The position numbers and the translations under genes were made by a program. DNA of 64,000 bases, taken from assembly GCA_963752525.1 (NCBI GenBank), contig CAVVYS010000025.1, positions 4,868 to 68,867 of the forward strand. Direction: 5' to 3'. Position 1 is the stretch's first letter. Each line of letters begins with the position of its first letter. This document shows, piece after piece, positions 1-64,000 of this stretch. The DNA is from an uncultured Bacteroidaceae bacterium (GTDB taxonomy: Bacteria > Bacteroidota > Bacteroidia > Bacteroidales > SM23-62). Under the pieces are notes generated by a model. The model was not told the DNA's origin. It was given only the letters and a program-made list of their open reading frames with translations, and did no database searches.

Positions 1-1095
1 GTGAAAACTGACAGTACAGGATACACACTGATAGACCAGCAGAAACTTATGGCAAACGGAAGGATAGGTTTTGGTATTGAAGCTTTTGATTATCTCAACG
101 GTGCACGTAACCGCTGCGGACTATACAGTATAAAGATGCTCATCGACGGAGAAGAGAAATACCACTGGAAAATGGATCAGTTTACTTTCAGTGAATCAAG
201 ATATATCAACAGTTATATCGATTATGAAGAAAAGAAGGAGAACAGCAGGCTGGTACAGAAAACCTACCTGGAGCCAAATAATCGCCTGGGACTCTATCAA
301 CATGTTGAGAATGAGGGGATCATTGATTTTTCAGAGGACAGGCAATACCCGGTCAGGTTTATCCTGGAGGATGCTTATGCCAACAGCACAGAAATATCCT
401 TTACGATCCAGGGCGGTCAATCATACACTAAAACCCCATCCTCCCCCATTCATGATTTTGTCTCAACATTCACCTGGGATTCACCCAATGAATTCAGGAA
501 TGAAGATGTGGTCCTTACCATTCCCAATGGAAGCCTGTATAAGAACGTGGATTTTACTTATAAGAAAACTGAGGCTTTAGAAGGCTGCTGGTCCCCCGTC
601 CACCACATCCACAACATCTATACCCCCATGCATCTCTCAGGTGAGCTGGCCATAAGAGCGGATAGCCTTCCAAAATATCTCAGAGACAAAGCCTATCTTG
701 GATATATGAACGGAGAGGAAGGCCCAATGGAAGCAGCAGGAGGTATATGGGAAGATGGTTTGGTCAGGACAAAGATACGCTCCTTTGGCAGGTATACAGT
801 GCTGGTAGATACCATTGAACCTGAGGTAAAGCCACTTAACCTGGGCGGATCCAGGGATATGAGTGCAAAAACCTCCATTCGTTTCAGGGTAAGAGACCAG
901 CAATCGGGTATCAGATCCTATGAGGGTTATATTGACAATCACTGGGTACTGGTTGAATATGATCTGAAATACAACCTGGTGTTCTACCGGTTTGATCCCG
1001 AGCGGCTGGAGCAGGGAAAAAGCCATGAATTAGAATTATATATTATTGACAATAAAGATAATATAGCGTATTATTATACTGATTTTTATTGGTAA
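1..1095 (+). CDS. C-terminal part of a peptidase-associated protein (possibly M23/LytM family), 5' end cut by the window
   Basis: The frame is open from base 1 (the track's M is a GTG at base 1) for 364 codons. From memory it resembles the conserved C-terminal region of Bacteroidota M23 peptidases. No HxxxD/HxH catalytic motif lies in the visible part, so the family call is tentative. Confidence 0.45.
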   Translation: MKTDSTGYTLIDQQKLMANGRIGFGIEAFDYLNGARNRCGLYSIKMLIDGEEKYHWKMDQFTFSESRYINSYIDYEEKKENSRLVQKTYLEPNNRLGLYQHVENEGIIDFSEDRQYPVRFILEDAYANSTEISFTIQGGQSYTKTPSSPIHDFVSTFTWDSPNEFRNEDVVLTIPNGSLYKNVDFTYKKTEALEGCWSPVHHIHNIYTPMHLSGELAIRADSLPKYLRDKAYLGYMNGEEGPMEAAGGIWEDGLVRTKIRSFGRYTVLVDTIEPEVKPLNLGGSRDMSAKTSIRFRVRDQQSGIRSYEGYIDNHWVLVEYDLKYNLVFYRFDPERLEQGKSHELELYIIDNKDNIAYYYTDFYW

Positions 1096-1113
1096 TCCCT
1101 GGCCCGTTTTAAG

Positions 1114-2169
1114 ATGGATAATGAAAAAAAAATCCTGGGGATCATGTCCGGCACTTCACTTGACGGACTCGATCTCTGCATTTGCTCTTTCTGGGAGAGC
1201 GGTAAAAAATGGATCTATAGAATACATACTGCCCAAACCATCCAGTATTCTGGCGAGTGGATCAGAAAGCTTAATTCAGCCCCTCATCTGTCAGGGATCG
1301 ATCTGTTCAACCTTCACCAGGAATACGGACAATTCATCGCTGATAATGCCAGCAACTTTATAAAAACTTCCGGCTTAAGTGTTGACCTGATCTCTTCACA
1401 CGGACATACGGTTTTTCATCAGCCAGAGGCCGGTTTTACTATGCAGGCGGGTGATCCTCAGGTCATTGCTACTTCAACCGGCATAATAACTACAGGCGAT
1501 TTCCGGAAGATAGATGTCTTGCTTGGAGGACAGGGAGCGCCGCTGGTTCCTGTGGGTGACCATTATCTTTTCGGGGAATACGATTTCTGCCTAAACCTGG
1601 GCGGGTTTGCCAATATATCCTACCAGCCTGATGAACATCGGCTTGCCAGAGATGTTTCACCGGTTAATATCGTCCTTAATCAGCTGGCTTCAGAGCTGGA
1701 CCTTCCCTATGACAGAGAGGGTTTTGCGGGAAGATCAGGCAATGTCTCCGAGACCTTGCTTGGCCGTTTGAACAGCATAGATTATTATCATACCGCCGGT
1801 CCCGGTTCCCTCGGGCGAGAATGGGTGGAATATGAATTTTTGCCGGTACTCAGGGATTTCAATTTGCCTGTTACAGATCTCCTGAGAACCATGTATGAGC
1901 ATATCTCCTTTCAGATCGCCAGGCAAATCCGCCGGGGTGCTAAAGTCTTGCTTACCGGCGGTGGTGCTTATAATACCTTCCTGGTTGAGAGGATCAGGGA
2001 AATAAGCCGTGGAAACATTATCCTACCTTCCAATGACCTGATAGAGTATAAGGAAGCCCTCATCTTTGCATTTCTTGGATGGTTGAGGTACCATGAAAGG
2101 ATTAATTGCTTTGCCTCCGTCACCGGGGCCTCGAGGGACAGCTGCTGCGGAGTGATATACAGAAGTTAA
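1114..2169 (+). CDS. anmK: anhydro-N-acetylmuramic acid kinase
   Basis: The N-terminal ILGIMSGTSLDGLDL matches the AnmK GxMSGTSxDGxD signature. Length is 351 aa and the C-terminal GGGAYN-type ATPase motif (LLTGGGAYNTFL) is present. Confidence 0.9.
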   Translation: MDNEKKILGIMSGTSLDGLDLCICSFWESGKKWIYRIHTAQTIQYSGEWIRKLNSAPHLSGIDLFNLHQEYGQFIADNASNFIKTSGLSVDLISSHGHTVFHQPEAGFTMQAGDPQVIATSTGIITTGDFRKIDVLLGGQGAPLVPVGDHYLFGEYDFCLNLGGFANISYQPDEHRLARDVSPVNIVLNQLASELDLPYDREGFAGRSGNVSETLLGRLNSIDYYHTAGPGSLGREWVEYEFLPVLRDFNLPVTDLLRTMYEHISFQIARQIRRGAKVLLTGGGAYNTFLVERIREISRGNIILPSNDLIEYKEALIFAFLGWLRYHERINCFASVTGASRDSCCGVIYRS

Positions 2170-2200
2170 AGGATTTTTAATAATTTATTAGTTTTGGGAT

Positions 2201-3352
2201 ATGGAAAAATTTATAGCTCATAATCCTACAAAAGTACATTTTGGGAAAAACATTGTAGGTGAACTCGGAGCAGCTGCTGCACAGTTTGGAAAAAAAGCCC
2301 TGCTCCTATACGGAAAAGGATCCGTCATGCGCAATGGAAGTTACCAGGATACAAAAGACCAGCTTGATAAGGCTGGCATTGAAGTTTTCGAATTCAGCGG
2401 GATCAAACCAAATCCTATCATTGAAGATGTGGATGCGGCGGCGGCTATGGGAATCGAACACAGCGTGGATATGGTGGTTGCAGTGGGAGGTGGTTCTGTG
2501 ATTGATTCAGCAAAGGTTATTGCAGTCTGCATTAGTGAACAATGTGCTGGCTGGGATGTTATGAAAGGCCTGAGAGACCCGCAGGCGGTGATTCCCATCA
2601 TAGCCGTACTTACGCTTGCAGCTACGGGCAGCGAAATGAACGCTGTGGCAGTGGTGCAGAATATGCAGACCATGGAGAAATTCGGATACCGGCATACAAC
2701 AATGTTCCCTGATCATTCTTTCATGGACCCATCTTATACCTGCAGTGTCCCCGCTGACCATACAGGGTATGGTATCGCAGACCTTGTGGCCCATGTGCTT
2801 GAATCCTATTTCGGACAAGGAGATGCAAGCCTTTCAGACCGCTTCTCAGCATCCATCATCCTGGAAGCCATGGAATACGGTCCGAGATTAATGAAGGATC
2901 TCAATAATTATGACCTCAGGGCCCGTATCATGTGGGCTGCAACAAATGCATTGAATGGCCTTCTGGCTGGAGGGAGGGCGAACGGGGACTTTACCAGCCA
3001 TGCCCTCGGACACCAGTTATCTCTTTTATACGACACCATCCATGGTGCTTCACTTTCCATTGCATTTCCTGCATGGATGAGGCATATGAAACCGAAGATT
3101 GGGCATAGACTTGAAAAACTTGGACAGGATACTTTTGGTGATGCTTCGGCTGAAAGGACAATTGAAGCCCTTGAAAGTTTCTTTAAAGAGGTAAATTGTC
3201 CTATCCGTTTAGGTGATATTGGCATTGGTCCGGATCAAAAAGAAGAGATCGTTGCATTAATGATCAAAAACAAAGTCAATGGGAAAAATCCTGATAATCT
3301 ACTGAATGACACGGACAGGAAGCAAATCGTGGACCTGATGTTTTCAGAATAA
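2201..3352 (+). CDS. iron-containing (group III) alcohol dehydrogenase, YqhD/butanol dehydrogenase-like
   Basis: 383 aa with the GGGSVIDSAK nucleotide-binding motif. A His-rich metal site is present (DLVAHVLESY and SHALGHQLS...HG). A hairpin terminator follows. Confidence 0.85.
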   Translation: MEKFIAHNPTKVHFGKNIVGELGAAAAQFGKKALLLYGKGSVMRNGSYQDTKDQLDKAGIEVFEFSGIKPNPIIEDVDAAAAMGIEHSVDMVVAVGGGSVIDSAKVIAVCISEQCAGWDVMKGLRDPQAVIPIIAVLTLAATGSEMNAVAVVQNMQTMEKFGYRHTTMFPDHSFMDPSYTCSVPADHTGYGIADLVAHVLESYFGQGDASLSDRFSASIILEAMEYGPRLMKDLNNYDLRARIMWAATNALNGLLAGGRANGDFTSHALGHQLSLLYDTIHGASLSIAFPAWMRHMKPKIGHRLEKLGQDTFGDASAERTIEALESFFKEVNCPIRLGDIGIGPDQKEEIVALMIKNKVNGKNPDNLLNDTDRKQIVDLMFSE

Positions 3353-3357
3353 AAAAA

Positions 3358-3382
3358 GGCGCGATTGAGAATCGCGCCTTTT
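3358..3382 (+). terminator. Rho-independent terminator after the alcohol dehydrogenase gene
   Basis: GGCGCGAT-TGAGA-ATCGCGCC is a perfect 8-bp GC-rich stem. It is followed by TTTT and preceded by an A-run, 6 nt after the stop codon. Confidence 0.75.
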
Positions 3383-3631
3383 CACCCTAATTACTAACTA
3401 AAACACTAACCACTAAACCTATTTTTAACCTAAACCTTTAATTCTATAACGCGAAAATCGTGATTTTGTTTGTGAAGAAATGTTAAAATTGTCTTAAAAA
3501 GATTAAATTCCTGCACTTCATCGATTTGCCAATACAAATATATCTTGATTTATCCTTTTGGCAGACCTAATTTAACTGTTTAACAATTATTTAAGACCAA
3601 CTCTTAAAACCCTGTTAAAAAGGGGTCAAAA

Positions 3632-4516
3632 ATGCCTATATTGACATCACAATCATCTAATATTCGCATCATGAACCATGAAAAACTGATAAGGTTTTAT
3701 GAAAATAAAAACCAGCCCATTGTGGGCATAAATGACCCCGTTCTACCCAATACCTATTTTAATATTCTTAAACTGCCTGCAAACTCAGAAACAGTTATTT
3801 CCCTGGACAAATATGAACTGCTGTTTGTGGTACTAAGCGGAACATGTGATATAACTGCTGGTAATGAACTTTTTCAGGAAGTTGGCCGCAGAAAAGACAT
3901 CTGGTCTGGAAACGCCGATTCTGTCTATGCGGGTACAGCTGTACAAATAAAAATCAAAGTCTTAAATAATGATGTTGAATTAGCCATTGCAGGTTGTTTT
4001 TGTGACAAATCATTCGGTCCCTTCCGTATAGGTCCTGATGAAGTTGATATGGTGGATGTTGGCTCAAATGAAACAAAAAGCAGGAGGAGGATCTTCCATA
4101 TACTGGGACAAAACGCAAAGGACAGGACAGGCAACCTCCTGGTTAGTGAGTTACATGCCGACGAGGGATGCTGGTCAGGTTATCCGCCACATAAACATGA
4201 CACAGAGAATCCACCTGAAGAAACCGAATTCGAAGAACTCTATCATTATCGTTTTAATCCTGATAATGGTTTTGGTGCACAGTTTTGCTATCTTGATGGA
4301 GGAAAACCCAAATGTTATATGACTCAGAACGGAGATACTTTTGCCTTCCGGCAGGGATTTCATCCAACCGTAACTTCCCCAGGGCACAAAAGTTACATTT
4401 TTACAGTTCTTGTTGGGATTCACCAGCGATCATTGATACAAAATTTTGACAAGCAGTACAGATATATGATGGATAACATTCCGGGAATCGCCGATATGCG
4501 TTCAAAGTTTAAGTAA
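3632..4516 (+). CDS. iolB: 5-deoxy-glucuronate isomerase-like cupin (IolB family)
   Basis: The motif WSGYPPHKHDTENPPEETEFEELYHYRF matches the IolB SSYPPHKHD...EE.YY signature. Length is about 280-294 aa. The true start may be the internal ATG at 3671 (MNHEKL). Confidence 0.7.
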   Translation: MPILTSQSSNIRIMNHEKLIRFYENKNQPIVGINDPVLPNTYFNILKLPANSETVISLDKYELLFVVLSGTCDITAGNELFQEVGRRKDIWSGNADSVYAGTAVQIKIKVLNNDVELAIAGCFCDKSFGPFRIGPDEVDMVDVGSNETKSRRRIFHILGQNAKDRTGNLLVSELHADEGCWSGYPPHKHDTENPPEETEFEELYHYRFNPDNGFGAQFCYLDGGKPKCYMTQNGDTFAFRQGFHPTVTSPGHKSYIFTVLVGIHQRSLIQNFDKQYRYMMDNIPGIADMRSKFK

Positions 4517-4530
4517 AAAAACAGTAAATT

Positions 4531-5577
4531 ATGTCCAGGAGATCAACGGAACAATACTTATATAAGGTTTTAATTTACTTCGCTACTGTGTTGTTGGTCT
4601 TTCCTACCGGCTGCGGTAAAAGCACAAAGGAAGATCTGGAAAATGATCCGGAAATAAAAACCATACGTTTGTCACATTCCCATCCTGCCAGTTTCTCTTC
4701 AGAACTCCACCTGACAGCATGGGCATTTAAACAATATGTTGAGAGTCAGACAGAAAATATAGAAGTAAGAATTTATCCGGCCAATGCCCTTGGACAGGAG
4801 CGGGAAGTTTATGAAGCCATTCAACTGGGATCAGGAGCAAATTGCATCATAAGTGGAACGGCCATTCTGAATAATTTTATCCCTGAGTTCAGCGTCCTTG
4901 ACCTGCCTTATCTATGGAAGAACTATGATCATGTACACCAGGCACTGGATGGCCGGGCAGGTGACCTGCTGGAACAATATGCCGAACCATATGGTTTTAA
5001 GGTTCTGGCCTGGCTTGATAGCTGGGGTTACCGCCACATCGTCCTTGGCAAGGAAATATCAACCATAGATGACCTGGCTGGCCTGAAAATAAGAACCATC
5101 CAATCCAATACTTATATAGCCTCCATTAATGCCATGGGCATGAATGCTACACCCATGGCCTTCGGAGAAGTTTATTCAGCCATGCAGACAGGGATCCTTG
5201 ATGGATTTGAACATAATGCCACAGTGATCATGGCAAATAAGTTTTACGAAGTTTCTGAACAAATAGTGCTTTCACAACATCTTTTTGGAACAGTGGCATT
5301 CATTTATTCCCAGCAAGACTGGAACCGGTTTACATCAGATGAACAGAAACTCATACAGGAGGCAGCCGACATGGCCCGGGATATTCAGCGCGGCCTGGCC
5401 CCATTAAGGGAGAAAGAAGCACTCGGATTCCTGGAAGATCAGGGAATGGAAATTAAAACCATTGATACGAAAAATCTTGAGATAAAAACTTTGAATCTTC
5501 AAAATGAACTGGCTGAAAAAAATAATTGCCTTGAAGTGCTGGAGATCATCAGAGGAATTTCCTACGGTAATAATTGA
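4531..5577 (+). CDS. dctP: TRAP transporter substrate-binding protein (DctP family), lipoprotein
   Basis: 348 aa with a lipobox (VFPTGC) and a DctP-like body (RLSHSHP..., NALGQEREVYEAIQLGS, KIRT). It immediately precedes the DctQ and DctM genes. Confidence 0.85.
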   Translation: MSRRSTEQYLYKVLIYFATVLLVFPTGCGKSTKEDLENDPEIKTIRLSHSHPASFSSELHLTAWAFKQYVESQTENIEVRIYPANALGQEREVYEAIQLGSGANCIISGTAILNNFIPEFSVLDLPYLWKNYDHVHQALDGRAGDLLEQYAEPYGFKVLAWLDSWGYRHIVLGKEISTIDDLAGLKIRTIQSNTYIASINAMGMNATPMAFGEVYSAMQTGILDGFEHNATVIMANKFYEVSEQIVLSQHLFGTVAFIYSQQDWNRFTSDEQKLIQEAADMARDIQRGLAPLREKEALGFLEDQGMEIKTIDTKNLEIKTLNLQNELAEKNNCLEVLEIIRGISYGNN

Positions 5578-5586
5578 AATGATTGT

Positions 5587-6072
5587 ATGACTGCTAAGTT
5601 ATTCATTGGGAAATGCTATCATCTGCTGGATGATTTGATCAAATATGCTATTGTTATTGTTTTTCTGGTCATGGTGCTTACCGGAACAGTACAGGTGTTT
5701 AACCGCTATATTCTCAATCAGTCGTTGAGCTGGGGTGAGGAACTGCAGAAATTTTCCCATATCTGGCTGATCTTTCTTACCATACCGCTTGCCTACAGGA
5801 ACAGGGCCCACCTGGGTATGAACCTTTTTTACAGGAAGATGTCTAAGCAATCGAGATTTATATTCGACCTGATCATCCACCTACTCTGGCTGGCTTTTGG
5901 CTCTGTACTGATACTCATAACCTTTGACCTTGTCCACATTGGGACATTTCAAAATAGTCCTGGCTTAGGGATAAAAATGAGCTGGGTATATTCAGGTATC
6001 ATCATAGGCAATTTTTACCTGGTCTTAACAGCTCTTAGAAACCTTGTCTCTCATCTAGGATCCTCTTCATGA
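5587..6072 (+). CDS. dctQ: TRAP transporter small permease (DctQ family)
   Basis: 161 aa with four hydrophobic segments. Its stop overlaps the next start by 4 nt (ATGA at 6069-6072), which suggests translational coupling. Confidence 0.8.
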   Translation: MTAKLFIGKCYHLLDDLIKYAIVIVFLVMVLTGTVQVFNRYILNQSLSWGEELQKFSHIWLIFLTIPLAYRNRAHLGMNLFYRKMSKQSRFIFDLIIHLLWLAFGSVLILITFDLVHIGTFQNSPGLGIKMSWVYSGIIIGNFYLVLTALRNLVSHLGSSS

Positions 6073-7358
6073 TTGCAGGCCTCTTTATAGCGCTTCTTTT
6101 ATTGATCTTAATTGGAATTCCGGTTTATCTGGTCATTGGTATTATTTGCGTGGCAGGCTTTTTTCTGGTACCTGAAGTCACCCTGTCCCTTTTCCCACAG
6201 AAAATATTTGCGACAACAGATTCTTTCAGCCTGCTGGCACTACCCTATTTTATACTCGCAGGAGAGTTAATGGCCAAAGGGGGAATGAGCCGTAAGCTGG
6301 TGGCTTTTGCTGAGACACTCGTAGGCCATCTGCGTGGTGGCCTTGGCCATGCTTCCATTCTGGCATGCATGGCTTTTGCCAACATTACAGGTTCTGCAGC
6401 CGCATCAACCTCCGCGATAGGGTCCATATTAATTGAACCCATGTCAGAGAAAAAATACAAAAGAGGATTTTCTGCGTCCATCCTGGCAACGGCAGGGATC
6501 GTCGGGTCAATTATTCCTCCCAGCATGGTTATGATCGTGTATGGTTCAATGGCTGGAGTTTCTATCGGGGGATTATTCCTGGCAGGTATTATCCCCGGCA
6601 TACTGATCGTAATCGGATTAATGGTGACCGTATACCTGCATTCCTTCTTCCCTTCCTTTGCAGAATTGAGGGAAACCACATTGAAATTCAGCATAAAGAA
6701 GGTCTTTCAAACCCTTCCCCGGGTATGGGTGGCATTGCTTGCTCCTGTGATCATTCTGGGTGGTATCCTGGGGGGGGTTTTTACGGCTACCGAAGCGGGC
6801 ATTGTTACATGCCTTTATTCATTCATTGTCAGTGCCTTTATCTATCGGTCAGTGAAACTAGGAGACATCCCCGGAATTCTTATCAGCGCTGCCATAACTA
6901 CAACCATTGTGGTCGGTATTATTGGTGTTGCAGGTGCTTTTGGCTGGCTTCTCACCTACCTTGATTTTAATGAAAGTATCCTGAAACTGCTTTTGATATT
7001 CTCAGGGAACCAGACATTAACACTTATCTTTCTGGTATTGATCATGTTGATCCTGACAATGTTCGTAGAATCACTGGCCATCCTGATTATCATGATACCA
7101 GTAATCGTTTATATAGGTAACCTTTTTGGGTTTGATCCTTATTATCTGGGACTGGTCGTGATCATGGCTACCCAGATTGGAGCAACAACACCTCCTGTAG
7201 CAGTTGTATTATTCGTGGCAACAAGCATCGCAAAAACTTCTTATGAGGAAACCCTGAGATACTGTATCCCTTTCATCCTAACCCTGATCCTGATACTGAT
7301 ACTTATCATTGCTGTTCCTGCTCTATCTTCATGGATCCCCGGAGTCTTCATTAAATGA
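6069..7358 (+). CDS. dctM: TRAP transporter large permease (DctM family)
   Basis: 429-aa polytopic membrane protein with DctM-like motifs (LPYFILAGELM, GSAAASTSAIG). Confidence 0.85.
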   Translation: MIAGLFIALLLLILIGIPVYLVIGIICVAGFFLVPEVTLSLFPQKIFATTDSFSLLALPYFILAGELMAKGGMSRKLVAFAETLVGHLRGGLGHASILACMAFANITGSAAASTSAIGSILIEPMSEKKYKRGFSASILATAGIVGSIIPPSMVMIVYGSMAGVSIGGLFLAGIIPGILIVIGLMVTVYLHSFFPSFAELRETTLKFSIKKVFQTLPRVWVALLAPVIILGGILGGVFTATEAGIVTCLYSFIVSAFIYRSVKLGDIPGILISAAITTTIVVGIIGVAGAFGWLLTYLDFNESILKLLLIFSGNQTLTLIFLVLIMLILTMFVESLAILIIMIPVIVYIGNLFGFDPYYLGLVVIMATQIGATTPPVAVVLFVATSIAKTSYEETLRYCIPFILTLILILILIIAVPALSSWIPGVFIK

Positions 7359-8098
7359 TGAAGCAATTATTTTTTCAATACATGGATCTGTCCGATAAGG
7401 TTAAACTGGATAAGGACCAGCAGGCTGGCTGAAAAAGCCAGTTTCACAAGATTGGTAATCTGTTTTTTCTTCATTATATTAAATTAGTGAACATTAGTCA
7501 ATCTCCCAAACTTTTGGACATCTCCCATAATTCCTATCGATTTCTCTGCTTTGTAGGCAGGACCTTGATTTCGGAATTTTCCAAAGTGAAAAACAAAAGA
7601 AAATGAGGATACTTTCTCAGGATCTAGAAATAGCTGCCAGTCATTGGTATATGTTACAGACAGCACTGATATCGACAGCAAGGATGAACAAAACTCGAAA
7701 TAGATATATTTTATCCAGTTATTATCTGTATTGATGAATATTCGGGTAAAAAATATCTTTCAATAGATATTATTTATTTGTTTATTGTCATTATATGCTA
7801 ATAATCCGATATTTTACATCTTTTTCGATGAGCAGTCAATTGAATTGGGCCCCGGCATCTTAATATTCGATCCGGCAGTAGCGGACCAGGGAAGAAAAAA
7901 AGGAAATATGGATTGAAAATCATGGTGGGTATCTGCGATAAGTATAAAGTCTGTCATCGTAATACCAGGGGCTCCCGAAAACATTAATAGCACCTTAGCC
8001 TCAGCTCAGCTTTAGCTTTGGCTAAAATTTCGGGGTATGTCCAGCCCAAACTTCAGTGCCCCTAACTACTTCCTTTAATGGTGTTGTCTGTTCGGATT

Positions 8099-8116
8099 AT
8101 GTCTGCAGAAAGACAT
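8099..8116. promoter_or_regulatory. inverted repeat ATGTCT-GCAGAA-AGACAT upstream of the first island operon
   Basis: 6-bp perfect arms with a 6-nt spacer, read directly from the sequence. It lies about 90 nt upstream of the 8204 start and is followed by an A-rich tract. Function unknown. Confidence 0.3.
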
Positions 8117-8203
8117 AAAATACAAAAAAAAAAATGATAAGTATCACAGGGAACTGAGCAGATAGAGTATATTTAACTTCATGATCACCATAATGGAATC
8201 TTA

Positions 8204-9463
8204 ATGAGTAATTCTAGGGATAATTTCATAAAAACCATAAACCATCAGCAACCAGACCGGATTGTGGTGGATTTTGGAGGCACACCGACTTCAGGTATTC
8301 ATTGCCTGGCAGTTGAGAGACTGAGAGAGTATTACGGATTTGAGAAAAAACCGGTAAGGGTGATAGAACCCTTTCAAATGCTCGGTGAAGTGGATGCTGA
8401 CCTGGCTGAGGTTTTGGGCGTAGATGTTTACGGGGCCCTCGGTGAAGAAAACATGTTTGGCTTTTATAACCATGGCCCGTACAAGGAATTTAAAACCCAT
8501 TGGGGCCAGGTTGTCAGGGTACCTGAGAACTTCCATACCCAATTGGATGAAAATGGTGACCTGCTAATGTTCCCGAAGGGAGATATGACTGCCCCACCCT
8601 CTGCAAAGATGCCCCGTAGCGGTTATTTCTTTGATGCCATCATCCGCCAGGAACCCATTGATGAAGCCAGCCTTGATCCTGAGGATAACATGGAGGAGTT
8701 CAATGCAGTTACTGACAAAGACCTGGCATTCTGGGAAAAAGCTTCGAGGGAAGCAAGGAAAACGGGCAAGGCAGTGGCCGCTGCACTTGGAGGTACTGCG
8801 TTGGGAGATATTGCCCTGGTACCAGGCATGCAACTGAAAAATCCAAAAGGGATCAGGGACGTGGCGGAATGGTATATGAGCACCGTTATGCGTCCTGATT
8901 ATATAAAAACGATCTTTGAGAGGCAGATCGAATTGGCCATTCATAATTTCAGCCGGTATTATGAGGTGATCGGAGACAATATAGATGTGGTATTCATTTG
9001 CGGTACTGACTTTGGCACCCAGGATTCCACCTTTTGTTCCCCTGAACAGTTTGATGATATGTGGCTGCCCTATTACCGGAAAATCAATGACTGGATCCAT
9101 GAAAATACCCCATGGAAGAGTTTCAAGCATTCTTGCGGGGCAGTAAAATCTTTTATGCCAAAGTTCATTGAATCAGGCTTTGATATCATAAATCCGGTAC
9201 AGATCAATGCCACTGATATGGATCCTGCTGAACTTAAAAAGGAATTCGGTAGAGACCTGGTATTCTGGGGAGGGGGAATCGACACCCAGAAAACCCTGCC
9301 CTATGCCACACCAGATGAAATCAGGAAGGAAGTCCTGCGGCTCTGCGAAATCTTCGGCAAGGATGGAGGTTTTGTCTTTAATTCTGTCCACAATATTCAG
9401 GCTAATGTACCAGTGGAAAACATTGTAGCCGTAGTTGATGCGATAAAGGAATTTAACGGGTAA
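8204..9463 (+). CDS. uroporphyrinogen decarboxylase (URO-D) superfamily protein, MtaA/CmuA-like
   Basis: 419 aa with no signal peptide. The C-terminal half is typical of URO-D-like TIM barrels (FICGTDFGTQ, SFKHSCG, DIINPVQ, LVFWGGGIDTQ, GGFVFNSVHNIQ). Confidence 0.7.
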   Translation: MSNSRDNFIKTINHQQPDRIVVDFGGTPTSGIHCLAVERLREYYGFEKKPVRVIEPFQMLGEVDADLAEVLGVDVYGALGEENMFGFYNHGPYKEFKTHWGQVVRVPENFHTQLDENGDLLMFPKGDMTAPPSAKMPRSGYFFDAIIRQEPIDEASLDPEDNMEEFNAVTDKDLAFWEKASREARKTGKAVAAALGGTALGDIALVPGMQLKNPKGIRDVAEWYMSTVMRPDYIKTIFERQIELAIHNFSRYYEVIGDNIDVVFICGTDFGTQDSTFCSPEQFDDMWLPYYRKINDWIHENTPWKSFKHSCGAVKSFMPKFIESGFDIINPVQINATDMDPAELKKEFGRDLVFWGGGIDTQKTLPYATPDEIRKEVLRLCEIFGKDGGFVFNSVHNIQANVPVENIVAVVDAIKEFNG

Positions 9464-9526
9464 TTTTGCCTGCATACCGGTACCTGAAAAATCTGATCTG
9501 AATATTTTAGTATAACCATTTATATC

Positions 9527-10840
9527 ATGAAGCCTACATTTTTATTATCTGGTCTATCAATCCTATTCATTCTCTTTATTTTATGTTCACAATCTGTTAG
9601 CGGACAACAAAATAAATCTGTTAACCTCCGGGATTTTTATGATCCCGATTCTCCTACTGCCGGTCTTCAGGAAGCAGTGGACTATTTAAAACCGGATGGC
9701 GGAGAGATTTATGTACCTCCCGGAATCTACAAAATCAGAAGATCCATTGTTTTATATTCAGGAATATATGTTCGGGGATATGGCAATCATTCGATTATCG
9801 AACGCCTGGATTCCTGCATACAAATTCCACTTGTAAAGGATGGAAGAAAAGGAGATACAGAGATTAGACCAAAAGATATTTCAGGTTTTTTTATGGGAGG
9901 TGAAATAACTGTTTACAGTGACACATCATGGGGCTGGAATTGCAGCACTGCAGCCATTACAAACATTGAAGGCAAGAGTCTTATCATTGATACTCCCCTG
10001 AAACGTGATTTTTTACTGGAAGAAAATGGAATGATAATGAACTTCTTTCCTGTATTTACAGCAAGAAATGCTGAGAACATCAGGATAGAAAATATGGTGA
10101 TCGACGGGAAGATGAAACCCGGAAGTAATTATTATAATGAATTTGTAACTTCTGCCATCCATTTTCGAGATGTTTCAAATGTACATATTGAAAAAGTAAC
10201 CGTAAAAAATTATCCATCCGATGGTTTCAGCGTTCAGGGAGGGACTAATGCCTATGTAAGCAATTGTATAGCTGAATATAATCATGGCAATGGATTCCAT
10301 CCCGGAACAACGATAAATGAAAGTACCTGGATTAATAATGTAGGTCGCTATAATGGATGGGATGGTCTTTATTTCTGCTTTAATGTAAGGTATACCACCG
10401 TTTCAGGGAACCATTTTTACAAGAATGGGAAAAATGGAATAGGGGGACTTGGATGGGGAGGTGTTATGGGTGATCAAATGAATATTGTCGATGGAAATTA
10501 TTGTTATAAAAATGCAAAATCAGGAATAGAATGCACAACGGGCAAGAACAATATTATCGTCAACAATATCTGTGAGAATAATTCTCAGGAGGAAGCGGGG
10601 AAATGGCCGGGTATTTATTTGAATAACACCTCTTCCACCATAATTCGCGGCAATCGTTGCTGCAATTCACACCCGGAGGAATCCGGAAAAACACAAGCCT
10701 ACGGAATTCTTTTTTCCGGAGAATGTCTGCATAATGTGGTTACTGATAATATTCTCAGCGATCATTTGAAAAAAGGTATTGTTGGGGAAGATTTAGATAA
10801 TAATCTCATCGAAAACAATATAATTTTTAATAATAACTGA
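9527..10840 (+). CDS. exported right-handed parallel beta-helix protein (pectate-lyase-superfamily fold)
   Basis: It has a signal peptide. The N-terminal AGLQEAVDYLKPDGGEIYVPPGIYKI resembles Pectate_lyase_3-type starts. NxxxxN/G-rich coils repeat through the body (NGFHPG, NGWDGLYF, NGKNGIGG, KSGIECT, NNICENN). Confidence 0.65.
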   Translation: MKPTFLLSGLSILFILFILCSQSVSGQQNKSVNLRDFYDPDSPTAGLQEAVDYLKPDGGEIYVPPGIYKIRRSIVLYSGIYVRGYGNHSIIERLDSCIQIPLVKDGRKGDTEIRPKDISGFFMGGEITVYSDTSWGWNCSTAAITNIEGKSLIIDTPLKRDFLLEENGMIMNFFPVFTARNAENIRIENMVIDGKMKPGSNYYNEFVTSAIHFRDVSNVHIEKVTVKNYPSDGFSVQGGTNAYVSNCIAEYNHGNGFHPGTTINESTWINNVGRYNGWDGLYFCFNVRYTTVSGNHFYKNGKNGIGGLGWGGVMGDQMNIVDGNYCYKNAKSGIECTTGKNNIIVNNICENNSQEEAGKWPGIYLNNTSSTIIRGNRCCNSHPEESGKTQAYGILFSGECLHNVVTDNILSDHLKKGIVGEDLDNNLIENNIIFNNN

Positions 10841-10855
10841 ACCAAAATTAATAAT

Positions 10856-12151
10856 ATGAAGCGAAGAAACTTTATTGGAAAAACGGCTGCAGGAATGGCA
10901 GCACTGACTATTGTACCCCGGCATGTGCTCGGAGGTAAGGGTTTTATTGCCCCAAGTGACATGATAAACCTGGCGTACATCGGGCTGGGAAAACAATCCT
11001 ATCACCTTGTAAAGGAGATTACCAAATGCCCAGAAGCTGTAGCAGTGGCAGCGAGTGATGTTTTTGGTAAAAAGCTGGATCTCTTTCTGGATTTTGCCAA
11101 AGAACAAAACACAAAGAAAGGCATAGACAGTGAAATAAAGGCTTATCACTATTACCGTGAAATGCTGGAGCATCCGGATCTCGATGCAGTTGTGATAGCA
11201 ACACCAGACCACTGGCATGCTCAGATGGTTGTTGATGCTGCGAAAGCTGGTAAGGATATATACTGTGAAAAGCCTATGGCACTCACAGTAGCTGAGGGCC
11301 GGGCCATGGTAAATGCGACCCGCAAGTATGACAGGGTGTTTCAGACAGGAAACATGCAGCGCTCCTGGCGAGATTTCAGGCATGCTGTTGAACTGGTACG
11401 GAACGGTTATATTGGCGAGATAAATGAAATAAATGTCAGCGTTGGTGAGCCCGTACGCCAATGTGATCTTCCGACACAGGAAGTGCCAGCGTCGCTGGAC
11501 TGGGACGAATGGGTTGGCCCATCACTTTACAGGGGCTATCACGAGGACCTTGCCCCAAAAGTGGTAGATGGACCATGGGCCTGGTGGAGGGGCTACCGTG
11601 ATTTTGGGGGCGGACTCATCACAGACTGGGGTGCCCATATGTTTGATATTGCCCAGTGGGCACTTGAAATGGACGAGTCGGGTCCGGTTCAGTTCATTGC
11701 TCCGGAAGGATATGCCCAGAAAACCGGGGTGTCCATGATCTATGAAAATGGTGTAAGGGTTAACCATCAGCTATGGGGAGGAGAAGGCGATGGAAATGCC
11801 GTCCAGTTTATTGGTTCTGAAGGGAAAATCGAAGTCAGCCGGAACTTCCTGCGGACTTTCCCCGATGAAAAACTGGCCTCGGCTGACCTGAAAGAAAATG
11901 ATCAAAGAGTATATTTCAGCGACAATCATTACCAGGACTGGATAAATGCCATTAAGAAAAGAAACAAGCCAATCTCTGATGTGGAAACCGGTCATAGAAC
12001 CGCATCCGTCTGTAATCTGGTCAACATATGCTATGAACTGGAACGCCCCCTGCTCTGGGATCCTGAGAATGAAAAGTTCATAGGGGATGACTGGGCAGAT
12101 ATGATGTTGTCGCGTCCTTACCGGGGCAAATGGGATTTTACTGATTTCTAA
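10856..12151 (+). CDS. TAT-exported Gfo/Idh/MocA-family oxidoreductase (periplasmic glycoside/sugar dehydrogenase-like)
   Basis: Twin-arginine leader MKRRNFIGKTAAGMAALT. Rossmann region (LAYIGLGKQS), EKP motif (IYCEKPMA) and a 431-aa length are typical of exported GFO-type enzymes. Confidence 0.8.
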   Translation: MKRRNFIGKTAAGMAALTIVPRHVLGGKGFIAPSDMINLAYIGLGKQSYHLVKEITKCPEAVAVAASDVFGKKLDLFLDFAKEQNTKKGIDSEIKAYHYYREMLEHPDLDAVVIATPDHWHAQMVVDAAKAGKDIYCEKPMALTVAEGRAMVNATRKYDRVFQTGNMQRSWRDFRHAVELVRNGYIGEINEINVSVGEPVRQCDLPTQEVPASLDWDEWVGPSLYRGYHEDLAPKVVDGPWAWWRGYRDFGGGLITDWGAHMFDIAQWALEMDESGPVQFIAPEGYAQKTGVSMIYENGVRVNHQLWGGEGDGNAVQFIGSEGKIEVSRNFLRTFPDEKLASADLKENDQRVYFSDNHYQDWINAIKKRNKPISDVETGHRTASVCNLVNICYELERPLLWDPENEKFIGDDWADMMLSRPYRGKWDFTDF

Positions 12152-12177
12152 ACCGAAAAACCGATATTATAAAGTTT

Positions 12178-12927
12178 ATGAAATCCAAAAAAATCCTTAT
12201 CGTGGCAAGCCTTATTTTCCTGTTATTCTCATGCTCACAGAAAACTAAGCAAGAAACAGATCAGCTCACAGTGTCTCAGGAACCGATTATGAATTGCTTG
12301 AGCACCGAAGAAAAAAATGAGGGCTGGGAACTATTATTTGACGGTAAAACCACGATGGGCTGGAGGAAGTACAATGGCGAGGGTACCTCAGGCTGGGAGG
12401 TGTCGGATGCATGCCTTGTAGGATTGGGATTAGGAGGTGACAAAGGTGGAGACATTATTACGGTCAAACAGTTTGGGAATTTTATATTGACATGGGAATG
12501 GAAGCTTGGTCCGAACGGGAACAGCGGGGTCATGTACAATGCGCTGGAAGGGGAACAGTATAAGGTACCCTGGGAAACCGGACCGGAGTACCAGCTTATT
12601 GAAGACGAGGACTATGAAATTGTACTGGAGGACTGGCAAAAGACTGCTGCTGATTACGCTATGTATGCGGCATCTCCCGACAAGGTGCTGCACACACGTG
12701 ATTGGAATAAATCTATAATTATATATAATACTGAACATGTGGAGTACTGGCTGAATGGTAAAAGGGTTGTGCAATTCACCCCATGGAGTGAAGACTGGCA
12801 TCATCGGCGAACCACCGGAAAATTCAAGGATTATCCAGATTACGGCTCATCCAAAAAAGGACATATTGCCCTGCAGGATCATGGAAGCAAGGTATGGTTC
12901 CGGAATATAAAGATCAAGGAGTATTAG
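12178..12927 (+). CDS. DUF1080 (3-keto-disaccharide hydrolase family) lipoprotein
   Basis: Lipobox (LLFSCS). DUF1080-type motifs GWRKYNG...GWEV and a C-terminal GHIALQDHGSKVWFRNIKIKE. Confidence 0.8.
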   Translation: MKSKKILIVASLIFLLFSCSQKTKQETDQLTVSQEPIMNCLSTEEKNEGWELLFDGKTTMGWRKYNGEGTSGWEVSDACLVGLGLGGDKGGDIITVKQFGNFILTWEWKLGPNGNSGVMYNALEGEQYKVPWETGPEYQLIEDEDYEIVLEDWQKTAADYAMYAASPDKVLHTRDWNKSIIIYNTEHVEYWLNGKRVVQFTPWSEDWHHRRTTGKFKDYPDYGSSKKGHIALQDHGSKVWFRNIKIKEY

Positions 12928-12930
12928 CGT

Positions 12931-14529
12931 ATGAAAATAATAATACGAATCTTCCTGTTCACCATGGTATCGGCTGTTTATACCACGATATATTCACAGG
13001 GCAACAGCGAAATATTTAAAATAGAAACTTCTGTTCTCCCGGGTGAAAACTGGTGGGGAGGTAACATCGTAGATGGGCGAAAAATGCCTTTTGGCACAGC
13101 AGATTACCGGGTTGACCAGAACGGAAACCTTGGCACGAACCAGTCCCAGCCTCTCTTTGTGTCAGATAAGGGAAGGTTCATCTGGAGCGAGGAACCACTC
13201 GAAATCAGCTTCAGTGATGGTAACATAATTGTGGAGTCTTCTGCTGCAATTGTACTTAACGAGGATGGGGAAAATCTTCGAGATGCATATATCAAAGCAA
13301 GTAAAACATACTTCCCTGCTTCGGGTAAAATACCACATCCACTATTTTTTTCCAGGCCCCAATACAATACATGGATAGAGTTGCAGTACAACCAGAACGA
13401 GGAGGACATACTTAAATACGCTGCATCTATTGTTGGCAATGGTTTTCCCACCGGAATTATCATGATCGATGACAACTGGCAGAAGAACTACGGAGAATGG
13501 GATTTTTCATGTGAACGATTTAATGATCCCAGGGGTATGATAGACCTGCTTCATACAATGGGCTTCAAGGTCATGGTATGGGTATGTCCCTTTGTAGGGT
13601 CAGACACACCTACCTACAGGCAGCTTGCCAGAAGCAATAAGCTGATGTTCGCTACCCCAGAAAAAGTACAGCCGGCCATCGTAAAATGGTGGAATGGACA
13701 AAGCGCCATTATTGATCTCAGCAATCCTGAAGGGATGGATTGGTATAAAGCTCAGCTTCAGTATCTTATTGACGAATACGAGGTGGATGGTTTCAAACTG
13801 GATGCAGGGGATGCATTTTTCTATGAGGGTATTTTCGGACTGAAGGATATCAGCCAGAATGCTCATGCAGAGCTACACACGAGTATTGGACTCGAATTTG
13901 AATTCAATGAATACCGTGCCAGCTGGAAAATGGGAGGACAGCCACTTGTACAGCGGCTCAGGGACAAGGGGCATGATTGGGACGATCTTAATGCCCTGAT
14001 CCCCGATATGATCGCTCTTGGATTGATCGGTCATCCTTTCAGCTGTCCTGATATGATTGGTGGCGGAGAGGTTGGTTCCTTCTGGGAAAACCCGGATCTG
14101 GATGAAGAATTAATCGTTAGAGGCACGCAAGTCTCAGCACTTATGCCGATGATGCAATTCTCGGTTGCTCCATGGAGAATACTGGGTCCGGAGAACCTGG
14201 TGATCTGCCGGAATATGGCACAGCTTCATTACAAAATGGGAGATGAGATCCTTGCCTTGGCAAAGGAATCAGCCATTTCCGGAGAACCCATTATCCGATC
14301 CCTGGAATATGTTTACCCGGGACAGGGCTATGCCTCTATCAGTGACCAGTTCTTCCTTGGAGATGATATCCTGGTTACACCAGTAACTGCCAAAGGACTG
14401 CGAGAGAGAGTTGTTATTTTTCCAAAAGGAAAATGGAAAGGTGACGACGGAAGCATTGTCAAAGGTCCGGCAATAAAAACTATTCAGGTCCCCCTCGATA
14501 GACTTCCCTGGTACAGAAAGGTAAATTAA
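12931..14529 (+). CDS. glycoside hydrolase family 31-like alpha-glycosidase
   Basis: 532 aa with a signal peptide. IIMIDDNWQ and EVDGFKLDAGD resemble the GH31 nucleophile region (YicI VDCFKTDFGE). The subfamily is not assignable by eye. Confidence 0.55.
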   Translation: MKIIIRIFLFTMVSAVYTTIYSQGNSEIFKIETSVLPGENWWGGNIVDGRKMPFGTADYRVDQNGNLGTNQSQPLFVSDKGRFIWSEEPLEISFSDGNIIVESSAAIVLNEDGENLRDAYIKASKTYFPASGKIPHPLFFSRPQYNTWIELQYNQNEEDILKYAASIVGNGFPTGIIMIDDNWQKNYGEWDFSCERFNDPRGMIDLLHTMGFKVMVWVCPFVGSDTPTYRQLARSNKLMFATPEKVQPAIVKWWNGQSAIIDLSNPEGMDWYKAQLQYLIDEYEVDGFKLDAGDAFFYEGIFGLKDISQNAHAELHTSIGLEFEFNEYRASWKMGGQPLVQRLRDKGHDWDDLNALIPDMIALGLIGHPFSCPDMIGGGEVGSFWENPDLDEELIVRGTQVSALMPMMQFSVAPWRILGPENLVICRNMAQLHYKMGDEILALAKESAISGEPIIRSLEYVYPGQGYASISDQFFLGDDILVTPVTAKGLRERVVIFPKGKWKGDDGSIVKGPAIKTIQVPLDRLPWYRKVN

Positions 14530-14531
14530 AT

Positions 14532-16175
14532 TTACTGGGGCTTGTCCCTAAAGGTAAAAAGTTGTTTCGTCTGAACTTCCCGGGCATAGTATACATTCCC
14601 GCTACATGGCATGGTAATGCTAATATCAACCATTTCAAAACCAGGTGTGCCAAAATGTGCCTCGGCCGGGTTCCCACCACTATAACCATTAGAAACACTG
14701 ATGCATTTGACACCAAGTAAGGCATCTTCCTTCCCTAAGTTCCCGGGCTCATAGATCCTGATCATAGCCCCTATGCCATTACGGTTATCTTCAGCAGGGA
14801 TATCCATCCGGATGCTGATATAATTGTTTGCTCCTTCAGTGACATTCCTCAGCAGAGGTGATCTTTCTTCAGCGTACCATTGGGGACCGAGATAATCCAG
14901 CCTGCCGTCACGGTCAAAGTCGGGCATGCCTCCCGCCGGCCAATATAACAGTCCTCCGCCAGGAGCATTGGACCCTGTGGGACCGCTAAACTGCGGCAAA
15001 CCATTGGTGGCATTCCCTGTATTTGTATAGACAAAACTCTCCTGGGTAGAGACCAGTATATCCATGTCTCCGTCATTATCTAAATCCTCAATGGCAACGT
15101 AAGGTTCCTTCTGGCTTACCGTATCTATCCCGATCTTATCACTGACTTCTTTGAACTTTGGATTACCTTTCCTGTCATTTCCTTTGTTCATGTATACACG
15201 GATCTTGTGAGGCAGGGTATTCCCGAAATGGTCACCCATAACCATATCCAGTAAGCCATCCCCGTTCAGATCTCCGATTTCTGCCCCACAGGTCCAGACA
15301 AGATTCCCTGCCCTTGCATTGGCTGAATACTGCGGATCGAAAAACTCGTAATCAAGTTTGCGGAAGGTTCCATCCTGGTTATTGATATACATAACATTGG
15401 TGTGTGCAAAGAAAATATCCGGCCATGTATCATTGTTGATATCTCCTACGAAACCTCCCAGTCCGTTCATATTTTCCGGAAGTCCGGCTTCCACGGTGAC
15501 CTCCTTGAAAACCATGTCTCCCATGTTGCGCATAAGATGGGATTTCCCAATGGACCAGCGCCAGCAATCATCATCCTGCATCAAGAGATCAATCCTTCCG
15601 TCACCATCATAATCCAGCACGAAAGTATTCCTGGCAGAAACTACGACAGTGTCTATATTATAGATCAGATTACTTCTGGCCGAAACATCAATCATCCCAC
15701 CATTTCCATCATTGCGATAAAGGCCATTGCCCCTGCCATGATTATTATCCTCACTGCTGTTTGCAATATGTGAGGTGACAAGGTCAAGGTACCCGTCATT
15801 GTCGAAGTCGGCAAATGCAGCTCCACTGCTCATTCCCTTGATTTCCGTGGGGGAAGGTGTTAGCACGGTGAAGTGGGTCCCTCCATGGTTGATCAGCAAT
15901 TTATCCGGTTCCGGAAAGGCTCCGTGTCCCCGGAAAGCATACCTTTCATTGGCATGGGTTGCAAAGGTACCTACAAAAAGGTCAGGGTAACCGTCATTAT
16001 TAATATCGCCCCATGCCACTGAATGTCCATGCATCCCTTTCAGCAACTCATCCAGTCCCACTTCAACGGTCACATCACTGAATGTAATCGGTCCGGGTTC
16101 CTGGGCGTAGCTATAGCTACTTGAAATAAAGGCCAATGCATACAGACAGGCCATTTTAATGAGTAATCTTTTCAT
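14532..16175 (-). CDS. FG-GAP/VCBS-repeat beta-propeller with C-terminal ASPIC/UnbV domain (CRTAC1-like), paralogue 1
   Basis: Signal peptide. DxDxDGxxD loops repeat (DFDNDGYLDLV, DYDGDGRIDLL, DLNGDGLLDMV, DLDNDGDMDIL, DFDRDGRLDYL). ASPIC/UnbV-like tail (NRNGIGAMIRIY...SNGYSGGNPAEAHFG). Confidence 0.8.
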   Translation of the reverse strand: MKRLLIKMACLYALAFISSSYSYAQEPGPITFSDVTVEVGLDELLKGMHGHSVAWGDINNDGYPDLFVGTFATHANERYAFRGHGAFPEPDKLLINHGGTHFTVLTPSPTEIKGMSSGAAFADFDNDGYLDLVTSHIANSSEDNNHGRGNGLYRNDGNGGMIDVSARSNLIYNIDTVVVSARNTFVLDYDGDGRIDLLMQDDDCWRWSIGKSHLMRNMGDMVFKEVTVEAGLPENMNGLGGFVGDINNDTWPDIFFAHTNVMYINNQDGTFRKLDYEFFDPQYSANARAGNLVWTCGAEIGDLNGDGLLDMVMGDHFGNTLPHKIRVYMNKGNDRKGNPKFKEVSDKIGIDTVSQKEPYVAIEDLDNDGDMDILVSTQESFVYTNTGNATNGLPQFSGPTGSNAPGGGLLYWPAGGMPDFDRDGRLDYLGPQWYAEERSPLLRNVTEGANNYISIRMDIPAEDNRNGIGAMIRIYEPGNLGKEDALLGVKCISVSNGYSGGNPAEAHFGTPGFEMVDISITMPCSGNVYYAREVQTKQLFTFRDKPQ

Positions 16176-16190
16176 AATTACAAGTCTAGT

Positions 16191-17210
16191 TTATTGATAA
16201 TTCTTCTCATACCAGGCCTTTGCCTCTCCGGCCAGTTCAACAGCCTTAATCAGCCTTTCCCTGTTTTTCTCTTCAGTGCTGAACCAGGGTGACTGTATAA
16301 ATCCCAGCAATCTTTCGTCTTCAATATTTTCTGCGCAGAACTTTACATTTTCCATAATGTTCTCTTCTGTTCCATCATAGTAGTTACTGCCCCCTGGAAC
16401 CTGCTCATAACCAAGTGACTCCAGGGTTTGGTAGCCCTTCACTTCGATATTTGTATCAGGATTAAAATCAAGCCCGTTATACCAGTTGCTTTGAAGTACT
16501 GATTTGGGCATCATCCTGGCAAATATTTCAGGCCTATGTCTGACAAAATCCTGCCATACCCATGGCCGGGCCCCGTTTTTCATCACCTCCCCTATCAGGA
16601 AGTAAATATCACCCCAGTACAGATCATGTTGCCTTACTATGATCTGTTCATGCTCCCGCTGATTGCGTGCATTCTCCTCGTCCATCCCAAGATGAAACAG
16701 GCGTGGTTTCCCATAGATATCCATCACCTCGGCAATCAATTCTCTGCATACATCATAGTATCTATCCGTTGATACCATACGGGAATATTTTCCCAGCCAT
16801 GCATCATGGCAGGTAGAAAAATTCAGTTTGGGGATTGGTTCAAGCCCCATACCCCGGATCTTTTCCAGCTCTTTATGTAACCTTTCGGTAGACCAGGCAT
16901 TCCGGACAGCAATTTCCGGGTGGCTTTTATACACTATCGCATCCCCAAGATCCATTACCACCATGTTCATACCCACATCAACCATTTTCTCAAGGATATC
17001 GTTCCAAACCGAATCATCGAAGGGAAGGACCGGAGATTTTTCTTTCCACATATTCATGCTGATATGCAGCAGACAAGCCCATATCTTTTCAGTGTTCCCA
17101 TCTTGCTTTTTCATTGGCGGTAGATGCTGTTTTGACACAAGGCTGCCAGGTATCATACCCAGGAGCCCGGCTGCCGAAATCTGTCTTAAAAAATAACGTC
17201 GATTGCTCAT
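16191..17210 (-). CDS. TAT-exported TIM-barrel-like hydrolase candidate (GH20-like HxGxDE signature)
   Basis: Twin-arginine leader MSNRRYFLRQISAAGLLG. FHLGMDEE resembles the GH20 H-x-G-G-D-E acid/base motif. Length is 339 aa and the family is uncertain. Confidence 0.4.
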   Translation of the reverse strand: MSNRRYFLRQISAAGLLGMIPGSLVSKQHLPPMKKQDGNTEKIWACLLHISMNMWKEKSPVLPFDDSVWNDILEKMVDVGMNMVVMDLGDAIVYKSHPEIAVRNAWSTERLHKELEKIRGMGLEPIPKLNFSTCHDAWLGKYSRMVSTDRYYDVCRELIAEVMDIYGKPRLFHLGMDEENARNQREHEQIIVRQHDLYWGDIYFLIGEVMKNGARPWVWQDFVRHRPEIFARMMPKSVLQSNWYNGLDFNPDTNIEVKGYQTLESLGYEQVPGGSNYYDGTEENIMENVKFCAENIEDERLLGFIQSPWFSTEEKNRERLIKAVELAGEAKAWYEKNYQ

Positions 17211-17247
17211 ACTTGGATGTTAATTTAGATACTTATATAAAACCTGA

Positions 17248-18870
17248 TCAATGACCTGAATCTGGCAGTATGCAGTTGGAGTTTTTACCGGCAACGGTCT
17301 TGTAGACCGGACCATCACAAGGCATCTGCACAACTACATCCACACTGTCCTTACCGGGAATTCCAAAAAGGGCTTCCGGAATACCCCCGCTACTGTAAGC
17401 CCTTGATACGGTTATGTATTGCATTCCCAGAAATCCATCCATCTGTCCTGACATTCCCTTTTTGTAGATCTTCACAATTGCTCCTATGCCTTTCCTGTTC
17501 CCTCCTCGTGGCAGGGAAATCCTTACCTTAAGGTAGTTATTATCCGGCGAAATATTCAGGAGCATGGGAGACAGGGTCAGGGAATCATAGGAACCAAAAT
17601 AAATATCCATCTTCCCGTCCAGGTTAAAATCTGCTGAGGGTGCAGATACCCAGTAACCTAGAGATCCGGCACTGGCATCTTCAGGAATGGAGACCAGTTC
17701 AAGCTGAGGGACACCATCTCTCAGGCCTGTGTTGCGATAAATAAATATATCAGGGTTGCCAACAAGGATGTCAGGCCTTCCATCATTGTCATAATCCTGG
17801 ATCTCGACATAAGGCTGCCTGGCACTGGCAGTAATGACACCCGATTCTTCTGATACATTTCTGAAAACCGGAAATCCTTCCAGGTTTTTCCCTTCATGGA
17901 GAAACACAGAAATCCTGTGCGGCAATTGACGAAAATGATCCCCCATCACCAGATCCAGGTCTCCGTCATTGTCCAGGTCCCCCATGTCTGCTCCGCAGGT
18001 CCATTCATAATTCCCATCAGCAGTAGATCCATTGTATGGCGGAGGGATAAATTCCTGATCCACTTTCCTGAATGTTCCATCCTTCCCGTTAATGAACATT
18101 GTACAGCTTTGGGCAAAAAAGAAATCTGGCCAGCTGTCGTCATTGATATCTGCCACTACCCCACCCAGTCCATTAAGATGAGTTCCTAGTCCCGCGTCAA
18201 GTGTAACATCCTCGAAAACAAGATCCCCGGTATTCCTCATAAGCCTCGAACGGCCAAGAGACTGGGGCCAGACAGCATCATCCTGCATCAGCAGGTCCAG
18301 CATCCCATCCCCGTCATAGTCCAGGACAAAAGGATTGCGCCCTGTCCACTCCCCTGTAAATCCGAGGTTGCTGGCAGCTGTGACATCCGTAAAATTGCCT
18401 TTGCCATCATTGCGATAAAGAAAATTACTCTGGGCCATTTCAGGTGCATGTCTGATCCCTTCCAGGTCATTGACATGCACCACTACCAGGTCATCATCAC
18501 CATCCCCGTCGAAATCAGCAAAGGAGGCACCCGAATTCCGTGAACGTATTTCGACATCAGGATTGTCCTGCTTCCTGAAACCCTTACCTTTCTTGTTCAG
18601 CAGGATAAGGTTTGATTGAAGGCTATGGTTAGCGAATACTCCGAGGAAAAGATCCGGGTATTGGTCACCGTTGATATCCCCCCAGGCAGCGCCATGAATT
18701 GCTACACCAAGGATATGCTTAGCCAGTCCCATGGCAGGAGCAACATTTGAAAATCGGATGGGAGCATCTTTTGGGTCTCCGGGTTCCTGATGATCCTGTG
18801 AATGCAGATTGAATAGCGCTGACATGAACACTGCAAGGACGGCAGTGAATCTGGATAATTTGAAAACCAT
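17248..18870 (-). CDS. FG-GAP/VCBS + ASPIC/UnbV (CRTAC1-like) propeller, paralogue 2
   Basis: Signal peptide. Loops DFDGDGDDDLV, DYDGDGMLDLL, DLDNDGDLDLV, DYDNDGRPDIL. Tail NRKGIGAIVKIY...SRAYSSGGIPEALFG. Confidence 0.8.
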   Translation of the reverse strand: MVFKLSRFTAVLAVFMSALFNLHSQDHQEPGDPKDAPIRFSNVAPAMGLAKHILGVAIHGAAWGDINGDQYPDLFLGVFANHSLQSNLILLNKKGKGFRKQDNPDVEIRSRNSGASFADFDGDGDDDLVVVHVNDLEGIRHAPEMAQSNFLYRNDGKGNFTDVTAASNLGFTGEWTGRNPFVLDYDGDGMLDLLMQDDAVWPQSLGRSRLMRNTGDLVFEDVTLDAGLGTHLNGLGGVVADINDDSWPDFFFAQSCTMFINGKDGTFRKVDQEFIPPPYNGSTADGNYEWTCGADMGDLDNDGDLDLVMGDHFRQLPHRISVFLHEGKNLEGFPVFRNVSEESGVITASARQPYVEIQDYDNDGRPDILVGNPDIFIYRNTGLRDGVPQLELVSIPEDASAGSLGYWVSAPSADFNLDGKMDIYFGSYDSLTLSPMLLNISPDNNYLKVRISLPRGGNRKGIGAIVKIYKKGMSGQMDGFLGMQYITVSRAYSSGGIPEALFGIPGKDSVDVVVQMPCDGPVYKTVAGKNSNCILPDSGH

Positions 18871-18885
18871 AGTTATGTTTTATTC

Positions 18886-19776
18886 TTAACAATCTGTGAT
18901 AACCGGAATGCTTTTACCATTATTAACCCTGTCCTGGAATTCAGTTGGTGTAATACTCTTGATTTTTTTGAACTGCCTGTTGAAATTCGAGATATTTTCA
19001 AATCCACAATCATAGGCAATCTCAGAGATGGTCAAAAAACCGTCAGTAAGGAGCCTGCAGGCATAGCCGACCCTTATCTTCAGTAAATAGCTTTTAAAGG
19101 ACATTCGGTATGTGGACTTAAAAGAAGCATAGAAGGCGGTATTGGACATGTTGGTGATTTCAAGAAGATCTTTGATCTCAATATGCTTCTGATAGTTTTG
19201 GAGAATAAAATCAAGTGCTTTACGCATCGGCTCATGGCCTTTAAGCATAACGGGTTCCAATGAAGTAGGACTGGAAAGGAAACGCTGATTCTCATAATCA
19301 GTGAGTGCCTGGAATATCATTAATAAACTGTATAAGCGTTCAGATGATCCCTGTTCCAGCATTTGGAGCATATGGTGTTTAATCCTGTTTTGGGATTCAT
19401 TACTTATCACAATTCCCCGTAATGAATTAGCCAGAACGTTTTTGAGAATGAAATTTTCCGGTAAATCAAAGAATTTTTTCCCCAAAAAATGATATAAAAA
19501 CTGTATCACGATGCCATCTCCCAAAAATCCTCCATCCTTTTTGAAATATTTTTGGTCACAAAGCCACTCATGGGGAAGATTTGGACCAATGAGGACCAGA
19601 TCATTTTCTTTAAACCGGTCGATATGATCTCCAACCATTCTTCTGCCCCGGCCCTTCCTTATCAGGACAAGCTCGTACTCCGGGTGGTAATGCCATCTTG
19701 TGAAAGGATTTCTTTCATGGTACAAAATAAATGAAGAGGTAGGTTCTTGAAGCAATCTGATCTCCTTTACTTTCAT
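18886..19776 (-). CDS. AraC-family transcriptional regulator (N-terminal cupin sensor + C-terminal HTH)
   Basis: 296 aa. The N-terminal WHYHPEYELVLI is a cupin-type motif. The C-terminal ISEIAYDCGFENISNFNRQFKKIKSITPTEF is an AraC HTH. Only 15 nt separate its stop from the next gene's start. Confidence 0.85.
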   Translation of the reverse strand: MKVKEIRLLQEPTSSFILYHERNPFTRWHYHPEYELVLIRKGRGRRMVGDHIDRFKENDLVLIGPNLPHEWLCDQKYFKKDGGFLGDGIVIQFLYHFLGKKFFDLPENFILKNVLANSLRGIVISNESQNRIKHHMLQMLEQGSSERLYSLLMIFQALTDYENQRFLSSPTSLEPVMLKGHEPMRKALDFILQNYQKHIEIKDLLEITNMSNTAFYASFKSTYRMSFKSYLLKIRVGYACRLLTDGFLTISEIAYDCGFENISNFNRQFKKIKSITPTEFQDRVNNGKSIPVITDC

Positions 19777-19936
19777 ATCAATAAACCTGGCATTTCAAAC
19801 TATATCCTGCAAGCCTAATATAACGAATTATGGGTAGTATAACAATTAACAAAAAAATCCAGTGCAATTTTTACGGCGATTCTGTGAAAATTATAACGGA
19901 AGGCCCGAACTCAGAGAAAACATATCAAAAATGTAA

Positions 19937-20239
19937 AATGGGGCAACCCCTGACAATGTAATGGTAACCGTAGCTGCCATTGAGGCGAACGCGGATATGG
20001 TTGTGGCTGACAGCATAGAACAATGTTTGGCCAGGGGTGAGATCTATAAGGCCATCCCAGCCGGTGATCTTAAAAAAGAAGGCCTTATCGAGCTTGGAAA
20101 TATTATCGGCGGCAAAGATAAAGGCAGGATTTCTGATCAACAGACCACGGTTACAGACCTGACCGGGGTGGCTGTCCAGGACATCAATATCGCCTCGCTG
20201 TATTCAGGGCATTTACCTCTTAAAAACCAAACAGGATAG
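19937..20239 (+). pseudogene. C-terminal relic of an ornithine cyclodeaminase/mu-crystallin family gene
   Basis: The frame opens directly after a stop at 19934-19936. GATPDNV...ADMVVADSIEQCLARGEI...TVTDLTGVAVQDINIA matches only the last ~100 aa of the family (GAD.PGK.E...VD....A...GE...F.S.G.A.QD). No Rossmann or N-terminal part lies upstream. Confidence 0.6.
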
Positions 20240-20254
20240 GGGTTCAGATTTTGA

Positions 20255-21187
20255 TTAATGCATTTCAGTTTCACAAACCCCAATGCCGTTCACATAGTAG
20301 TTAAACTGCACATTCGGATGGCCGGCGAGCAGGGACATAGGAACGGCCGAATCCATGATCTTTTTACTGATCATGAAAGCGGTTAATCTCTGTCCGAAGG
20401 GGTTATCATGTGTACCTGCCTGCCAGATGGATACCTTTTCGGCCTTCCATGTTTCCTGTGGACCCACAGTGATGGCCTGGGTCGGAATATTTGTCACTAC
20501 TCCCCCTCCGCTGGTCCTGGCATTCTGCATACAGGTTACGGGATGGAGATCCACTATCCTGGTACTCATCTTACGGTATTCCTCAGGAGAAGGTGGTTCA
20601 TCAGCATAAGCTCCCTCCCGTTTCAGGGGATCATTGAAAGCCCAGTGTTTAATATCTCCCTGACCACCCTGCATCACCATACAACGGACACCTTCATCAT
20701 AGCTTTTGCTGTAAATGCTGGTGTCGGCCTTTGGAAAATGCAGATTTTCTTCAGGCATTCTCAATTTCGGATTTATCCTTTCAAAACAAAGGTCCCGGTC
20801 GGCTTTCTCAAAGGAAAGAGGATGGGATGCATCCAGCTCTTTGCCATCCATGTACCATTCATCCATCCCCCAAAAATGGGCATTGGAAAGATCGAGTTCC
20901 AGTTCATTTACCAGCCTGGCTACCAGTGGGAGCTGTTCTGTGGGACCAATGGGTCCGCAAATCCCGGTAGGATTATCTGGGGTTGCCTGCTTCCAGGTGG
21001 TAATGTATTCCAGGGCTTCAGCCAGGTAAAAATCTTCCAGGGTATCATAAAACACGACCTTAAATCCGGGTCTTGAAAGCTGTTCCAGATCCTTGGCACT
21101 TAAACTGGCCACATCCTTCAGGAGGGCATCATCAAGGGTGGTAAAATCCCACCAGTCTTCTGCGAGCATACTTCTTTTTCTTGGCAT
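20255..21187 (-). CDS. glucosamine-6-phosphate deaminase/isomerase-like protein (NagB/6-phosphogluconolactonase superfamily)
   Basis: 310 aa with no signal peptide. The HFWGMDEW motif matches the NagB GxDE signature, and the N-terminal GICGPIGP is a phosphate-loop-like segment. Confidence 0.65.
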
Positions 21188-21217
21188 GACAATTATTTAT
21201 TTTTTGGTTAACATATC

Positions 21218-21970
21218 TTATTCAACTATTACCAGTTCTCCTAATACCTCACGGAGAATATTTGTTTGAGGAAAACCATGTCCGAGATGCTGGTTAAATC
21301 CTTCGGCATACTGTACACCGATCTCCTTGCCACGCATCTCCCCGCCCCGTTTCATGGACATTATGTATTCATCCATCTTGTGGTGAGACATAAGCCAGTT
21401 CCGCTGGCTGGCATGGCATGCAAGCATTTCTTCCTTGGTCTTGATAACTTCGGAAATATCCACCTTTATGGACATTGGGAGAATCTTGCCAAAACGATCC
21501 TTTCCTTCCATAGCGTCGCCATAATAGAGGTGGGGGACATGTTCACCTGGTGGTTCATCGACTTCCATGTTCTTCATCCCCGCTGCGAAACAGGCAGTCT
21601 GAACGATTCTGCTGCTCATCTCATGATCCACCATATAGCATTGAGGGCTATGTGTAAATACCAGGTCCGGCTTAACCCTCCGGATCAAACCAGTCGTCCG
21701 GTTCAGAGAATCCCGGTTGTATAAAATATATACATCCTCCAATTCCAGGCAATGATAGGTACCCTGCAAAATCTCCGCAGCCCTGGCGGATTCTGCCTTC
21801 CTGATCCTGCTGATCTCCTCCCGGGTATGTTCCGCAGTTCCTTTGTCCCCCGGGGCCAGGCTCGCTATATGAATGTCCCAGCCCTTTTCAGACAGATGTG
21901 CAAATGTACCGGTGCATAGAAATTCTGCATCATCCGGGTGTGCGAATATACCCAATACCGTTTTGTTCAT
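21218..21970 (-). CDS. PIG-L/LmbE-family N-acetyl-sugar deacetylase
   Basis: GIFAHPDDAEF is the zinc-binding AHPDD motif of the family. 250 aa, cytoplasmic. Confidence 0.85.
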   Translation of the reverse strand: MNKTVLGIFAHPDDAEFLCTGTFAHLSEKGWDIHIASLAPGDKGTAEHTREEISRIRKAESARAAEILQGTYHCLELEDVYILYNRDSLNRTTGLIRRVKPDLVFTHSPQCYMVDHEMSSRIVQTACFAAGMKNMEVDEPPGEHVPHLYYGDAMEGKDRFGKILPMSIKVDISEVIKTKEEMLACHASQRNWLMSHHKMDEYIMSMKRGGEMRGKEIGVQYAEGFNQHLGHGFPQTNILREVLGELVIVE

Positions 21971-21979
21971 TTTGTTCTC

Positions 21980-23026
21980 TTAGCTTATTTGAATGGCTTT
22001 CCATGTTTTTGCAGACTCATAGCAGGCCGCCAGAATCTTTTGGTTGCGGACACCTATAGCTGCACTGTTAAGAGGCTTCCTGCCCTCAAGGATAGCATTA
22101 CTGAATTCCACGATCTCTGCCATATAGGTATTTACCGGTTCGGGACTGATGTTTAAAACATCTCCATCAGCTCTTTCCTGTTGTGCATCGTATCCGGCCG
22201 GAGCATTTTGAAGGGTGGCTTTCATTTCCCCTGCAGGTCCCTGGCCAATAGTCATATCAGCAAGGATGCTACCCTGTGAACCGTAGAGCTCAAGGCTGTT
22301 TCTAACGGAGTTATCAGGAACATTGAAAAGGTTGTCAACCGTTGCTATGGCCCCGTTCTTAAAGTAGAGCATGGCCACAGCGCTGTCTTCAGATTTATAG
22401 CCATGTACCTGGGTATTGGTAAAACAGCTAACCCGGTCAATCTCACCGAAAAACATTTCCAGCAGGTCAATGCAATGGCTGCCCATGTCCATGAGTGAGC
22501 CTCCTCCACCCAACTCGGGATCCTGCCTCCAGGCTCCATCCATAGGGGGATACCAGCAGGAAAGCTGTCCCCTTGCATAAACGGGTTTCCCGATGGCACC
22601 CTGTGCTATAAGTTTCAGGGCTTCCTTGTGCTGCTCAACAAACCTCATCATAAGGGCAGTGCCAAGAAGTACTTCTGCTGATTCACATGCACTTGCCATT
22701 TCTTCAGCTTCCTCAACATCGAGACCGAGAGGTTTTTCGCAAAGTATATGCTTCCCGGCTCTGGCACAGGCTACCACATGCTCCAGATGCTTGTTCACAG
22801 GTGAGGCTATGTATACAGCATCAATATCACTATCAAGGAGTTCTTCAATACTATTGGCAGCCGTGACGCCGATCTCATCAGCAACTTCTTTGTTTACGAC
22901 CGGATTCAGATCATATACTACCTGCAGGTCTGCATTTTCTGCAGGCACGATTCCCTCTGGGATGGTTCTTCTCCTGGCGATACCACCTGAGCCTATAACC
23001 CCCCATTTAATCTTTTTACTATCCAT
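21980..23026 (-). CDS. Gfo/Idh/MocA-family NAD(P)-dependent oxidoreductase (cytoplasmic)
   Basis: IKWGVIGSGGIARR Rossmann start and ILCEKPLG (EKP motif). 348 aa. Confidence 0.85.
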   Translation of the reverse strand: MDSKKIKWGVIGSGGIARRRTIPEGIVPAENADLQVVYDLNPVVNKEVADEIGVTAANSIEELLDSDIDAVYIASPVNKHLEHVVACARAGKHILCEKPLGLDVEEAEEMASACESAEVLLGTALMMRFVEQHKEALKLIAQGAIGKPVYARGQLSCWYPPMDGAWRQDPELGGGGSLMDMGSHCIDLLEMFFGEIDRVSCFTNTQVHGYKSEDSAVAMLYFKNGAIATVDNLFNVPDNSVRNSLELYGSQGSILADMTIGQGPAGEMKATLQNAPAGYDAQQERADGDVLNISPEPVNTYMAEIVEFSNAILEGRKPLNSAAIGVRNQKILAACYESAKTWKAIQIS

Positions 23027-23037
23027 ATGCTATAAAA

Positions 23038-24312
23038 TTATTTTGAGTATGCTAGTATAACCTTTCTAATGGCATCACCAATCTGTTCGCAATCCTCTTC
23101 CGTGAAGGTGGGGAAAGCAAAACAGGTAAAGGTATGGTCCTCATGCCATTTGGCATTGGGTACATCAACCTTTGAATAATCCACTGATGAAGGATTGGTA
23201 AATTCTTTCGAAACGAAAGGGAACCCACTGTTACCAAATGCATTGTGCTGCTGGAAGGCTCCTTCTGAATGGCATTGTGGCCAGAATACCTTCCATACCG
23301 GTGCGCCTTCAGCGGTAACTGCTTCCACAAACTCCCTGATATCACAGTTCATATTCTCAACATCAAGGGTGAAAGCCATAACAAACCAGCCGTTCCTTCT
23401 CTCATCCGTATCAATCGGAGTAAACAATACCTGTGGCATGTCCTTGATCTTGTCAATGATAATATGTGCATTTTTACGCCTGGTTGGCATATTCCAGTCA
23501 TCAATGCGTTCCAGCTCAGCCAGTCCGATGGCAGACTGCATTTCTGTCATTCTGTAATTCCATCCTACCATATTATGGATATAAGGTAGTTTCTGCTCTA
23601 GCTCAAGCAGACTGATGCGCTGTTTCACATCATAGCCATGATCTCTGAAACTCCTGGCAATCCAGGCAAAATCTTCATTATCCGTGGTAACCATTCCACC
23701 TTCCCCTCCTGTTGTGAATGTTTTGTTTTGGCAAAAACTACAGCCGGCTATATCACCAAGTGTACCTGTTTTTTTCCCATTGAAGGAACCGCCGTACGCT
23801 TCGGCATTGTCTTCAATAACAAAGAGATTGTGTTTTTTAGCAAATCTATTGACCTTGTCCATATCGCATACATTACCATAAAGGTGCACGGGCATGATGG
23901 CTTTGGTACGTTCATTAACGAGTTTCTCTGCCGACTCAACACTGATGCAATGGTCATCCTTGTTCACATCTGCAAAACGGGGAATGGCACCGGCCTGGAC
24001 TACAGAAAAACTGGAGGCAATGAAAGTATAGCTTGGTACGATCACCTCATCACCCGGTCCTATACCCAAGGATACCAGTCCCACATGAAGCGCAGCCGTA
24101 CCGGTAGCCACACTGATGGCATACTTGCTACCCTGCCATTCGGCAAACTTTTTCTCAAATTCCATTCCCCTGGGACCCGTCCAGTAATTTACCTTACCGG
24201 AATCCAGCACATCCTGTACAGCCTTTTTGGCTTTTTCATCGAAATTTGGCCAGCCTACCAATGCATTAGTCACTGCTTTCTGGCCACCTTTAATTGCTAA
24301 TTTTTCAGACAT
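23038..24312 (-). CDS. DegT/DnrJ/EryC1/StrS-family PLP-dependent sugar aminotransferase
   Basis: 424 aa. SFCQNKTFTTGGEGGM carries the family's PLP-lysine motif (SF..K....GEGG). An N-terminal YWTGP segment is also present. Confidence 0.85.
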   Translation of the reverse strand: MSEKLAIKGGQKAVTNALVGWPNFDEKAKKAVQDVLDSGKVNYWTGPRGMEFEKKFAEWQGSKYAISVATGTAALHVGLVSLGIGPGDEVIVPSYTFIASSFSVVQAGAIPRFADVNKDDHCISVESAEKLVNERTKAIMPVHLYGNVCDMDKVNRFAKKHNLFVIEDNAEAYGGSFNGKKTGTLGDIAGCSFCQNKTFTTGGEGGMVTTDNEDFAWIARSFRDHGYDVKQRISLLELEQKLPYIHNMVGWNYRMTEMQSAIGLAELERIDDWNMPTRRKNAHIIIDKIKDMPQVLFTPIDTDERRNGWFVMAFTLDVENMNCDIREFVEAVTAEGAPVWKVFWPQCHSEGAFQQHNAFGNSGFPFVSKEFTNPSSVDYSKVDVPNAKWHEDHTFTCFAFPTFTEEDCEQIGDAIRKVILAYSK

Positions 24313-24509
24313 AATTTATTCGAATTTTTATCGTGATTTGAAATTGAATTCTTTGAACCTCCAATGTTTTCTATAATCATGTTCAAATACAAAATTAATC
24401 TTATAAGCACAGCCTCCATAGTACTTTTCTACGGTTTCCTGATATTTAAAGTCTTAATATTGCTGCCCGGGCATTTCATAGGTTAATACTAATCATTCAC
24501 TTGATTGTA

Positions 24510-25583
24510 TTAATACCCCCCCTTCATGGAGCTGAGTAAGGATGATGCCGACCAGAGGAGTGCTGCCTGTCCGTGTGGATCTCCGGTCAGCCGGGGACGG
24601 TTCAGGTACCATTCACGGTCACCATAGCTTGTGCCGGCACAAACGTCCATGATCCTCCATTCCTCATCAATGTATTTCGATAAACCCTGCCAACCTTTCT
24701 CCACAGTATTGATATATGGTGTTGAAGGCAACAGGCCATACCTGATCCCCTCAATCATGGAAAACAAAAACATGCAGGTGCAGGATGACTCGGGCCAGCT
24801 TTCCTGATCATCGATTAGCTGATACCACATGCCTTCAGGACCCTGATATTTCACCAGGGCTTCCATCATCCTGTAATAATATGATAATACAAGATCTCGC
24901 TTCGGATGATCTACCGGCATAACATTCAGGAGTTCAACATAAGCAGCTGCACACCAACCGTTACCCCTTCCCCAGAAATGGGGAGCCTGTTCTACATTGT
25001 GGTAGAAAAGCCCTTCCTCCTGCATGAATTCTTCAGAATAAAACAATACCTGCTGAACAGCCCTATCAAGGTAAGTATCATCATCTGTACATGCATATGC
25101 CAGTGATTGCATGGCCGTGGCACCATATATATCATCGATATACATCCGGGAAGTGTAGGCTGGCATGCCGTTCTCATTCGGGTTAAAGAATTGTTCCTCA
25201 GCCATCTCTATCCCTCTCTTCAGGTAAGCTGGATTTTCTGTTTGCCTGTAGAGTTCCAGCGGAACAAAACCAAACCACTGATGGGGTGGATAGTCCCTTG
25301 CATTGTCCCTGTGCGGATTGACACCTTCGAGCAACTCTGGTTTAAACACTCTTTCGACCACCTCCCTCAGTGAATCCTTCCCGGTTGCAGCAGCGACTTT
25401 CAAAATTCCATAGGCTGCGCACATATTATGATAACCCATGCCATCCAGATTATTATCAAGGGACCATATAGCTGATTTCAGGGCTACTTCTTCAATTTCG
25501 TCCAGGTCAGCTTGTTTATTTCCAGAACAGGCAGAAACAGTGGCCAGGATAATCAAAATCAACCAGGTTGTAGTTTTTTTCAT
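24510..25583 (-). CDS. GH88/GH105-family unsaturated uronyl hydrolase, lipoprotein
   Basis: Lipobox (ATVSAC). YIDDIYG (catalytic Asp region) and WGRGNGWCAAAYVELL (family WxRxNGW motif). Confidence 0.8.
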   Translation of the reverse strand: MKKTTTWLILIILATVSACSGNKQADLDEIEEVALKSAIWSLDNNLDGMGYHNMCAAYGILKVAAATGKDSLREVVERVFKPELLEGVNPHRDNARDYPPHQWFGFVPLELYRQTENPAYLKRGIEMAEEQFFNPNENGMPAYTSRMYIDDIYGATAMQSLAYACTDDDTYLDRAVQQVLFYSEEFMQEEGLFYHNVEQAPHFWGRGNGWCAAAYVELLNVMPVDHPKRDLVLSYYYRMMEALVKYQGPEGMWYQLIDDQESWPESSCTCMFLFSMIEGIRYGLLPSTPYINTVEKGWQGLSKYIDEEWRIMDVCAGTSYGDREWYLNRPRLTGDPHGQAALLWSASSLLSSMKGGY

Positions 25584-25609
25584 AATTCATCTTGTAACTG
25601 ATAGATATG

Positions 25610-26887
25610 TCACGAAAAGCTTATAGCAGCACCTGCATGTGCATTCCTTCTCCGTAGCGCCAGTGTATAAAGAATGGTTGAATCTTCTTTCAATGCTGAC
25701 CGGGAGACAATGTCAAAATCCTGAGAATCAAAACTGGTTTCATGCTGGGTCCTGAATTTTACAGTAAGCCCATTCATGGCCTTTTCAGTACCCAGATTAT
25801 TGGCCTCTGAAAAATCCAGTTCGATTTTATTTTCTTCAATCCTGATCCCTGTGGTGATATGATGTATAAGTTGTTTCTGAAAATGTTCTGAGTTTTGGGC
25901 AAGCAGGGTTTCAAGCCTGTCATTATATGGTTTCAGAAGGGTTACCCAGCCCTGGACGATTTCCGTATTTCGTTCCGGGTTTTCATGAAGAAGATTTGGC
26001 CAATGCATCCCGCATGTGGGTCCCAGTATCTCACCCTCGGGAAGGGTGCCAATTACGTTCCAGTCTAGCAAGTCATTTCCCCTGTCTATCGTCAGGACAC
26101 CAGCATCCAATCCGAATACACCATTTTTTACTTTATCAACATTTTGCATTTTGTAAAACGGGGTGTTTATATAATTAATGCCATGTCTGCTAAGCAACTC
26201 GGCCAGGCTAATATGATTCTCACCTGTGGTTCCATAGCCATGGTTAAAGGCTGTGGGAACAAAAGACCCTGGAAAGGAGCCCAACCTGTTCTGCTGCATT
26301 ATCTTCTGGTAATAGTCCAGGTGTTTAAGGATATGCTCTGCCGGACGCATTGTTCCATCTGAAGTAGCCCATTCTGCCCTGGTCAATTTGCCCCCTAACC
26401 AGTATTCATGCCCTATACCGTGAACAGTAAACTCGAAATGGTCAGGGTTATTGCAGATCAGATCTGCTGCTTCATCAAGCCATGGACCAAGCCACTTGCC
26501 ATTGTCCCAGTTGGTCCCCATCCACGTACTCTCTGGCAGGTCACGAAGAACATTTTCCCTGTCCCATTCGCACAAAACCATGGCCGCCTGGGGGCATATT
26601 CCAAGGGACCTGCCAAGCTCGATGATGGCATTATAATCAGCGATCGTATGGTGGCGGCTAATACCTGTACGGAAAGGTTCCTGTTGTGCGCTTCCATCCC
26701 TGCCTGACCACCAGCCCACATCGTCAATAACCACCTGGATGGGTCTGGGAATGCAAACAGCATCACCTGATCGTGAAGAAATACCTGATATGGTCACGGC
26801 TGAGAGTTTATTTCCTGTTAGCCCCAGGCCAAACGTCGCAGCTATACCCGTAAGGGTTCTGATAAATCTTCGCCGGCCATATGGCAT
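25610..26887 (-). CDS. TAT-exported protein of unknown function (possible deacetylase-like fold)
   Basis: The start is placed at the internal ATG that gives MPYGRRRFIRTLTGIAATFG, a twin-arginine leader. VVIDDVGWW and HGIGHEYW could be metal/acid-base motifs. No family recognised. Confidence 0.5.
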   Translation of the reverse strand: MPYGRRRFIRTLTGIAATFGLGLTGNKLSAVTISGISSRSGDAVCIPRPIQVVIDDVGWWSGRDGSAQQEPFRTGISRHHTIADYNAIIELGRSLGICPQAAMVLCEWDRENVLRDLPESTWMGTNWDNGKWLGPWLDEAADLICNNPDHFEFTVHGIGHEYWLGGKLTRAEWATSDGTMRPAEHILKHLDYYQKIMQQNRLGSFPGSFVPTAFNHGYGTTGENHISLAELLSRHGINYINTPFYKMQNVDKVKNGVFGLDAGVLTIDRGNDLLDWNVIGTLPEGEILGPTCGMHWPNLLHENPERNTEIVQGWVTLLKPYNDRLETLLAQNSEHFQKQLIHHITTGIRIEENKIELDFSEANNLGTEKAMNGLTVKFRTQHETSFDSQDFDIVSRSALKEDSTILYTLALRRRNAHAGAAISFS

Positions 26888-27064
26888 ATTTTTTTGTCCT
26901 TTCAATAGCATACATTTCTTTCCAGAAATATACAAATCGAATTAAAAGTACTAAATCAATATTTAAGATCACAGGCAGGTAATATACAATCCTTGCATTA
27001 TTTGTATTTTGTACCTGAGAACAAATTAAATCCCATTCACTGCACAGTGATATTGAATAAAAAA

Positions 27065-28237
27065 ATGAAAGGAAAAGAACGGTTCAAAAAAGTATTTCAG
27101 GGTGAAATGCCTGACAGAGTACCCGTAACTCTTTTTATTGTTGAACAGGGACATTTTATCACCCAAATCTACCCTGATATTGATCCGTCTGACTACAAAA
27201 CGATGCAATTAAAAATAGTTGAATTTCAGAAAGAACTAGGTTGTGATGTTTTTATCCGTTTGGTTTTTGGAATCAATAATCCCATTTCTATACATTATGG
27301 AGGATTAAAAACAGATGTACAGTCAGAGAACTGGGAGGTAAAAACAAGCAGATCGAATAATGGAAACACCACCATCTATCATTCTGAAATAAGAACACCG
27401 GAAGGGTGCTTGACGCAGGATTTTTCCACTTTTGAATTGCGCCCGGGAACATTTATTTATTCATGCACAGATGCTCCAATTAAAACGCAAAAAGACCTAG
27501 ACCTGGCCATTAAATATGAACCAAAAATGGATCCTGCTTACCCCAATCAAATCAAAGAATGGTTAAAGGATATTGAAGAAGCAGTTGGAGATGATGGAAT
27601 TATTGGCTCATGGTCACCCCACGGCCCATTCAATAATGCTTCCATGTTAATTAATCAGAAAGATTTATACAGTCTTTTTCTTGCTGATTTTGATTTCTAT
27701 GACAGGCTGATGAATTTTGCCATGCATAGAGTATTGCCTTATGCAAGGGCCATAGAGGAAGCGGGTTTTGATGTTCAATGCGTTGGCGGGAATGTTCCTG
27801 GAGGCTTTTTAGGAAAGGATATATATGAAAACTATATCCTACCATATGAAAGAAGATACATAGATATTTTACAGCGAAAAGGAACTCCGGCAATGTATCA
27901 CAACTGCGGAGAAATCATGAACCTCATATCTTCTTATAAAAAGCTTGGAGTAAAAATAGTTGAGCCTTTTTCTCCTCCCCCACTGGGTGATGCGGATCTG
28001 AAAAAGGCCAAAGAAATGGTTGGGAAGGATTATGTTATATTGGGCGGGGTGGATCAGGTAAATGTTTTACAAAAAGGAACGCCCCGCCAAATCAGTGAGC
28101 AAACACGCAGAACAATGAATATTGGAAAGCCCGGAGGGAACTTTATTATTCAGTCTGCTGATTTTCTGGAATACGGAACCCCTGTAAAAAATGTTCGATC
28201 TTTTGTCAATACTGCCATTGAAGAAGCATGGTACTAA
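27065..28237 (+). CDS. URO-D superfamily protein, second copy
   Basis: The start is placed at MKGKERFKKVFQGEMPDRVPV, a typical URO-D-like N-terminus. The C-terminal MYHNCGE, VEPFSPPPLGD, ILGGVDQ and GGNFIIQSAD fit the fold. Confidence 0.7.
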   Translation: MKGKERFKKVFQGEMPDRVPVTLFIVEQGHFITQIYPDIDPSDYKTMQLKIVEFQKELGCDVFIRLVFGINNPISIHYGGLKTDVQSENWEVKTSRSNNGNTTIYHSEIRTPEGCLTQDFSTFELRPGTFIYSCTDAPIKTQKDLDLAIKYEPKMDPAYPNQIKEWLKDIEEAVGDDGIIGSWSPHGPFNNASMLINQKDLYSLFLADFDFYDRLMNFAMHRVLPYARAIEEAGFDVQCVGGNVPGGFLGKDIYENYILPYERRYIDILQRKGTPAMYHNCGEIMNLISSYKKLGVKIVEPFSPPPLGDADLKKAKEMVGKDYVILGGVDQVNVLQKGTPRQISEQTRRTMNIGKPGGNFIIQSADFLEYGTPVKNVRSFVNTAIEEAWY

Positions 28238-28316
28238 ACCAAACAAATTAATAACTTGAATAATATACTTAACTATCTTTAAGGGATAGAGAAATAATCT
28301 ATTAACACATCAAAAA

Positions 28317-29552
28317 ATGAAAAAATTGATTCTGTCATTTTTTCTGCTTGGTTCAGCCATCCCGGGATTCGGACAGCAGGAACTATCCGTGGAGCAATCG
28401 GCGAGACTGATTGCAGATCAGGTTATCACAGATAACAAAAGGGGATTTATTGATAAAGAAACAGGGCAGGTATATGCCCGGACTAACCCCTTGCAAAAGG
28501 GCCTGGATGTTCAGCTTCTTCACCGGTATTCTCACTTTTATTATCACAATGGTGTGATCAATATTGCCATGGCAGATCTGGGCGATGTGCTGAATGATCA
28601 GAAGTACATTGATTACACGATTAATACGGTTGATTTCATCTTTGAAAACGCCGGTTATTTCGAAGAAGGGGCGGAAAAGGTAAATAAATGGCATGCTCCC
28701 TTCGGACAGTTCTTTATACGGGAGGAACTGGATGATTGCGGAGCCATGGGCGCAAGCATCATGGATGCCTATTTTCACAGGAAAAATAAAACTTACACTC
28801 CCTACCTGGAAAAGGCTGCCGGGTTTATCATGGAAGAGATGAGCAGGCTGGAAGATGGCACATTTGCCCGGAACAGGCCTGTTCCAATGACCATTTGGGC
28901 AGATGACCTGTACATGAGTGTTCCCTTCCTTGCACGAATGGGAAAATTTAGTGGTGAAAGGAAATATTTCGATGAGGCTGTCCGGCAGGTCAAAAAATTC
29001 GACGCCTATCTCTGGGACGAAACTACCAACCTGTATTTCCATTGCTGGCACAGTGATGAAAAGAGCAACGGAATTGCCAGGTGGGGAAGGGCCAATGGAT
29101 GGGTATTGATGGCAAAGGTGGAACTGTTGAAGATTCTGCCAGATGATCATCCTGAAAGAGATGTAGTCATTCAGAGCCTGGCAAGACAAATCAAGGGAGT
29201 GGCCCGGTACCAGAGCGTTTCGGGCCTATGGCACCAGCTGCTGGACAAGGAAGATTCTTTTCTTGAAACTTCCTGCACCGCCATGTTCAGTTGTGGCACA
29301 GCCTATGCGGTAAACCAGGGATTTATTCCGGAACGGTACATAGAAATAGCCTTCAAAGGATGGGAAGGGATTACCGATAGGATACATACCTACAACAAGG
29401 TTTCCGTTGCCGGTATATGCAGTGGGACAGGTATTGGGTATAACCTTGCGTATTATTATAACCGGGAAACCAATCCAAATGATGTGGGATTCGGTACCGT
29501 GATCTCCGCAGCTGCCGAAATCATCCGTTACCAATCCCGAAAAGAGAAGTGA
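28317..29552 (+). CDS. GH105/GH88-family unsaturated rhamnogalacturonyl/glucuronyl hydrolase
   Basis: Signal peptide. IWADDLYMSVPFLARMG and WGRANGWVLMAKVELL are YteR-like motifs. 411 aa. Confidence 0.8.
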   Translation: MKKLILSFFLLGSAIPGFGQQELSVEQSARLIADQVITDNKRGFIDKETGQVYARTNPLQKGLDVQLLHRYSHFYYHNGVINIAMADLGDVLNDQKYIDYTINTVDFIFENAGYFEEGAEKVNKWHAPFGQFFIREELDDCGAMGASIMDAYFHRKNKTYTPYLEKAAGFIMEEMSRLEDGTFARNRPVPMTIWADDLYMSVPFLARMGKFSGERKYFDEAVRQVKKFDAYLWDETTNLYFHCWHSDEKSNGIARWGRANGWVLMAKVELLKILPDDHPERDVVIQSLARQIKGVARYQSVSGLWHQLLDKEDSFLETSCTAMFSCGTAYAVNQGFIPERYIEIAFKGWEGITDRIHTYNKVSVAGICSGTGIGYNLAYYYNRETNPNDVGFGTVISAAAEIIRYQSRKEK

Positions 29553-29698
29553 GAATACCCGCTGATGGAAGGAAGATACTAATCGTTTCAAACATGATGT
29601 TTATATTCATTTTTTTAAGATATGGAACCGGAACAATATGCTGAATATATTATCTTGTAAATTCTCATGTTTGAATTTTAAACAAAAAATCAACAATT

Positions 29699-31120
29699 AT
29701 GAAATATAGTGGTAAATTATTGATCCTGGCAGGAGTTCTTGGAATCTTCGCCATACAATCATGCAATGTCGAATCACCAAATGCCAAAGGCGGATTAATG
29801 GTTGGCATTGCTGAAGTGAACTACACACCTGACGTCGGACTGGATATTGTCGGCAACTACCGGGGAGATGATTATGCTTCCAGGGGCATACACGATTCCC
29901 TCTATGCACGGGCTTTTGTTGCCAGGGGCGAAAACGGCGTTGAAGCTGCAGTCCTTACCGTTGATATTGCGGTCTTTAATAAAGAGACGACAAATTATAT
30001 GAGGGAGTATATTGAATCAAAGACCGGAATTGAGAAAAACAACATCATGATCCTTGCCACCCATACCCATAGCGGTCCCAAGTCAGACCTGTCAGCGCCC
30101 AAGGCCAAGGAATATCTCCTGAAGGCAGCGGATGCCGTTGTCAGGGCCCATGAAAACCTGGCCCCATCCGTTCTATATGCAGGTCGCAGCAAAGAAGACA
30201 GGATCTCCCATAACCGCCGGCTAAAAGCCAAAGATGGTACAACTCATATGACCTGGGAAGGTATGGATCCGGATCTGATTGAGGGTTCCTGGGGGACAAA
30301 AGATCCTGAGGTAATTACTTTTACCATAAACCAGGATGGTAAAGATATTGGTTCCATTGTCAATTTCGGTTGTCACGTAACCACCCTGACCGGCAGCAAC
30401 TGGTTATGGTCAGCCGATTTTCCCGGCTACATGGTAGAATGCATCAGAAAAGTCAAAGGTGAGGATTATCTCCCATTGTTTTTCAACGGGCCATGTGGTA
30501 ATGTCACACAAATTGACAATGAGGTTGGATTCCTGGATACTTACCAGGAAGCGCAGCGAATCGGATACCTGTTAGGCGTAGGTGCCCTTGAGGCCATCCA
30601 AAACCAAAGGCCGGTTGAAGGCGGAGATGTTCTTGTTTCTCAGGAGTTTGTACCGCTGAAAAGGATTACCATTACAAATGAGCAGCTTGCCTGGGCCGAG
30701 AAAGTTATGGAAAGGGTCGCAAGGGAAGGCATGCCGCCCATTCAGCAGGATGGCATTCCAGATGAAATGTATGCCCAGAACTGGATAAAAATGCGCGAGA
30801 TTCAGGATCAGGTAGACAGCCTTGAGCTCCAGGTTATCCGTGTCGGAGAATTGGCATTTGTGGGACTGACAGGGGAACCTTTCAATGAGTTCGGTGTGGA
30901 TATCAAGGCAAAATCACCCTCTCCGTTCACCATGGTTATGGGAAATGCCAATGACCGTACCAGGTATTTCCCGACCAGGGTATCTTTTACACAGGGACCC
31001 GAAGGATATACTCCTTATATTACAGGATATGAGACAAATCCCGGATCGACCATATATGAGATCGGTGCGGGGGAGACCATGGCTGCGGCCGCAGTCAAAC
31101 AACTTGAGGACCTGTTTTAA
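29699..31120 (+). CDS. neutral/alkaline ceramidase-like amidohydrolase, lipoprotein (copy 1)
   Basis: Lipobox (AIQSC). GIHDSLYARAFV and ILATHTHSGP match the N-terminal zinc-site motifs of neutral ceramidase-type proteins. 473 aa. Confidence 0.55.
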   Translation: MKYSGKLLILAGVLGIFAIQSCNVESPNAKGGLMVGIAEVNYTPDVGLDIVGNYRGDDYASRGIHDSLYARAFVARGENGVEAAVLTVDIAVFNKETTNYMREYIESKTGIEKNNIMILATHTHSGPKSDLSAPKAKEYLLKAADAVVRAHENLAPSVLYAGRSKEDRISHNRRLKAKDGTTHMTWEGMDPDLIEGSWGTKDPEVITFTINQDGKDIGSIVNFGCHVTTLTGSNWLWSADFPGYMVECIRKVKGEDYLPLFFNGPCGNVTQIDNEVGFLDTYQEAQRIGYLLGVGALEAIQNQRPVEGGDVLVSQEFVPLKRITITNEQLAWAEKVMERVAREGMPPIQQDGIPDEMYAQNWIKMREIQDQVDSLELQVIRVGELAFVGLTGEPFNEFGVDIKAKSPSPFTMVMGNANDRTRYFPTRVSFTQGPEGYTPYITGYETNPGSTIYEIGAGETMAAAAVKQLEDLF

Positions 31121-31121
31121 T

Positions 31122-31493
31122 ATGGCTGATATGATAAGTAAAATAAAATGGGACGATGTCCCCACCGAAGAGGTAACACCGGATATGCATCGCAAGATCA
31201 TCTCAGGTGAGAAACTGATGCTTGCCCGAATGAAATTCAAGGATGGCTTCGTGGTTCCACTGCATACACATGAAAATGAACAAATTACTTCTGTCTACTC
31301 TGGAACCATCCGCTTCTGGTTCGGGGAAAATAAGGAGGAGGAATTGGATGTAAATGCAGGGGAAATTGTGGTCATCCCCCCGAATCTGCCGCATGAGGCC
31401 CTGATGGTAGGAGATGTTGAGGAAATGGACAGCTGGGCACCTCCCCGGCAGGACTGGCTGGACGGTACGGACACTTACCTGAGGAAAGGATAA
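31122..31493 (+). CDS. cupin-domain protein
   Basis: The start is placed at MADMISK, 2 nt after the previous stop. The longer track ORF would overlap the ceramidase-like gene. PLHTHENEQ...GEIVVIPPNLPHEA is a cupin_2 metal motif. 123 aa. Confidence 0.75.
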   Translation: MADMISKIKWDDVPTEEVTPDMHRKIISGEKLMLARMKFKDGFVVPLHTHENEQITSVYSGTIRFWFGENKEEELDVNAGEIVVIPPNLPHEALMVGDVEEMDSWAPPRQDWLDGTDTYLRKG

Positions 31494-31494
31494 G

Positions 31495-31638
31495 ATGGAA
31501 CTGGGTCTGACCAACAAGGTAGCCTTCGTAGCAGCATCCGGACAGGGACTTGGCAAAGCCGTGGCCCTGGAAATGGCCAGTTACATTACAGGATTATCCA
31601 TCGCAGTAGATGGAGGATGGATCAAAAATATTCTATAA
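31495..31638 (+). pseudogene. collapsed short-chain dehydrogenase/reductase (SDR) relic, 47 codons
   Basis: The ATG lies 2 nt after the cupin stop. MELGLTNKVAFVAASGQGLGKAVALEMA is an SDR N-terminal glycine-rich NAD(P) motif. It is joined directly to SYITGLSIAVDGGWIKNIL, an SDR C-terminal signature. The ~200 aa catalytic core between them is missing. Confidence 0.65.
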
Positions 31639-31674
31639 GACAAATTTTGGAAAGATCAATGAAAAATTAACCTC

Positions 31675-32772
31675 ATGATCAGTAAAAATAACTTATTGAT
31701 TAAAAAGGATAATATTCCCGTGAAGGCAAGGTTCCCGGCCATTGATGCACACAATCATATGTGGGACAAGCAGGACCTTGGGCTGGTTGTACAAACCATG
31801 GATACAACCGGAATAGCCTGTTATTGCGATCTGACGGGAAATGCAAACATCCGTCTGGCTGAGGGGGGATATACGGTTGAAACATCATCCATTGCGGATT
31901 TCTTCAAAAGGTCCGAAGGCAAATGGCCGGGAAGATTTTACTGTTTTACGATGGCAGGTTTTGCCAGAAACACAAATGCCCCTTTGTTTAATGACTGTGA
32001 CAGGTTCGTGTCAGAGTGCATTGAAGCCTTGCACAGGGATGTGGAATTGGGTGCCCGGGGACTTAAAGTCCTGAAAGAGCTTGGACTACGATACCGGGAC
32101 GGGAAGGGGAACCTTATCAATGTCGATGATGATCGCCTTTCACCCATCTGGGAAGCCGCTGGCAGATTAAATATCCCCGTCCTGATCCACCAGGCAGATC
32201 CATCCGGCTTTTTTGAACCGGCCAGACCTGAAAATGAACATTATGATTCCCTTCGAAAGTATCCAGACTGGAATTTTTCCGGCCCTGAATTTCCCAAAAA
32301 GGAATTTTTACTAAAACGGAGAGACAAGCTGATCAAGCAGCATCCGGGAACCGTCTTCATTCTGCCCCATGTGGCCAACGCGGCAGAAAACCTTCCTTAT
32401 GTCTCAAAGCTGCTTGAAAAGAATCCCAACGTATACATAGATTTCTCTGCACGGCTGGATGAGATCGGCAGGCAACCATACACCACGAGGGAATTATTCA
32501 TCAAGCACCAGGACAGGATACTTTTTGGAACCGATATGCCGGCAAATCTGGACTCCTCAGTAAAGATGTACCGAACCTACTTCCGTTACCTCGAATCTTA
32601 TGATGAAGCCTTCTATGCTCCGGATTATGATGGAACCTTCAGCAGGGCAAGATGGCCCATCCATGGCATCGGTCTGCCGGATGATGTTCTCAGAAAGATA
32701 TATTACCAGAACATCCTGAAAATAATACCCTCAATCTCAGATCTATATGAAATGAATAAAAATTCCTTTTGA
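31675..32772 (+). CDS. metal-dependent amidohydrolase-superfamily (TIM-barrel) hydrolase
   Basis: FPAIDAHNHMW is an HxH metal motif. VLIHQADP, LPHVANA and FGTDMP are typical of amidohydrolase_2-type proteins. 365 aa, no signal peptide. Confidence 0.65.
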   Translation: MISKNNLLIKKDNIPVKARFPAIDAHNHMWDKQDLGLVVQTMDTTGIACYCDLTGNANIRLAEGGYTVETSSIADFFKRSEGKWPGRFYCFTMAGFARNTNAPLFNDCDRFVSECIEALHRDVELGARGLKVLKELGLRYRDGKGNLINVDDDRLSPIWEAAGRLNIPVLIHQADPSGFFEPARPENEHYDSLRKYPDWNFSGPEFPKKEFLLKRRDKLIKQHPGTVFILPHVANAAENLPYVSKLLEKNPNVYIDFSARLDEIGRQPYTTRELFIKHQDRILFGTDMPANLDSSVKMYRTYFRYLESYDEAFYAPDYDGTFSRARWPIHGIGLPDDVLRKIYYQNILKIIPSISDLYEMNKNSF

Positions 32773-32776
32773 CATC

Positions 32777-34726
32777 TTACATACCACTGAGGTCAAATTC
32801 TTCTCCGATGATCCCCCAGTATTTCATCATATAGATATCCTTGGTGTTCCAGTAACCGTATTTGCCTTGCATGGCTTTTTTGAATTCAGCCAGTAGTTCG
32901 AGCGACGCCTCTTTGTCTTTTTCTGTTGCACCCATGTAGACAGCTGCTTTCTCCACCCACTGAAGTCCATCCCTGAAAAAACTTATTCGTAAAGCAGTTT
33001 TCTCACAAGCGGCAGCCTGATCAGCTTCATCAAGTATCTGTCGGGCTTCGTCCAATATTTCATCCGTATATATATAGGGCAGCGTCTTCCAGTGACCACG
33101 CAATGGGTGTTGAGGTCCGCCAAAATGTTCTCTGCAAACCGTCTCGTAGATCCCGTCCGGGTCCTGCGAAAGCATGCCCCCGGCGGGAATATTGTAGGCA
33201 ACCTCTTTGTGGTAATCTTCCCAGTACTGAAGGTATTTTCTGATGTAAGGTGAAGCGTAACCAAAGGATTCGCAGTATTCACTGATGATGGACTCAGTAT
33301 CCAGATCGGGACGTGCCACCAATCTTGCCACCAGGTAAAAATAGGGACCCTGTGTAGGCCAGTATTCCATCATGGTATCCATATACAACATGACCATTCC
33401 TGCTTCCCTGGCTCTTTCAATATAGCATCCAACCTGCCTGAGCGGAAGATTGGGTCCACAGGCTCCCATATGCCACCAGTTGGGCCTGAGGCCAATCTCC
33501 CCTGCACCGGCTTTCTGCCAGGATTCCCAGAACGAGAAATCCATGCCGTGAACAATTACTCCGACAATCCCTTCCTCCAGCTTCAGCGTCTTCGGCGGAT
33601 TACGGTAAGCCGAATAGAAATAAACTCCGATTTTCACATTCGGATTCTTTTCCCGCATCCTGGTAATCAGCTGGTTCCAGAACCAAACATAGCGATCGGT
33701 AAGAACAACATGACCCGGCCGGTTCCATATCTCTTCCCTGCTATAAACCACTCCTCCATATTCAAGGTCCAGGTCCCTGCAACCATCGCAGGTACAAAAA
33801 CCATTCCCGTCGTTGGGTGTGACATCCCAGAAATCGGGCATGCCGGCTGCTTCCCAATCCCTGATAATCTGCCCGGCTACATCCGGATTACTGATGCACA
33901 GCTTAAAGCGGTCTTCCCGGTTGTTGTAAAGCGCCGCAATACCATCCGTGTTTTTAGCAAGGTATTCGGGATGGCTTTTCTCAAATCTATTGAACCAGTT
34001 CCCGTTATCCTGGCCTTCCCGGTATGAATGCCGGAACTTATATGGAATTCGAAGTCCGGATACCTGATGATGGGCCACCCACTGCAGCAGTTCCGGTCCC
34101 GGATCAATCAGGTTAAAAGTCCTGCGTCCGATGGGTTGCTGGAACCTGATATCCAGCCTAGGAAATTGTATATCCTGTTGTTCTGGTGTATAAGTACCAA
34201 GTTCCCCCGGCCAAAGCCACCTGACTCCAACATACCGGTCTAGCAAATAGGAAAATGCCCAGGAAGTAACCCTTGAATCAAGTTCTTTGGTTGAATTGGT
34301 GATCTTCTGATCCTCTCCTGAATTTATGATATCCTTGGCCAACACGATGATGTCATTGCCCTTTGAGGTGATTTGAAACTCTTCGGGCAGCAGGTTTTCA
34401 CCAGTATATCCAAGGGTGGATGTCAGCGCCGAGGGGCCAAGAATAATCCGTACATATTTGCCCGGGACACCTTCCAGTTCATCTTCGGATACCAACTCAA
34501 TGTTTGCACCACTGACCTTTTTAATGCTTGTCCGAAAATCATCCAGGGCAATCTGTTGAAGTTGACCCAGATCCCGTGGAACAACCAGGACAGCATTGGA
34601 TTTACCGTCCTGGACAATGAAATGCTCACCTTCCTGTCTTGAACAGGATACAAGGAGGCTGATCATGATGGACCAATAGAAGATCCCGTTGATCGCCCCT
34701 TTTTTGAAGCTGGATTTTCTTAGCAT
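32777..34726 (-). CDS. DUF4838-like exported lipoprotein (GH20-related fold suspected)
   Basis: 649 aa with a lipobox (LLVSCS). A Cys cluster (GNGFCTCDGC) and overall size match my recollection of DUF4838. The assignment is from memory only. Confidence 0.45.
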   Translation of the reverse strand: MLRKSSFKKGAINGIFYWSIMISLLVSCSRQEGEHFIVQDGKSNAVLVVPRDLGQLQQIALDDFRTSIKKVSGANIELVSEDELEGVPGKYVRIILGPSALTSTLGYTGENLLPEEFQITSKGNDIIVLAKDIINSGEDQKITNSTKELDSRVTSWAFSYLLDRYVGVRWLWPGELGTYTPEQQDIQFPRLDIRFQQPIGRRTFNLIDPGPELLQWVAHHQVSGLRIPYKFRHSYREGQDNGNWFNRFEKSHPEYLAKNTDGIAALYNNREDRFKLCISNPDVAGQIIRDWEAAGMPDFWDVTPNDGNGFCTCDGCRDLDLEYGGVVYSREEIWNRPGHVVLTDRYVWFWNQLITRMREKNPNVKIGVYFYSAYRNPPKTLKLEEGIVGVIVHGMDFSFWESWQKAGAGEIGLRPNWWHMGACGPNLPLRQVGCYIERAREAGMVMLYMDTMMEYWPTQGPYFYLVARLVARPDLDTESIISEYCESFGYASPYIRKYLQYWEDYHKEVAYNIPAGGMLSQDPDGIYETVCREHFGGPQHPLRGHWKTLPYIYTDEILDEARQILDEADQAAACEKTALRISFFRDGLQWVEKAAVYMGATEKDKEASLELLAEFKKAMQGKYGYWNTKDIYMMKYWGIIGEEFDLSGM

Positions 34727-34744
34727 AATCTTACATTTTGCGGA

Positions 34745-35689
34745 TCACTCTATGGATTTGGCCATGCGGAAACCAATATAGTCACTGTCACCAGGACCGG
34801 TGCCACTGCTGCTGGGAGGAAGATACCAGCTCCTGAAAGCACAGGAGACTTTAGGGTCATCCCAGCAACCACCTTTAACCACATGGTATTTACCAGTATA
34901 ATCAAAGGTTTTTGTAGCCCCGGGGTATGATTTCGCCCATCCGGCAGTCCACTCATAGGCATTGCCTATCATATCCAAACAGCCATATGGACTGGCGCCC
35001 TCCGGATAGCTTCCTACCGGGGCACTCTGGTTCACCTTAAAACCTCCGCCTGCCGGGTTGTGGTCAAGGGGATTATTGCTCTTCTCAGGATCCCAGGTAT
35101 CTCCATAGGGATAAAGGTTTGACCGAGAACCGGTCCACCTGGCAGCCTTCTCATATTCCGCCTCTGTAGGCAGTCTGCCACCCGCCCATTTACAATAAGC
35201 TTCGGCTTCGTAGTAGGTAACCCCTATAACGGGATGGTTTTCGGTCTGAATAAACCGGGGGTGGCCATAATTATGTCCTATCCACTCCTGTTCCTCCTCC
35301 CAATGGTCCGGAGCATTCCTTTTCACTTCTTGTTCAGGCCGCTCAGCATATTTTACCCTTCCATACATACCTGCATGCACAATGACATCCCCCTGGCTCC
35401 ATACCCAGCCTTCCGGGGACCAGTATTGCGGGTTTTCATATCCCCCCGCATCAATAAATTTGCGGTATTCCCCCCGGGTTACCTCGTATTTGCCGATTTG
35501 ATAGGCAGGAAGATAAACCGGATGGGCCGGTGTTTCTTCCCAGCTGCCACTGTCATTGCCCATGATAAACCATCCGGAGGGAATGCTTATCATCTCGCCC
35601 GGTTCTACCTGTGCGTTTACCCCTGCCTGAAAGAACAGTATGAAACAAACTACAGCTAAAAATCCTTTACGTTTATTTTTATTTTTCAC
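34745..35689 (-). CDS. formylglycine-generating-enzyme (SUMF1/FGE-sulfatase domain) family protein, exported
   Basis: Signal peptide. YEVTRGEYRKF, RLPTEAEYEKAAR, PVGSYPEGASPYGCLDMIGNAYEWT and VVKGGCW are FGE-domain hallmarks. Confidence 0.8.
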   Translation of the reverse strand: MKNKNKRKGFLAVVCFILFFQAGVNAQVEPGEMISIPSGWFIMGNDSGSWEETPAHPVYLPAYQIGKYEVTRGEYRKFIDAGGYENPQYWSPEGWVWSQGDVIVHAGMYGRVKYAERPEQEVKRNAPDHWEEEQEWIGHNYGHPRFIQTENHPVIGVTYYEAEAYCKWAGGRLPTEAEYEKAARWTGSRSNLYPYGDTWDPEKSNNPLDHNPAGGGFKVNQSAPVGSYPEGASPYGCLDMIGNAYEWTAGWAKSYPGATKTFDYTGKYHVVKGGCWDDPKVSCAFRSWYLPPSSSGTGPGDSDYIGFRMAKSIE

Positions 35690-35699
35690 GGCTTATAAT

Positions 35700-37346
35700 T
35701 TATTTTTTAATGACAAACATCCGGTTTCTTTTTACAGAAGTAGCCTTGTATACCGTTCCTCCGCATGGCATACTCACACGCACATCGACCTTCTTGTTAT
35801 TGGGAAGTCCGAAATAAGCAATGGCCTCATATCCGCTGCTGTATCCATTAGAAACGGTAATGATTCGGCTGGCAATAAGTCCCTCAGCCTTGCCCAGCAT
35901 CCCCTTTTGATAGATATCAACACGGGCATCAATGCCATTGCGGTTGGGAGCATTTTCCAGTTCAAGTTTTACAGCAAGGTAATTGCCGGCCCCTGGTGTA
36001 ACATTTTTCAACAGGGGCGAGACGAAGGCAGGTTCCCATTCTGGAGCGATTATATCAAGCCTTCCATCACGGTCATAATCCGCCAGGGGACCAGCCGCCC
36101 AGTATCCAATCCCTCCGTCAAAGCCAGATGACAAAGGTCTTTCAAAACGAGGTATTCCGTCAGAGGCTCCAAGGTTCCGGTAAACAAAAGCATCACAACT
36201 GGTGGCTAAAATATCCACCCAGCCATCATTATCCAGGTCCTGCAGCTGTAAATGGGGAGTCCTGGTAGGTGGTGGTGGAACCCCTGCCTCTAAGGTGATA
36301 TTTCGAAGCACAGGATCCCCATTTCCATCATTGCCTTCATTCAGGAATACGTACATTGACCGCTCAATGGACTCACCAAGTGGAAAATGATCACTCATGA
36401 CCATGTCCATATCCCCGTCATTATCCAGGTCACCAATATCTGCTCCACAGGTCCAGAACCCACCAGATGAGCTTCCTGGCATCATGTATTCGGGTTTTAT
36501 CATGTTGTACTGCTTTTCCCGGAATGTACCATCCCCGTTATTAATGAACATTCTGCAGCTGTGGGCAAAAAATACATCCGGCCAAAGGTCTCCGTTAATA
36601 TCACCTACCCAGCCTCCGATGCCCCAGAAACCTTTCCGGTAACCACTGGGAAAACCGGCAGCAGCAGTGGCATCCCTGAATACCAGGTTACCGGTATTTT
36701 TCATCAGCCTGGAATGCCCGCCCGAAACATCATCTCGCACGTAATCTTCCTGCATGAAAATGTCCAGCAGCCCATCTCCGTCATAATCAAAAACAAAAGT
36801 ATTCCTTCCTGTGAAAGGCCATCCAAAATCCAGTCCTGAATTTTTTGTTACATCGGTGAAGGATCCGTTACCATCATTTTCAAACAGGAAGTTCCCTGTC
36901 CTGTACTGTTCTTTCTGGCCTTCATAAGAATTATGAGATACCACCAGGTCCAGATCCCCGTCATTATCGAAATCTGCAAAGGCTGCTCCGGAATTCCTGC
37001 CATACTGGTTAATGGGACTGTCCAAAACCTCAGTAAAGGTGCCGTCACCATTATTGAGCAAAAGCTTATCCGGTTCCGGTTTTGCCGGATGTCCACGTTT
37101 GGCATAACTGGTATCTGGTCGTCCACTGAAAGTACCGTAAAACAGGTCAGGATAGCCATTGCCATCCACATCCCCCCAGGCAGCTCCATGTCCCTTCATA
37201 CCCTTCAGGGGTTCTATTAATCCAGCCTTTTCTGTCACGTCTTCAAAACGGATCTGTGAATGTAAGGAGAGTGGTAGCAGGTAAATCAGGATCAGTAAGC
37301 TTGATATTTTTACCGTTACAACATCAATGTTATTTGAATTATGCAT
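35700..37346 (-). CDS. FG-GAP/VCBS + ASPIC/UnbV (CRTAC1-like) propeller, paralogue 3
   Basis: The start is moved to the ATG at 37346 (MHNSNN..., followed by a hydrophobic leader). The 614-aa track ORF would overlap the upstream gene by about 190 nt. Same loop and tail architecture as paralogues 4 and 5. Confidence 0.8.
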   Translation of the reverse strand: MHNSNNIDVVTVKISSLLILIYLLPLSLHSQIRFEDVTEKAGLIEPLKGMKGHGAAWGDVDGNGYPDLFYGTFSGRPDTSYAKRGHPAKPEPDKLLLNNGDGTFTEVLDSPINQYGRNSGAAFADFDNDGDLDLVVSHNSYEGQKEQYRTGNFLFENDGNGSFTDVTKNSGLDFGWPFTGRNTFVFDYDGDGLLDIFMQEDYVRDDVSGGHSRLMKNTGNLVFRDATAAAGFPSGYRKGFWGIGGWVGDINGDLWPDVFFAHSCRMFINNGDGTFREKQYNMIKPEYMMPGSSSGGFWTCGADIGDLDNDGDMDMVMSDHFPLGESIERSMYVFLNEGNDGNGDPVLRNITLEAGVPPPPTRTPHLQLQDLDNDGWVDILATSCDAFVYRNLGASDGIPRFERPLSSGFDGGIGYWAAGPLADYDRDGRLDIIAPEWEPAFVSPLLKNVTPGAGNYLAVKLELENAPNRNGIDARVDIYQKGMLGKAEGLIASRIITVSNGYSSGYEAIAYFGLPNNKKVDVRVSMPCGGTVYKATSVKRNRMFVIKK

Positions 37347-37353
37347 TTGTTCC

Positions 37354-39000
37354 CTATTCTTTAATGATATACAATTGATTCCGTTTAACTGAGGTAGCCG
37401 CATAAACCGGACCATCACAGGGCATGGTGACCAGGATATCCACCTTCCTGTCGTTGGGCAATCCGAAATGAGCGATGGCCTCATAGCCTGAGCTGTAGCC
37501 ATTGGCAATTGATATGATCTTCGTTCCCAGGCGGTCCTCTGCAAATCCTAGTCGACCTTCCCTGAAGATCTCCACCTTCGCTCCAATGCCATTGCGATTG
37601 GGACCGTCCTTGAGGTCAAGGCGGATGTTAATGTAGTGCTCAGCTCCGGAAGTAACATTCCGCAGCAGCGGAGAAGCATCCACCGGTAACCATTCCGGTC
37701 CGAAAAAATCAATCCTTCCATCCCTGTCATAATCGGCAAAGGAACCACCAGCATAGTATGTGATGCCACAATCATATCCTGAACTAAGGGGTGGATCAAA
37801 ACCGGGCAAACCATTAACCATACCAGCATTCCTGTATACAAAGGCGCTACATCTGACGGTCAATATATCCAATTTTCCATCATTATCTGCATCTTCGATT
37901 TGCATGTGGATGAGCCTTCCATCTGGATGTTCCAGACCGATCTCATCCGAAATATCGCGTATGATGGGATCTCCATTCTCGTCATTTCCCTCATTCAGGA
38001 ATACAAAAAGGTGATGGTCCTTTGCATCAAAACTGAAATGGTCCCCAACAATAAAATCCAAATCACCGTCATTATCGATATCTCCAGTATTGGCTCCACA
38101 AGTCCAGTTCAAATTTACGGTTGAGGGTGCGGCAATCTCATCTGGAACGATATGGTATTCTTTTTCATGGAATGTCCCGTCCCGGTTATTAATAAACATC
38201 CGGCAACTGTGGGCAAAAAATACATCCGGCCAGGTATCCCCATTGATATCATCAGCATATCCGCCCAGACCATACAAGCCAGTCTGGTATCCCGTTGGGA
38301 AACCAGCTTCTTCGGTGACATCTTCAAACCTGAGATCACCCATGTTTTTCATCAGTCTCGAGTTGCCCCCGGAGATATCTCCAAGTACAAAATCTTCCTG
38401 CATGAACAGGTCCAGCAATCCGTCTCCATCGTAATCCAGCACGAATGTGCTCCGGCCAAGAAAAGGATATCCAAGATCCAATCCTGACTGTTTGGCAATA
38501 TTGCTTAGATTCCCCTCACCATCATTTTCAAAGAACATATTTTTCTGAATCGCTGACCTTGGCAGGTCACCTGGCCAGACCCTGAGGTGAGCCTGGTGTG
38601 ACAGGACCAGGTCCAGGTCACCGTCATTATCAAAATCTGCAAAAGCTCCGCCGGAGTTTTTGCCACGGACCCTGACGGGACTGTCCAACACCTCTTTAAA
38701 GGTTCCATCCCCCTGGTTAATAAAGATCTTATTGGGTTCGGGTCCGCCGCTATGCCCCCTCACATCATACACAGAATCGTAAAAATGGGTAAATGTCCCA
38801 ACCACCAGGTCCGGATAGCCATCTCCGTTCACATCCCCCCAAACCGCATTATGTCCCGCCATTCCTTTCAGGGGTTCTACCAGTCCCGCATCAGCTGTCT
38901 TATCCTCAAAGATGATTGGTCCAGGTGGACCGGGCAAGCCAGAACATCCTGCAAGCAGAAAAAGGAAAACCATCTGAATTAAATGCTTATAAAAGGCCAT
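37354..39000 (-). CDS. FG-GAP/VCBS + ASPIC/UnbV (CRTAC1-like) propeller, paralogue 4 (lipoprotein)
   Basis: Lipobox (LLAGCS). Loops DFDNDGDLDLV, DYDGDGLLDLF, DIDNDGDLDFI, DADNDGKLDIL, DYDRDGRIDFF. Tail NRNGIGAKVEIF...ANGYSSGYEAIAHFG. Confidence 0.85.
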   Translation of the reverse strand: MAFYKHLIQMVFLFLLAGCSGLPGPPGPIIFEDKTADAGLVEPLKGMAGHNAVWGDVNGDGYPDLVVGTFTHFYDSVYDVRGHSGGPEPNKIFINQGDGTFKEVLDSPVRVRGKNSGGAFADFDNDGDLDLVLSHQAHLRVWPGDLPRSAIQKNMFFENDGEGNLSNIAKQSGLDLGYPFLGRSTFVLDYDGDGLLDLFMQEDFVLGDISGGNSRLMKNMGDLRFEDVTEEAGFPTGYQTGLYGLGGYADDINGDTWPDVFFAHSCRMFINNRDGTFHEKEYHIVPDEIAAPSTVNLNWTCGANTGDIDNDGDLDFIVGDHFSFDAKDHHLFVFLNEGNDENGDPIIRDISDEIGLEHPDGRLIHMQIEDADNDGKLDILTVRCSAFVYRNAGMVNGLPGFDPPLSSGYDCGITYYAGGSFADYDRDGRIDFFGPEWLPVDASPLLRNVTSGAEHYINIRLDLKDGPNRNGIGAKVEIFREGRLGFAEDRLGTKIISIANGYSSGYEAIAHFGLPNDRKVDILVTMPCDGPVYAATSVKRNQLYIIKE

Positions 39001-39026
39001 TTTGTATCTGGGTAATAATAATTTCC

Positions 39027-40649
39027 TTAATCCTTAATGGTGATCATTTGCCTGCGCTTTACTCCTTGCCTGGTATATACCTTCCCTCCTGCGGGCATGG
39101 TCATCCGGATATCGACTGTTTTATCCTTCGGTACGCCGAAATAGGCGATGGCCTCCGTACCTGAACTGTACCCGTTGGATACCGAAATGATACGAGTACC
39201 TATCAGGCCTTCTATTTTACCGAGCATTCCGGCTTTATAAACCTCTACCCTGGCACCTATACCGTTACGGTTTGGACTGTCTTTCAATTCAGGTTTGACG
39301 GCAATGTATTTTCCAGCACCCTTGCTTACATTTCGCAGCAAAGGCGATGCATAAGCCGGTTCCCAGTCCGGTCCTATGAAATCCAGTCTTCCGTCACGGT
39401 CATAATCTCCCAGGGGACCGGCAGCCCAGTATCCAATACCTCCCACATAACCTGTTCCTACTGGCTTTCCAAAACGAGGAATGCCATCCGCAATACCTTC
39501 ATTGCGGTAGACAAATTTGTCACATACAGCCGTCATGATATCAACCTTCCCATCGTTATCAATATCCTGTAGTTCAATATGCGGGGCCCTCGTATCTGAT
39601 TTTTCTATCCCTGCTTCAAAAGTTATATCCCTGAAAATGGGATCCCCATTCTCATCATTCCCCTCGTTTAGTATAATATAAATATGATGGTTTGTAGTGT
39701 CCAGATGACTGATATGGTCTCCAATTACAAAATCCATATCCCCGTCATTATCAAGGTCTCCCAGGTCTGCCCCGCAGGTCCAGTCAGGGTTCACCGTGGC
39801 TGGTTCCCTCGTGGCCGGATCGACCAGGTCATATTCTTTTTCATGGAAGGTACCATCTCGATTATTGATGAACATCCGGCAACTGTGAGCAAAAAATACA
39901 TCGGGCCAGTTATCGCCATTAATATCAGCCGTAAACCCCCCGAGTCCATAGAGCCCTTCCCTAAATCCATGCGGGAACCCGGCCTCTTCCGTAACGTCTT
40001 TGAATTTCAGATCACCCATATTTTTCATCAAACGCGAATTCGATCCCCCTTTGTCCGCCAGTACCCAGTCCTCCTGCATGAAGATATCAAGCAGGCCATC
40101 CCCGTCGAAATCAAATACCATGGTTGAACGGCCCAGGAATGGAGCATCAAAATAGAGATTGGATTGTTCCGTCACATCTGTGAAATTGCCATTACCATCA
40201 TTTTCATAAAGGAAATTACCGAGCTTTCCATAGGGTATGTCAATATGGTGCTGATGAGAAATTACCAGATCAAGGTCCCCATCATTATCAAAATCGGCAA
40301 AAGCAGCCCCGGAGTTCCAGGATTTCACTCGGATCGGGGATTCCATTACCTCAGTGAAAGTCCCGTCCCCCTTATTGAGCAATAACTTATTCGGGGATTC
40401 ACCACCAGTATGTCCACGAACATTCCAATCCGTCTTACTGTATATGGCAAAAGTCCCGTAAAACAGGTCAGGATAACCATTTCCGGTGACATCTCCCCAG
40501 GCGGCCCCGTGGCCTTTCATGCCCCGGAGGGGCTCTAAAAGCCCTGCTTTTTTTGTAACGTCTTTGAATTTAATCTGGCCATATAAGGATCCGCTTGCCA
40601 ACAGGATCAGGCAGCAGGATATTATCAGGATTTTTTTAATTGCTTTCAT
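39027..40649 (-). CDS. FG-GAP/VCBS + ASPIC/UnbV (CRTAC1-like) propeller, paralogue 5
   Basis: Signal peptide. It shares long identical runs with paralogue 4 (NSRLMKNMGDL, DVTEEAGFP, WPDVFFAHSCRMFINNRDGTFHEKEY). Confidence 0.85.
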   Translation of the reverse strand: MKAIKKILIISCCLILLASGSLYGQIKFKDVTKKAGLLEPLRGMKGHGAAWGDVTGNGYPDLFYGTFAIYSKTDWNVRGHTGGESPNKLLLNKGDGTFTEVMESPIRVKSWNSGAAFADFDNDGDLDLVISHQHHIDIPYGKLGNFLYENDGNGNFTDVTEQSNLYFDAPFLGRSTMVFDFDGDGLLDIFMQEDWVLADKGGSNSRLMKNMGDLKFKDVTEEAGFPHGFREGLYGLGGFTADINGDNWPDVFFAHSCRMFINNRDGTFHEKEYDLVDPATREPATVNPDWTCGADLGDLDNDGDMDFVIGDHISHLDTTNHHIYIILNEGNDENGDPIFRDITFEAGIEKSDTRAPHIELQDIDNDGKVDIMTAVCDKFVYRNEGIADGIPRFGKPVGTGYVGGIGYWAAGPLGDYDRDGRLDFIGPDWEPAYASPLLRNVSKGAGKYIAVKPELKDSPNRNGIGARVEVYKAGMLGKIEGLIGTRIISVSNGYSSGTEAIAYFGVPKDKTVDIRMTMPAGGKVYTRQGVKRRQMITIKD

Positions 40650-40660
40650 TAGGAAAGAAA

Positions 40661-42103
40661 TTATTTTTTTTCTGTTTCTGCCACAGCAAAAAACTCACCC
40701 CGATTTACCAGCTTATAGATCCGCTCACCGGGATAATCGGAGAATAGGATCTGCATGGATGCTTCCCTGTAGTTTTTAACATACCAACTTCCCATGATAT
40801 ATACATTTCCTTTATCATCGGCTGCAAGTGAATTGATCATGCGCGGTTTTCTCCCATCCTGGTCTACAATGGCACCGTGATCAATGATGGTATTGTTCCC
40901 ATCAGACTTGATGGAAACACTCCTGATGTGCAGGTTATCATTGAATCCCAATGCTGCAGGATCCTTTTCCCTGTTTGCTTCAGCACTCTGAACCCGCTGG
41001 TCATCAACAGATGCATACTGAACAAAGTAAACCCTATCGCCACCGAGGGCAGTCTCAAGAAAGGTGGAACCAATGGATGCTATGGGTTGAAATGCTTTGC
41101 CTGTTTTAATGTCCTTCGACGGATCAAAAATCCATAGGCGCTCATCACCTCCACCCCAATTCCCCATAGTAAAGAGGCATTTTTCTCTACCTGGAAGGGC
41201 CTGTGCCCATGTCCATGCACGGCTGCCTAACAATTTCTTGTCGGTAACAGGAGTCCCGTCAATCATTACGCCTCTCGGGAGTACATCTTCATATGTTTCA
41301 ATTTTCCCGGTTTTGAAGCGGTAGCAATAGAGATTGCCTTGATCATGCTCATAATGTTGATGTAATTTCCACAGGTTGAACCAGCAATTGCCTTCATCAT
41401 CCACATAAAACCAGAAACATGCTCCGGTTTGTCCCTTGGTTATCTGCCCAAGTTCCTTTTTGTCACCAGATTTTATGTCAATGCTGTACAGATAACAACC
41501 CCCGGTTTTGATCAGTTCATCATGAAAGGGAGCAACAAATACATAAAGAATTTTGCGTTCCGGATCCACATTTATAGCAGAATATATAGAATACCGTGGC
41601 CTGACTATGCCAAAGTCGCGAAAATTGCCCGTGGCGAGTTCATATCCGATCACATGAGCACCTGTGTAGACATCTATCCCCTCTGGCCAGTAATTGGACA
41701 GATGTGTGGTAAAATACAGCCAGCCATCACATTCGACAATGGGACTGTGGATCTTGCCTTGCTGTGTTTCGGTATCCCCTTCCCCGCATACCAGGGTCAT
41801 ATCTTCCGCCAGCACGGTATGTTTTTTAGTTTCCGGATTATACCTATGAAACCCTGCTCCATGTCCCCTGGAATGGGTAGATGTACCAAAATAGCAGTTT
41901 CCATCAGAGGCCACGGTTATGCCCTCCCATTGCCCATCCCACTCTTTACATATCTTGTTCATGGAGAAGGACCTAACATCGCATATTTTCCCTTCATGTT
42001 CGGTTGAACCATGTTTCTGAGCTTTTATTCCTGCTGTGAAGGAATATAATAATACTGTAGAAATCAGTAAAATGCCTGCTGTCCGATTCATAAAAAATTT
42101 CAT
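40661..42103 (-). CDS. exported hypothetical protein, beta-rich/propeller-like
   Basis: 480 aa with a signal peptide. Aromatic strand-like segments recur (CDGWLYFTTH, ILYVFVAPF, CYLYSIDI, NCWFNLW, RVYFVQY, NVYIMGSWY). No family recognised. Confidence 0.6.
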   Translation of the reverse strand: MKFFMNRTAGILLISTVLLYSFTAGIKAQKHGSTEHEGKICDVRSFSMNKICKEWDGQWEGITVASDGNCYFGTSTHSRGHGAGFHRYNPETKKHTVLAEDMTLVCGEGDTETQQGKIHSPIVECDGWLYFTTHLSNYWPEGIDVYTGAHVIGYELATGNFRDFGIVRPRYSIYSAINVDPERKILYVFVAPFHDELIKTGGCYLYSIDIKSGDKKELGQITKGQTGACFWFYVDDEGNCWFNLWKLHQHYEHDQGNLYCYRFKTGKIETYEDVLPRGVMIDGTPVTDKKLLGSRAWTWAQALPGREKCLFTMGNWGGGDERLWIFDPSKDIKTGKAFQPIASIGSTFLETALGGDRVYFVQYASVDDQRVQSAEANREKDPAALGFNDNLHIRSVSIKSDGNNTIIDHGAIVDQDGRKPRMINSLAADDKGNVYIMGSWYVKNYREASMQILFSDYPGERIYKLVNRGEFFAVAETEKK

Positions 42104-42181
42104 ATTCTGTCTTCTGGTTTGTACTTATTGAAACAGTGATTCTATTGGGGGAAGTTTCTCATGCTGAGCAAATATCTCATG

Positions 42182-43591
42182 TCAGTTATTTTTCATTTCA
42201 TTGAGAATCTCCAAAACCCTTTCGACCAGGATCTCCCCTGCACCGGGTGCACACCTGGCACTGATTGGCTCATAGTTACCTTCCACGAAAGCTTTTCTGT
42301 CAGGGATATAATCAACCGAACCATTGGTCAGCTCAAGGACCATGGTATTGGTATAAGGTGATCGTTCTTTGATATAAAGGCCAAGTTCCACGAAGACTTC
42401 ACCTGGTAAGCTAACCATGGCGAAATCCCCACCCAATGTAAAAACCTGGACTTCAGCATCAATGGGCTTTCCTTTCCTTTCGGAGACATCAACAATTTTA
42501 AAGGCATTTACCATCTCCATAAAAGGGGCAGCATTCCTTTCCCCAAATTTATGTGTTATCTCCCGGGCACTTTCCACCTCATCCGCAGAAAATTGTGCCA
42601 GCGGAAGCTTGACAATTTCACTCCTGGCCTGGATCTTATCAACTTCAATAGGCTCAAGCCTGGTATAGGTTTTTATCACTTCTCCGGCAAGCACCATCCC
42701 GATGCGTTCGGCTTCAGCATGCCCTTTCTGGGGCTCTCCTGATTTCACATTTATATGGTTGATATTCCCGCAGCACCCCTGTCCGAACAGGGTGACCATG
42801 TCCTCTCCCTTCAATCCGCCAAGGATCTTTGACAAGGTATATGGCATATCGGCCGATATTTCAAGTCCGCCGGTAATATCCAGGTGCAATGCAAAATTCA
42901 CATAGGTGGATAATGGTTTACCTTTTGAAGATTCAGCATAAAGCACACCTACCTCCGGGTCAATGGGTCCTGCTGGTTTTATAATCATGGGATTCAATTT
43001 TCCTGGGTTCCAGCCAACAGTGCCATCTGTCATGAAAAACCGCCGGTTAAAACTGATGGTTTCTTCCTGCCCTTTACCAAATGAAAGGTGGGCAGGCCTT
43101 ATCCTATCATTTGCCATAACAATGCTTTCCACAATTTTGCCTGGCAGCTCCTTCATATAGTCTCTCAAAAGGTCACCCATGCTACCTTCTGTGGCATACA
43201 TATTGGTTGAGGAAAGTATAACAGGGCCTGTGTGGGAATGGGTGGCGCTGATCATGATATGATCAGCAGGTATCCCGGTGGACTTCTCTGCAAGCTGCCT
43301 GGTTTCAGCTGCCAGTTCAGCAGTTATTTCTATAATGTCACAGGAAATGATAGCCAGCTTTTCACCATTTTTTTCAATTACAAGGGTTTTGGCGTACAGG
43401 TCGTCATGGACACCCTCAGCACCCCGTTCATAATAATACCCGGCAATCGGTGTACCCATGAGTGGTGTGATCCTGACCGATGCAGTGCCAATGTTCATTA
43501 CAGCTGCCAATGCCAGGTTTGATGAGAAAGCAAACAGGATTAAACACCCTGCCTTAATTAATAAACTAAATTTGATTGATTTGAATTCCAT
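42182..43591 (-). CDS. neutral/alkaline ceramidase-like amidohydrolase (copy 2)
   Basis: The start is placed at MEFKSIKF followed by a hydrophobic leader. GVHDDLYAKTLV and ISATHSHTGP parallel copy 1 (GIHDSLYARAFV, LATHTHSGP). Confidence 0.55.
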   Translation of the reverse strand: MEFKSIKFSLLIKAGCLILFAFSSNLALAAVMNIGTASVRITPLMGTPIAGYYYERGAEGVHDDLYAKTLVIEKNGEKLAIISCDIIEITAELAAETRQLAEKSTGIPADHIMISATHSHTGPVILSSTNMYATEGSMGDLLRDYMKELPGKIVESIVMANDRIRPAHLSFGKGQEETISFNRRFFMTDGTVGWNPGKLNPMIIKPAGPIDPEVGVLYAESSKGKPLSTYVNFALHLDITGGLEISADMPYTLSKILGGLKGEDMVTLFGQGCCGNINHINVKSGEPQKGHAEAERIGMVLAGEVIKTYTRLEPIEVDKIQARSEIVKLPLAQFSADEVESAREITHKFGERNAAPFMEMVNAFKIVDVSERKGKPIDAEVQVFTLGGDFAMVSLPGEVFVELGLYIKERSPYTNTMVLELTNGSVDYIPDRKAFVEGNYEPISARCAPGAGEILVERVLEILNEMKNN

Positions 43592-43735
43592 GTTTCTGAT
43601 GCTTATGTGAAATAGTGATAATCTTACCAACTGGATATGCCTCTCCTGTGAACGTCATACAAAAAGATCAATCCGTGGATGAATGATTGTATTAAGATAT
43701 TTAAAAACTTCACAACTACAAGGGTTCCGCTTAAT

Positions 43736-45124
43736 CTATTTTGAAATTTTGAACAGTCCCGCTCCATGCATTTTTATGGGTGCAGAAAACTCCCCAGTGT
43801 AGGTTCCCAAATCTTTCCTTGCCCAGAGATCCCTTACCTTATACTCGGCATCAGCATCCAATCCTATATCTCTCATTGCCACTTTTATGTCAACTGGTGT
43901 TTTAGTTTCCCACTGGTTAAAGAAGGCCAGGTACTTATCCTCCGAATCAGAGATATCAGCAGCCCAGATAATGATGGCATTCTTGAATTTGATCTGCCTG
44001 GGGTTTAAGCATTCTCGGTTTACAGCCAGGGCTTCTTCATTGGTCAGGATTTCCAGGGTAAGCTCATCCGTCTCAGGAAGGTAGCCTCCTATCATCAGGG
44101 GCTGGCGTGCAATATACCAGAGGGTCATGAGGGTATGCAGCTCTTCCTTATTGAACCTGGATATCCTTTCATCCGGTCCCTTATAGGTGATTTTTTTTCC
44201 CAATTTCCCCACCGGAAGCATGTCCAGATCGGGCCAGAATCCTGGTTCAGCTTGTTCCACAACCCTTGCAGCAGGTTGAAAGCCTACTTTAACCATCTGC
44301 CATACATCCCAGAAATCGGCAGATATCCTTGCCATATGGCAATTTGCCTTTAGCACTTCCATGGGAAAATCATGAGGTACCAAACTCAGGACCATATCCC
44401 TTCCACTGCTTCTCAAAGCCTTGCTAATGGCTTCCAACTCAGGCTGGTTAGTTACATCATCACATTTTACAAAATCCACTCCCCATTCCGCAAACAGTTC
44501 ATAGACTGAATTATAGTATTCCTGGGATCCTGGTTTTGTCATATCCACTCCATATATCCCGTCATACCAGAGACAGCCCTTATCGGGCTGGGCGATGGTT
44601 GCGGCACCTATGTCGGTCCCCTTGATCCTCATATTCTGATCATAGGCCTGCCAGGGAATACCCCTCATCAGGTGCAACCCGAATTTGAGTCCCAGTCCAT
44701 GGATATAATCAGCCAGGGGCTTAAAACCCTTTCCTTCCATAGAGGAAGGGAATTTCACCGGGTCAGGTAAGAGCCTCCCGAAATCATCAACCGTATAATG
44801 GGGTTTATGTGGCATGGTTTCATGGGTAAAGGCTTCATAATCCGAGGCGATGGAATCTCCATACCACATCATGTCGATGACAATGTATTCGTACCCGAGA
44901 TGTTTGAGGTTTTTTGCCATATATTCTGCGGCGGCCCGCACTTCCGATTCATTGGCCCCGAAACCAAGACAATCCCAGGAATTCCATCCCATGGGTGGCT
45001 TGAGGGCAAGTGCCTTTTTAATGGGAGGCGTATCATCATCCGTACTGGTTACCGGATTTGTCCCCTGGTCAGCACAGGCAGCGATAAGGATTGCCAGGGA
45101 CAAATGGATAAGTTTGGATTTCAT
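43736..45124 (-). CDS. GH27-family alpha-galactosidase/alpha-N-acetylgalactosaminidase-like lipoprotein
   Basis: Lipobox (LIAAC). The PPMGWNSWDCLG signature and VDFVKCDD are typical GH27 motifs. 462 aa. Confidence 0.75.
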   Translation of the reverse strand: MKSKLIHLSLAILIAACADQGTNPVTSTDDDTPPIKKALALKPPMGWNSWDCLGFGANESEVRAAAEYMAKNLKHLGYEYIVIDMMWYGDSIASDYEAFTHETMPHKPHYTVDDFGRLLPDPVKFPSSMEGKGFKPLADYIHGLGLKFGLHLMRGIPWQAYDQNMRIKGTDIGAATIAQPDKGCLWYDGIYGVDMTKPGSQEYYNSVYELFAEWGVDFVKCDDVTNQPELEAISKALRSSGRDMVLSLVPHDFPMEVLKANCHMARISADFWDVWQMVKVGFQPAARVVEQAEPGFWPDLDMLPVGKLGKKITYKGPDERISRFNKEELHTLMTLWYIARQPLMIGGYLPETDELTLEILTNEEALAVNRECLNPRQIKFKNAIIIWAADISDSEDKYLAFFNQWETKTPVDIKVAMRDIGLDADAEYKVRDLWARKDLGTYTGEFSAPIKMHGAGLFKISK

Positions 45125-45298
45125 TGACTAAAATGTTTGTTGTTTTTTTTTATTCATTCAGCATTTCCGGGGTTCCATCCCACACTGCCATTTTTCATAG
45201 ATTAAAAATACCTTGATGAGTATTAAATACCTAATACTTATCCTCATATAGATGATATCTATCTATTATTATATCGGCGATGTCACAGAAAATTTAAA

Positions 45299-45306
45299 TA
45301 TTTTTG
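45299..45306 (+). promoter_or_regulatory. Bacteroidota -7 promoter box (TAnnTTTG) upstream of the GH28 gene
   Basis: TATTTTTG matches the TAnnTTTG consensus. It ends 17 nt before the ATG at 45324, inside the divergent intergenic region 45125-45323. Confidence 0.4.
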
Positions 45307-45323
45307 TTTTCAAAGCTTGAACC

Positions 45324-46781
45324 ATGTACAAAACACTCATTTCCCTAACCGTACTTTTCATTAATTTCCTGCACGTCTCGGCAGGATCTGCAAACATCCT
45401 TGACCATGGTGCTAAGGGAGATGGTGAGTTTCTGAATACCACATCCATACAGTCTGCCATAGACCAATGCTTTGAGCAGGGTGGCGGGACTGTCTATGTA
45501 CCGCCCGGAAAATTTTTAAGCGGTACCGTCATCCTGAAAAGCCATGTGAATATATACCTGGAAACGGGGGCGGTCCTGCTAGGAAGCCCTAAGATCAAAG
45601 ACTATCCTGAGATCTACCCGGAATTCCGGTCCTATACGGATGTCAATTATGTTGATAAAAGCCTTATCTATGCTGAAAAAGCGGAGAACATCAGTATTTG
45701 CGGCAGAGGTACCATTGACGGCCAGGGTGAAGAAGATGAGTTTGATCTCCCCGGAAGGGAAAATTATAAAAAAAGGCCCTACCTGATCAGGATGGTTGAA
45801 TGCAAGGATATTCATATCTCAGACATCAATATCATAAATTCGGCCATGTGGGTACAGCATTACCTGGCCTGTGATGATCTGGTAATTGAGGGTATCAGTG
45901 TAAACAGCCTGGTAAACCATAATAATGACGGAATTGATATAGATTGCTGCAAAAGGGTCAGAATCAGCAACTGCGATATTAACAGCGGTGATGACGCCAT
46001 TGTTCTGAAGGCAACTGCCCCACGGGATTGTGAACAGATTTGTATAATCAACTGCATACTGCGGAGCCAGTGCAATGCCATCAAACTGGGAACAGAATCA
46101 GTGGGGGGATTCAAAGATATACTGGTCAGCAATTGCGCGATTTACGACACCCGTCTCTCAGCCATCGCCATTGAAATGGTGGACGGGGGAACGGCCGAAA
46201 GGATACAGGTAAACAACATTTCAGCGAAGGGCGTGAGGGGAGGCATCTTTATCCGACTTGGCAACAGGGCGCGCCACCACCTGGCCCAGGGATCCGGGGG
46301 TGGCACACAGTATTTTTTTGAGGAAAATGAGAAGCTTGAAAAACCTGGTATGGGTATTTTGAGGAACATCTCCATCAGTAATTTCATGTGTACCGGTGTG
46401 GACGAAACCGCTTGCTCCATTACCGGTATTCCGGGTTTTTATATTGAGAACATCACACTCAGGGATATCTATATCAGCTATGATAACAGGGGTGATCCTG
46501 GCACCTTCAAAGCAGAGGTTCCGGAAAATGAATCTGAATACCCGGAATACAGCATGTTCGGAAAATTGCCTGCCTACGGTATCTATTCAAGGCATGTAAA
46601 GAACCTCTCCTTTAACAATGTCAGGCTTACCTATGAAAAGGACGAAGTCCGGCCCGCCCTGATCTTTGATGACGTAACAGGACTTCTCCTCTCTGACATG
46701 GACCTGATGCAACCTTTCGGGACAGGTCCAGCGGTCATATTTAAGAATACAGTTGACATCAGAAGTGACCGTGAATATTGA
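45324..46781 (+). CDS. GH28-family polygalacturonase-like glycoside hydrolase
   Basis: Signal peptide. NNDGIDID, SGDDAIVLK and CNAIKLGTES match the GH28 NTDG / G(Q)DD / RIK motif series. 485 aa. Confidence 0.85.
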   Translation: MYKTLISLTVLFINFLHVSAGSANILDHGAKGDGEFLNTTSIQSAIDQCFEQGGGTVYVPPGKFLSGTVILKSHVNIYLETGAVLLGSPKIKDYPEIYPEFRSYTDVNYVDKSLIYAEKAENISICGRGTIDGQGEEDEFDLPGRENYKKRPYLIRMVECKDIHISDINIINSAMWVQHYLACDDLVIEGISVNSLVNHNNDGIDIDCCKRVRISNCDINSGDDAIVLKATAPRDCEQICIINCILRSQCNAIKLGTESVGGFKDILVSNCAIYDTRLSAIAIEMVDGGTAERIQVNNISAKGVRGGIFIRLGNRARHHLAQGSGGGTQYFFEENEKLEKPGMGILRNISISNFMCTGVDETACSITGIPGFYIENITLRDIYISYDNRGDPGTFKAEVPENESEYPEYSMFGKLPAYGIYSRHVKNLSFNNVRLTYEKDEVRPALIFDDVTGLLLSDMDLMQPFGTGPAVIFKNTVDIRSDREY

Positions 46782-47148
46782 ACGGCATTGCATTCCGCCA
46801 GTCTGAACCCAGTCTGGCTGGATGGAAAGGCAGTCCCACTATTGCAAAGTCTCGATCAATTCTTTCAGGGTTTTTGAGATGGATACCTCTGCATCGGGTT
46901 CAGGGAAATAAGCTTCAATCCGAAGGATATCCAGCGCATAGGATTTAGCTAGGTCATAAGAGGCTTTTTGTGTTGAAACCAGCAAATTATAATCGGTTGT
47001 CCTGACAGTCTCTTCACAACTATTATTAAAACCAAACTTCCATCAAAGGTAAAGCTTATTTTATTCTCGAATACACTACAAGAAAAGAATATAGCTGGTA
47101 GAAAAGTAAAAACATGTATTTTTGTCGGACGCAAATAAATCAAAACAT

Positions 47149-48810
47149 ATGAAACGCTTATCTCAAATTATGGCAATCCTGGCAGTATGTGCATTGTCTA
47201 TACAGGATGCAAACACATGTACAAATTTTCTGGTCACCCGCAGTGCCTCGGTAAATGGTGCCACAATGATCACTTATGCAGCGGATGCCCATTTCCTCTA
47301 CGGAGAGTTATATTACAAGGCGGCGGCTGACCACGCCGCAGGAAGCCTTATGAAGATATATGAATGGGATACCGGAAAATACCTTGGAAAGATCAAGCAG
47401 GTTCCACATACATATTCAGTGGTAGGTTTGATGAACGAACACCAGCTGGCTATTGGAGAAACGACCTATGGAGGTCGCCCCGAGCTGGTTGACACTACCG
47501 GGATCATTGATTACGGCAGCTTGATGTTCCTGACATTGCAGCGGGCCAAGACTGCCCGTGAGGCCATACAGGTAATGGGTGATCTTTTAGCAGAGTACGG
47601 CTATTACAGTTCAGGTGAATCCTTCTCCATTGCAGACAAAGATGAGGTCTGGATCATGGACCTGATCGGCAAAGGCCCGGGAAATAAAGGAGCTGTGTGG
47701 GTTGCCCGCAGAATCCCTGACGGATATGTATCTGCCCATGCCAACCAGGCAAGGATCACAACCTTCCCCCTTGATGATCCGGAAAACTGTATCTATGCAG
47801 AAGATGTTATTTCTTTTGCCAGGGAACAGGGATATTTCGATGGTAAAGACAAGAATTTCAGTTTTTCAGACATTTATGCTCCGGTTACTTTCAGCGGTGC
47901 CAGATTTTGTGAAGCCAGGGTATGGTCCTTCTTCAGCAAGATCACAGGCGGCATGGACCAATACCTGGATTATGCCAAAGGGGAGAATCTAGAAAACAGG
48001 ATGCCCTTATGGGTAAAACCAGACAGCAAGATTGCAGCCCATGACCTGATGAATTATATGAGGGATCATTATGAGGGTACAGCGCTTGACATGACAGCTG
48101 ACATTGGCGCCGGCCCTTATCGCAATCCCTACCGCTGGCGCCCATTGACCTGGTCCGTAGGCGACGTTACGTATTGCAATGAGAGAGCCATTGCCACCCA
48201 GCAAACAGGATATTCTTTCGTAACCGAGTCAAGAAACTGGCTGCCGGATTGGATAGGCGGCATTTTCTGGTTTGGTGTTGATGATGCAGCCACCACAGTT
48301 TATAATCCTATGTACTGCGGAATTGATCGAGTTCCTGAAAATTACGAGGTAGGTAATGGCGATATGATCACCTATTCTGAAACTTCTGCCTTCTGGGCAT
48401 TTAATTTTGTATCCAATTTCTGCTACATGAGATATGACCTGATGACCCCTGACGTATTTAAGGTACAATCCGAATTGGAAACAAAATATATCAAGAATAC
48501 AGAAGCTGTGGATAAGGCTGCCCTTGAACTTTATAATAAGGATCCAGAACTTGCCAGGGAATTTCTAACGGACTATTCAACCAGTGTTGGAGAAAGGACT
48601 TTTAAGCGCTGGAAGGAACTGGGGCATTACCTGCTTGTCAAATACATGGACGGGAATGTCAAGAAAGAAAAAAATGGAAAGTTCATTTATAACGGCTACG
48701 GTGGGAGCATTCCACCCAACCCGGATCAACCCGGTTACCCTGACTGGTGGTATGAAAAGATCGCGGATGATAAGGGTGAGGATCTCAAAGTCATCGGTGA
48801 GGCACATTAA
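47149..48810 (+). CDS. C69-family dipeptidase
   Basis: The start is placed at MKRLSQ with a signal peptide that ends just before the N-terminal nucleophile Cys (NTCTNFLV). About 553 aa, typical of the family. Confidence 0.8.
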   Translation: MKRLSQIMAILAVCALSIQDANTCTNFLVTRSASVNGATMITYAADAHFLYGELYYKAAADHAAGSLMKIYEWDTGKYLGKIKQVPHTYSVVGLMNEHQLAIGETTYGGRPELVDTTGIIDYGSLMFLTLQRAKTAREAIQVMGDLLAEYGYYSSGESFSIADKDEVWIMDLIGKGPGNKGAVWVARRIPDGYVSAHANQARITTFPLDDPENCIYAEDVISFAREQGYFDGKDKNFSFSDIYAPVTFSGARFCEARVWSFFSKITGGMDQYLDYAKGENLENRMPLWVKPDSKIAAHDLMNYMRDHYEGTALDMTADIGAGPYRNPYRWRPLTWSVGDVTYCNERAIATQQTGYSFVTESRNWLPDWIGGIFWFGVDDAATTVYNPMYCGIDRVPENYEVGNGDMITYSETSAFWAFNFVSNFCYMRYDLMTPDVFKVQSELETKYIKNTEAVDKAALELYNKDPELAREFLTDYSTSVGERTFKRWKELGHYLLVKYMDGNVKKEKNGKFIYNGYGGSIPPNPDQPGYPDWWYEKIADDKGEDLKVIGEAH

Positions 48811-48958
48811 TCCTTCTGAACCACCTCCAAGACCTTGTTAATAAATCGATGAATACATTGATTATTTTTAAGATTGGTTTCTTTTATTCACGAAAAATAT
48901 TCGTATATTCGCGTCCTGAAAATAATTGAGAGTCGTTGAAAATTAATATATTGACAGG

Positions 48959-49330
48959 ATGGATTTACTAAAAGCAGCCGAAAATAATTTCATGAAGGAA
49001 ACAGATTTTCCTTCATTTAATTCAGGTGATACGATTACTGTTCACTATAAGATCAGGGAAGGCAATAAAGAAAGGGTCCAGCAATTTCGTGGTGTTGTTA
49101 TACAGCGCAGAGGGTCAGGGCTGACAGAAACTTTTACCGTGCGTAAATTATCTGGGAATATTGGTGTTGAAAGAATATTTCCGACGTCTTCTCCTTTCAT
49201 TGAAAAAATAGATATCAATAAACGCGGTCATGTTCGTCGTGCCAGGATCTTCTACCTGCGTGGCAGAACGGGCAAAAAAGCCCGGATACAGGAAAAAAGG
49301 ATGACAGCTTCGGCTAAAAATGGAGAATAG
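48959..49330 (+). CDS. rplS: 50S ribosomal protein L19
   Basis: 123 aa with FRGVVIQRRGSGLTETFTVRK...GVERIFP..SP.IEKI..., the unmistakable L19 sequence. Confidence 0.95.
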   Translation: MDLLKAAENNFMKETDFPSFNSGDTITVHYKIREGNKERVQQFRGVVIQRRGSGLTETFTVRKLSGNIGVERIFPTSSPFIEKIDINKRGHVRRARIFYLRGRTGKKARIQEKRMTASAKNGE

Positions 49331-49359
49331 AAAAAACCCGGTTTGCGCCGGGTTTTTTT
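49331..49359 (+). terminator. Rho-independent terminator after rplS
   Basis: AAAAAA-CCCGG-TTTGCG-CCGGG-TTTTTTT lies immediately after the rplS stop. The flanking A- and T-runs could allow function in both directions. Confidence 0.75.
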
Positions 49360-51259
49360 GTGTAAAGACGATGCTGCTGAACGGGCCATTGATTTCTGGG
49401 TTAGCTATGAGCCTGATGATGGTCCTCCTGGCTATTATCCCAATTCAATCCTCCGAGCCGATATGGATGCAAGTGTTGCCTACGTTGATGCCAATGGAGA
49501 GGGTAATCAGCAAGCAACTCTCAGCCGCTACAGCAATATAGAGGTTCCTATCTATCACCTCACCGGGTGGTGGGACATATTTATCGACGGACAGATTGAA
49601 ACCTATAACCAGCTGATGCAGAACCTGAGCGACGAATATGGACATAAATCTTTACAGAAACTGGTCATCGGTCCCTGGGCCCACCAGACTGTTACAATGA
49701 AATCCACCGGAGATATGGTTTATCCGGATAATGTTCAGGATTTTCTATTTGACTTGCTAAAGGTTGAACTAAACCTGGAAAATCTACCTGTGGATGAGTT
49801 ATTCAATTCAGAGCCCATGCAATGGTTCAGGGCACATTTAAACAGTAACCCTTGGAAAAATATTGGTGAACCTAAGATTATCATACCGGAAAGTGAGACC
49901 TGGCAATCGATTACATCAGAGATAGAGATAAGGATACCGGATAGGGATATCATTATACCCTTTACCGATTTCCTTAACTTTTTATCAGGCCATACCAGAC
50001 TGGACAGTATTAGCTTTACACTGTCAGCAAATAATATAATTACAGGCAGCAGTATAAATATACCAAGGCTTGATCCACCCTTAGTATCGATGGATAAATT
50101 GGAATCTCAAACAATGACCGACTTTACGCAGATACCGAATGTCAGGCTCTATGTTGCCGGATCACCTGAAGCTGGAAACTACTGGTTTAAAAGTGACTCC
50201 TTCCCATTCACAACGAATATCCACCGGCAAAAAATATATTTGCATGAAAATCATAAACTTGACAATCAGAAACCGGAATCAACGAGCGGATTATTAAGTT
50301 ATGTTCATGATCCGGAAAAACCTGTTAAAACTGTGGGTGGTGCCAATATGATTACACTTACTCCTATGGGAGACCGTAAAAGTCAGGGGCAGATGAACCT
50401 GGCAGATCCCTTACTGGCACCCTATACGATGACTCGCGAAGATGTTGTTTCTTTTGAAAGCAATGCCCTGACTGACACCATATCCATTATCGGATTTCCG
50501 GTCGCAAATATTTTTGCCAGCAGCAATCCAATGGAAAATCATTCCGATTCTACCAGTACAGACTTTTTTGTTCGGATTCTTGATGTATATCCAGATGGCA
50601 GGGAATATTTTGTGGTGGAGGGTGCCATTAATGCGCGGGCAAGGGAATATGCAAAAAAATTAATCAATGGAGAGGAGGATCCCAACCTAGCATTTACAAA
50701 CATAGTATCTGGTAGGGTTTACGAGTATGGTTTCAAATTAATGCCCATTGCTTACACTTTTGGCAAGGACCACAAGATCAAAGTACTTATCAGCAGCAGC
50801 AACCATCCCCGTTACCAGTCAAATCCTAACCTGCCGGTTGAGACCAATACATTTTTCAGATGGAAGCCAGGTGATGAGCTCCGGCCAAGGAAAGCAATGC
50901 AAAGCATTTATTTTTCGAAGCAATATCCTTCCAACATTGATTTACCTGTCTACAAAGGCCAGATTTCCCTTCATCTCAGTGATGAAAATAATGATACAAA
51001 AGAACTTCCCAATATCAGGATCTTTCCAAATCCAACCAGTGATATGCTCTTCATACAATCAGGAGGTACTGAAAATAAAGTGGATATCTACACATTGATA
51101 GGAAGAAAAGTGCTGACAGAAATCTTTGATTCATTTTATTCAATCAATGTGGAATCCTGGGATCCAGGAACTTACATATTGCAGCTAAGCAATGTAAAAA
51201 CCAATATCTTTATTCCCAAAAGATATTGTCAATGTTTTAACCTGGCAACCTGTTCCTGA
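49343..51259 (+). CDS. CocE/NonD (S15 X-Pro dipeptidyl-peptidase) family hydrolase lacking the N-terminal nucleophile region, with T9SS C-terminal sorting domain; probably a pseudogene
   Basis: The ORF starts at a TTG inside the rplS terminator, and the first in-frame ATG is at 49460. HLTGWWDIF and LVIGPWAHQ correspond to the Asp and His regions of the family. VRILDVYPDGREYFVVEGAINARAREY is the PepX_C jelly-roll. The tail IRIFPNPTSDMLFIQ...VDIYTLIGRKVL...PGTYILQL is a T9SS CTD. No GxSxG serine segment or signal peptide is present. Confidence 0.55.
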   Translation: MRRVFLCKDDAAERAIDFWVSYEPDDGPPGYYPNSILRADMDASVAYVDANGEGNQQATLSRYSNIEVPIYHLTGWWDIFIDGQIETYNQLMQNLSDEYGHKSLQKLVIGPWAHQTVTMKSTGDMVYPDNVQDFLFDLLKVELNLENLPVDELFNSEPMQWFRAHLNSNPWKNIGEPKIIIPESETWQSITSEIEIRIPDRDIIIPFTDFLNFLSGHTRLDSISFTLSANNIITGSSINIPRLDPPLVSMDKLESQTMTDFTQIPNVRLYVAGSPEAGNYWFKSDSFPFTTNIHRQKIYLHENHKLDNQKPESTSGLLSYVHDPEKPVKTVGGANMITLTPMGDRKSQGQMNLADPLLAPYTMTREDVVSFESNALTDTISIIGFPVANIFASSNPMENHSDSTSTDFFVRILDVYPDGREYFVVEGAINARAREYAKKLINGEEDPNLAFTNIVSGRVYEYGFKLMPIAYTFGKDHKIKVLISSSNHPRYQSNPNLPVETNTFFRWKPGDELRPRKAMQSIYFSKQYPSNIDLPVYKGQISLHLSDENNDTKELPNIRIFPNPTSDMLFIQSGGTENKVDIYTLIGRKVLTEIFDSFYSINVESWDPGTYILQLSNVKTNIFIPKRYCQCFNLATCS

Positions 51260-54069
51260 GCCTGTCGCATTATTTCATCGGCCTGTTTGTTGGCTTCATC
51301 CTCCAGTAATTTAGCATTCTTCTCTGCTTCTGACTTGAGTGTCTTGGCATAAGTTTCAGCCGCTATTTTTTGAAGTGCATTACTACCTGCATCCTTGATC
51401 CTTTTCTGTCCCTCTTCCTCAGCCAGCCGTATCAATTCCTCTCCAGCATTTTTAGCTTCCACCTTCAGTGCATCTGCTTTTGCCTGGGCTTCCTGCATGA
51501 TCTTTTCGGCCTCCTTAGTCACATCCGCCCTGATCTCCTCCCTAACCTCCTCTACTTGTTCTTCAATGATCTCCTTCACCTGTTCCCTGACCTCCTCAGT
51601 CATGTTGTCAAGTCCTTCCCCGAAAACCGGTTTGATCTTTGGATCAGTGAAAGTGCCTGTGACCAGGAATTTCACATCAATAGTCTCACCAGGATCAATG
51701 CTTAAGCCCTGGCTTGCAGCCAGTGAGGTAACCTGATTGATGGCATTTTGGGCAGTACTGCCAAGATCAGATCTTGGTATCTTCATATTCATTTCATAGT
51801 TCATGGTCTGGTCTATGCCCTGATCTCCCCCCATTACCAGTTCTGTATTCCCGATCTTCGTTTGGTAGGGTTTTATATACACCCTTCCTTTCCGTACAGA
51901 ATAATCAATGGCCAGGTTCTTCATGGTAATATCATTGAATTTTTCTGTTTTCAGGATATTGTTTATCATGTCAAAGGTTTCTGTTTTTTCTATGCTGATT
52001 TGTTCTGATCCCAACTTTCCACTGGCCACTATGGAATTCATTACCGGCATCAGGTTTTCTCCTATGAATGAGGTAAAATCCAGGTTGGTTGATACTGTAC
52101 CCGTAGCCATTTCTGCAATAGGTGCCAGCTTTTGAATGGTAACCAGGGAATTAAAGGCAGAAGGTATATCGATCCTGTCCACCTTAAGTGACAGATCCAC
52201 CAACGGAAAATTCATATCCTGGGTATTGTATTCACCAGACATGATCACGCTGCCCTTCAGTAACTGCATGCTCAACTTTTGCATGATGAGCTTCTGCTCA
52301 CGAATGATGATCAGTCCCAGCAGGTCGTCTATTTCAAGCTTATTGAATAACACTTTTTTCAGGCTGGATGTTAAAGTAAAATCGATATTACCGGGTATTT
52401 CTATGACGGAGCTTGCAGCTGTATCAGAGGCTGTGGTCAATGTATCACCAGGAGGTTCTTCGGCGGGTTGGCCATCTTCTTTATCGGCCTCATCAGGCAT
52501 AAATTCATTCAGATCCAGCAAGTTACTCTCAAGGTTCAAATTGCCTGCAATTATGCCGTCCTCGAAGAGGTAGGATAGGATGTTTTCAAGTTTTCCATCC
52601 ATTCTGATGTCGCTGCTCCCAATATTGGCAATAAATTCAACAAGGTCAACATACTGTGGTGAGAAATTCATGACCGTACTTTCGATAAAGACAGGTTGGG
52701 AAATGTCAGGTGATTGCATTTCAAATTGCTGTAATTTCAGGCTGCCATCAGCTTTGAATTCATCATATCTCTCATTTTCAATACTTGACATCTTGCCCAT
52801 CAGATCAATATTAGCATCAAGTTTACCTGTCAGGTTTATATCTTCTATGGGGACTACGTCAGCCAGCGTTGAAAAATCGATATTTGCAGACATGGTTGCA
52901 TTAACCTTAGGATCGCTGATGGGTGTGACCATATGCATTGAAAAATCAACAGGATTATCTCCCAGTTCGACATGGAAGCCATTGATATCCACAATGGAAT
53001 TATCATTCTGTATCCCGTCGTAATACACATTCATATCAATATGGATCCGTTCGGCAGATTTTGGAAGGTCAGGGTATTCAAACCTTGCGTTATTTACCAG
53101 TAATTTAATATCAGCCGAAGGAGTATGGTCTTCTGTAAAATGGCCCTGGATGGATCCGGACAAGGCTATATCTCCATCCGTCTGAACATCCTCAAAGTCT
53201 TTCATATAGACTGCTGGTACCATGGAAAGTAAGCTTTTAAAGCTTGTTTCCTTTGTAATAAAGTTGAGATCCACCCCAAGATCTCCCCCTTCAGGCATTG
53301 TCACCTTTCCATCCAGCACCAATACCAGTTCATTAATGGCAAATGTATTTTCCATGAGGGTAAAGACAGAATTTACCATATCTGCATCCAGGTTAATCCC
53401 GATGTCCAGCATGGCATCCTTTACATAACGTATATCTCCCATGATGAAGTTCAACCGTTCAGTACTGGATGTCAGCTCAAGGATGGCAAAATCCTGATCC
53501 AGGTCTCCCGACAGCAGTAAATTTAACCCATCCAGGCTTGCTTGCATACCTGATTTTCTGTCCAGGTAAACAATAGAAGCATCACGTATTTCAAATTTCT
53601 TAAGGGCAATCTTCAGATCCATGGACCCTGATCCAGCAGTGTCGGGCTCCACAACTACCTCACTGTCCTTGCTTTCCTTGGTAATATCCCAGTTGGCTGA
53701 ACCATCCTCCAGTATGATGCCGGAAATCCGCGGATTGTCAATCAGGATGCTCCTGATTTTGATGGCTTCCTTCCTGACCAGGCTAATAACATTGACGGTA
53801 GCGCTGAACTCATCAAAGGCAACCAGGGTATCTCCTTCAAAAATTTCTATTCCGGAAACGGAAACACCGTACAATGAAGCAGTGAGACTGGGAAAATCTT
53901 TAAAGAAGGAAAGCTTAAGATCAGTAAATTCAATCCTTGCATTTACACTGGTATTGGCGATCTCTTTGGCCTTATCAAGTAGTTGTTTCTTGAACAGGAT
54001 GGGTGTAACCAGGAGAACGATAAGAACAAGCAAGATGAATACTAGGAATATTCTGAGGATTTTCTTCAT
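51229..54069 (-). CDS. AsmA-family outer-membrane biogenesis protein with C-terminal Lys/Glu/Ala-rich coiled coil
   Basis: The start is placed at MKKILRIFLVFILLVLIVLLV (N-terminal anchor). It has a long beta-rich body and a C-terminal EEVREEIRADVTKEAEKIMQEAQAKADALK... segment. The 3' end overlaps the convergent ORF 49343-51259 by 31 nt. Confidence 0.7.
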   Translation of the reverse strand: MKKILRIFLVFILLVLIVLLVTPILFKKQLLDKAKEIANTSVNARIEFTDLKLSFFKDFPSLTASLYGVSVSGIEIFEGDTLVAFDEFSATVNVISLVRKEAIKIRSILIDNPRISGIILEDGSANWDITKESKDSEVVVEPDTAGSGSMDLKIALKKFEIRDASIVYLDRKSGMQASLDGLNLLLSGDLDQDFAILELTSSTERLNFIMGDIRYVKDAMLDIGINLDADMVNSVFTLMENTFAINELVLVLDGKVTMPEGGDLGVDLNFITKETSFKSLLSMVPAVYMKDFEDVQTDGDIALSGSIQGHFTEDHTPSADIKLLVNNARFEYPDLPKSAERIHIDMNVYYDGIQNDNSIVDINGFHVELGDNPVDFSMHMVTPISDPKVNATMSANIDFSTLADVVPIEDINLTGKLDANIDLMGKMSSIENERYDEFKADGSLKLQQFEMQSPDISQPVFIESTVMNFSPQYVDLVEFIANIGSSDIRMDGKLENILSYLFEDGIIAGNLNLESNLLDLNEFMPDEADKEDGQPAEEPPGDTLTTASDTAASSVIEIPGNIDFTLTSSLKKVLFNKLEIDDLLGLIIIREQKLIMQKLSMQLLKGSVIMSGEYNTQDMNFPLVDLSLKVDRIDIPSAFNSLVTIQKLAPIAEMATGTVSTNLDFTSFIGENLMPVMNSIVASGKLGSEQISIEKTETFDMINNILKTEKFNDITMKNLAIDYSVRKGRVYIKPYQTKIGNTELVMGGDQGIDQTMNYEMNMKIPRSDLGSTAQNAINQVTSLAASQGLSIDPGETIDVKFLVTGTFTDPKIKPVFGEGLDNMTEEVREQVKEIIEEQVEEVREEIRADVTKEAEKIMQEAQAKADALKVEAKNAGEELIRLAEEEGQKRIKDAGSNALQKIAAETYAKTLKSEAEKNAKLLEDEANKQADEIMRQAQEQVARLKH

Positions 54070-54139
54070 GATTTCATATGGTTTGTGGCCAATAAATGTA
54101 GGAATTATATTTTTAGTCCTGATATAATCATCATAAGAA

Positions 54140-57100
54140 TTATTTGCGGCCAGGGTGTTTGATCCTCCCCTCATAAAAAGGTTCACAATCTTTGTCAAGG
54201 GTTAGATCAAGCAGGTTGGAAACGGGTGCAAGCAAGGTTGAGATGAGTTTAATTCTGCTCTTCTCTGGGTCCTTGGTGCTGCCGTAAAGATCCTGTCCTA
54301 ATGAGGTTACATCCTTTTTTATCAATGACAGCAAATGAAATATCAAGGCTGTCTTGTTGAAAATCGAGCCAGCCCTTTGCGGCGACACGGCTTTCTTCGG
54401 ATGCAAAAGCCACATCCCTGAGAAAGATGCTGCCAGTTTCAAACTCCCAGTCAGAGACGATCTCAGTCACATGAGAAGTATCACCATAGTTCGTGACCAG
54501 CATGGACGCGTAGTTGCCTCCCTTGGTGAGTGCAAATCCCGCAGGACCGGCAAACATGACTGCTCCCAGGTCTACCAGGTTGAAATTCTGGCTACGTTTG
54601 AATTTCTTGATCACCTCATCCAGGTCTATTCCATACAATAATAAGATTTTCACCGTAAAGATTCAATTTACCTTTCAGACTGGAAAGTAATTCCTCCTTA
54701 TCCCTGCCCTCCAAAAATAGATCCATGGATATATTCATTCTTCCCGATAATACCGTATCGGTTTTGAGGGCCGTTAGCAATTCAGTCACATCGAATCCTT
54801 CTACCTTAATGTATAACTTTATAATAAGGCAGTTCTGCGAAAGGTGCAAGAATGTAATCCCCTGCTCCTGCTTTGGCAAAAAACCTCGACTTTTCAGTAC
54901 TGAATGTTAAATACCCCATCACTTATGTCAATAATGTACTCAAGGTCATCTATGTCAATGTAATCGGTCTCAAGCCTTTCCATGCTGAAATGAATGTCAC
55001 GCATCCAGGCTTTCCAGCAAGTTGCTTTCTGGCTTATTATCCCAATAAATCTCGCTGGCAAGCAAATTCAATGAGCTTGTTTCAAAGGTATCCTTGACAT
55101 TGATAAAGTGCAGGTCCGCCTCCCGTAAATCAACCTTTTTTAGCCTGGTTGATTTGTCATGCGGAAAATGGATTTCCAGTAAAAAATCCCCATTCAGTTT
55201 ACCATTCAGAAAATCCGGAATGCTATCCCCATCTTCTCCCCAGAATATTTGCCCCGGATTCAGGTCTCGTGTCTGTACATCCATCGTCATATATGTTCTT
55301 TTCTTCGCAGGTGAATGCAACTCCAGGTCAGCAAGCAAGCTGCTTTCCAGCATTTCAATTTCAAAGTTGTTGAAATCGAGGAAGGTTCTGTGATATTTCT
55401 CAGCCAGGATAAACTCACCACTTATATCAGTTACCCTGGGCAAGAAGTTTTCAATGGTGGCATCCAGGTGTTTAATATCAAAAACCATATGTGGATTAGT
55501 CTCAAAATCAATCATTTTTGATGTGCTGGTTGAAAGAACAACATCCAGGTCCACATCCATGATCCTGTATGGGAAATCCTCCCTAATTGCCGGCACAAAA
55601 GACAGGAATTCAGGCATGTCAAATATCTCGGATTGTATCTGCAGATCAGCCCTGATATCACTTTCTACCTTTGCCGGCAGGTATAGGGCATTATAAACAA
55701 TCCCATTGATAAAGAAATCAGTATTTCCCGTTCTGACATCCAGATCAGTAAACCATGTGGTATCTTTGTCATTATATATATTACCATCAATTTTTTGAAT
55801 GGATAAAACATCCGGGATAGATACAGATACATCGTCACAAAGAATGTTAAGCGTAAAGACATCTGCTACAATATGGTTTGAATCAGGATCAAAACGGGCA
55901 CCCAGGAGGCTGCATTTTGTATCAATTTCTCCTCCCAGTGTATCAAAAAGTTCCATTTTTAAAACTTTTTCTAATCCTGATAATGAGGCTTTCATATCCC
56001 AGATTAGGTCAATTTCCGGGTGGACAAAATTTTCCATGTGAAAGGCAGCGTTGAGATGTCCCTAAGGGCAATTGCGCAAGTACAGTATCAATGTCAAGGA
56101 TGGCCGCAGACAGATTCCCCTTAGATCCTGATCTAAATTTTCCAGACAGGTTCAAATTCCTGATATAATCTTTGGTCTGGGGTACATACAGCGTTAAATC
56201 TTCGAGGCCAAAGGCAAAATCAGCCATGGGGATCTCCTGGCCGGGATTGCCGATGATATTTCCCTTGAAAAATAATTCCACCCTGCTTCAGGTTTTTCAA
56301 TCCCTCTTTGGTTAGCAGTAACTGAAAAATGCTAAAATCCTGGTCTGAACCATCTACCTCAATATTAAATTTATCGTTCTTTTTAAAGTCTATGTCCCCC
56401 GATATATTCATACTGGCCTTATCAATACTGAGTGTGCTTGGTTCGATCTGCAGGATGCCAGTCTCACGATCGAACCTGAAGGCCGTTTCCAGTCCCAGAT
56501 CCTTATTTCTGAACATGACCTTGTCAGAAAGACGGACCATCTGCAACTCCATTTCTGTCATCACCTCACTTCGTATAATCTCTGGAGTAATACTGAAAGA
56601 TGCTGTCAATCTTTTCATTAACAGAGATTCATTGTCACTTTCTACCCGGTCGTCAAACTCAACTTGTATATTATGTAATGATATCTGATCCAGGTCCAGG
56701 TCCAGGACTGGACCAGTAGAATCTGGCATGGATTCCATATTTTTTTGTTCATATAGCACGAAAGCATTCAGCAAATTCAATGAACTGTCAGGATAACGTA
56801 CAAGCATTATATTACCATTTCGCAGGGAAACCTTAGAAACTTTTATCTTTCCCCTGATTAATTCCTGGACATCAAGTGCTGCGTATAATCGTGCAATCTC
56901 AAAAACTGCTTTTTCATTCTGGTTACGTGAACCAATCGGGTTTTCATAATAATCAACATCTTTTAACAAAAGGGATATGTCTGGAAAATGGCGCACCGGA
57001 TCAAAAGTTATTTCCTTAAAACTCAATTCCCCCTGTGCAAAATTGTTAGTATATAAGAGCACCCTTCTACCAATATTATCTCTTTCCATATAAAGATATC

Positions 57101-57221
57101 CTGTGAGTAGCAGGATGATCCCCAACAATCCGAATAATACAATAATCAGGATACGAACTAACCTCCGGAAAAAAGACCTGGGCGGTCGTGCAGATTTTAT
57201 GTTTTGTTTATGGAAACGCAT
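54140..57221 (-). pseudogene. AsmA-family paralogue disrupted by multiple frameshifts and stops
   Basis: Six consecutive minus-strand ORF fragments use all three frames: 56220-57221, 56009-56281, 54997-56037, 54616-54879, 54249-54653 and 54140-54442. The first carries an AsmA-like N-terminal anchor (LVRILIIVLFGLLGIILLL). The fragments overlap or abut as expected for +/-1 shifts. An additional unlisted reading (RDIHFSMERLETDYIDIDDLEYIIDISDGVFNIQY) bridges about 54895-55000. Confidence 0.7.
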
Positions 57222-57269
57222 GGAAGGGTTTAGTTCAAAAATAAGGAAAAATGAACTTGAAGGGGTATA

Positions 57270-58607
57270 TCAAATAAGGACCAGGCTGAGTCCCCAGATG
57301 ACCAGGACAGATGCGATTCCTATCACCACTGTTCCAACTGTATGTATCCTGTAGCCTGTCTTAACATCCATCCCTGTCATTTGTGTAAATATCCAGAACA
57401 AACTATCATTGGCATGAGATGCTACCATTGATCCAGCGCCTATGGCAAGTACCACCAATGCCCTGGCAACACCCGAGTCAAAACCCAGGGGTTCCATCAT
57501 TGGAACCATCAGGGAGGCTGTTGTTATCAGTGCTACTGTGGAAGATCCCTGTGCAATCCTTATGGCTGTGGATATAATAAAAGGCAGTAGTATTCCGATC
57601 CTGGCATCCACCAGATAGTCGCCAAGAACATATGCAATATCCGAGTTGCGTAGGATCATACCAAAGGCTCCCCCTGCACCAGTAATCATCACAATAAGGG
57701 CTGCATTAATCAGAGACTGTCCTATCCAGCCTGAGGTAGACAACATTTGCATGTCAAATTTCCTGGGCAGGGTGAAGGCCAGTAATAATCCGATGAGGAG
57801 AGCAATTACGGGATTTCCGATAAATCCTATGATTTCTTTCAATGGACCGCAGCCAAATGGTTCGGTGGGAAAGTCAGAGATGGATCTCAAAACGATCAGG
57901 ATGATGGGGACAACGATGGGCATGAATGCTTTCATGGCCCGGGGTGCCTGCTTTAATTTCTCTTCTAATGCTGATTCAGAAAGCTCAGGATTGGGATCGA
58001 TATAATGCCTTGCAGCAATTTTCGTAGCATACAACCAGCCAACTGCCATGGTAACTACGCTTACGCAAATACCCAGAATGATTACCAGTCCCAGATCAGC
58101 CTCCAATATCCCTGCTGCAGCAATGGGACCCGGTGTTGGTGGCACCAAGCAATGCGTAGTCATGAGTCCCAGGGCAAGTGCAACAGAACTTCCTGCCAGA
58201 GAAATGTTTGCCTGTTTTGACAGGGCTTTGTTCAGGGGCATAAGAATCACAAAACCAGAATCTGCAAACACAGGTATTGAAACAATGTAACCTATGATAG
58301 ACATGGTCAGCGGAACCTTTTTCTTCCCCGTGATCTGAAGGATCCTTTTGGCCATGGCATATGCTCCGCCTGTATGTTCCAGGAAGGTACCGATCATGAC
58401 TCCTGCAATGATGACAATACCTATCTGACCTATGGTCCCACCAAAACCCAGGTTGATTGATTCCACGATTTTACCAAGGGGCATCCCGGAGAATAATCCA
58501 AATAAGATCGCCGTAAAAATCAGGGCAAGAAAAGGATGTATCTTAAACTTACTGGTAGAGACGACAATTACAAACACACTTGCAATAAGGAGGATTATTA
58601 AAATCAT
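57270..58607 (-). CDS. GntP-family (gluconate/organic acid:H+) permease
   Basis: 445-aa polytopic membrane protein with GntP-like N-terminus and motifs (FLALIFTAILFGL, GPIAAAGIL, GAGSMVASHANDSLFW). Confidence 0.8.
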   Translation of the reverse strand: MILIILLIASVFVIVVSTSKFKIHPFLALIFTAILFGLFSGMPLGKIVESINLGFGGTIGQIGIVIIAGVMIGTFLEHTGGAYAMAKRILQITGKKKVPLTMSIIGYIVSIPVFADSGFVILMPLNKALSKQANISLAGSSVALALGLMTTHCLVPPTPGPIAAAGILEADLGLVIILGICVSVVTMAVGWLYATKIAARHYIDPNPELSESALEEKLKQAPRAMKAFMPIVVPIILIVLRSISDFPTEPFGCGPLKEIIGFIGNPVIALLIGLLLAFTLPRKFDMQMLSTSGWIGQSLINAALIVMITGAGGAFGMILRNSDIAYVLGDYLVDARIGILLPFIISTAIRIAQGSSTVALITTASLMVPMMEPLGFDSGVARALVVLAIGAGSMVASHANDSLFWIFTQMTGMDVKTGYRIHTVGTVVIGIASVLVIWGLSLVLI

Positions 58608-59323
58608 GGAATCTGATTCTCACCTTTGGTTAAAAGTCCAGGGACAAGCGATATATTCTCAACTGTTTGAAAATGCATATGGTCCATCTCAATATCTGCG
58701 ACCTCCTCATGCTGCCAGGTGATATGGAAAGGGATATGTATGGCGTATCCCCCGATGTTCAAAACAGGATATATATCTGATTTCATTGAGTTCCCAATCA
58801 TCAGGAAATCTTCCGGCCGGATCTCCAGGTGCTTCAGTAATTTAAGATAATCCGATTCTTTCTTGTCGCTCATGATTTCAATATGGTGAAAAAATGCTTC
58901 AAGGTTGGATTTATGAAGCTTTCTTTCCTGATCCAGCAAATCCCCTTTCGTGGCAACAATAAGGGTATACTCCAGGCGGCTGAGTTCCTCCAGGACTGTT
59001 CGTACCCCTTCCAGCATCTGAATAGGTTTGTTCAACTGTGCCTTACCCAACTGAATAATCTCCTGAATTATGGCCTGACTTACTTTATGATTACTTACTC
59101 TCAGTGCAGTTTCTATCAGGGACAGCATAAAGGCTTTGATCCCAAAACCATACAATTCCAGGTTTTGCATCTCGGTCTTGAACAATTCCCTGGCTACTTT
59201 TCCATGGGACTCAAAATCCGAGAGCAGATCACAGAATGTGTCTTCCGATTCTCTGTAATATGGTTCATTTACCCAGAGAGTATCATCTGCATCAAAACCG
59301 ATCACCTTAAAATTTGATTTCAT
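58604..59323 (-). CDS. HAD-superfamily hydrolase
   Basis: VIGFDADDTLW is the DxDxT motif I. VATKGD is motif II-like and MIGNSMKSD is motif IV-like. Its stop overlaps the GntP start by 4 nt. Confidence 0.75.
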   Translation of the reverse strand: MKSNFKVIGFDADDTLWVNEPYYRESEDTFCDLLSDFESHGKVARELFKTEMQNLELYGFGIKAFMLSLIETALRVSNHKVSQAIIQEIIQLGKAQLNKPIQMLEGVRTVLEELSRLEYTLIVATKGDLLDQERKLHKSNLEAFFHHIEIMSDKKESDYLKLLKHLEIRPEDFLMIGNSMKSDIYPVLNIGGYAIHIPFHITWQHEEVADIEMDHMHFQTVENISLVPGLLTKGENQIP

Positions 59324-59451
59324 CAGGACGAATATTTTGATGACTTAAATTTAATTATCTTTATTTAACATCCACAACCTTGGTCATACCATAAGCATTG
59401 AACAGTTGATGGCTCAAACCTTATCTCGACCATTAATCCCATAAAAAACCT

Positions 59452-60666
59452 ATGAACACAGCAAAACTCATCATAAATGCCGGCAGATATTTAAACATTC
59501 TCTGCCGGGATATCGGCGAACGATCTGTTGGTACTGAGGGAAACAGGAGAGCTACAGCCTTTTTTGAAAAAGAAATATCATCATTCGGATGGCAAACGGA
59601 TAGACAGGAATTTAATGCGATGGATTGGGAAGATGGGGGTGCTACACTACTTGTGGAAAGTAAAAGTTTTGAAGTACTGGTAAGCCCATACTCTACCGGA
59701 ATAAAAACCAAAGCCTTACTTACTTCTGCCTCCACCATAAGCGAACTTGAATCGCTTGATGCAAAAAACAAAATCATCCTTCTTTACGGGGAAATAGCCA
59801 GTGAACAGCTAATGCCAAAGAATTTTGTTTTCTACAATCCTGACAGACACCAGATGATCATTTCCCTCCTGGAAAATTCAGGAGCCAGGGCAATCATTGC
59901 TGCAACCGGCAGAAATGCGTCCCTGGCAGGAGGAGTATATCCTTTTCCTTTGATTGAAGATGGGGATTTTGATGTTCCGTCAGTCTATATGACAGAAGAA
60001 GAAGGTTTGACCTTGCTACCATATGTCGGCAAAGAGCTTACTCTTGAATCCATCTCGAGGAGGGTACCAGGGAATGGGTGCAATGTAATTGCCAGGACAG
60101 GCAGGAATTCATCTGCCCGGATTGTGGTAACCGCTCACATTGACGCCAAAAAAGGTACTCCCGGGGCCATTGATAATGCTACAGGTGTAGTAATACTTCT
60201 GCTGTTGGCAGAATTACTTGAGGATTTTATAGGTGACAAACAAATTGAAATCGTAGCCCTGAATGGAGAAGATTATTATGCTGTACCTGGACAAATGATG
60301 TACCTCGCTGAGAACAAGGAAAACTTTGAAAACATCCTTTTGAATATCAATATTGATGGCGCCGGGTATATAACTGGAGATACGGCTTTTTCTTTTTTTG
60401 GATTGCCCAAGGAAATCAGCCGGGAAGCAACACGCATTATGGATAATTCCCCGCATCTATCAGAAGGTGTGCAATGGCCGCAGGGTGACCATAGCATATT
60501 TACTCAGCTTGGACGGCCTGCCATCGCGGTTTCTTCGCAGTGGTTTATCAATAATATTGACAGCCAAGATATTACCCATACACCAAAAGACAATCTGGAT
60601 ATCGTGGATATTCATAAACTCCCGGGGATTGCAAAAGCAATTGCAAAGCTGATAGAACAGATCTAA
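59452..60666 (+). CDS. M28-family aminopeptidase-like metallopeptidase
   Basis: VVTAHIDAKKGTPGAIDNATGV matches the M28 HxD...GAxDNxxG zinc-ligand region. 404 aa. Confidence 0.8.
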   Translation: MNTAKLIINAGRYLNILCRDIGERSVGTEGNRRATAFFEKEISSFGWQTDRQEFNAMDWEDGGATLLVESKSFEVLVSPYSTGIKTKALLTSASTISELESLDAKNKIILLYGEIASEQLMPKNFVFYNPDRHQMIISLLENSGARAIIAATGRNASLAGGVYPFPLIEDGDFDVPSVYMTEEEGLTLLPYVGKELTLESISRRVPGNGCNVIARTGRNSSARIVVTAHIDAKKGTPGAIDNATGVVILLLLAELLEDFIGDKQIEIVALNGEDYYAVPGQMMYLAENKENFENILLNINIDGAGYITGDTAFSFFGLPKEISREATRIMDNSPHLSEGVQWPQGDHSIFTQLGRPAIAVSSQWFINNIDSQDITHTPKDNLDIVDIHKLPGIAKAIAKLIEQI

Positions 60667-60710
60667 GGGAATAAATGTTCACAGATTAAGATTGTAATTC
60701 ACAGCCGGAT

Positions 60711-61610
60711 TCACTTTCCTGTCCCAAGTTTCTGTATCCTGGATTCTATCAAACGAATATTGCTGTAATCGGGAAACATGTTCCCAACGGCTTTGGAGGC
60801 ATTTAGAGCGGGGTGGATTTCAACACCCTTATCCATTAGATTAGAAATGAGTTTTATTGAGTATTTTACCCTTTCAGTCTTTTCAGCATTCCCCCCTCTG
60901 TAAAATTGGGATACAAGATTACTGGCTTCTGCTTCCAAAGATACCTCTAGCTGATTTTTCTGTGCATCCCTAAGGTCGACCATGGATTCAGTCTTTATTT
61001 CAAGACATTTTGCATGCTGCTCAAATGTTCTAAAATCCATTATCTTCTTCCGGATAACAGCAGCTGCCCATACAAGGCCACCAATTAACTTAACCGCCGT
61101 TACTGAACCAACAGTCATAATTATCCATAAGGAACCAATATCATACGCCTTGACTTTTATTGTTCCATTAATAAATGGGTCCATAATAGACTGTGAAATG
61201 GCATTGTGTAAGATTTTCGATTTTTTGGAGAGATCTTCCAGGTCCTTAATTTCAGGCATCTGGACATATATTGTTGAATCATCTTCTATTTCATCATATA
61301 GTTCCTTCAGAACCATCAATAGAGCAGCACATCCACTGCGTATAACTTCTAATGATTTTTTCAGCCGGGTGTCCTCTTTACCGTCTGTCAATATGATTTC
61401 ATCCTGTAAAGTGGTAAAAATGATGGATGTCTCAATTTCTGAAATCAATGATACGTAAAGACCATGGTTTTTAATTTTTTGGATGGCCAACTTGAGATTT
61501 ATGATATTTGAATATAAACAACCTGGTTGGTTCCCTGTCAGGTATTCCCGCTTATAATTCAAATGAACCATGTTTTCCTCAAGGGTTTGTTTTATTCTTC
61601 GTAGTCTCAT
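60711..61610 (-). CDS. hypothetical protein with central hydrophobic hairpin and flanking helical regions
   Basis: 299 aa. One long hydrophobic stretch (SLWIIMTVGSVTAVKLIGGLVWAAAVI) is flanked by charged, helix-prone segments. No family recognised. The local sequence looks AT-richer than the island, judged by eye. Confidence 0.6.
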   Translation of the reverse strand: MRLRRIKQTLEENMVHLNYKREYLTGNQPGCLYSNIINLKLAIQKIKNHGLYVSLISEIETSIIFTTLQDEIILTDGKEDTRLKKSLEVIRSGCAALLMVLKELYDEIEDDSTIYVQMPEIKDLEDLSKKSKILHNAISQSIMDPFINGTIKVKAYDIGSLWIIMTVGSVTAVKLIGGLVWAAAVIRKKIMDFRTFEQHAKCLEIKTESMVDLRDAQKNQLEVSLEAEASNLVSQFYRGGNAEKTERVKYSIKLISNLMDKGVEIHPALNASKAVGNMFPDYSNIRLIESRIQKLGTGK

Positions 61611-61638
61611 TTCTGATTAGGGGTTTAAGAAATCAGAA
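61611..61638. promoter_or_regulatory. inverted repeat TTCTGATT-N12-AATCAGAA abutting the start codon of 60711-61610
   Basis: Perfect 8-bp arms read directly from the sequence. On the minus strand the hairpin ends at the base before the ATG, so it would occlude any ribosome-binding region. Confidence 0.4.
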
Positions 61639-61665
61639 TGAATTTACGAAATTCCCAAGATTGGA

Positions 61666-61697
61666 AATCAAAAAGCCCCGACTTTCTGCCGGGGCTT
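61666..61697 (-). terminator. Rho-independent terminator after the DUF2892 gene
   Basis: The minus strand reads AAGCCCCG-GCAGAAAGT-CGGGGCTT followed by TTTTGAT, 15 nt after the stop at 61712. Confidence 0.7.
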
Positions 61698-61711
61698 GGT
61701 GATATTTATAC

Positions 61712-61918
61712 CTATTCTTTGGTCCGACATGTACTCAAACCAAATGGAGCATAGAGCGGACAGAAACTTACTAAACCAGTTAATACAAACACTCCTGCCA
61801 GAACCAGAAGGACTATCCCTAGAGTGCCAGAGATAACATTGGTGAAATACAAAGTTGTAACGATAGCAGCGATTATTATTCGAATAATGCGATCTGCTGT
61901 TCCCATGTTTTTTTTCAT
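61712..61918 (-). CDS. DUF2892 (YgaP-like) small membrane protein
   Basis: 68 aa. The GTADRIIRIIIA start and two hydrophobic helices are typical of DUF2892. Confidence 0.7.
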   Translation of the reverse strand: MKKNMGTADRIIRIIIAAIVTTLYFTNVISGTLGIVLLVLAGVFVLTGLVSFCPLYAPFGLSTCRTKE

Positions 61919-61935
61919 GATTTATTCATTTATAA

Positions 61936-62034
61936 TTAATTAAGTAAATTCTGAATGATCATTACAATGCCGTAAACCAAAGCAATGCAAGTAAAACAAA
62001 CCAGTATGAATTTTATGAATTTGTTATTTAACAT
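61936..62034 (-). CDS. possible 32-aa hydrophobic micropeptide
   Basis: An ATG-initiated ORF, MLNNKFIKFILVCFTCIALVYGIVMIIQNLLN, below the track's size cut-off. It predicts a single transmembrane helix and lies between the Crp-family and DUF2892 genes. No other support. Confidence 0.2.
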   Translation of the reverse strand: MLNNKFIKFILVCFTCIALVYGIVMIIQNLLN

Positions 62035-62069
62035 TCTGGAGCAAATTTCATACATTTATCTATGCTGTA

Positions 62070-62087
62070 CAGTGACTGCAGTCACTG
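62070..62087. repeat. perfect 18-bp palindrome CAGTGACTGCAGTCACTG overlapping the Crp/Fnr gene stop codon
   Basis: Read directly from the sequence. It can form a 7-bp stem with a 4-nt loop, or act as a dyad operator (GTGAC-N4-GTCAC). No T-run follows on the minus strand. Confidence 0.6.
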
Positions 62088-62705
62088 CCTCAATATTTTA
62101 ATCCCTTTGGTCATTTGTGAAACCTTTCCTTCAACTTCAAGCTTTTTCATAACGCGACTAATCACCTCGCGGACCGTTCCTAGCTCGTTGGCAATTTGAT
62201 TATGGGAAATAATTATTTCATCCTGATCCAATACCTCAGCTTTTTTAAGTAAATAGTCATAAAGTCTCCTGTCCATCTTATTAATCAATATTTGCTGAAT
62301 AGTGTCAAGCAGTTCTGTATATCTCAGATCAAATTGTTCGTGAAACAAATTATTAAAGCCTGGGTACTTTTTGAGCCACACAGGAATTTTTTCGACAGGA
62401 ACCAGAAGTACCTTTGATTGTTCTTCTGTTACTGCAAATACCTTGCTGGGTTGATTCTTTAAACACGCAGAAAAAGACATGACGCAACTTTGAGTAGGTC
62501 GGATATAATAGAGTAGTAATTCCCTTTCTTCAAATCTTATAAAAACTTTCACTACTCCACTCAGGACAATTGGCAAAACTTTCACGTATTGTTCTTCTTT
62601 CAGGATTTCTGTGCCTTTTGGAATTTCCTCTACCGTTGAAGAATTTATAATTTCGCTAGCAAGTTCGGAATCCAGGATTGCTAATTGATGAGTTAAATCT
62701 TTCAT
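62082..62705 (-). CDS. Crp/Fnr-family transcriptional regulator
   Basis: 207 aa. The N-terminal part resembles a cNMP-binding beta-barrel and the C-terminal HTH reads NQIANELGTVREVISRVMKKLEVEGKV. Confidence 0.8.
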   Translation of the reverse strand: MKDLTHQLAILDSELASEIINSSTVEEIPKGTEILKEEQYVKVLPIVLSGVVKVFIRFEERELLLYYIRPTQSCVMSFSACLKNQPSKVFAVTEEQSKVLLVPVEKIPVWLKKYPGFNNLFHEQFDLRYTELLDTIQQILINKMDRRLYDYLLKKAEVLDQDEIIISHNQIANELGTVREVISRVMKKLEVEGKVSQMTKGIKILRQ

Positions 62706-62815
62706 ATTATGTATAGCTCTATGCCAATTTCTATTAATTCAAACTTAGACCATACATAGAGTTGAATAGCAATAATTAATGCACTCATTGTTGTTATAAC
62801 TTGATCAGTAAATTA

Positions 62816-64000
62816 TTATTCGGTATAAAATTCCACCAGGATATAGCTATCAAATTGACTCTGATAATTTTTTATTGAGTAGCTAAGTCCAGCATTGGAG
62901 ATTTGATCATCCTTCAAAGTGATAATATGATCCTTAACAGTTTCTCCCATTATTGAGAAAACAAATCCCGAGCTTGTAGATGAAAATGAAATATCCTTGG
63001 CCTTAAGTACTTTGTTCACTGTATAGCTTGGATGAACCAATTGTTCACTCCAATTGAAACTGTCAATTTTTGTTCGACTCTCATCTAAAACGGCCTCAAC
63101 GTTTCCGGTTATTTTAACACTCGTTCCTACCGCTTCAGAATAGCTTCCGGTATAGGTGTTTCCGCTAAAACTTCCAGTGCTCACTGCCCCAAGGATAATG
63201 TCGGCATCTTGTGTATAACTTGTATCATTTGTAACATATTTATATTGACCTATAACCTCCATTTCCAAATCACAATGATTATAAGTCAGCGAGTCCATCT
63301 TTTCTGTATCTATCCTAACGACACCATAGTCATCACCAAAACCGTTTTGGCTTCTTGGTTTGATAGCGATTCTCAAATCGACGAATCTAGGTCCTCTTTT
63401 TGGACCATAGTTGTCCTGACATCTGGATTTCGGGTGGCCATTTGATTGGGCTATAGCAAGATCACCATTCTTCTTTTTTAATACCATTCCTATATGAAAA
63501 GCTACTTTCTCTCCTTTTTCATTAACTTTTAGCCAATAAATAATATCACCGCTTTCAAATTTTGAGGGCTCAATTTTCCCGGTATCTCTTACAATAATCT
63601 TATCCATTTGGGGATACGCTGTCTTGATGGCACTTTCAAGGACGGAAGGTTTTCTCTGTTTTTCAGACCATGTGGGGAGATTGAGATCAACTTTGGCACC
63701 AAGAAATAAATGGTATATAAAACCAGAACAATCCAGGCCATAAATTTCTTCAATACAAGTGGTATAGGGAGACGGAGGTCTTAACCTTTCCTTGTAATTT
63801 CTTTGACCATAAGAGTATGCTAAACCATTTTGGTGAGGTATCCCATTATCTGGATCTCCCTGATAAACGAAATTACTATCCTTGGTTAAATATAGAGCTA
63901 CCGTATTCATCTTTGCTATAAGCAGGTTTTTACTATCCTCGGGCCCCAGATTATCATTAGTAAAGTTGCTTTTTTTACTCCATTCATTAATAAAATCTGG
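62816..64000 (-). CDS. NlpC/P60 (C40)-like cysteine peptidase domain protein with unknown C-terminal domain; 5' end probably outside the window
   Basis: IYGLDCSGFIYHLF is the catalytic Cys motif and VAFHIGMV is a His motif. The frame stays open from 63911 to the window edge, so the ATG at 63910 may be internal. The C-terminal ~170 aa form a beta-rich region of no recognised family. Confidence 0.5.
   Translation of the reverse strand, partial: PDFINEWSKKSNFTNDNLGPEDSKNLLIAKMNTVALYLTKDSNFVYQGDPDNGIPHQNGLAYSYGQRNYKERLRPPSPYTTCIEEIYGLDCSGFIYHLFLGAKVDLNLPTWSEKQRKPSVLESAIKTAYPQMDKIIVRDTGKIEPSKFESGDIIYWLKVNEKGEKVAFHIGMVLKKKNGDLAIAQSNGHPKSRCQDNYGPKRGPRFVDLRIAIKPRSQNGFGDDYGVVRIDTEKMDSLTYNHCDLEMEVIGQYKYVTNDTSYTQDADIILGAVSTGSFSGNTYTGSYSEAVGTSVKITGNVEAVLDESRTKIDSFNWSEQLVHPSYTVNKVLKAKDISFSSTSSGFVFSIMGETVKDHIITLKDDQISNAGLSYSIKNYQSQFDSYILVEFYTE

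Follow-up and report, generated by a model that had tools for sequence, protein, structure and literature searches.

The segment between positions 8204 and 46781 of the window (the whole 64-kb stretch of DNA analysed) is a genuine CAZyme gene cluster of an uncultured sediment Bacteroidales genome, PUL-like in character and free of SusC and SusD within the window. This island, 94.8% of which is coding, comprises 29 tightly spaced genes in about six transcription units; it is a mosaic, the modules of which stay associated in related genomes though they are reshuffled. Families were assigned by Pfam and NCBIfam profile searches of the window ORFs, and export signals were called by eye and with a heuristic. 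The results bear out an earlier note on this DNA, which had described a carbohydrate-degrading, mostly exported island: export signals are present in 20 of the 29 ORFs (11 Sec, 6 lipoprotein, 3 Tat), the other 9 encoding cytoplasmic proteins, so that its statement that most ORFs carry such signals is fair.

All ORFs claimed in that note were found at their coordinates, four of them with overlong starts (35700-37544, 25610-26935, 26993-28237 and 42182-43630), and one gene, encoding a cupin of 123 aa (31122-31493), had been missed. The left edge, drawn at 8204, should lie further upstream, as the KduI and DctPQM genes (3632-7358) adjoin island genes in the related locus L168. The claimed family recurrences are all real: five propellers and two each of URO-D-like, ceramidase-N-like and Gfo/Idh/MocA proteins. 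The two enzymes listed as GH88/105 belong to the Glyco_hydro_88 family, both being of GH105 type. The idea that the island was assembled from duplicated gene sets did not hold up. There are no colinear duplicated blocks and the only clear paralogues are the five propellers; within the URO-D, GH105, ceramidase-like and Gfo/Idh/MocA pairs, identity is just 25-32%.

Enzymes and accessory proteins of the island

The left part lies on the plus strand. It begins with a cytoplasmic KduI/IolB-family isomerase (3632..4516; Pfam KduI 3e-63), contiguous with island genes in L168, which would act on 4-deoxy-5-keto-uronate-type products. The following TRAP transporter DctP-DctQ-DctM (4531..7358; Pfam DctP, DctQ, DctM) is likely the inner-membrane importer of the island; in L168 the beta-helix gene starts 73 bp after DctM. 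URO-D/MtaA-like protein 1 (8204..9463; Pfam URO-D 2e-17, NCBIfam MtaA/CmuA), cytoplasmic, with an HxC motif at residue 309 and Cys381, was not found at the equivalent position in L168. The exported right-handed beta-helix protein (9527..10840; Pfam Beta_helix, NosD, Pect-lyase_RHGA_epim), with an 82% orthologue in L168, has an unclassified glycoside hydrolase or lyase fold. It is followed by a Tat-exported Gfo/Idh/MocA oxidoreductase of the glycoside 3-dehydrogenase type (10856..12151; Pfam; Tat motif RRNF), a DUF1080 lipoprotein or 3-keto-glycoside lyase/hydratase (12178..12927; Pfam 3keto-disac_hyd 5e-46) and an exported GH31 alpha-glycosidase (12931..14529; Pfam Glyco_hydro_31 domains), to which NCBIfam alpha-xylosidase and alpha-glucosidase models match below cut-off.

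On the minus strand, a cytoplasmic amino-sugar module (20255..24312; Pfam, NCBIfam) with gaps of 9-30 bp encodes a DegT aminotransferase, a Gfo/Idh/MocA oxidoreductase, a PIG-L de-N-acetylase and a NagB-like protein. One GH105-type unsaturated uronyl hydrolase is a lipoprotein (24510..25583, minus strand; Pfam Glyco_hydro_88 2e-56) and the other has a Sec signal (28317..29552, plus strand; 3e-81). For both, the top-scoring PDB chain is 3k11, an unnamed 'putative glycosyl hydrolase', and the best characterised match is YteR; GH105 structures are also among the top PDB matches. Four further genes are located on the plus strand. URO-D/MtaA-like protein 2 (26993..28237; Pfam URO-D 6e-25, NCBIfam MtaA/CmuA, PDB 4ay7) is cytoplasmic, carries an HNC motif and probably starts at 27065. 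Ceramidase-N-like amidase 1 (29699..31120; Pfam Ceramidase_alk 5e-16, covering the N-terminal half only; PDB neutral ceramidases) is a lipoprotein. The small cytoplasmic cupin protein (31122..31493; Pfam Cupin_2) has orthologues of 74-81% in L089 and L168, and the cytoplasmic Amidohydro_2 metal hydrolase (31675..32772; Pfam 1e-20) belongs to a family that also flanks unk441 in L171 and L172.

The right part comprises, on the minus strand, a DUF4838 lipoprotein (32777..34726; Pfam DUF4838 4e-26; 86% orthologue in L088), a GH20-like hexosaminidase of GH163/GH185 type, and an exported FGE-sulfatase-like protein (34745..35689; Pfam 3e-52). The window encodes no sulfatase as a partner for it, the CxPxR motif occurring in none of its proteins. 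The FGE-like gene is next to propellers in L002 and L088; in L168 a cupin gene intervenes. Beyond the propeller array lie ceramidase-N-like amidase 2 (42182..43630, minus strand; Pfam Ceramidase_alk 1e-11), with a Sec signal, a probable start at 43588 and orthologues of 82-83% in L089 and L090, and a GH27 (Melibiase_2) lipoprotein (43736..45124, minus strand; Pfam), whose gene heads an eight-gene minus-strand unit. The GH28 gene (45324..46781, plus strand; Pfam GH28; NCBIfam RhamgalacuronBT4146 6e-92, below cut-off) is divergent from the propeller operon.

Three families of the island are absent from Pfam. unk339 (16191..17210, minus strand), a Tat-exported TIM barrel without a Pfam match of its own, keeps the GH20 H-x-G-x-D-E motif as FHLGMDEE, and 18 of the 48 members of its family match Glyco_hydro_20 weakly. 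To judge from this motif it is a minimal GH20-like enzyme, in line with the earlier pairing of a GH20-like with a DUF4838-like protein; an 82% orthologue sits between two propellers in L090. The Tat-exported unk441 (25610..26935, minus strand; 709 homologues) has its true start probably at 26911 or 26887; in L089 and L090 its neighbours are GH28 or GH105 as well as propellers. unk480 (40661..42103, minus strand), an exported beta-propeller with 441 homologues (mean column identity 64%), is a conserved partner of the CRTAC1-like propellers in close relatives, adjoining them in L002, L004, L007, L088-L090 and L098. The best fold match of its AF2 model (pLDDT 85.5) is the PL22 oligogalacturonate lyase 3pe7, a weak match (TM 0.46/0.56, rmsd 8.6 A) among generic propellers, and kinship with PL22 is not supported at the sequence level.

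CRTAC1-like propellers

The five propellers, all FG-GAP/ASPIC proteins, are encoded on the minus strand. Propeller 1 (14532..16175; Sec; Pfam FG-GAP_3 1e-35) has six Dx[DN]x[DN]G calcium-blade motifs and an 88% orthologue in L168, and propeller 2 (17248..18870; Sec; FG-GAP_3 1e-36) is separated from it by unk339. This propeller-unk339-propeller unit is headed, with a gap of 15 bp, by the gene of an AraC-family regulator with a cupin sensor domain (18886..19776, minus strand; Pfam HTH_18, AraC_binding). This AraC regulator, described as the only one, and the upstream TRAP system, which is accompanied by KduI, were both confirmed by Pfam/NCBIfam. The other three propellers form a tandem (35700..40649; Pfam FG-GAP_3 and UnbV_ASPIC) with Sec (35700-37346), lipoprotein (37354-39000) and Sec (39027-40649) signals. 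Mutual identity is 41-63% among the five and 58-63% among the tandem copies, compared with 82-90% for orthologues in relatives. The duplications are therefore old and predate the divergence of the closest relatives.

The AF2 model of a tandem-array propeller (pLDDT 90.6) is closest to CRTAC1 (9etn, TM 0.72), which is non-enzymatic. GlcNAc-binding FG-GAP lectins (PVL, AAL2) and integrins follow; the fold relatives also include a metal-dependent aldos-2-ulose dehydratase and, at rank 34 with a TM of about 0.35, the PL11 lyase YesW. The blades of PL11 are homologous 'calcium blades' (PMC3123361). Seven residues (R78, H80, H132, Q192, D194, H255 and W408) are kept by all or nearly all members of the island-type clade (9-11 of 11 sequences) but are not conserved in distant CRTAC1-like proteins, whereas the calcium-binding loops are conserved throughout. 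Blade periodicity suggests that these residues may lie at one face.

It might be thought that the propellers and unk480 are non-catalytic binding or scaffold proteins presenting oligosaccharides to the hydrolases, with the lyases that feed GH105 being conventional PLs encoded elsewhere. The lectin folds agree with this, as does the CRTAC1-like gene found downstream of SusC-SusD in L004 and L045, at the usual slot of a surface glycan-binding protein (one gene further on in L004). Binding proteins also typically diversify in multiple copies, and PL26 adjoins propellers in relatives. We nevertheless regard this explanation as unlikely: all propellers but one carry Sec rather than lipoprotein signals and hence are not surface-tethered, the clade-specific His, Arg, Gln and Asp resemble a catalytic or metal site more than a shallow lectin site, and the only neighbours of GH105 in L098 are propellers, unk480, the Tat oxidoreductase and GH31.

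Gene order in related genomes

Of 12 gene neighbourhoods around orthologous propellers, 11 show the unusual families of the island recurring together, namely propellers, unk480, GH28, ceramidase-like, unk441, unk339, GH105, GH27, GH31, DUF4838, FGE-like, URO-D-like, beta-helix and the Tat oxidoreductase/DUF1080 pair. Such co-conservation was the neighbourhood check proposed in the earlier note. In L168, the genes of KduI and DctPQM lie directly next to those of the beta-helix protein, the Tat oxidoreductase, DUF1080, GH27 and propellers. Three parts that lie apart in the window are united in a single 12-kb block of L090, in the order ceramidase-like, unk480, propeller, GH28, unk441, propeller, unk339, propeller. 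The 16.4-kb contig L098 contains only three unk480, four propellers, GH105, the Tat oxidoreductase and GH31. The P0012 contig and L003 each have four propellers with URO-D and add PL26; the former also carries DUF4838, beta-helix, ceramidase-like and GH27 genes, the latter Gfo/Idh/MocA and GH31.

The gene order differs in every relative, and in L168 the FGE-like gene comes after propellers 1 and 2 and the cupin gene, the central 16 kb of the window (18.9-34.7 kb) being missing between the same flanking genes. Because of this missing segment, a mosaic of associating modules is a better description than the one coherent system that had been proposed. Independent carbohydrate operons for different substrates could also have gathered at a hot spot, their coherence being mere adjacency, and the DegT, Gfo/Idh/MocA, PIG-L and NagB-like unit could be biosynthetic instead. 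The differing gene order and the segment missing in L168 would fit, as would a single regulator for about six units and the occurrence without propellers of the unk441/Amidohydro_2/CBM9-like trio and of unk480 in other genomes. We consider this distinctly improbable, given the recurrence around orthologous propellers despite reshuffling, the merging of pieces of three units in L090 and the chemical complementarity of GH28, GH105, KduI and TRAP.

Absence of SusC and SusD

As the earlier note had stated, SusC, SusD, hybrid two-component sensors and ECF/anti-sigma regulators are absent among the window ORFs of at least 150 aa that are not nested in longer ones. L002, the closest long relative, has SusC/SusD about 5 kb from its propeller operon, and L004, a Sediminicola metagenome-assembled genome, shows the direct order SusC-SusD-unk480-propeller. 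The absence is therefore a trait of the arrangement in the present genome and not of the gene set. These two loci might also point to a canonical PUL with SusC/SusD, and possibly also lyases or sulfatases, encoded in that part of the 80,310-bp source contig, roughly 16 kb, which extends beyond the window. This is very unlikely, however, as the borders of the window consist of genes not involved in glycan degradation: M23 peptidase, AnmK and Fe-ADH in the left 3.4 kb, and peptidases, AsmA, GntP, HAD, M28, Crp and NlpC/P60 in the right 17 kb. The syntenic L169 runs upstream of the window's first genes into housekeeping genes (epimerase, RNase Y, ZapA and an M23 peptidase matching window ORF 1), and L090 has the same right-hand border of C69 peptidase and AsmA.

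Possible function of the island

The substrate suggested earlier, containing uronates and amino sugars, agrees with the BT4146-like GH28, the two GH105, KduI/TRAP, GH20-like, DUF4838, PIG-L, NagB-like and DegT proteins. From gene content and synteny we infer the following working. Oligosaccharides of an acidic, rhamnogalacturonan-like glycan with N-acetylhexosamine and alpha-linked neutral sugars would enter the periplasm by way of an outer-membrane system whose genes lie elsewhere. Enzymes that are soluble in the periplasm or anchored as lipoproteins (GH28, both GH105, GH27, GH31, the minimal GH20-like enzyme, DUF4838 and the beta-helix protein) would break them down, in part by the 3-keto-glycoside route of the Tat oxidoreductase and DUF1080. 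N-acyl or amide substituents would be removed by the two ceramidase-N-like amidases and possibly unk441. Uronate-derived monomers would be imported by the TRAP transporter and isomerised by KduI, the cytoplasmic module would handle the amino sugars, and the AraC regulator may govern at least the first propeller unit.

To our knowledge, GH105 acts only on lyase-made 4,5-unsaturated uronates, and no recognised lyase is encoded in the window. The CRTAC1-like propellers and/or the PL22-fold-like unk480 are therefore proposed, tentatively and at less than even odds, as putative lyases acting by beta-elimination. Counted for this idea were the GH105 type of both Glyco_hydro_88 proteins, a GH28 near BT4146, the gene set of L098, the Sec signals of four propellers, the seven clade-specific residues, the YesW and dehydratase folds and the unk480-PL22 match; counted against it were non-enzymatic CRTAC1 as nearest structure, the rank of YesW, the weakness of the PL22 match and PL26 beside propellers in two relatives, which means that the lyase could be conventional and encoded elsewhere in the present genome. 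The island model including these candidate lyases is our best explanation, to which we give an even chance as a whole. Three further points were counted against it. Some modules are also found separately, propellers being absent beside unk441 in Cyclobacterium and beside unk480 in Phocaeicola and 75 of 80 metagenome loci; the module of DegT, Gfo/Idh/MocA and PIG-L may be biosynthetic; and about 16 kb of the source contig extend beyond the window.

Comparison with known systems

The view that the recurring core parts have no assigned role in glycan breakdown is partly outdated, since DUF4838 provides catalysis in two families, as the catalytic domain of both GH163 endo-beta-GlcNAcase and GH185 6-sulfo-GlcNAcase (PMC10570127), and unk339 is a minimal GH20-like enzyme. 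By its sequences, the Tat oxidoreductase/DUF1080 pair is the already described 3-keto-glycoside pathway, which combines a Tat-exported Gfo/Idh/MocA oxidoreductase with DUF1080 (PMC8121099; bioRxiv 10.1101/2024.03.25.586180); the oxidoreductase matches the AL3/BT-type enzyme (10.1101/2024.03.25.586180). The GH28 protein is closest to the rhamnogalacturonidase BT4146, an enzyme of rhamnogalacturonan-I.

Organisation of the island

The island at 8204-46781 comprised 29 genes in about six transcription units and was 94.8% coding, with intergenic gaps of 1-30 bp in most units. According to Pfam and NCBIfam, the first unit (8204-14529, forward strand) encodes a URO-D/MtaA-like protein, an exported beta-helix protein, a Gfo/Idh/MocA oxidoreductase with a twin-arginine (Tat) signal, a DUF1080 lipoprotein and a GH31 protein. 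Two units on the reverse strand come next: 19776-14532, with an AraC regulator and two CRTAC1-like propellers on either side of unk339 (339 aa, Tat signal), and 26935-20255, with unk441 (441 aa, Tat signal) and GH105, DegT, Gfo/Idh/MocA, PIG-L and NagB-like proteins. A second URO-D-like protein, another GH105, a ceramidase-N-like lipoprotein, a small cupin and an Amidohydro_2 protein are encoded on the forward strand at 26993-32772. The longest unit (45124-32777, reverse strand) contains GH27, a second ceramidase-N-like protein, unk480 (480 aa), three tandem propellers, an FGE-sulfatase-like protein and a DUF4838 lipoprotein, and divergent from it lies the gene for a GH28 (45324-46781, forward strand). 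Judged from the N-termini by eye and by a hydrophobicity, lipobox and RR heuristic, 20 products are predicted to be exported (11 Sec, 6 lipoprotein, 3 Tat) and 9 to be cytoplasmic.

Left of the island Pfam identified an M23 peptidase fragment, AnmK, Fe-ADH, KduI/IolB and the TRAP transporter DctPQM. Of this M23 peptidase, the window's first ORF covers the C-terminal 364 aa. To the right follow a C69 peptidase, an S15-type peptidase with a T9SS sorting domain, AsmA-like proteins, a GntP permease, HAD, M28, Crp and NlpC/P60 proteins. The ORF of the S15/PepX-like peptidase (49343-51259), which ends in the T9SS sorting domain, has no N-terminal signal peptide when read from its TTG start, and this start is probably mis-set. 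Within the window, this domain is the chief sign that the organism belongs to Bacteroidota. Two AsmA/DUF748-like membrane proteins (51229-54198 and 56220-57221) flank a 346-aa protein without a Pfam family. The G+C content was 36% at 62001-64000 and 42-48% across the island. No Rfam match and no tRNA was found when the window was scanned.

The earlier note had remarked that SusC/SusD, hybrid two-component and ECF/anti-sigma genes were missing, and the Pfam search bore this out. Among ORFs of at least 150 aa lying outside any longer ORF, neither a TonB-dependent receptor (Plug, TonB_dep_Rec) nor SusD, and neither a hybrid two-component sensor nor an ECF/anti-sigma gene, was found in the 64-kb window. 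With regard to the hallmarks of a canonical polysaccharide utilisation locus (PUL), a linked regulator is present, namely the AraC protein with its cupin sensor domain (18886-19776), and an adjacent SusC/SusD pair is absent from the 64-kb window. A CAZyme gene cluster in the dbCAN definition combines one or more CAZymes with a transporter and/or a transcription factor in one neighbourhood. GH28, GH27, GH31, the two GH105 and the DUF4838 protein form such a cluster with DctPQM and the AraC regulator.

Families do recur within the island, as the earlier note had stated, and all of these recurrences are real. Its further claim that the island was assembled from duplicated gene sets finds no support: there were no colinear duplicated blocks, and the URO-D-like, GH105, ceramidase-like and Gfo/Idh/MocA pairs were each only 25-32% identical. 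The five propellers shared 41-63% identity with one another (58-63% within the tandem three). Since orthologues of single propellers in relatives are 82-90% identical, against 41-63% among the paralogues, the paralogues are old. Close relatives have between 1 and 3 copies in the tandem array.

The CRTAC1-like propellers

All five propellers (ORFs 14532, 17248, 35700, 37354 and 39027 on the reverse strand) matched FG-GAP_3 of Pfam with E values of 1e-35 to 1e-41, and each paralogue carried five or six strict Dx[DN]x[DN]G motifs. For UnbV_ASPIC the Pfam cut-off was exceeded in 37354 (23.9 bits) and 39027 (24.8 bits) and missed in 35700 (19.8 bits); Pfam did not report the domain in 14532 or 17248. 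The AF2 model of propeller 39027-40649 (pLDDT 90.6) includes a C-terminal beta-sandwich. Its best fold match in the PDB was murine CRTAC1 (9etn, TM 0.72), followed by FG-GAP GlcNAc lectins, aldos-2-ulose dehydratase (TMq 0.5) and integrins; the PL11 lyase YesW ranked 34th with a TM of about 0.35. At the sequence level CRTAC1 was the sole relative in the PDB. No Pfam or PDB sequence match related to PL11 was obtained for the propellers, nor any PL22 chain in the PDB search.

When 11 island-type sequences were aligned with 23 distant ones, the calcium-binding loops were kept in all of them. R78, H80, H132, Q192, D194, G238, H255 and W408 were invariant or nearly so in the island type (9-11 of 11) and not conserved in the distant sequences, where H47 and H312, partly conserved within the island-type clade, were not conserved either. 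H132, Q192, H255 and H312 occupy the equivalent spot directly after the calcium-loop strand of successive blades. By analogy with integrin-type propellers they would lie on one face near the propeller axis.

CRTAC1-like proteins, annotated as 'ASPIC/UnbV' or 'enediyne biosynthesis protein E4', number thousands in Bacteroidota, Planctomycetota, Acidobacteriota and Gemmatimonadota. We found no function for them in the literature searched, and nothing relevant that ties CRTAC1, ASPIC, UnbV, FG-GAP or URO-D to polysaccharide utilisation. CRTAC1 itself is not known to have enzymatic activity.

Neighbourhoods in relatives

Homologues of the propeller numbered more than 4,700 at E <=1e-20, with several copies on many contigs. 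The neighbourhoods compared here are those of orthologues with at least 42% identity. In L168 (82-95% identity), KduI and DctPQM are followed by the beta-helix protein, the Tat oxidoreductase, DUF1080, GH27, propellers 1 and 2, a cupin and an FGE-like protein. L002, whose propeller is 89% identical, encodes SusC, SusD, PKD/GH5, GH28, unk480, three propellers, an FGE-like protein and GH27, with GH105 farther on. In L004, from a Sediminicola MAG, SusC and SusD are accompanied by an unk480 homologue, a propeller, CBM9, an M19 peptidase and another propeller, and farther on by CE15. Four propellers occur on the JGI contig of protein P0012, together with GH27, PL26, a ceramidase-like protein, DUF362 with a T9SS domain, URO-D, CN_hydrolase, DUF4838 and a beta-helix protein; L003 likewise has four, next to URO-D, an alpha/beta-hydrolase, Gfo/Idh/MocA and PL26, with Gfo/Idh/MocA and GH31 farther on. 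L005 contains GH31, CE15, GH31, a propeller and GH27, then at a distance GH28, and L088 unk480, two propellers, an FGE-like protein and DUF4838.

L089 encodes a C69 peptidase, a ceramidase-like protein, unk480, a propeller, GH28, GH105, a cupin and unk441. L090 combines AsmA, a C69 peptidase, a ceramidase-like protein, unk480, a propeller, GH28, unk441, a propeller, unk339 and a further propeller, so that pieces of three window units are fused into one block. The trio of two AsmA/DUF748-like proteins and the 346-aa protein is also kept there, directly beside the island border. The whole content of L098, a metagenome contig of 16.4 kb (1-16361), is two unk480 genes, the Tat oxidoreductase, GH105, two propellers, unk480, two propellers and GH31. 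In L007 (Sphingobacteriaceae) only a propeller and an unk480 homologue are found amid housekeeping genes.

The earlier note had named co-occurrence in other genomes as a check, and the unusual families of the island are indeed co-conserved, in 11 of 12 contexts, though gene order is fluid. One CRTAC1-like clade is thereby set firmly inside carbohydrate-degrading operons. Near distant CRTAC1-like genes (24-38% identity) of Acidobacteriota, Planctomycetota and Gemmatimonadota, none of the island's families was present among the matches listed. A scan of a genome collection with the propeller alignment returned, among the matches listed, mostly such distant genes of other phyla and illustrates the breadth of the superfamily. 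In some Bacteroidota a CRTAC1-like gene forms a minimal locus with genes for ECF sigma, anti-sigma, SusC and SusD. One such locus, in Aestuariivivens insulae (L045, 2988-13141), encodes a CRTAC1-like protein of 1108 aa and no CAZyme in the gene run; a weak, sub-threshold GH43 match lies 5 kb downstream. It is a minimal PUL-like unit with the propeller protein as its sole cargo gene.

Because L168 has KduI and DctPQM in front of the island genes, the TRAP transporter and KduI belong to the system. The beta-helix gene of L168 begins 73 bp after DctM. What the window has in this place (7359-9463), a non-coding gap of 845 bp and the URO-D-like gene 8204, is missing there and looks like an insertion into an otherwise contiguous TRAP-to-island junction. 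Neither this gap (7359-8203) nor that at 19777-20254 showed blastn similarity to the relatives' loci compared.

A SusC/SusD pair just beyond the window edges is unlikely, because in relative L169 the genes upstream of the M23 peptidase are those for ZapA, RNase Y and an epimerase, and because on the right the island is bordered by C69 peptidase and AsmA in the window and in L090 alike. Since other genomes do carry the pair beside these families, its absence here is a trait of this particular arrangement. The same enzyme set thus occurs with SusC/SusD in some relatives and beside TRAP and KduI in the window and a close relative, which bears on the way in which PUL-prediction tools overlook glycan-degrading capacity.

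Families without known function

For unk480 (40661-42103, reverse strand) 441 homologues were found, with a mean column identity of 64% in an alignment of 28 sequences and no Pfam family. It was modelled by AF2 as a beta-propeller (pLDDT 85.5). The top fold match was the PL22 oligogalacturonate lyase (3pe7; E 1e-9, TM 0.46/0.56), a weak match amid generic propellers, and the unk480 profile found nothing among PDB sequences, with no PL22 chain at E values up to 10. We considered unk480 as an obligate partner of the propellers and rejected this, as a propeller match accompanied unk480 in no more than 5 of 80 metagenome loci (one of these matches just 29% identical) and the Phocaeicola copies lack a propeller. 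The family thus occurs also in genomes named Phocaeicola, a host-associated genus. In such MAGs (L086/L087, 7279-11458) an unk480 homologue of 61% identity follows an 892-aa protein without Pfam match and has no CRTAC1-like neighbour.

unk441 (25610-26935, reverse strand; 709 homologues) carries a Tat signal and has no Pfam family. In our own reading of the sequence, its DD and HGxGHE motifs are reminiscent of CE4-type metal deacetylases. Homologues without propellers lie between Amidohydro_2 and CBM9-like genes in Cyclobacterium qasimii and another genome (L171, 8858-12064; L172, 9025-12044). Pareuzebyella sediminis is a further carrier of the family.

unk339 (16191-17210, reverse strand) is the ORF called GH20-like in the earlier note. 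The protein has no Pfam match of its own, and its PDB match to GH20 is marginal (E 0.05). The GH20 motif H-x-G-x-D-E is kept as FHLGMDEE, and Glyco_hydro_20 is weakly matched by 18 of 48 family members (best E 8e-6). Across the family, which has 866 cluster representatives at E <=0.001, E179 never varies, and conservation reaches 90% or more at H173, G175 and E178. In an hhalign comparison the family profile showed no relation to the DUF4838 protein of the window.

The DUF4838 protein (32777-34726) matches the full PF16126 profile with 92.3 bits (cut-off 26.6) and has a lipoprotein signal; no F5/F8 domain was detected in it. GH163 (BT1035, endo-beta-GlcNAcase) and GH185 (Sp_0475, 6-sulfo-GlcNAcase), both distant relatives of GH20, have DUF4838 as their catalytic domain (PMC10570127). 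The view that the recurring core families have no assigned role therefore fails for DUF4838 and stands for the propellers, the ceramidase-N-like and the URO-D-like proteins.

Both URO-D-like proteins contain an MtaA-like HxC motif, the downstream cysteine being present only in 8204. They score far below the cut-offs of the NCBIfam MtaA/CmuA models, and no corrinoid (B12-binding) partner protein was found in the window. The exported FGE-sulfatase-like protein (34745-35689) is encoded beside or near propellers in L002, L088 and L168. The idea that it matures a sulfatase-type enzyme encoded nearby was rejected, there being no sulfatase and no CxPxR/CxAxR motif in any window protein. The NagB-like protein of the 20255-21970 region, which adjoins the PIG-L de-N-acetylase, has no Pfam match. 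It matches NCBIfam nagB with E 2e-6 and, weakly, PRK02122, a 653-position 'glucosamine-6-phosphate deaminase-like' model.

A well-supported genomic association singles out the CRTAC1-like clade, unk480, unk441, unk339 and the ceramidase-N-like proteins as candidate glycan-active families. For none of these did the literature searched offer a link to glycan use.

Proposed mechanism and the lyase question

The genes present, their export signals, their operons and the synteny are matters of observation, and for the remainder we infer a mechanism as follows. The island's enzymes, periplasmic or anchored as surface lipoproteins, would complete the breakdown of oligosaccharides from an acidic glycan that resembles rhamnogalacturonan, carries N-acetylhexosamine and alpha-linked neutral sugars and may bear N-acyl or amide substituents. 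The TRAP transporter would import the uronate products for KduI, and amino sugars would go to the cytoplasmic unit of PIG-L, NagB-like, Gfo/Idh/MocA and DegT proteins.

The GH28 (45324-46781) is closest to the NCBIfam model of the BT4146 rhamnogalacturonidase, with 309 bits against an equivalog cut-off of 500 bits. Both proteins of the Glyco_hydro_88 family (ORFs 24510 and 28317; Pfam 192 and 274 bits) had 3k11, YteR and GH105 entries as their best PDB matches, ahead of GH88, and are accordingly predicted GH105 enzymes of the YteR type. GH105 enzymes hydrate a 4,5-double bond that is known to be made by lyases only. No recognised lyase was found in the window despite two GH105 and KduI.

Because of this gap, and because L098 has GH105 with so few neighbours, we put forward tentatively that the island-clade propellers and/or unk480 might be beta-elimination enzymes, a proposal we regard as possible and by no means the likelier outcome. 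Of what the window encodes, the island-clade propellers are the strongest candidates to supply the lyase step that GH105 requires and the recognised genes lack, and no locus argues more clearly than L098 for a lyase as yet unrecognised among the propellers. The elimination would be metal-assisted, on the model of PL11, PL22 and aldos-2-ulose dehydratase, and the clade would constitute a new family of glycan beta-eliminases (poly- or oligosaccharide lyases or keto-sugar eliminases) feeding GH105 in marine and sediment Bacteroidota. The main rival explanation is that the propellers and unk480 are lectin-like binders and that lyases are encoded elsewhere in the genome; PL26 adjoins the propellers in two relatives (the P0012 contig and L003), in keeping with this. 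If the propellers only bind, the island is an ordinary CAZyme cluster, though richly unannotated. If they are lyases, this would be the first catalytic activity in the CRTAC1/ASPIC-UnbV superfamily, and the island would hold two or three more unclassified CAZyme families (unk441, unk339 and the ceramidase-N-like amidases). Were lyase activity confirmed, CAZy would gain new families relevant to carbon turnover in the sea and in sediments, and the fold of human CRTAC1 would have its first clue to function.

Comparison with known systems

The propellers share with CRTAC1 (9etn) the calcium-blade FG-GAP propeller and its Dx[DN]xDG loops, and in the model of 39027 also the beta-sandwich that follows at the C-terminus, which in CRTAC1 is of the ASPIC/UnbV type. 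They differ from it in that identity is about 20% and the island clade has its own set of R78, H80, H132, Q192, D194, H255 and W408 and sits in CAZyme operons. PL11 (YesW, 2z8r) and PL22 (Ogl, 3pe7) have propeller folds as well and cleave (rhamno)galacturonan by metal-assisted beta-elimination. The blades of PL11 are homologous calcium blades (PMC3123361). YesW is among the fold matches of the CRTAC1-like model and PL22 is the top match of unk480, both at low TM scores. The protein at 32777-34726 resembles GH163 and GH185 in its full-length DUF4838 and the surface protein BT1035 in its lipoprotein signal.

A periplasmic 3-keto-glycoside route has been described in B. thetaiotaomicron and Alistipes (BT2156-BT2160 and AL1-AL5; PMC8121099; bioRxiv 10.1101/2024.03.25.586180). 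The Tat Gfo/Idh/MocA oxidoreductase and the lipoprotein DUF1080 at 10856-12927 (forward strand) have the signal types of AL3 and AL2, and by sequence this pair is predicted to be such a route. In contrast to the described pathway, the window has neither a second periplasmic oxidoreductase nor an AL1-type sugar-phosphate-isomerase-like lyase (no AP_endonuc_2-type protein, as expected of the xylose-isomerase-like AL1/BT2156, was among the window ORFs), and the pair belongs to a longer CAZyme operon that also encodes the beta-helix protein and GH31.

For rhamnogalacturonan-I, Luis et al. reportedly described in 2018 the utilisation locus BT4145-BT4183 of Bacteroides thetaiotaomicron. The island resembles it in the GH28 closest to BT4146 (compared here through the NCBIfam model), the YteR-type GH105s, GH27 and KduI-type uronate handling, and relatives' versions of the island (the P0012 contig and L003) also in PL26. 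Unlike that locus, the window lacks SusC/SusD, a hybrid two-component sensor, PL9, PL11 and PL26, and the island has in addition CRTAC1-like propellers, unk480, unk441, GH20-like, DUF4838, ceramidase-like and URO-D-like proteins and a TRAP importer. CAZyme clusters lacking SusC/SusD are already known, and so are several components of this island; its value lies in an association that points to uncharacterised families.

Follow-up and report, generated by a model that had tools for sequence, protein, structure and literature searches.

A two-module cytoplasmic cassette in a sediment Bacteroidales genome that may take nitrogen off amino sugars

The window, that is, the whole 64,000-nucleotide stretch of DNA analysed here, comes from a sediment Bacteroidales genome and carries on its minus strand four genes separated by gaps of 11, 9 and 30 nt (from ORF coordinates). 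In order, they encode a 424 aa PLP aminotransferase of the DegT/DnrJ/EryC1/StrS family (DegT, 23038–24312), a 348 aa NAD(P)-dependent sugar oxidoreductase of the Gfo/Idh/MocA family (GFO, 21980–23026), a 250 aa zinc N-deacetylase of the PIG-L/LmbE family (21218–21970) and a divergent NagB-fold protein of 310 aa (20255–21187), a putative deaminating aldose-ketose isomerase recognised by its profile and AF2 model. The first two genes are referred to below as module A and the last two as module B. None of the four proteins has a signal-peptide-like N-terminus. The original prediction of four signal-less genes of these families, packed with gaps of 9–30 nt, is thus borne out by the ORFs and by the domain and fold assignments.

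Upstream of the cassette, across a 197-nt spacer (24313–24509, minus strand), lies a gene for a GH88/GH105-family lipoprotein (24510–25583, minus strand; PF07470, 192 bits; lipoprotein-type N-terminus), and the gene preceding it encodes a protein with a TAT signal. The predicted link to a GH88/105 hydrolase therefore holds as to position; the adjacency, however, is specific to this genome, and in the other loci compared, including those of the same genus, neither this gene nor the TAT-protein gene adjoins the cassette. The spacer contains a Bacteroidota -7-like box, TAATTTTG, at 24397–24390 (minus strand). Since the 49 copies of this motif in the window equal the expected number (49), with no enrichment, the box is no more than a hint that the cassette has its own promoter. 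Downstream of the cassette is a gene for an AraC-family regulator (18886–19776, minus strand; HTH_18 and AraC_binding domains).

DegT matches PF01041 (DegT_DnrJ_EryC1) at 320 bits; its orthologues from relatives, metagenomes and Planctomycetota are 77–87% identical to it, and the SFCQNK motif, which includes the Schiff-base Lys197 and Gln195, is kept in 66 of them. The best PDB match and closest solved relative is Pcryo_0638 (7L7X, 3.5e-70, residues 14–288), which, like PglE, is a UDP-4-keto-6-deoxy-GlcNAc C4 aminotransferase of bacillosamine biosynthesis. Judging by eye from the alignment, roughly half of 275 residues are identical, and the two proteins have in common the Schiff-base Lys, a Trp-Pro cis-peptide and the acetamido-binding Gln. 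In Pcryo_0638, it is Gln183 that hydrogen-bonds the C2′ acetamido group (PMC8040287); Gln195 aligns to it, suggesting that DegT also recognises an acetamido group. Because this residue is kept, the predicted order of reactions, deacetylation followed by transamination, becomes less likely. In contrast to the cassette with its catabolic context, Pcryo_0638 is a biosynthetic, UDP-binding enzyme; its UDP contacts Lys215 and Tyr229 correspond to Tyr227 and a Leu in DegT, and the alignment does not extend over the C-terminal third or the region with its Phe335. We infer from these differences that DegT acts on a free rather than a nucleotide sugar. Similarity does not reveal the regiochemistry of the DegT reaction.

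The best NCBIfam and PDB relatives of DegT are nucleotide-sugar or inosose aminotransferases, the 2-deoxy-scyllo-inosose and scyllo-inositol aminotransferases of the PDB matching at 1e-58 to 1e-53. WbpE (4e-42) and NtdA (4e-37) rank well behind the top matches, with ca. 38 other PDB aminotransferases outranking NtdA. The designation "NtdA/NtdC-like" is therefore correct at the family level but not beyond it: DegT is nearer to Pcryo_0638 and GFO is nearest to 1,5-anhydro-D-fructose reductase. GFO contains three GFO_IDH_MocA domains (PF01408, PF22725 and PF02894; 87–116 bits in Pfam) and the motifs GxGxxA (12–17), EKP (97–99) and D180-x3-H184. Its best PDB match, 2glx (3e-36), is a 1,5-anhydro-D-fructose reductase, as is 4koa. 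These are keto-sugar reductases that share the EKP Lys and the Asp-x3-His with GFO; the similarity is at the family level alone, and their substrate is a 2-keto anhydro sugar of another pathway.

Since the top NCBIfam match of GFO is IolG (1.4e-39) and DegT matches inosose and inositol aminotransferases, one can consider catabolism of aminocyclitols or GlcN-inositol, in which DegT would be an inosamine:2-oxo-acid aminotransferase, GFO, as in rhizopine (MocA-type) catabolism, an inositol/inosose dehydrogenase, and the PIG-L protein a deacetylase of a GlcNAc-inositol-type conjugate. Characterised PIG-L enzymes indeed use GlcNAc-inositol, GlcNAc-PI or GlcNAc-malate, the partner PfkB kinase is nearest to IolC, TIM-barrel partners match IolE and IolO weakly, and a KduI/IolB-family gene is present in the window. 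All these scores, however, including that of IolG, are far under equivalog cut-offs, the nearest solved relative of DegT is a hexose C4 aminotransferase, the NagB-type enzyme and a GH20-like neighbour indicate aldose amino sugars, and no other iol genes cluster with the cassette. We therefore regard this explanation as improbable.

The PIG-L protein matches PF02585 at 90.5 bits and BshB1 at 116 bits (the cut-off of 182.5 is not reached) and has the AHPDD motif at positions 10–14 and His116. The NagB-like protein gave no match in a Pfam search and a weak one to nagB TIGR00502 in NCBIfam (2e-6; 27 bits against a cut-off of 237). Its family profile matches GlcN6P deaminases with an E of about 5e-15, and its AlphaFold model (pLDDT 85.7) retrieves NagB structures by Foldseek at 7e-16, with a target-normalised TM of up to 0.83. 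The alignment places MDE 108–110, H181 and D186 at E. coli D72, H143 and E148, and the NagB-type AFN(D/E)P motif is kept; E. coli Asp141 is replaced by Ile179, with Asp178 one position off, and there is an N-terminal extension of ~40 residues. The main phosphate-binding Lys of NagB is S. mutans K194/E. coli K208 (PMC8369159). The cassette protein has Thr236 at this position, where no member of the aligned set conserves K or R, and the TGGTP loop of NagB is replaced by GPIGPT, which is two residues shorter. The enzyme thus probably works without a 6-phosphate. The loss of the Lys is not decisive in this respect, since human GNPDA1 likewise has Thr at the K208 position, and the invariant Arg210 (E. 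coli R172) could still bind phosphate, carboxylate or sulfate.

The NagB-like fold is also that of 6-phosphogluconolactonases, and aldose 1-dehydrogenases (D-xylose 1-dehydrogenase, aldose-aldose oxidoreductase) are among the relatives of GFO. Together with the recurrence of PfkB kinases, this could point to an oxidative route: GFO would oxidise C1 of a free hexosamine, which gives a lactone, a NagB/Pgl-fold lactonase would yield an aminoaldonate, and loss of the amine through the PLP enzyme would lead to a 2-keto-3-deoxy acid, to be phosphorylated by a KDG-type PfkB kinase. Such a route appears very improbable, as the predicted model is closer to deaminases (1e-15) than to lactonases (1e-9), the NagB-type MDE and AFN(D/E)P motifs are retained, DegT has the Lys of aminotransferases and not the His of dehydratase members, and module B usually occurs without orthologous GFO and DegT.

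The order DegT-GFO-PIG-L-NagB-like was found again in ~20 independent loci, so the cassette is not a chance arrangement. Nevertheless, it consists of two pairs, lying side by side but each conserved independently of the other, and the single four-step unit of the original prediction does not hold up: the two modules are separable and mostly occur apart, each without the other at the same locus. Module B is a widespread core present in at least 575 genome loci of Bacteroidota, Planctomycetota and Verrucomicrobiota; across phyla, 47 of the 70 genome loci have the PIG-L gene immediately 5′ of the NagB-like one, and the NagB-like protein is 74–84% identical across phyla. Module A is conserved as strongly (77–86% identity; at least 598 metagenome contigs), with a GFO orthologue (59–67% identity) immediately 3′ of DegT in 45 of 68 metagenome loci, and in such loci the genes that come next are more often a URO-D-like gene and another GFO (GFO2) than module B. 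Four complete Bacteroidota genomes (99–100% completeness) contain B without A. In three Planctomycetota genomes, A and B are at least 1.8 Mb apart; the Planctomycetota genomes screened for A had been preselected for B, which biases the co-occurrence count.

One can therefore imagine that A and B act on two different amino sugars of the same glycan class and are merely co-located in this lineage, the substrates being a 3- or 4-amino-deoxy sugar de-N-acylated by ceramidase-like amidases and a HexNAc. The usual separation of the modules, their lack of linkage in Planctomycetota and the partners of A's own (ceramidase-like genes upstream, URO-D-like and GFO2 genes downstream) agree with this. The tight, order-conserved cassette of ~20 loci, the acetamido-binding Gln retained in DegT and the presence of a NagB-like orthologue, at the same loci, in all seven related genomes bearing a DegT orthologue speak against it, and we consider it rather unlikely.

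Among 117 proteins around 20 full cassettes, the top families were Ceramidase_alk (18), SSF (7), GFO (6) and PfkB (5), followed by MFS (4), AA_permease (4), URO-D (3) and AraC (3). The secreted neutral-ceramidase-like amidases are the commonest neighbours, present in 29 of 80 loci and, in 20 places, encoded at position -1 or -2 relative to DegT. Their representative in the window, a 473 aa lipoprotein (29699–31120, plus strand; PF04734, 4.9e-16), matches the neutral ceramidases 4wgk (3e-9) and 2zws (1e-7) of the PDB. A TAT-exported, divergent GH20-like protein of 339 aa (16191–17210, minus strand) has orthologues (47–52% identity) adjoining the cassette in seven loci; its AF2 model (pLDDT 70) resembles GH20 hexosaminidases (E 1e-9, TM about 0.6), and the HLGMDEE motif is invariant in six homologues. 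Orthologues of the AraC regulator (49–60% identity) lie beside cassette modules or ceramidase-like operons in eleven loci, and PfkB kinase genes are found 3′ of the NagB-like gene in many operons. Partners of module B also include MtlD-like, DUF4432 and xylose-isomerase-like proteins, to which the route proposed below assigns no step. Neither an aldolase nor another clear exit step was found.

Every characterised close relative of DegT is biosynthetic, and the GFO+DegT pairs WbpB/WbpE, GnnA/GnnB and NtdC/NtdA are known from biosynthesis, so one might expect the product of the cassette to be an amino sugar or aminocyclitol of an unusual kind that enters a secondary metabolite or a surface glycan. 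We find this hardly credible: no glycosyltransferase or nucleotidyltransferase is among the top 25 families flanking the 20 full cassettes, which supports a catabolic role, no acetyltransferase or flippase is among the recurrent neighbours, the UDP-contact residues of DegT are unconserved, and importers (SSF, MFS, APC), kinases, secreted hydrolases and AraC regulators recur instead. The predicted catabolic setting, as opposed to a biosynthetic one, is thereby upheld, as is the cytoplasmic location. The three pairs belong to the same two families and oxidise before transaminating, which the cassette would do in reverse; they differ from it in using UDP-sugars or glucose-6-P within biosynthetic clusters, and the cassette lacks an NtdB-type phosphatase.

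The explanation that we prefer, at somewhat less than even confidence, is that the cassette is a cytoplasmic two-module funnel that takes nitrogen off an amino sugar, with A acting before B. Outside the cytoplasm, the GH20-like hexosaminidase and the ceramidase-like N-deacylases would free substrates, which SSF, MFS or APC transporters would import, with the AraC regulator in control. From a free, amino-substituted 2-acetamido sugar, DegT would transfer an amino group other than that at C2, namely one at C4 or C3, to a 2-oxo acid. The keto sugar so formed would be reduced by GFO, with NAD(P)H as the reductant, which leaves an ordinary 2-acetamido sugar. That A feeds B, which is part of this tentative proposal, is suggested by the gene order in ~20 loci and by the seven related genomes mentioned above. 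The PIG-L enzyme would then take off the N-acetyl group, and the NagB-fold enzyme would open the ring and carry out a deaminating aldose-ketose isomerisation to a ketose and ammonium, the product being phosphorylated afterwards by PfkB kinases. In genomes without A, module B alone would process a plain 2-acetamido sugar.

Deacetylation followed by deaminating isomerisation is also the logic of the NagA/NagB pathway, whose deacetylase is, however, a NagA amidohydrolase and not a PIG-L/LmbE protein. A PIG-L family enzyme serves amino-sugar catabolism in Thermococcales as Dac, the diacetylchitobiose deacetylase of the archaeal chitin pathway, the structures of which match the cassette protein at ~4e-9. 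PIG-L and NagB-like domains are coupled in the NagB-LmbE fusion PRK02122 (NF002557, a 653-residue NCBIfam model); in the cassette they are two separate genes, and the NagB-like protein matches PRK02122 at just 1e-4. Unlike the cassette proteins, neither Dac nor the PRK02122 fusions are paired with DegT and GFO. We found no publication on either module or on their route, in agreement with the original statement that no such catabolic pathway is established. Since both pairs recur in sugar-breakdown operons of several phyla, their probable task is to remove the amino groups of N-acylated amino sugars of unusual kinds.

The four genes of the cassette lie on the minus strand of the window in the order DegT aminotransferase (24312..23038), GFO (Gfo/Idh/MocA) oxidoreductase (23026..21980), PIG-L deacetylase (21970..21218) and NagB-like protein (21187..20255), and the gaps between successive open reading frames are 11, 9 and 30 nt. 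Inspection of the N-termini revealed no signal peptide in any of the four proteins. The original prediction of four packed, signal-less genes of these families was borne out by the open reading frames, the Pfam matches and the modelled NagB fold of the fourth product. On the upstream side, DegT is preceded by a spacer of 197 nt that contains a -7-like TAATTTTG box; beyond it lie a GH88-family gene, which encodes a lipoprotein, and the gene preceding that one, whose product is TAT-exported. The Bacteroidota -7 motif occurred in the window no more often than by chance (49 found vs. 49 expected), and a scan of the window for σ70 promoters and terminators was uninformative (15 sites found vs. 15 expected). 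The downstream boundary of the cassette is marked by a 92-aa open reading frame (19961-20239, plus strand) located between the cassette and an AraC gene. The genome from which the window is taken comprises 6.5 Mb in 27 contigs, with the window on contig C25.

The DegT protein matches PF01041 (DegT/DnrJ/EryC1/StrS) with 320.3 bits against a cut-off of 19.8. In the alignment, its Lys197 (motif SFCQNK) occupies the position of the PLP lysine in perosamine synthetase and in Pcryo_0638; it is conserved in 66 orthologues, among which about 52% of DegT positions are at least 95% invariant. By alignment, the protein is of the aminotransferase type, with a predicted Schiff-base lysine in place of the histidine found in ColD/E1 dehydratases. 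It falls below the NCBIfam equivalog cut-offs of PseC, LegC, ArnB, RfbH, WecE and DesI, the best scores being 226 vs. 420 for LegC and 222 vs. 423.5 for PseC. Its closest solved relative (3.5e-70) is Pcryo_0638 (7L7X), a UDP-4-keto-6-deoxy-GlcNAc C4 aminotransferase whose Gln183 binds the C2′ acetamido group (PMC8040287). The window protein keeps the Schiff-base lysine (Lys197), the Trp-Pro turn and Gln195, which is the counterpart of Gln183 in the alignment. In contrast, the UDP contacts do not appear to be conserved: Lys215 and Tyr229 of Pcryo_0638 align with Tyr227 and a leucine, respectively, and the region of Phe335 is unalignable; the C-terminal third has no alignment. The cassette does not correspond to the kanosamine pathway NtdABC: NtdA ranks only about 39th among the PDB matches of DegT (4e-37), and neither the cassette nor the set of its recurrent neighbours includes an NtdB-type phosphatase. 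Another DegT lineage, which shares 34% identity with the window protein and carries SFHSLK in place of SFCQNK, was observed at loci L026:10977-12287, L033:18187-19494 and L106:4870-6180, where it adjoins GFO-PIG-L-NagB-like units that start with an EamA transporter.

The GFO protein contains the Rossmann and C-terminal domains of its family (PF01408, 86.9 bits; PF22725, 115.9 bits; PF02894, 93.5 bits), together with an EKP motif at 97-99 and an Asp-x3-His motif (D180/H184). Its nearest relative is 1,5-anhydro-D-fructose reductase. A rival explanation of the cassette is aminocyclitol catabolism; the GFO scored below the equivalog cut-off of the inositol 2-dehydrogenase IolG (TIGR04380, 135.9 vs. 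355 bits). The PIG-L protein matches PF02585 (PIG-L/LmbE) with 90.5 bits against a cut-off of 28.2 and has the zinc/catalytic motif AHPDD at 10-14 and a distal His116; it is below the equivalog cut-off of the bacillithiol deacetylase BshB1 (TIGR04001, 116.1 vs. 182.5 bits).

The fourth protein matches no Pfam family, Glucosamine_iso included, and scores 27.4 bits against the TIGR00502 cut-off of 236.9. A search of representatives for distant relatives yielded little beyond fragments and frameshifted pieces belonging to one tight cluster, and the first family alignment was therefore replaced by a second. A profile of the family matches solved GlcN6P deaminases with E of ca. 5e-15. The AlphaFold model (pLDDT 85.7) was compared with known structures by Foldseek and matched NagB structures with E values of 7e-16 to 5e-14 and target-normalised TM scores of 0.71-0.83. 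As judged from this model, the protein has a NagB fold. Hydrolysis of a lactone, as part of an oxidative lactone route, is another rival reading of the cassette; in the same ranking, 6-phosphogluconolactonases stood below NagB, at 1e-9 or worse. Asp72, His143 and Glu148 of E. coli NagB align with D109, H181 and D186, whereas Asp141 aligns with Ile179, next to which an aspartate (Asp178) is located; the MDE motif is kept. The clamp that holds the 6-phosphate in NagB (Lys208/K194, the TGGTP loop and Arg172) seems largely dismantled in the alignment. The phosphate-binding lysine, Lys208/K194 (PMC8369159), is replaced by Thr236, with no conserved lysine or arginine nearby, the TGGTP anion loop is two residues shorter, and only the arginine (Arg210) is retained.

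In 41 relatives of the window's genome, orthologues of the NagB-like protein were found in eight genomes and of DegT in seven, in the same genomes and at the same loci; in the eighth, the cassette is interrupted by a contig end. The four-gene order is constant among these relatives, and the flanks vary even within the genus. An even sample of 400 Bacteroidota genomes yielded the NagB-like orthologue in four and the DegT orthologue in none, which makes the cassette an accessory unit of patchy distribution.

Searches centred on each end of the cassette revealed a modular arrangement. The NagB-like protein retrieved at least 575 genome stretches, the best 80 of which, at 73-84% identity, come from Bacteroidota, Planctomycetota (Phycisphaerae, Sedimentisphaerales, Pirellulales), Verrucomicrobiota and others. 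Within these best 80, a PIG-L gene lies immediately upstream of the NagB-like gene in 47 of 70 loci, an orthologous GFO (ca. 64%) is present in about 10 and a DegT orthologue in only a few, all of Bacteroidales. DegT, in turn, retrieved at least 598 metagenome stretches (best 80 at 77-86% identity); among these best 80, it is followed by the orthologous GFO in 45 of 68 loci, and the DegT-GFO pair is followed by PIG-L and NagB-like genes in only about 16-18 loci and by a URO-D-like gene and a second GFO in about 21. Of the alternatives to PIG-L and NagB-like genes at this place, the latter combination (URO-D-like protein of 356 aa; L120:6338-7408 and some 20 further metagenome loci) is the most frequent; URO-D-like genes also occur in the window at 8204-9463 and 26993-28237. 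In four Bacteroidota genomes that are 99-100% complete, the NagB-like orthologue is present and that of DegT is missing. Both occur in three Planctomycetota genomes, with 75-78% identity and at least 1.8 Mb between them, and there DegT adjoins GFO and ceramidase-like genes. Since the pairs are separable in these genomes, the cassette consists of two separately conserved pairs, A (DegT and GFO) and B (PIG-L and NagB-like), whose side-by-side position is specific to a lineage, and is not the single four-gene unit of the original prediction. Such an arrangement also brings in the rival possibility that pairs A and B serve parallel substrates.

Biosynthesis, the role usually assigned to DegT enzymes, is a further rival reading to be weighed against the gene context. 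The 117 neighbours of 20 full cassettes include Ceramidase_alk (18), SSF (7), GFO (6), PfkB (5), MFS (4), AA_permease (4), URO-D (3) and AraC (3). No glycosyltransferase or nucleotidyltransferase is found among the 25 commonest families of these neighbours or among the annotated recurrent neighbour clusters; thus, these commonest families give no sign of a conserved nucleotide-sugar biosynthesis cluster, which the original note would have taken as a refutation, and the context is catabolic, as originally proposed. The same cannot be said of the link to GH88: neither this gene nor the TAT-exported protein upstream of it ever recurs beside the cassette at the other loci compared.

In Maribellus, Mariniphaga and Dysgonamonadaceae, the full cassette is part of long co-directional operons with several ceramidase-like proteins, a GH20-like protein, an SSF transporter, PfkB, TAT-exported GFO and TIM-barrel proteins and a mannitol-dehydrogenase-like enzyme. 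Some other loci contain GH20 hexosaminidases, an N-sulfoglucosamine-sulfohydrolase-like sulfatase and EamA, MFS or amino-acid-permease transporters. The recurrent neighbour set is represented in the window by the downstream AraC gene, a ceramidase-like lipoprotein at 29.7 kb and a TAT-exported 339-aa protein (16191-17210, minus strand). The last has no Pfam match and is modelled as a GH20-type barrel; in other genomes it is found repeatedly next to the cassette and to ceramidase-like genes, and its HLGMDEE motif, invariant in six homologues, resembles the GH20 catalytic signature H-x-G-x-D-E. The protein is probably a divergent β-N-acetylhexosaminidase.

The Planctomycetota pair-B operon encodes a large FAD_oxidored/F5-8C protein, a xylose-isomerase-like TIM barrel, a 402-aa PfkB kinase, DUF4432 and a mannitol-1-P-dehydrogenase-like protein. 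The first of these (ca. 1177 aa; PF12831 and F5/8 type C; L064:2988-6521 and 18 other Planctomycetota loci) has its gene two to four positions ahead of that for the NagB-like protein, and hence one to three ahead of the PIG-L/NagB-like pair. For pair B, an amino-uronate (Ashwell-type) pathway was also weighed and then dropped, because the mannitol-dehydrogenase-family partner is nearest to mannitol-1-P dehydrogenase and not to fructuronate/tagaturonate reductase, and because the PfkB partner does not resemble KdgK. A similar set is present elsewhere in the window's own genome (L100, G000:C1:204000-223999), where genes for a 638-aa FAD_oxidored protein (8291-10207), a second, distant NagB-like protein (10250-11149; 26% identity; nagB 2e-18) and a 368-aa PfkB kinase (11146-12252) mirror the Planctomycetota arrangement. 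At another locus of this genome (L181, G000:C18:244000-263999, ca. 9368-13003), a homologue of the operon PfkB kinase is broken into three frames by a TAG and a TGA codon, the mannitol-1-P-dehydrogenase-like gene that follows is fused with a sulfatase in a single open reading frame, and a sulfatase nearby is in three pieces; these look like assembly indel errors and not real decay.

We consider it quite likely that, in general terms, the cassette performs catabolic amine removal. The most economical reading, to which we give a nearly even chance, is that pair A feeds pair B. Pair A would convert an amino-substituted 2-acetamido sugar to a plain one through transamination and ketoreduction; pair B would deacetylate this product and deaminate it to a ketose, probably with no 6-phosphate involved, phosphorylation by a PfkB kinase would come afterwards, and pair B would act alone where pair A is missing. 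Candidate substrates may be bacillosamine- or AAT-type sugars and 6-deoxy-HexNAc sugars. The full proposal is more doubtful, and we put it forward only as a possibility: a hitherto undescribed route, shared across phyla, for the breakdown of N-acylated di-amino or deoxy-amino sugars of bacterial envelopes, such as bacillosamine-type 2-acetamido-4-amino-2,4,6-trideoxyhexoses, in which DegT and GFO would reverse nucleotide-sugar chemistry on free sugars and a NagB-fold enzyme would deaminate a hexosamine lacking the 6-phosphate.

A literature search retrieved no published description of the cassette or of either pair; what this analysis adds is how the two pairs relate as modules, how often they occur and how their active sites compare with those of known enzymes. 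Sediment and soil metagenomes are rich in both pairs (at least 575 genome loci and at least 598 metagenome contigs). Their conservation is unusual (74-86% identity between Bacteroidota and Planctomycetota), yet no member of either pair has been characterised. The recurrent secreted partners, namely the amidases with a ceramidase fold and the divergent GH20-like protein exported by TAT, are candidates for new carbohydrate-active enzymes with a shared substrate. If the proposal is true, the pairs would provide anaerobic glycan degraders with a means to regain carbon and nitrogen from unusual necromass amino sugars that the canonical NagA/NagB route is unable to accept, and they would represent the first catabolic role for DegT enzymes, a family so far treated as biosynthetic, and the first phosphate-independent member of the so far phosphate-dependent NagB family.
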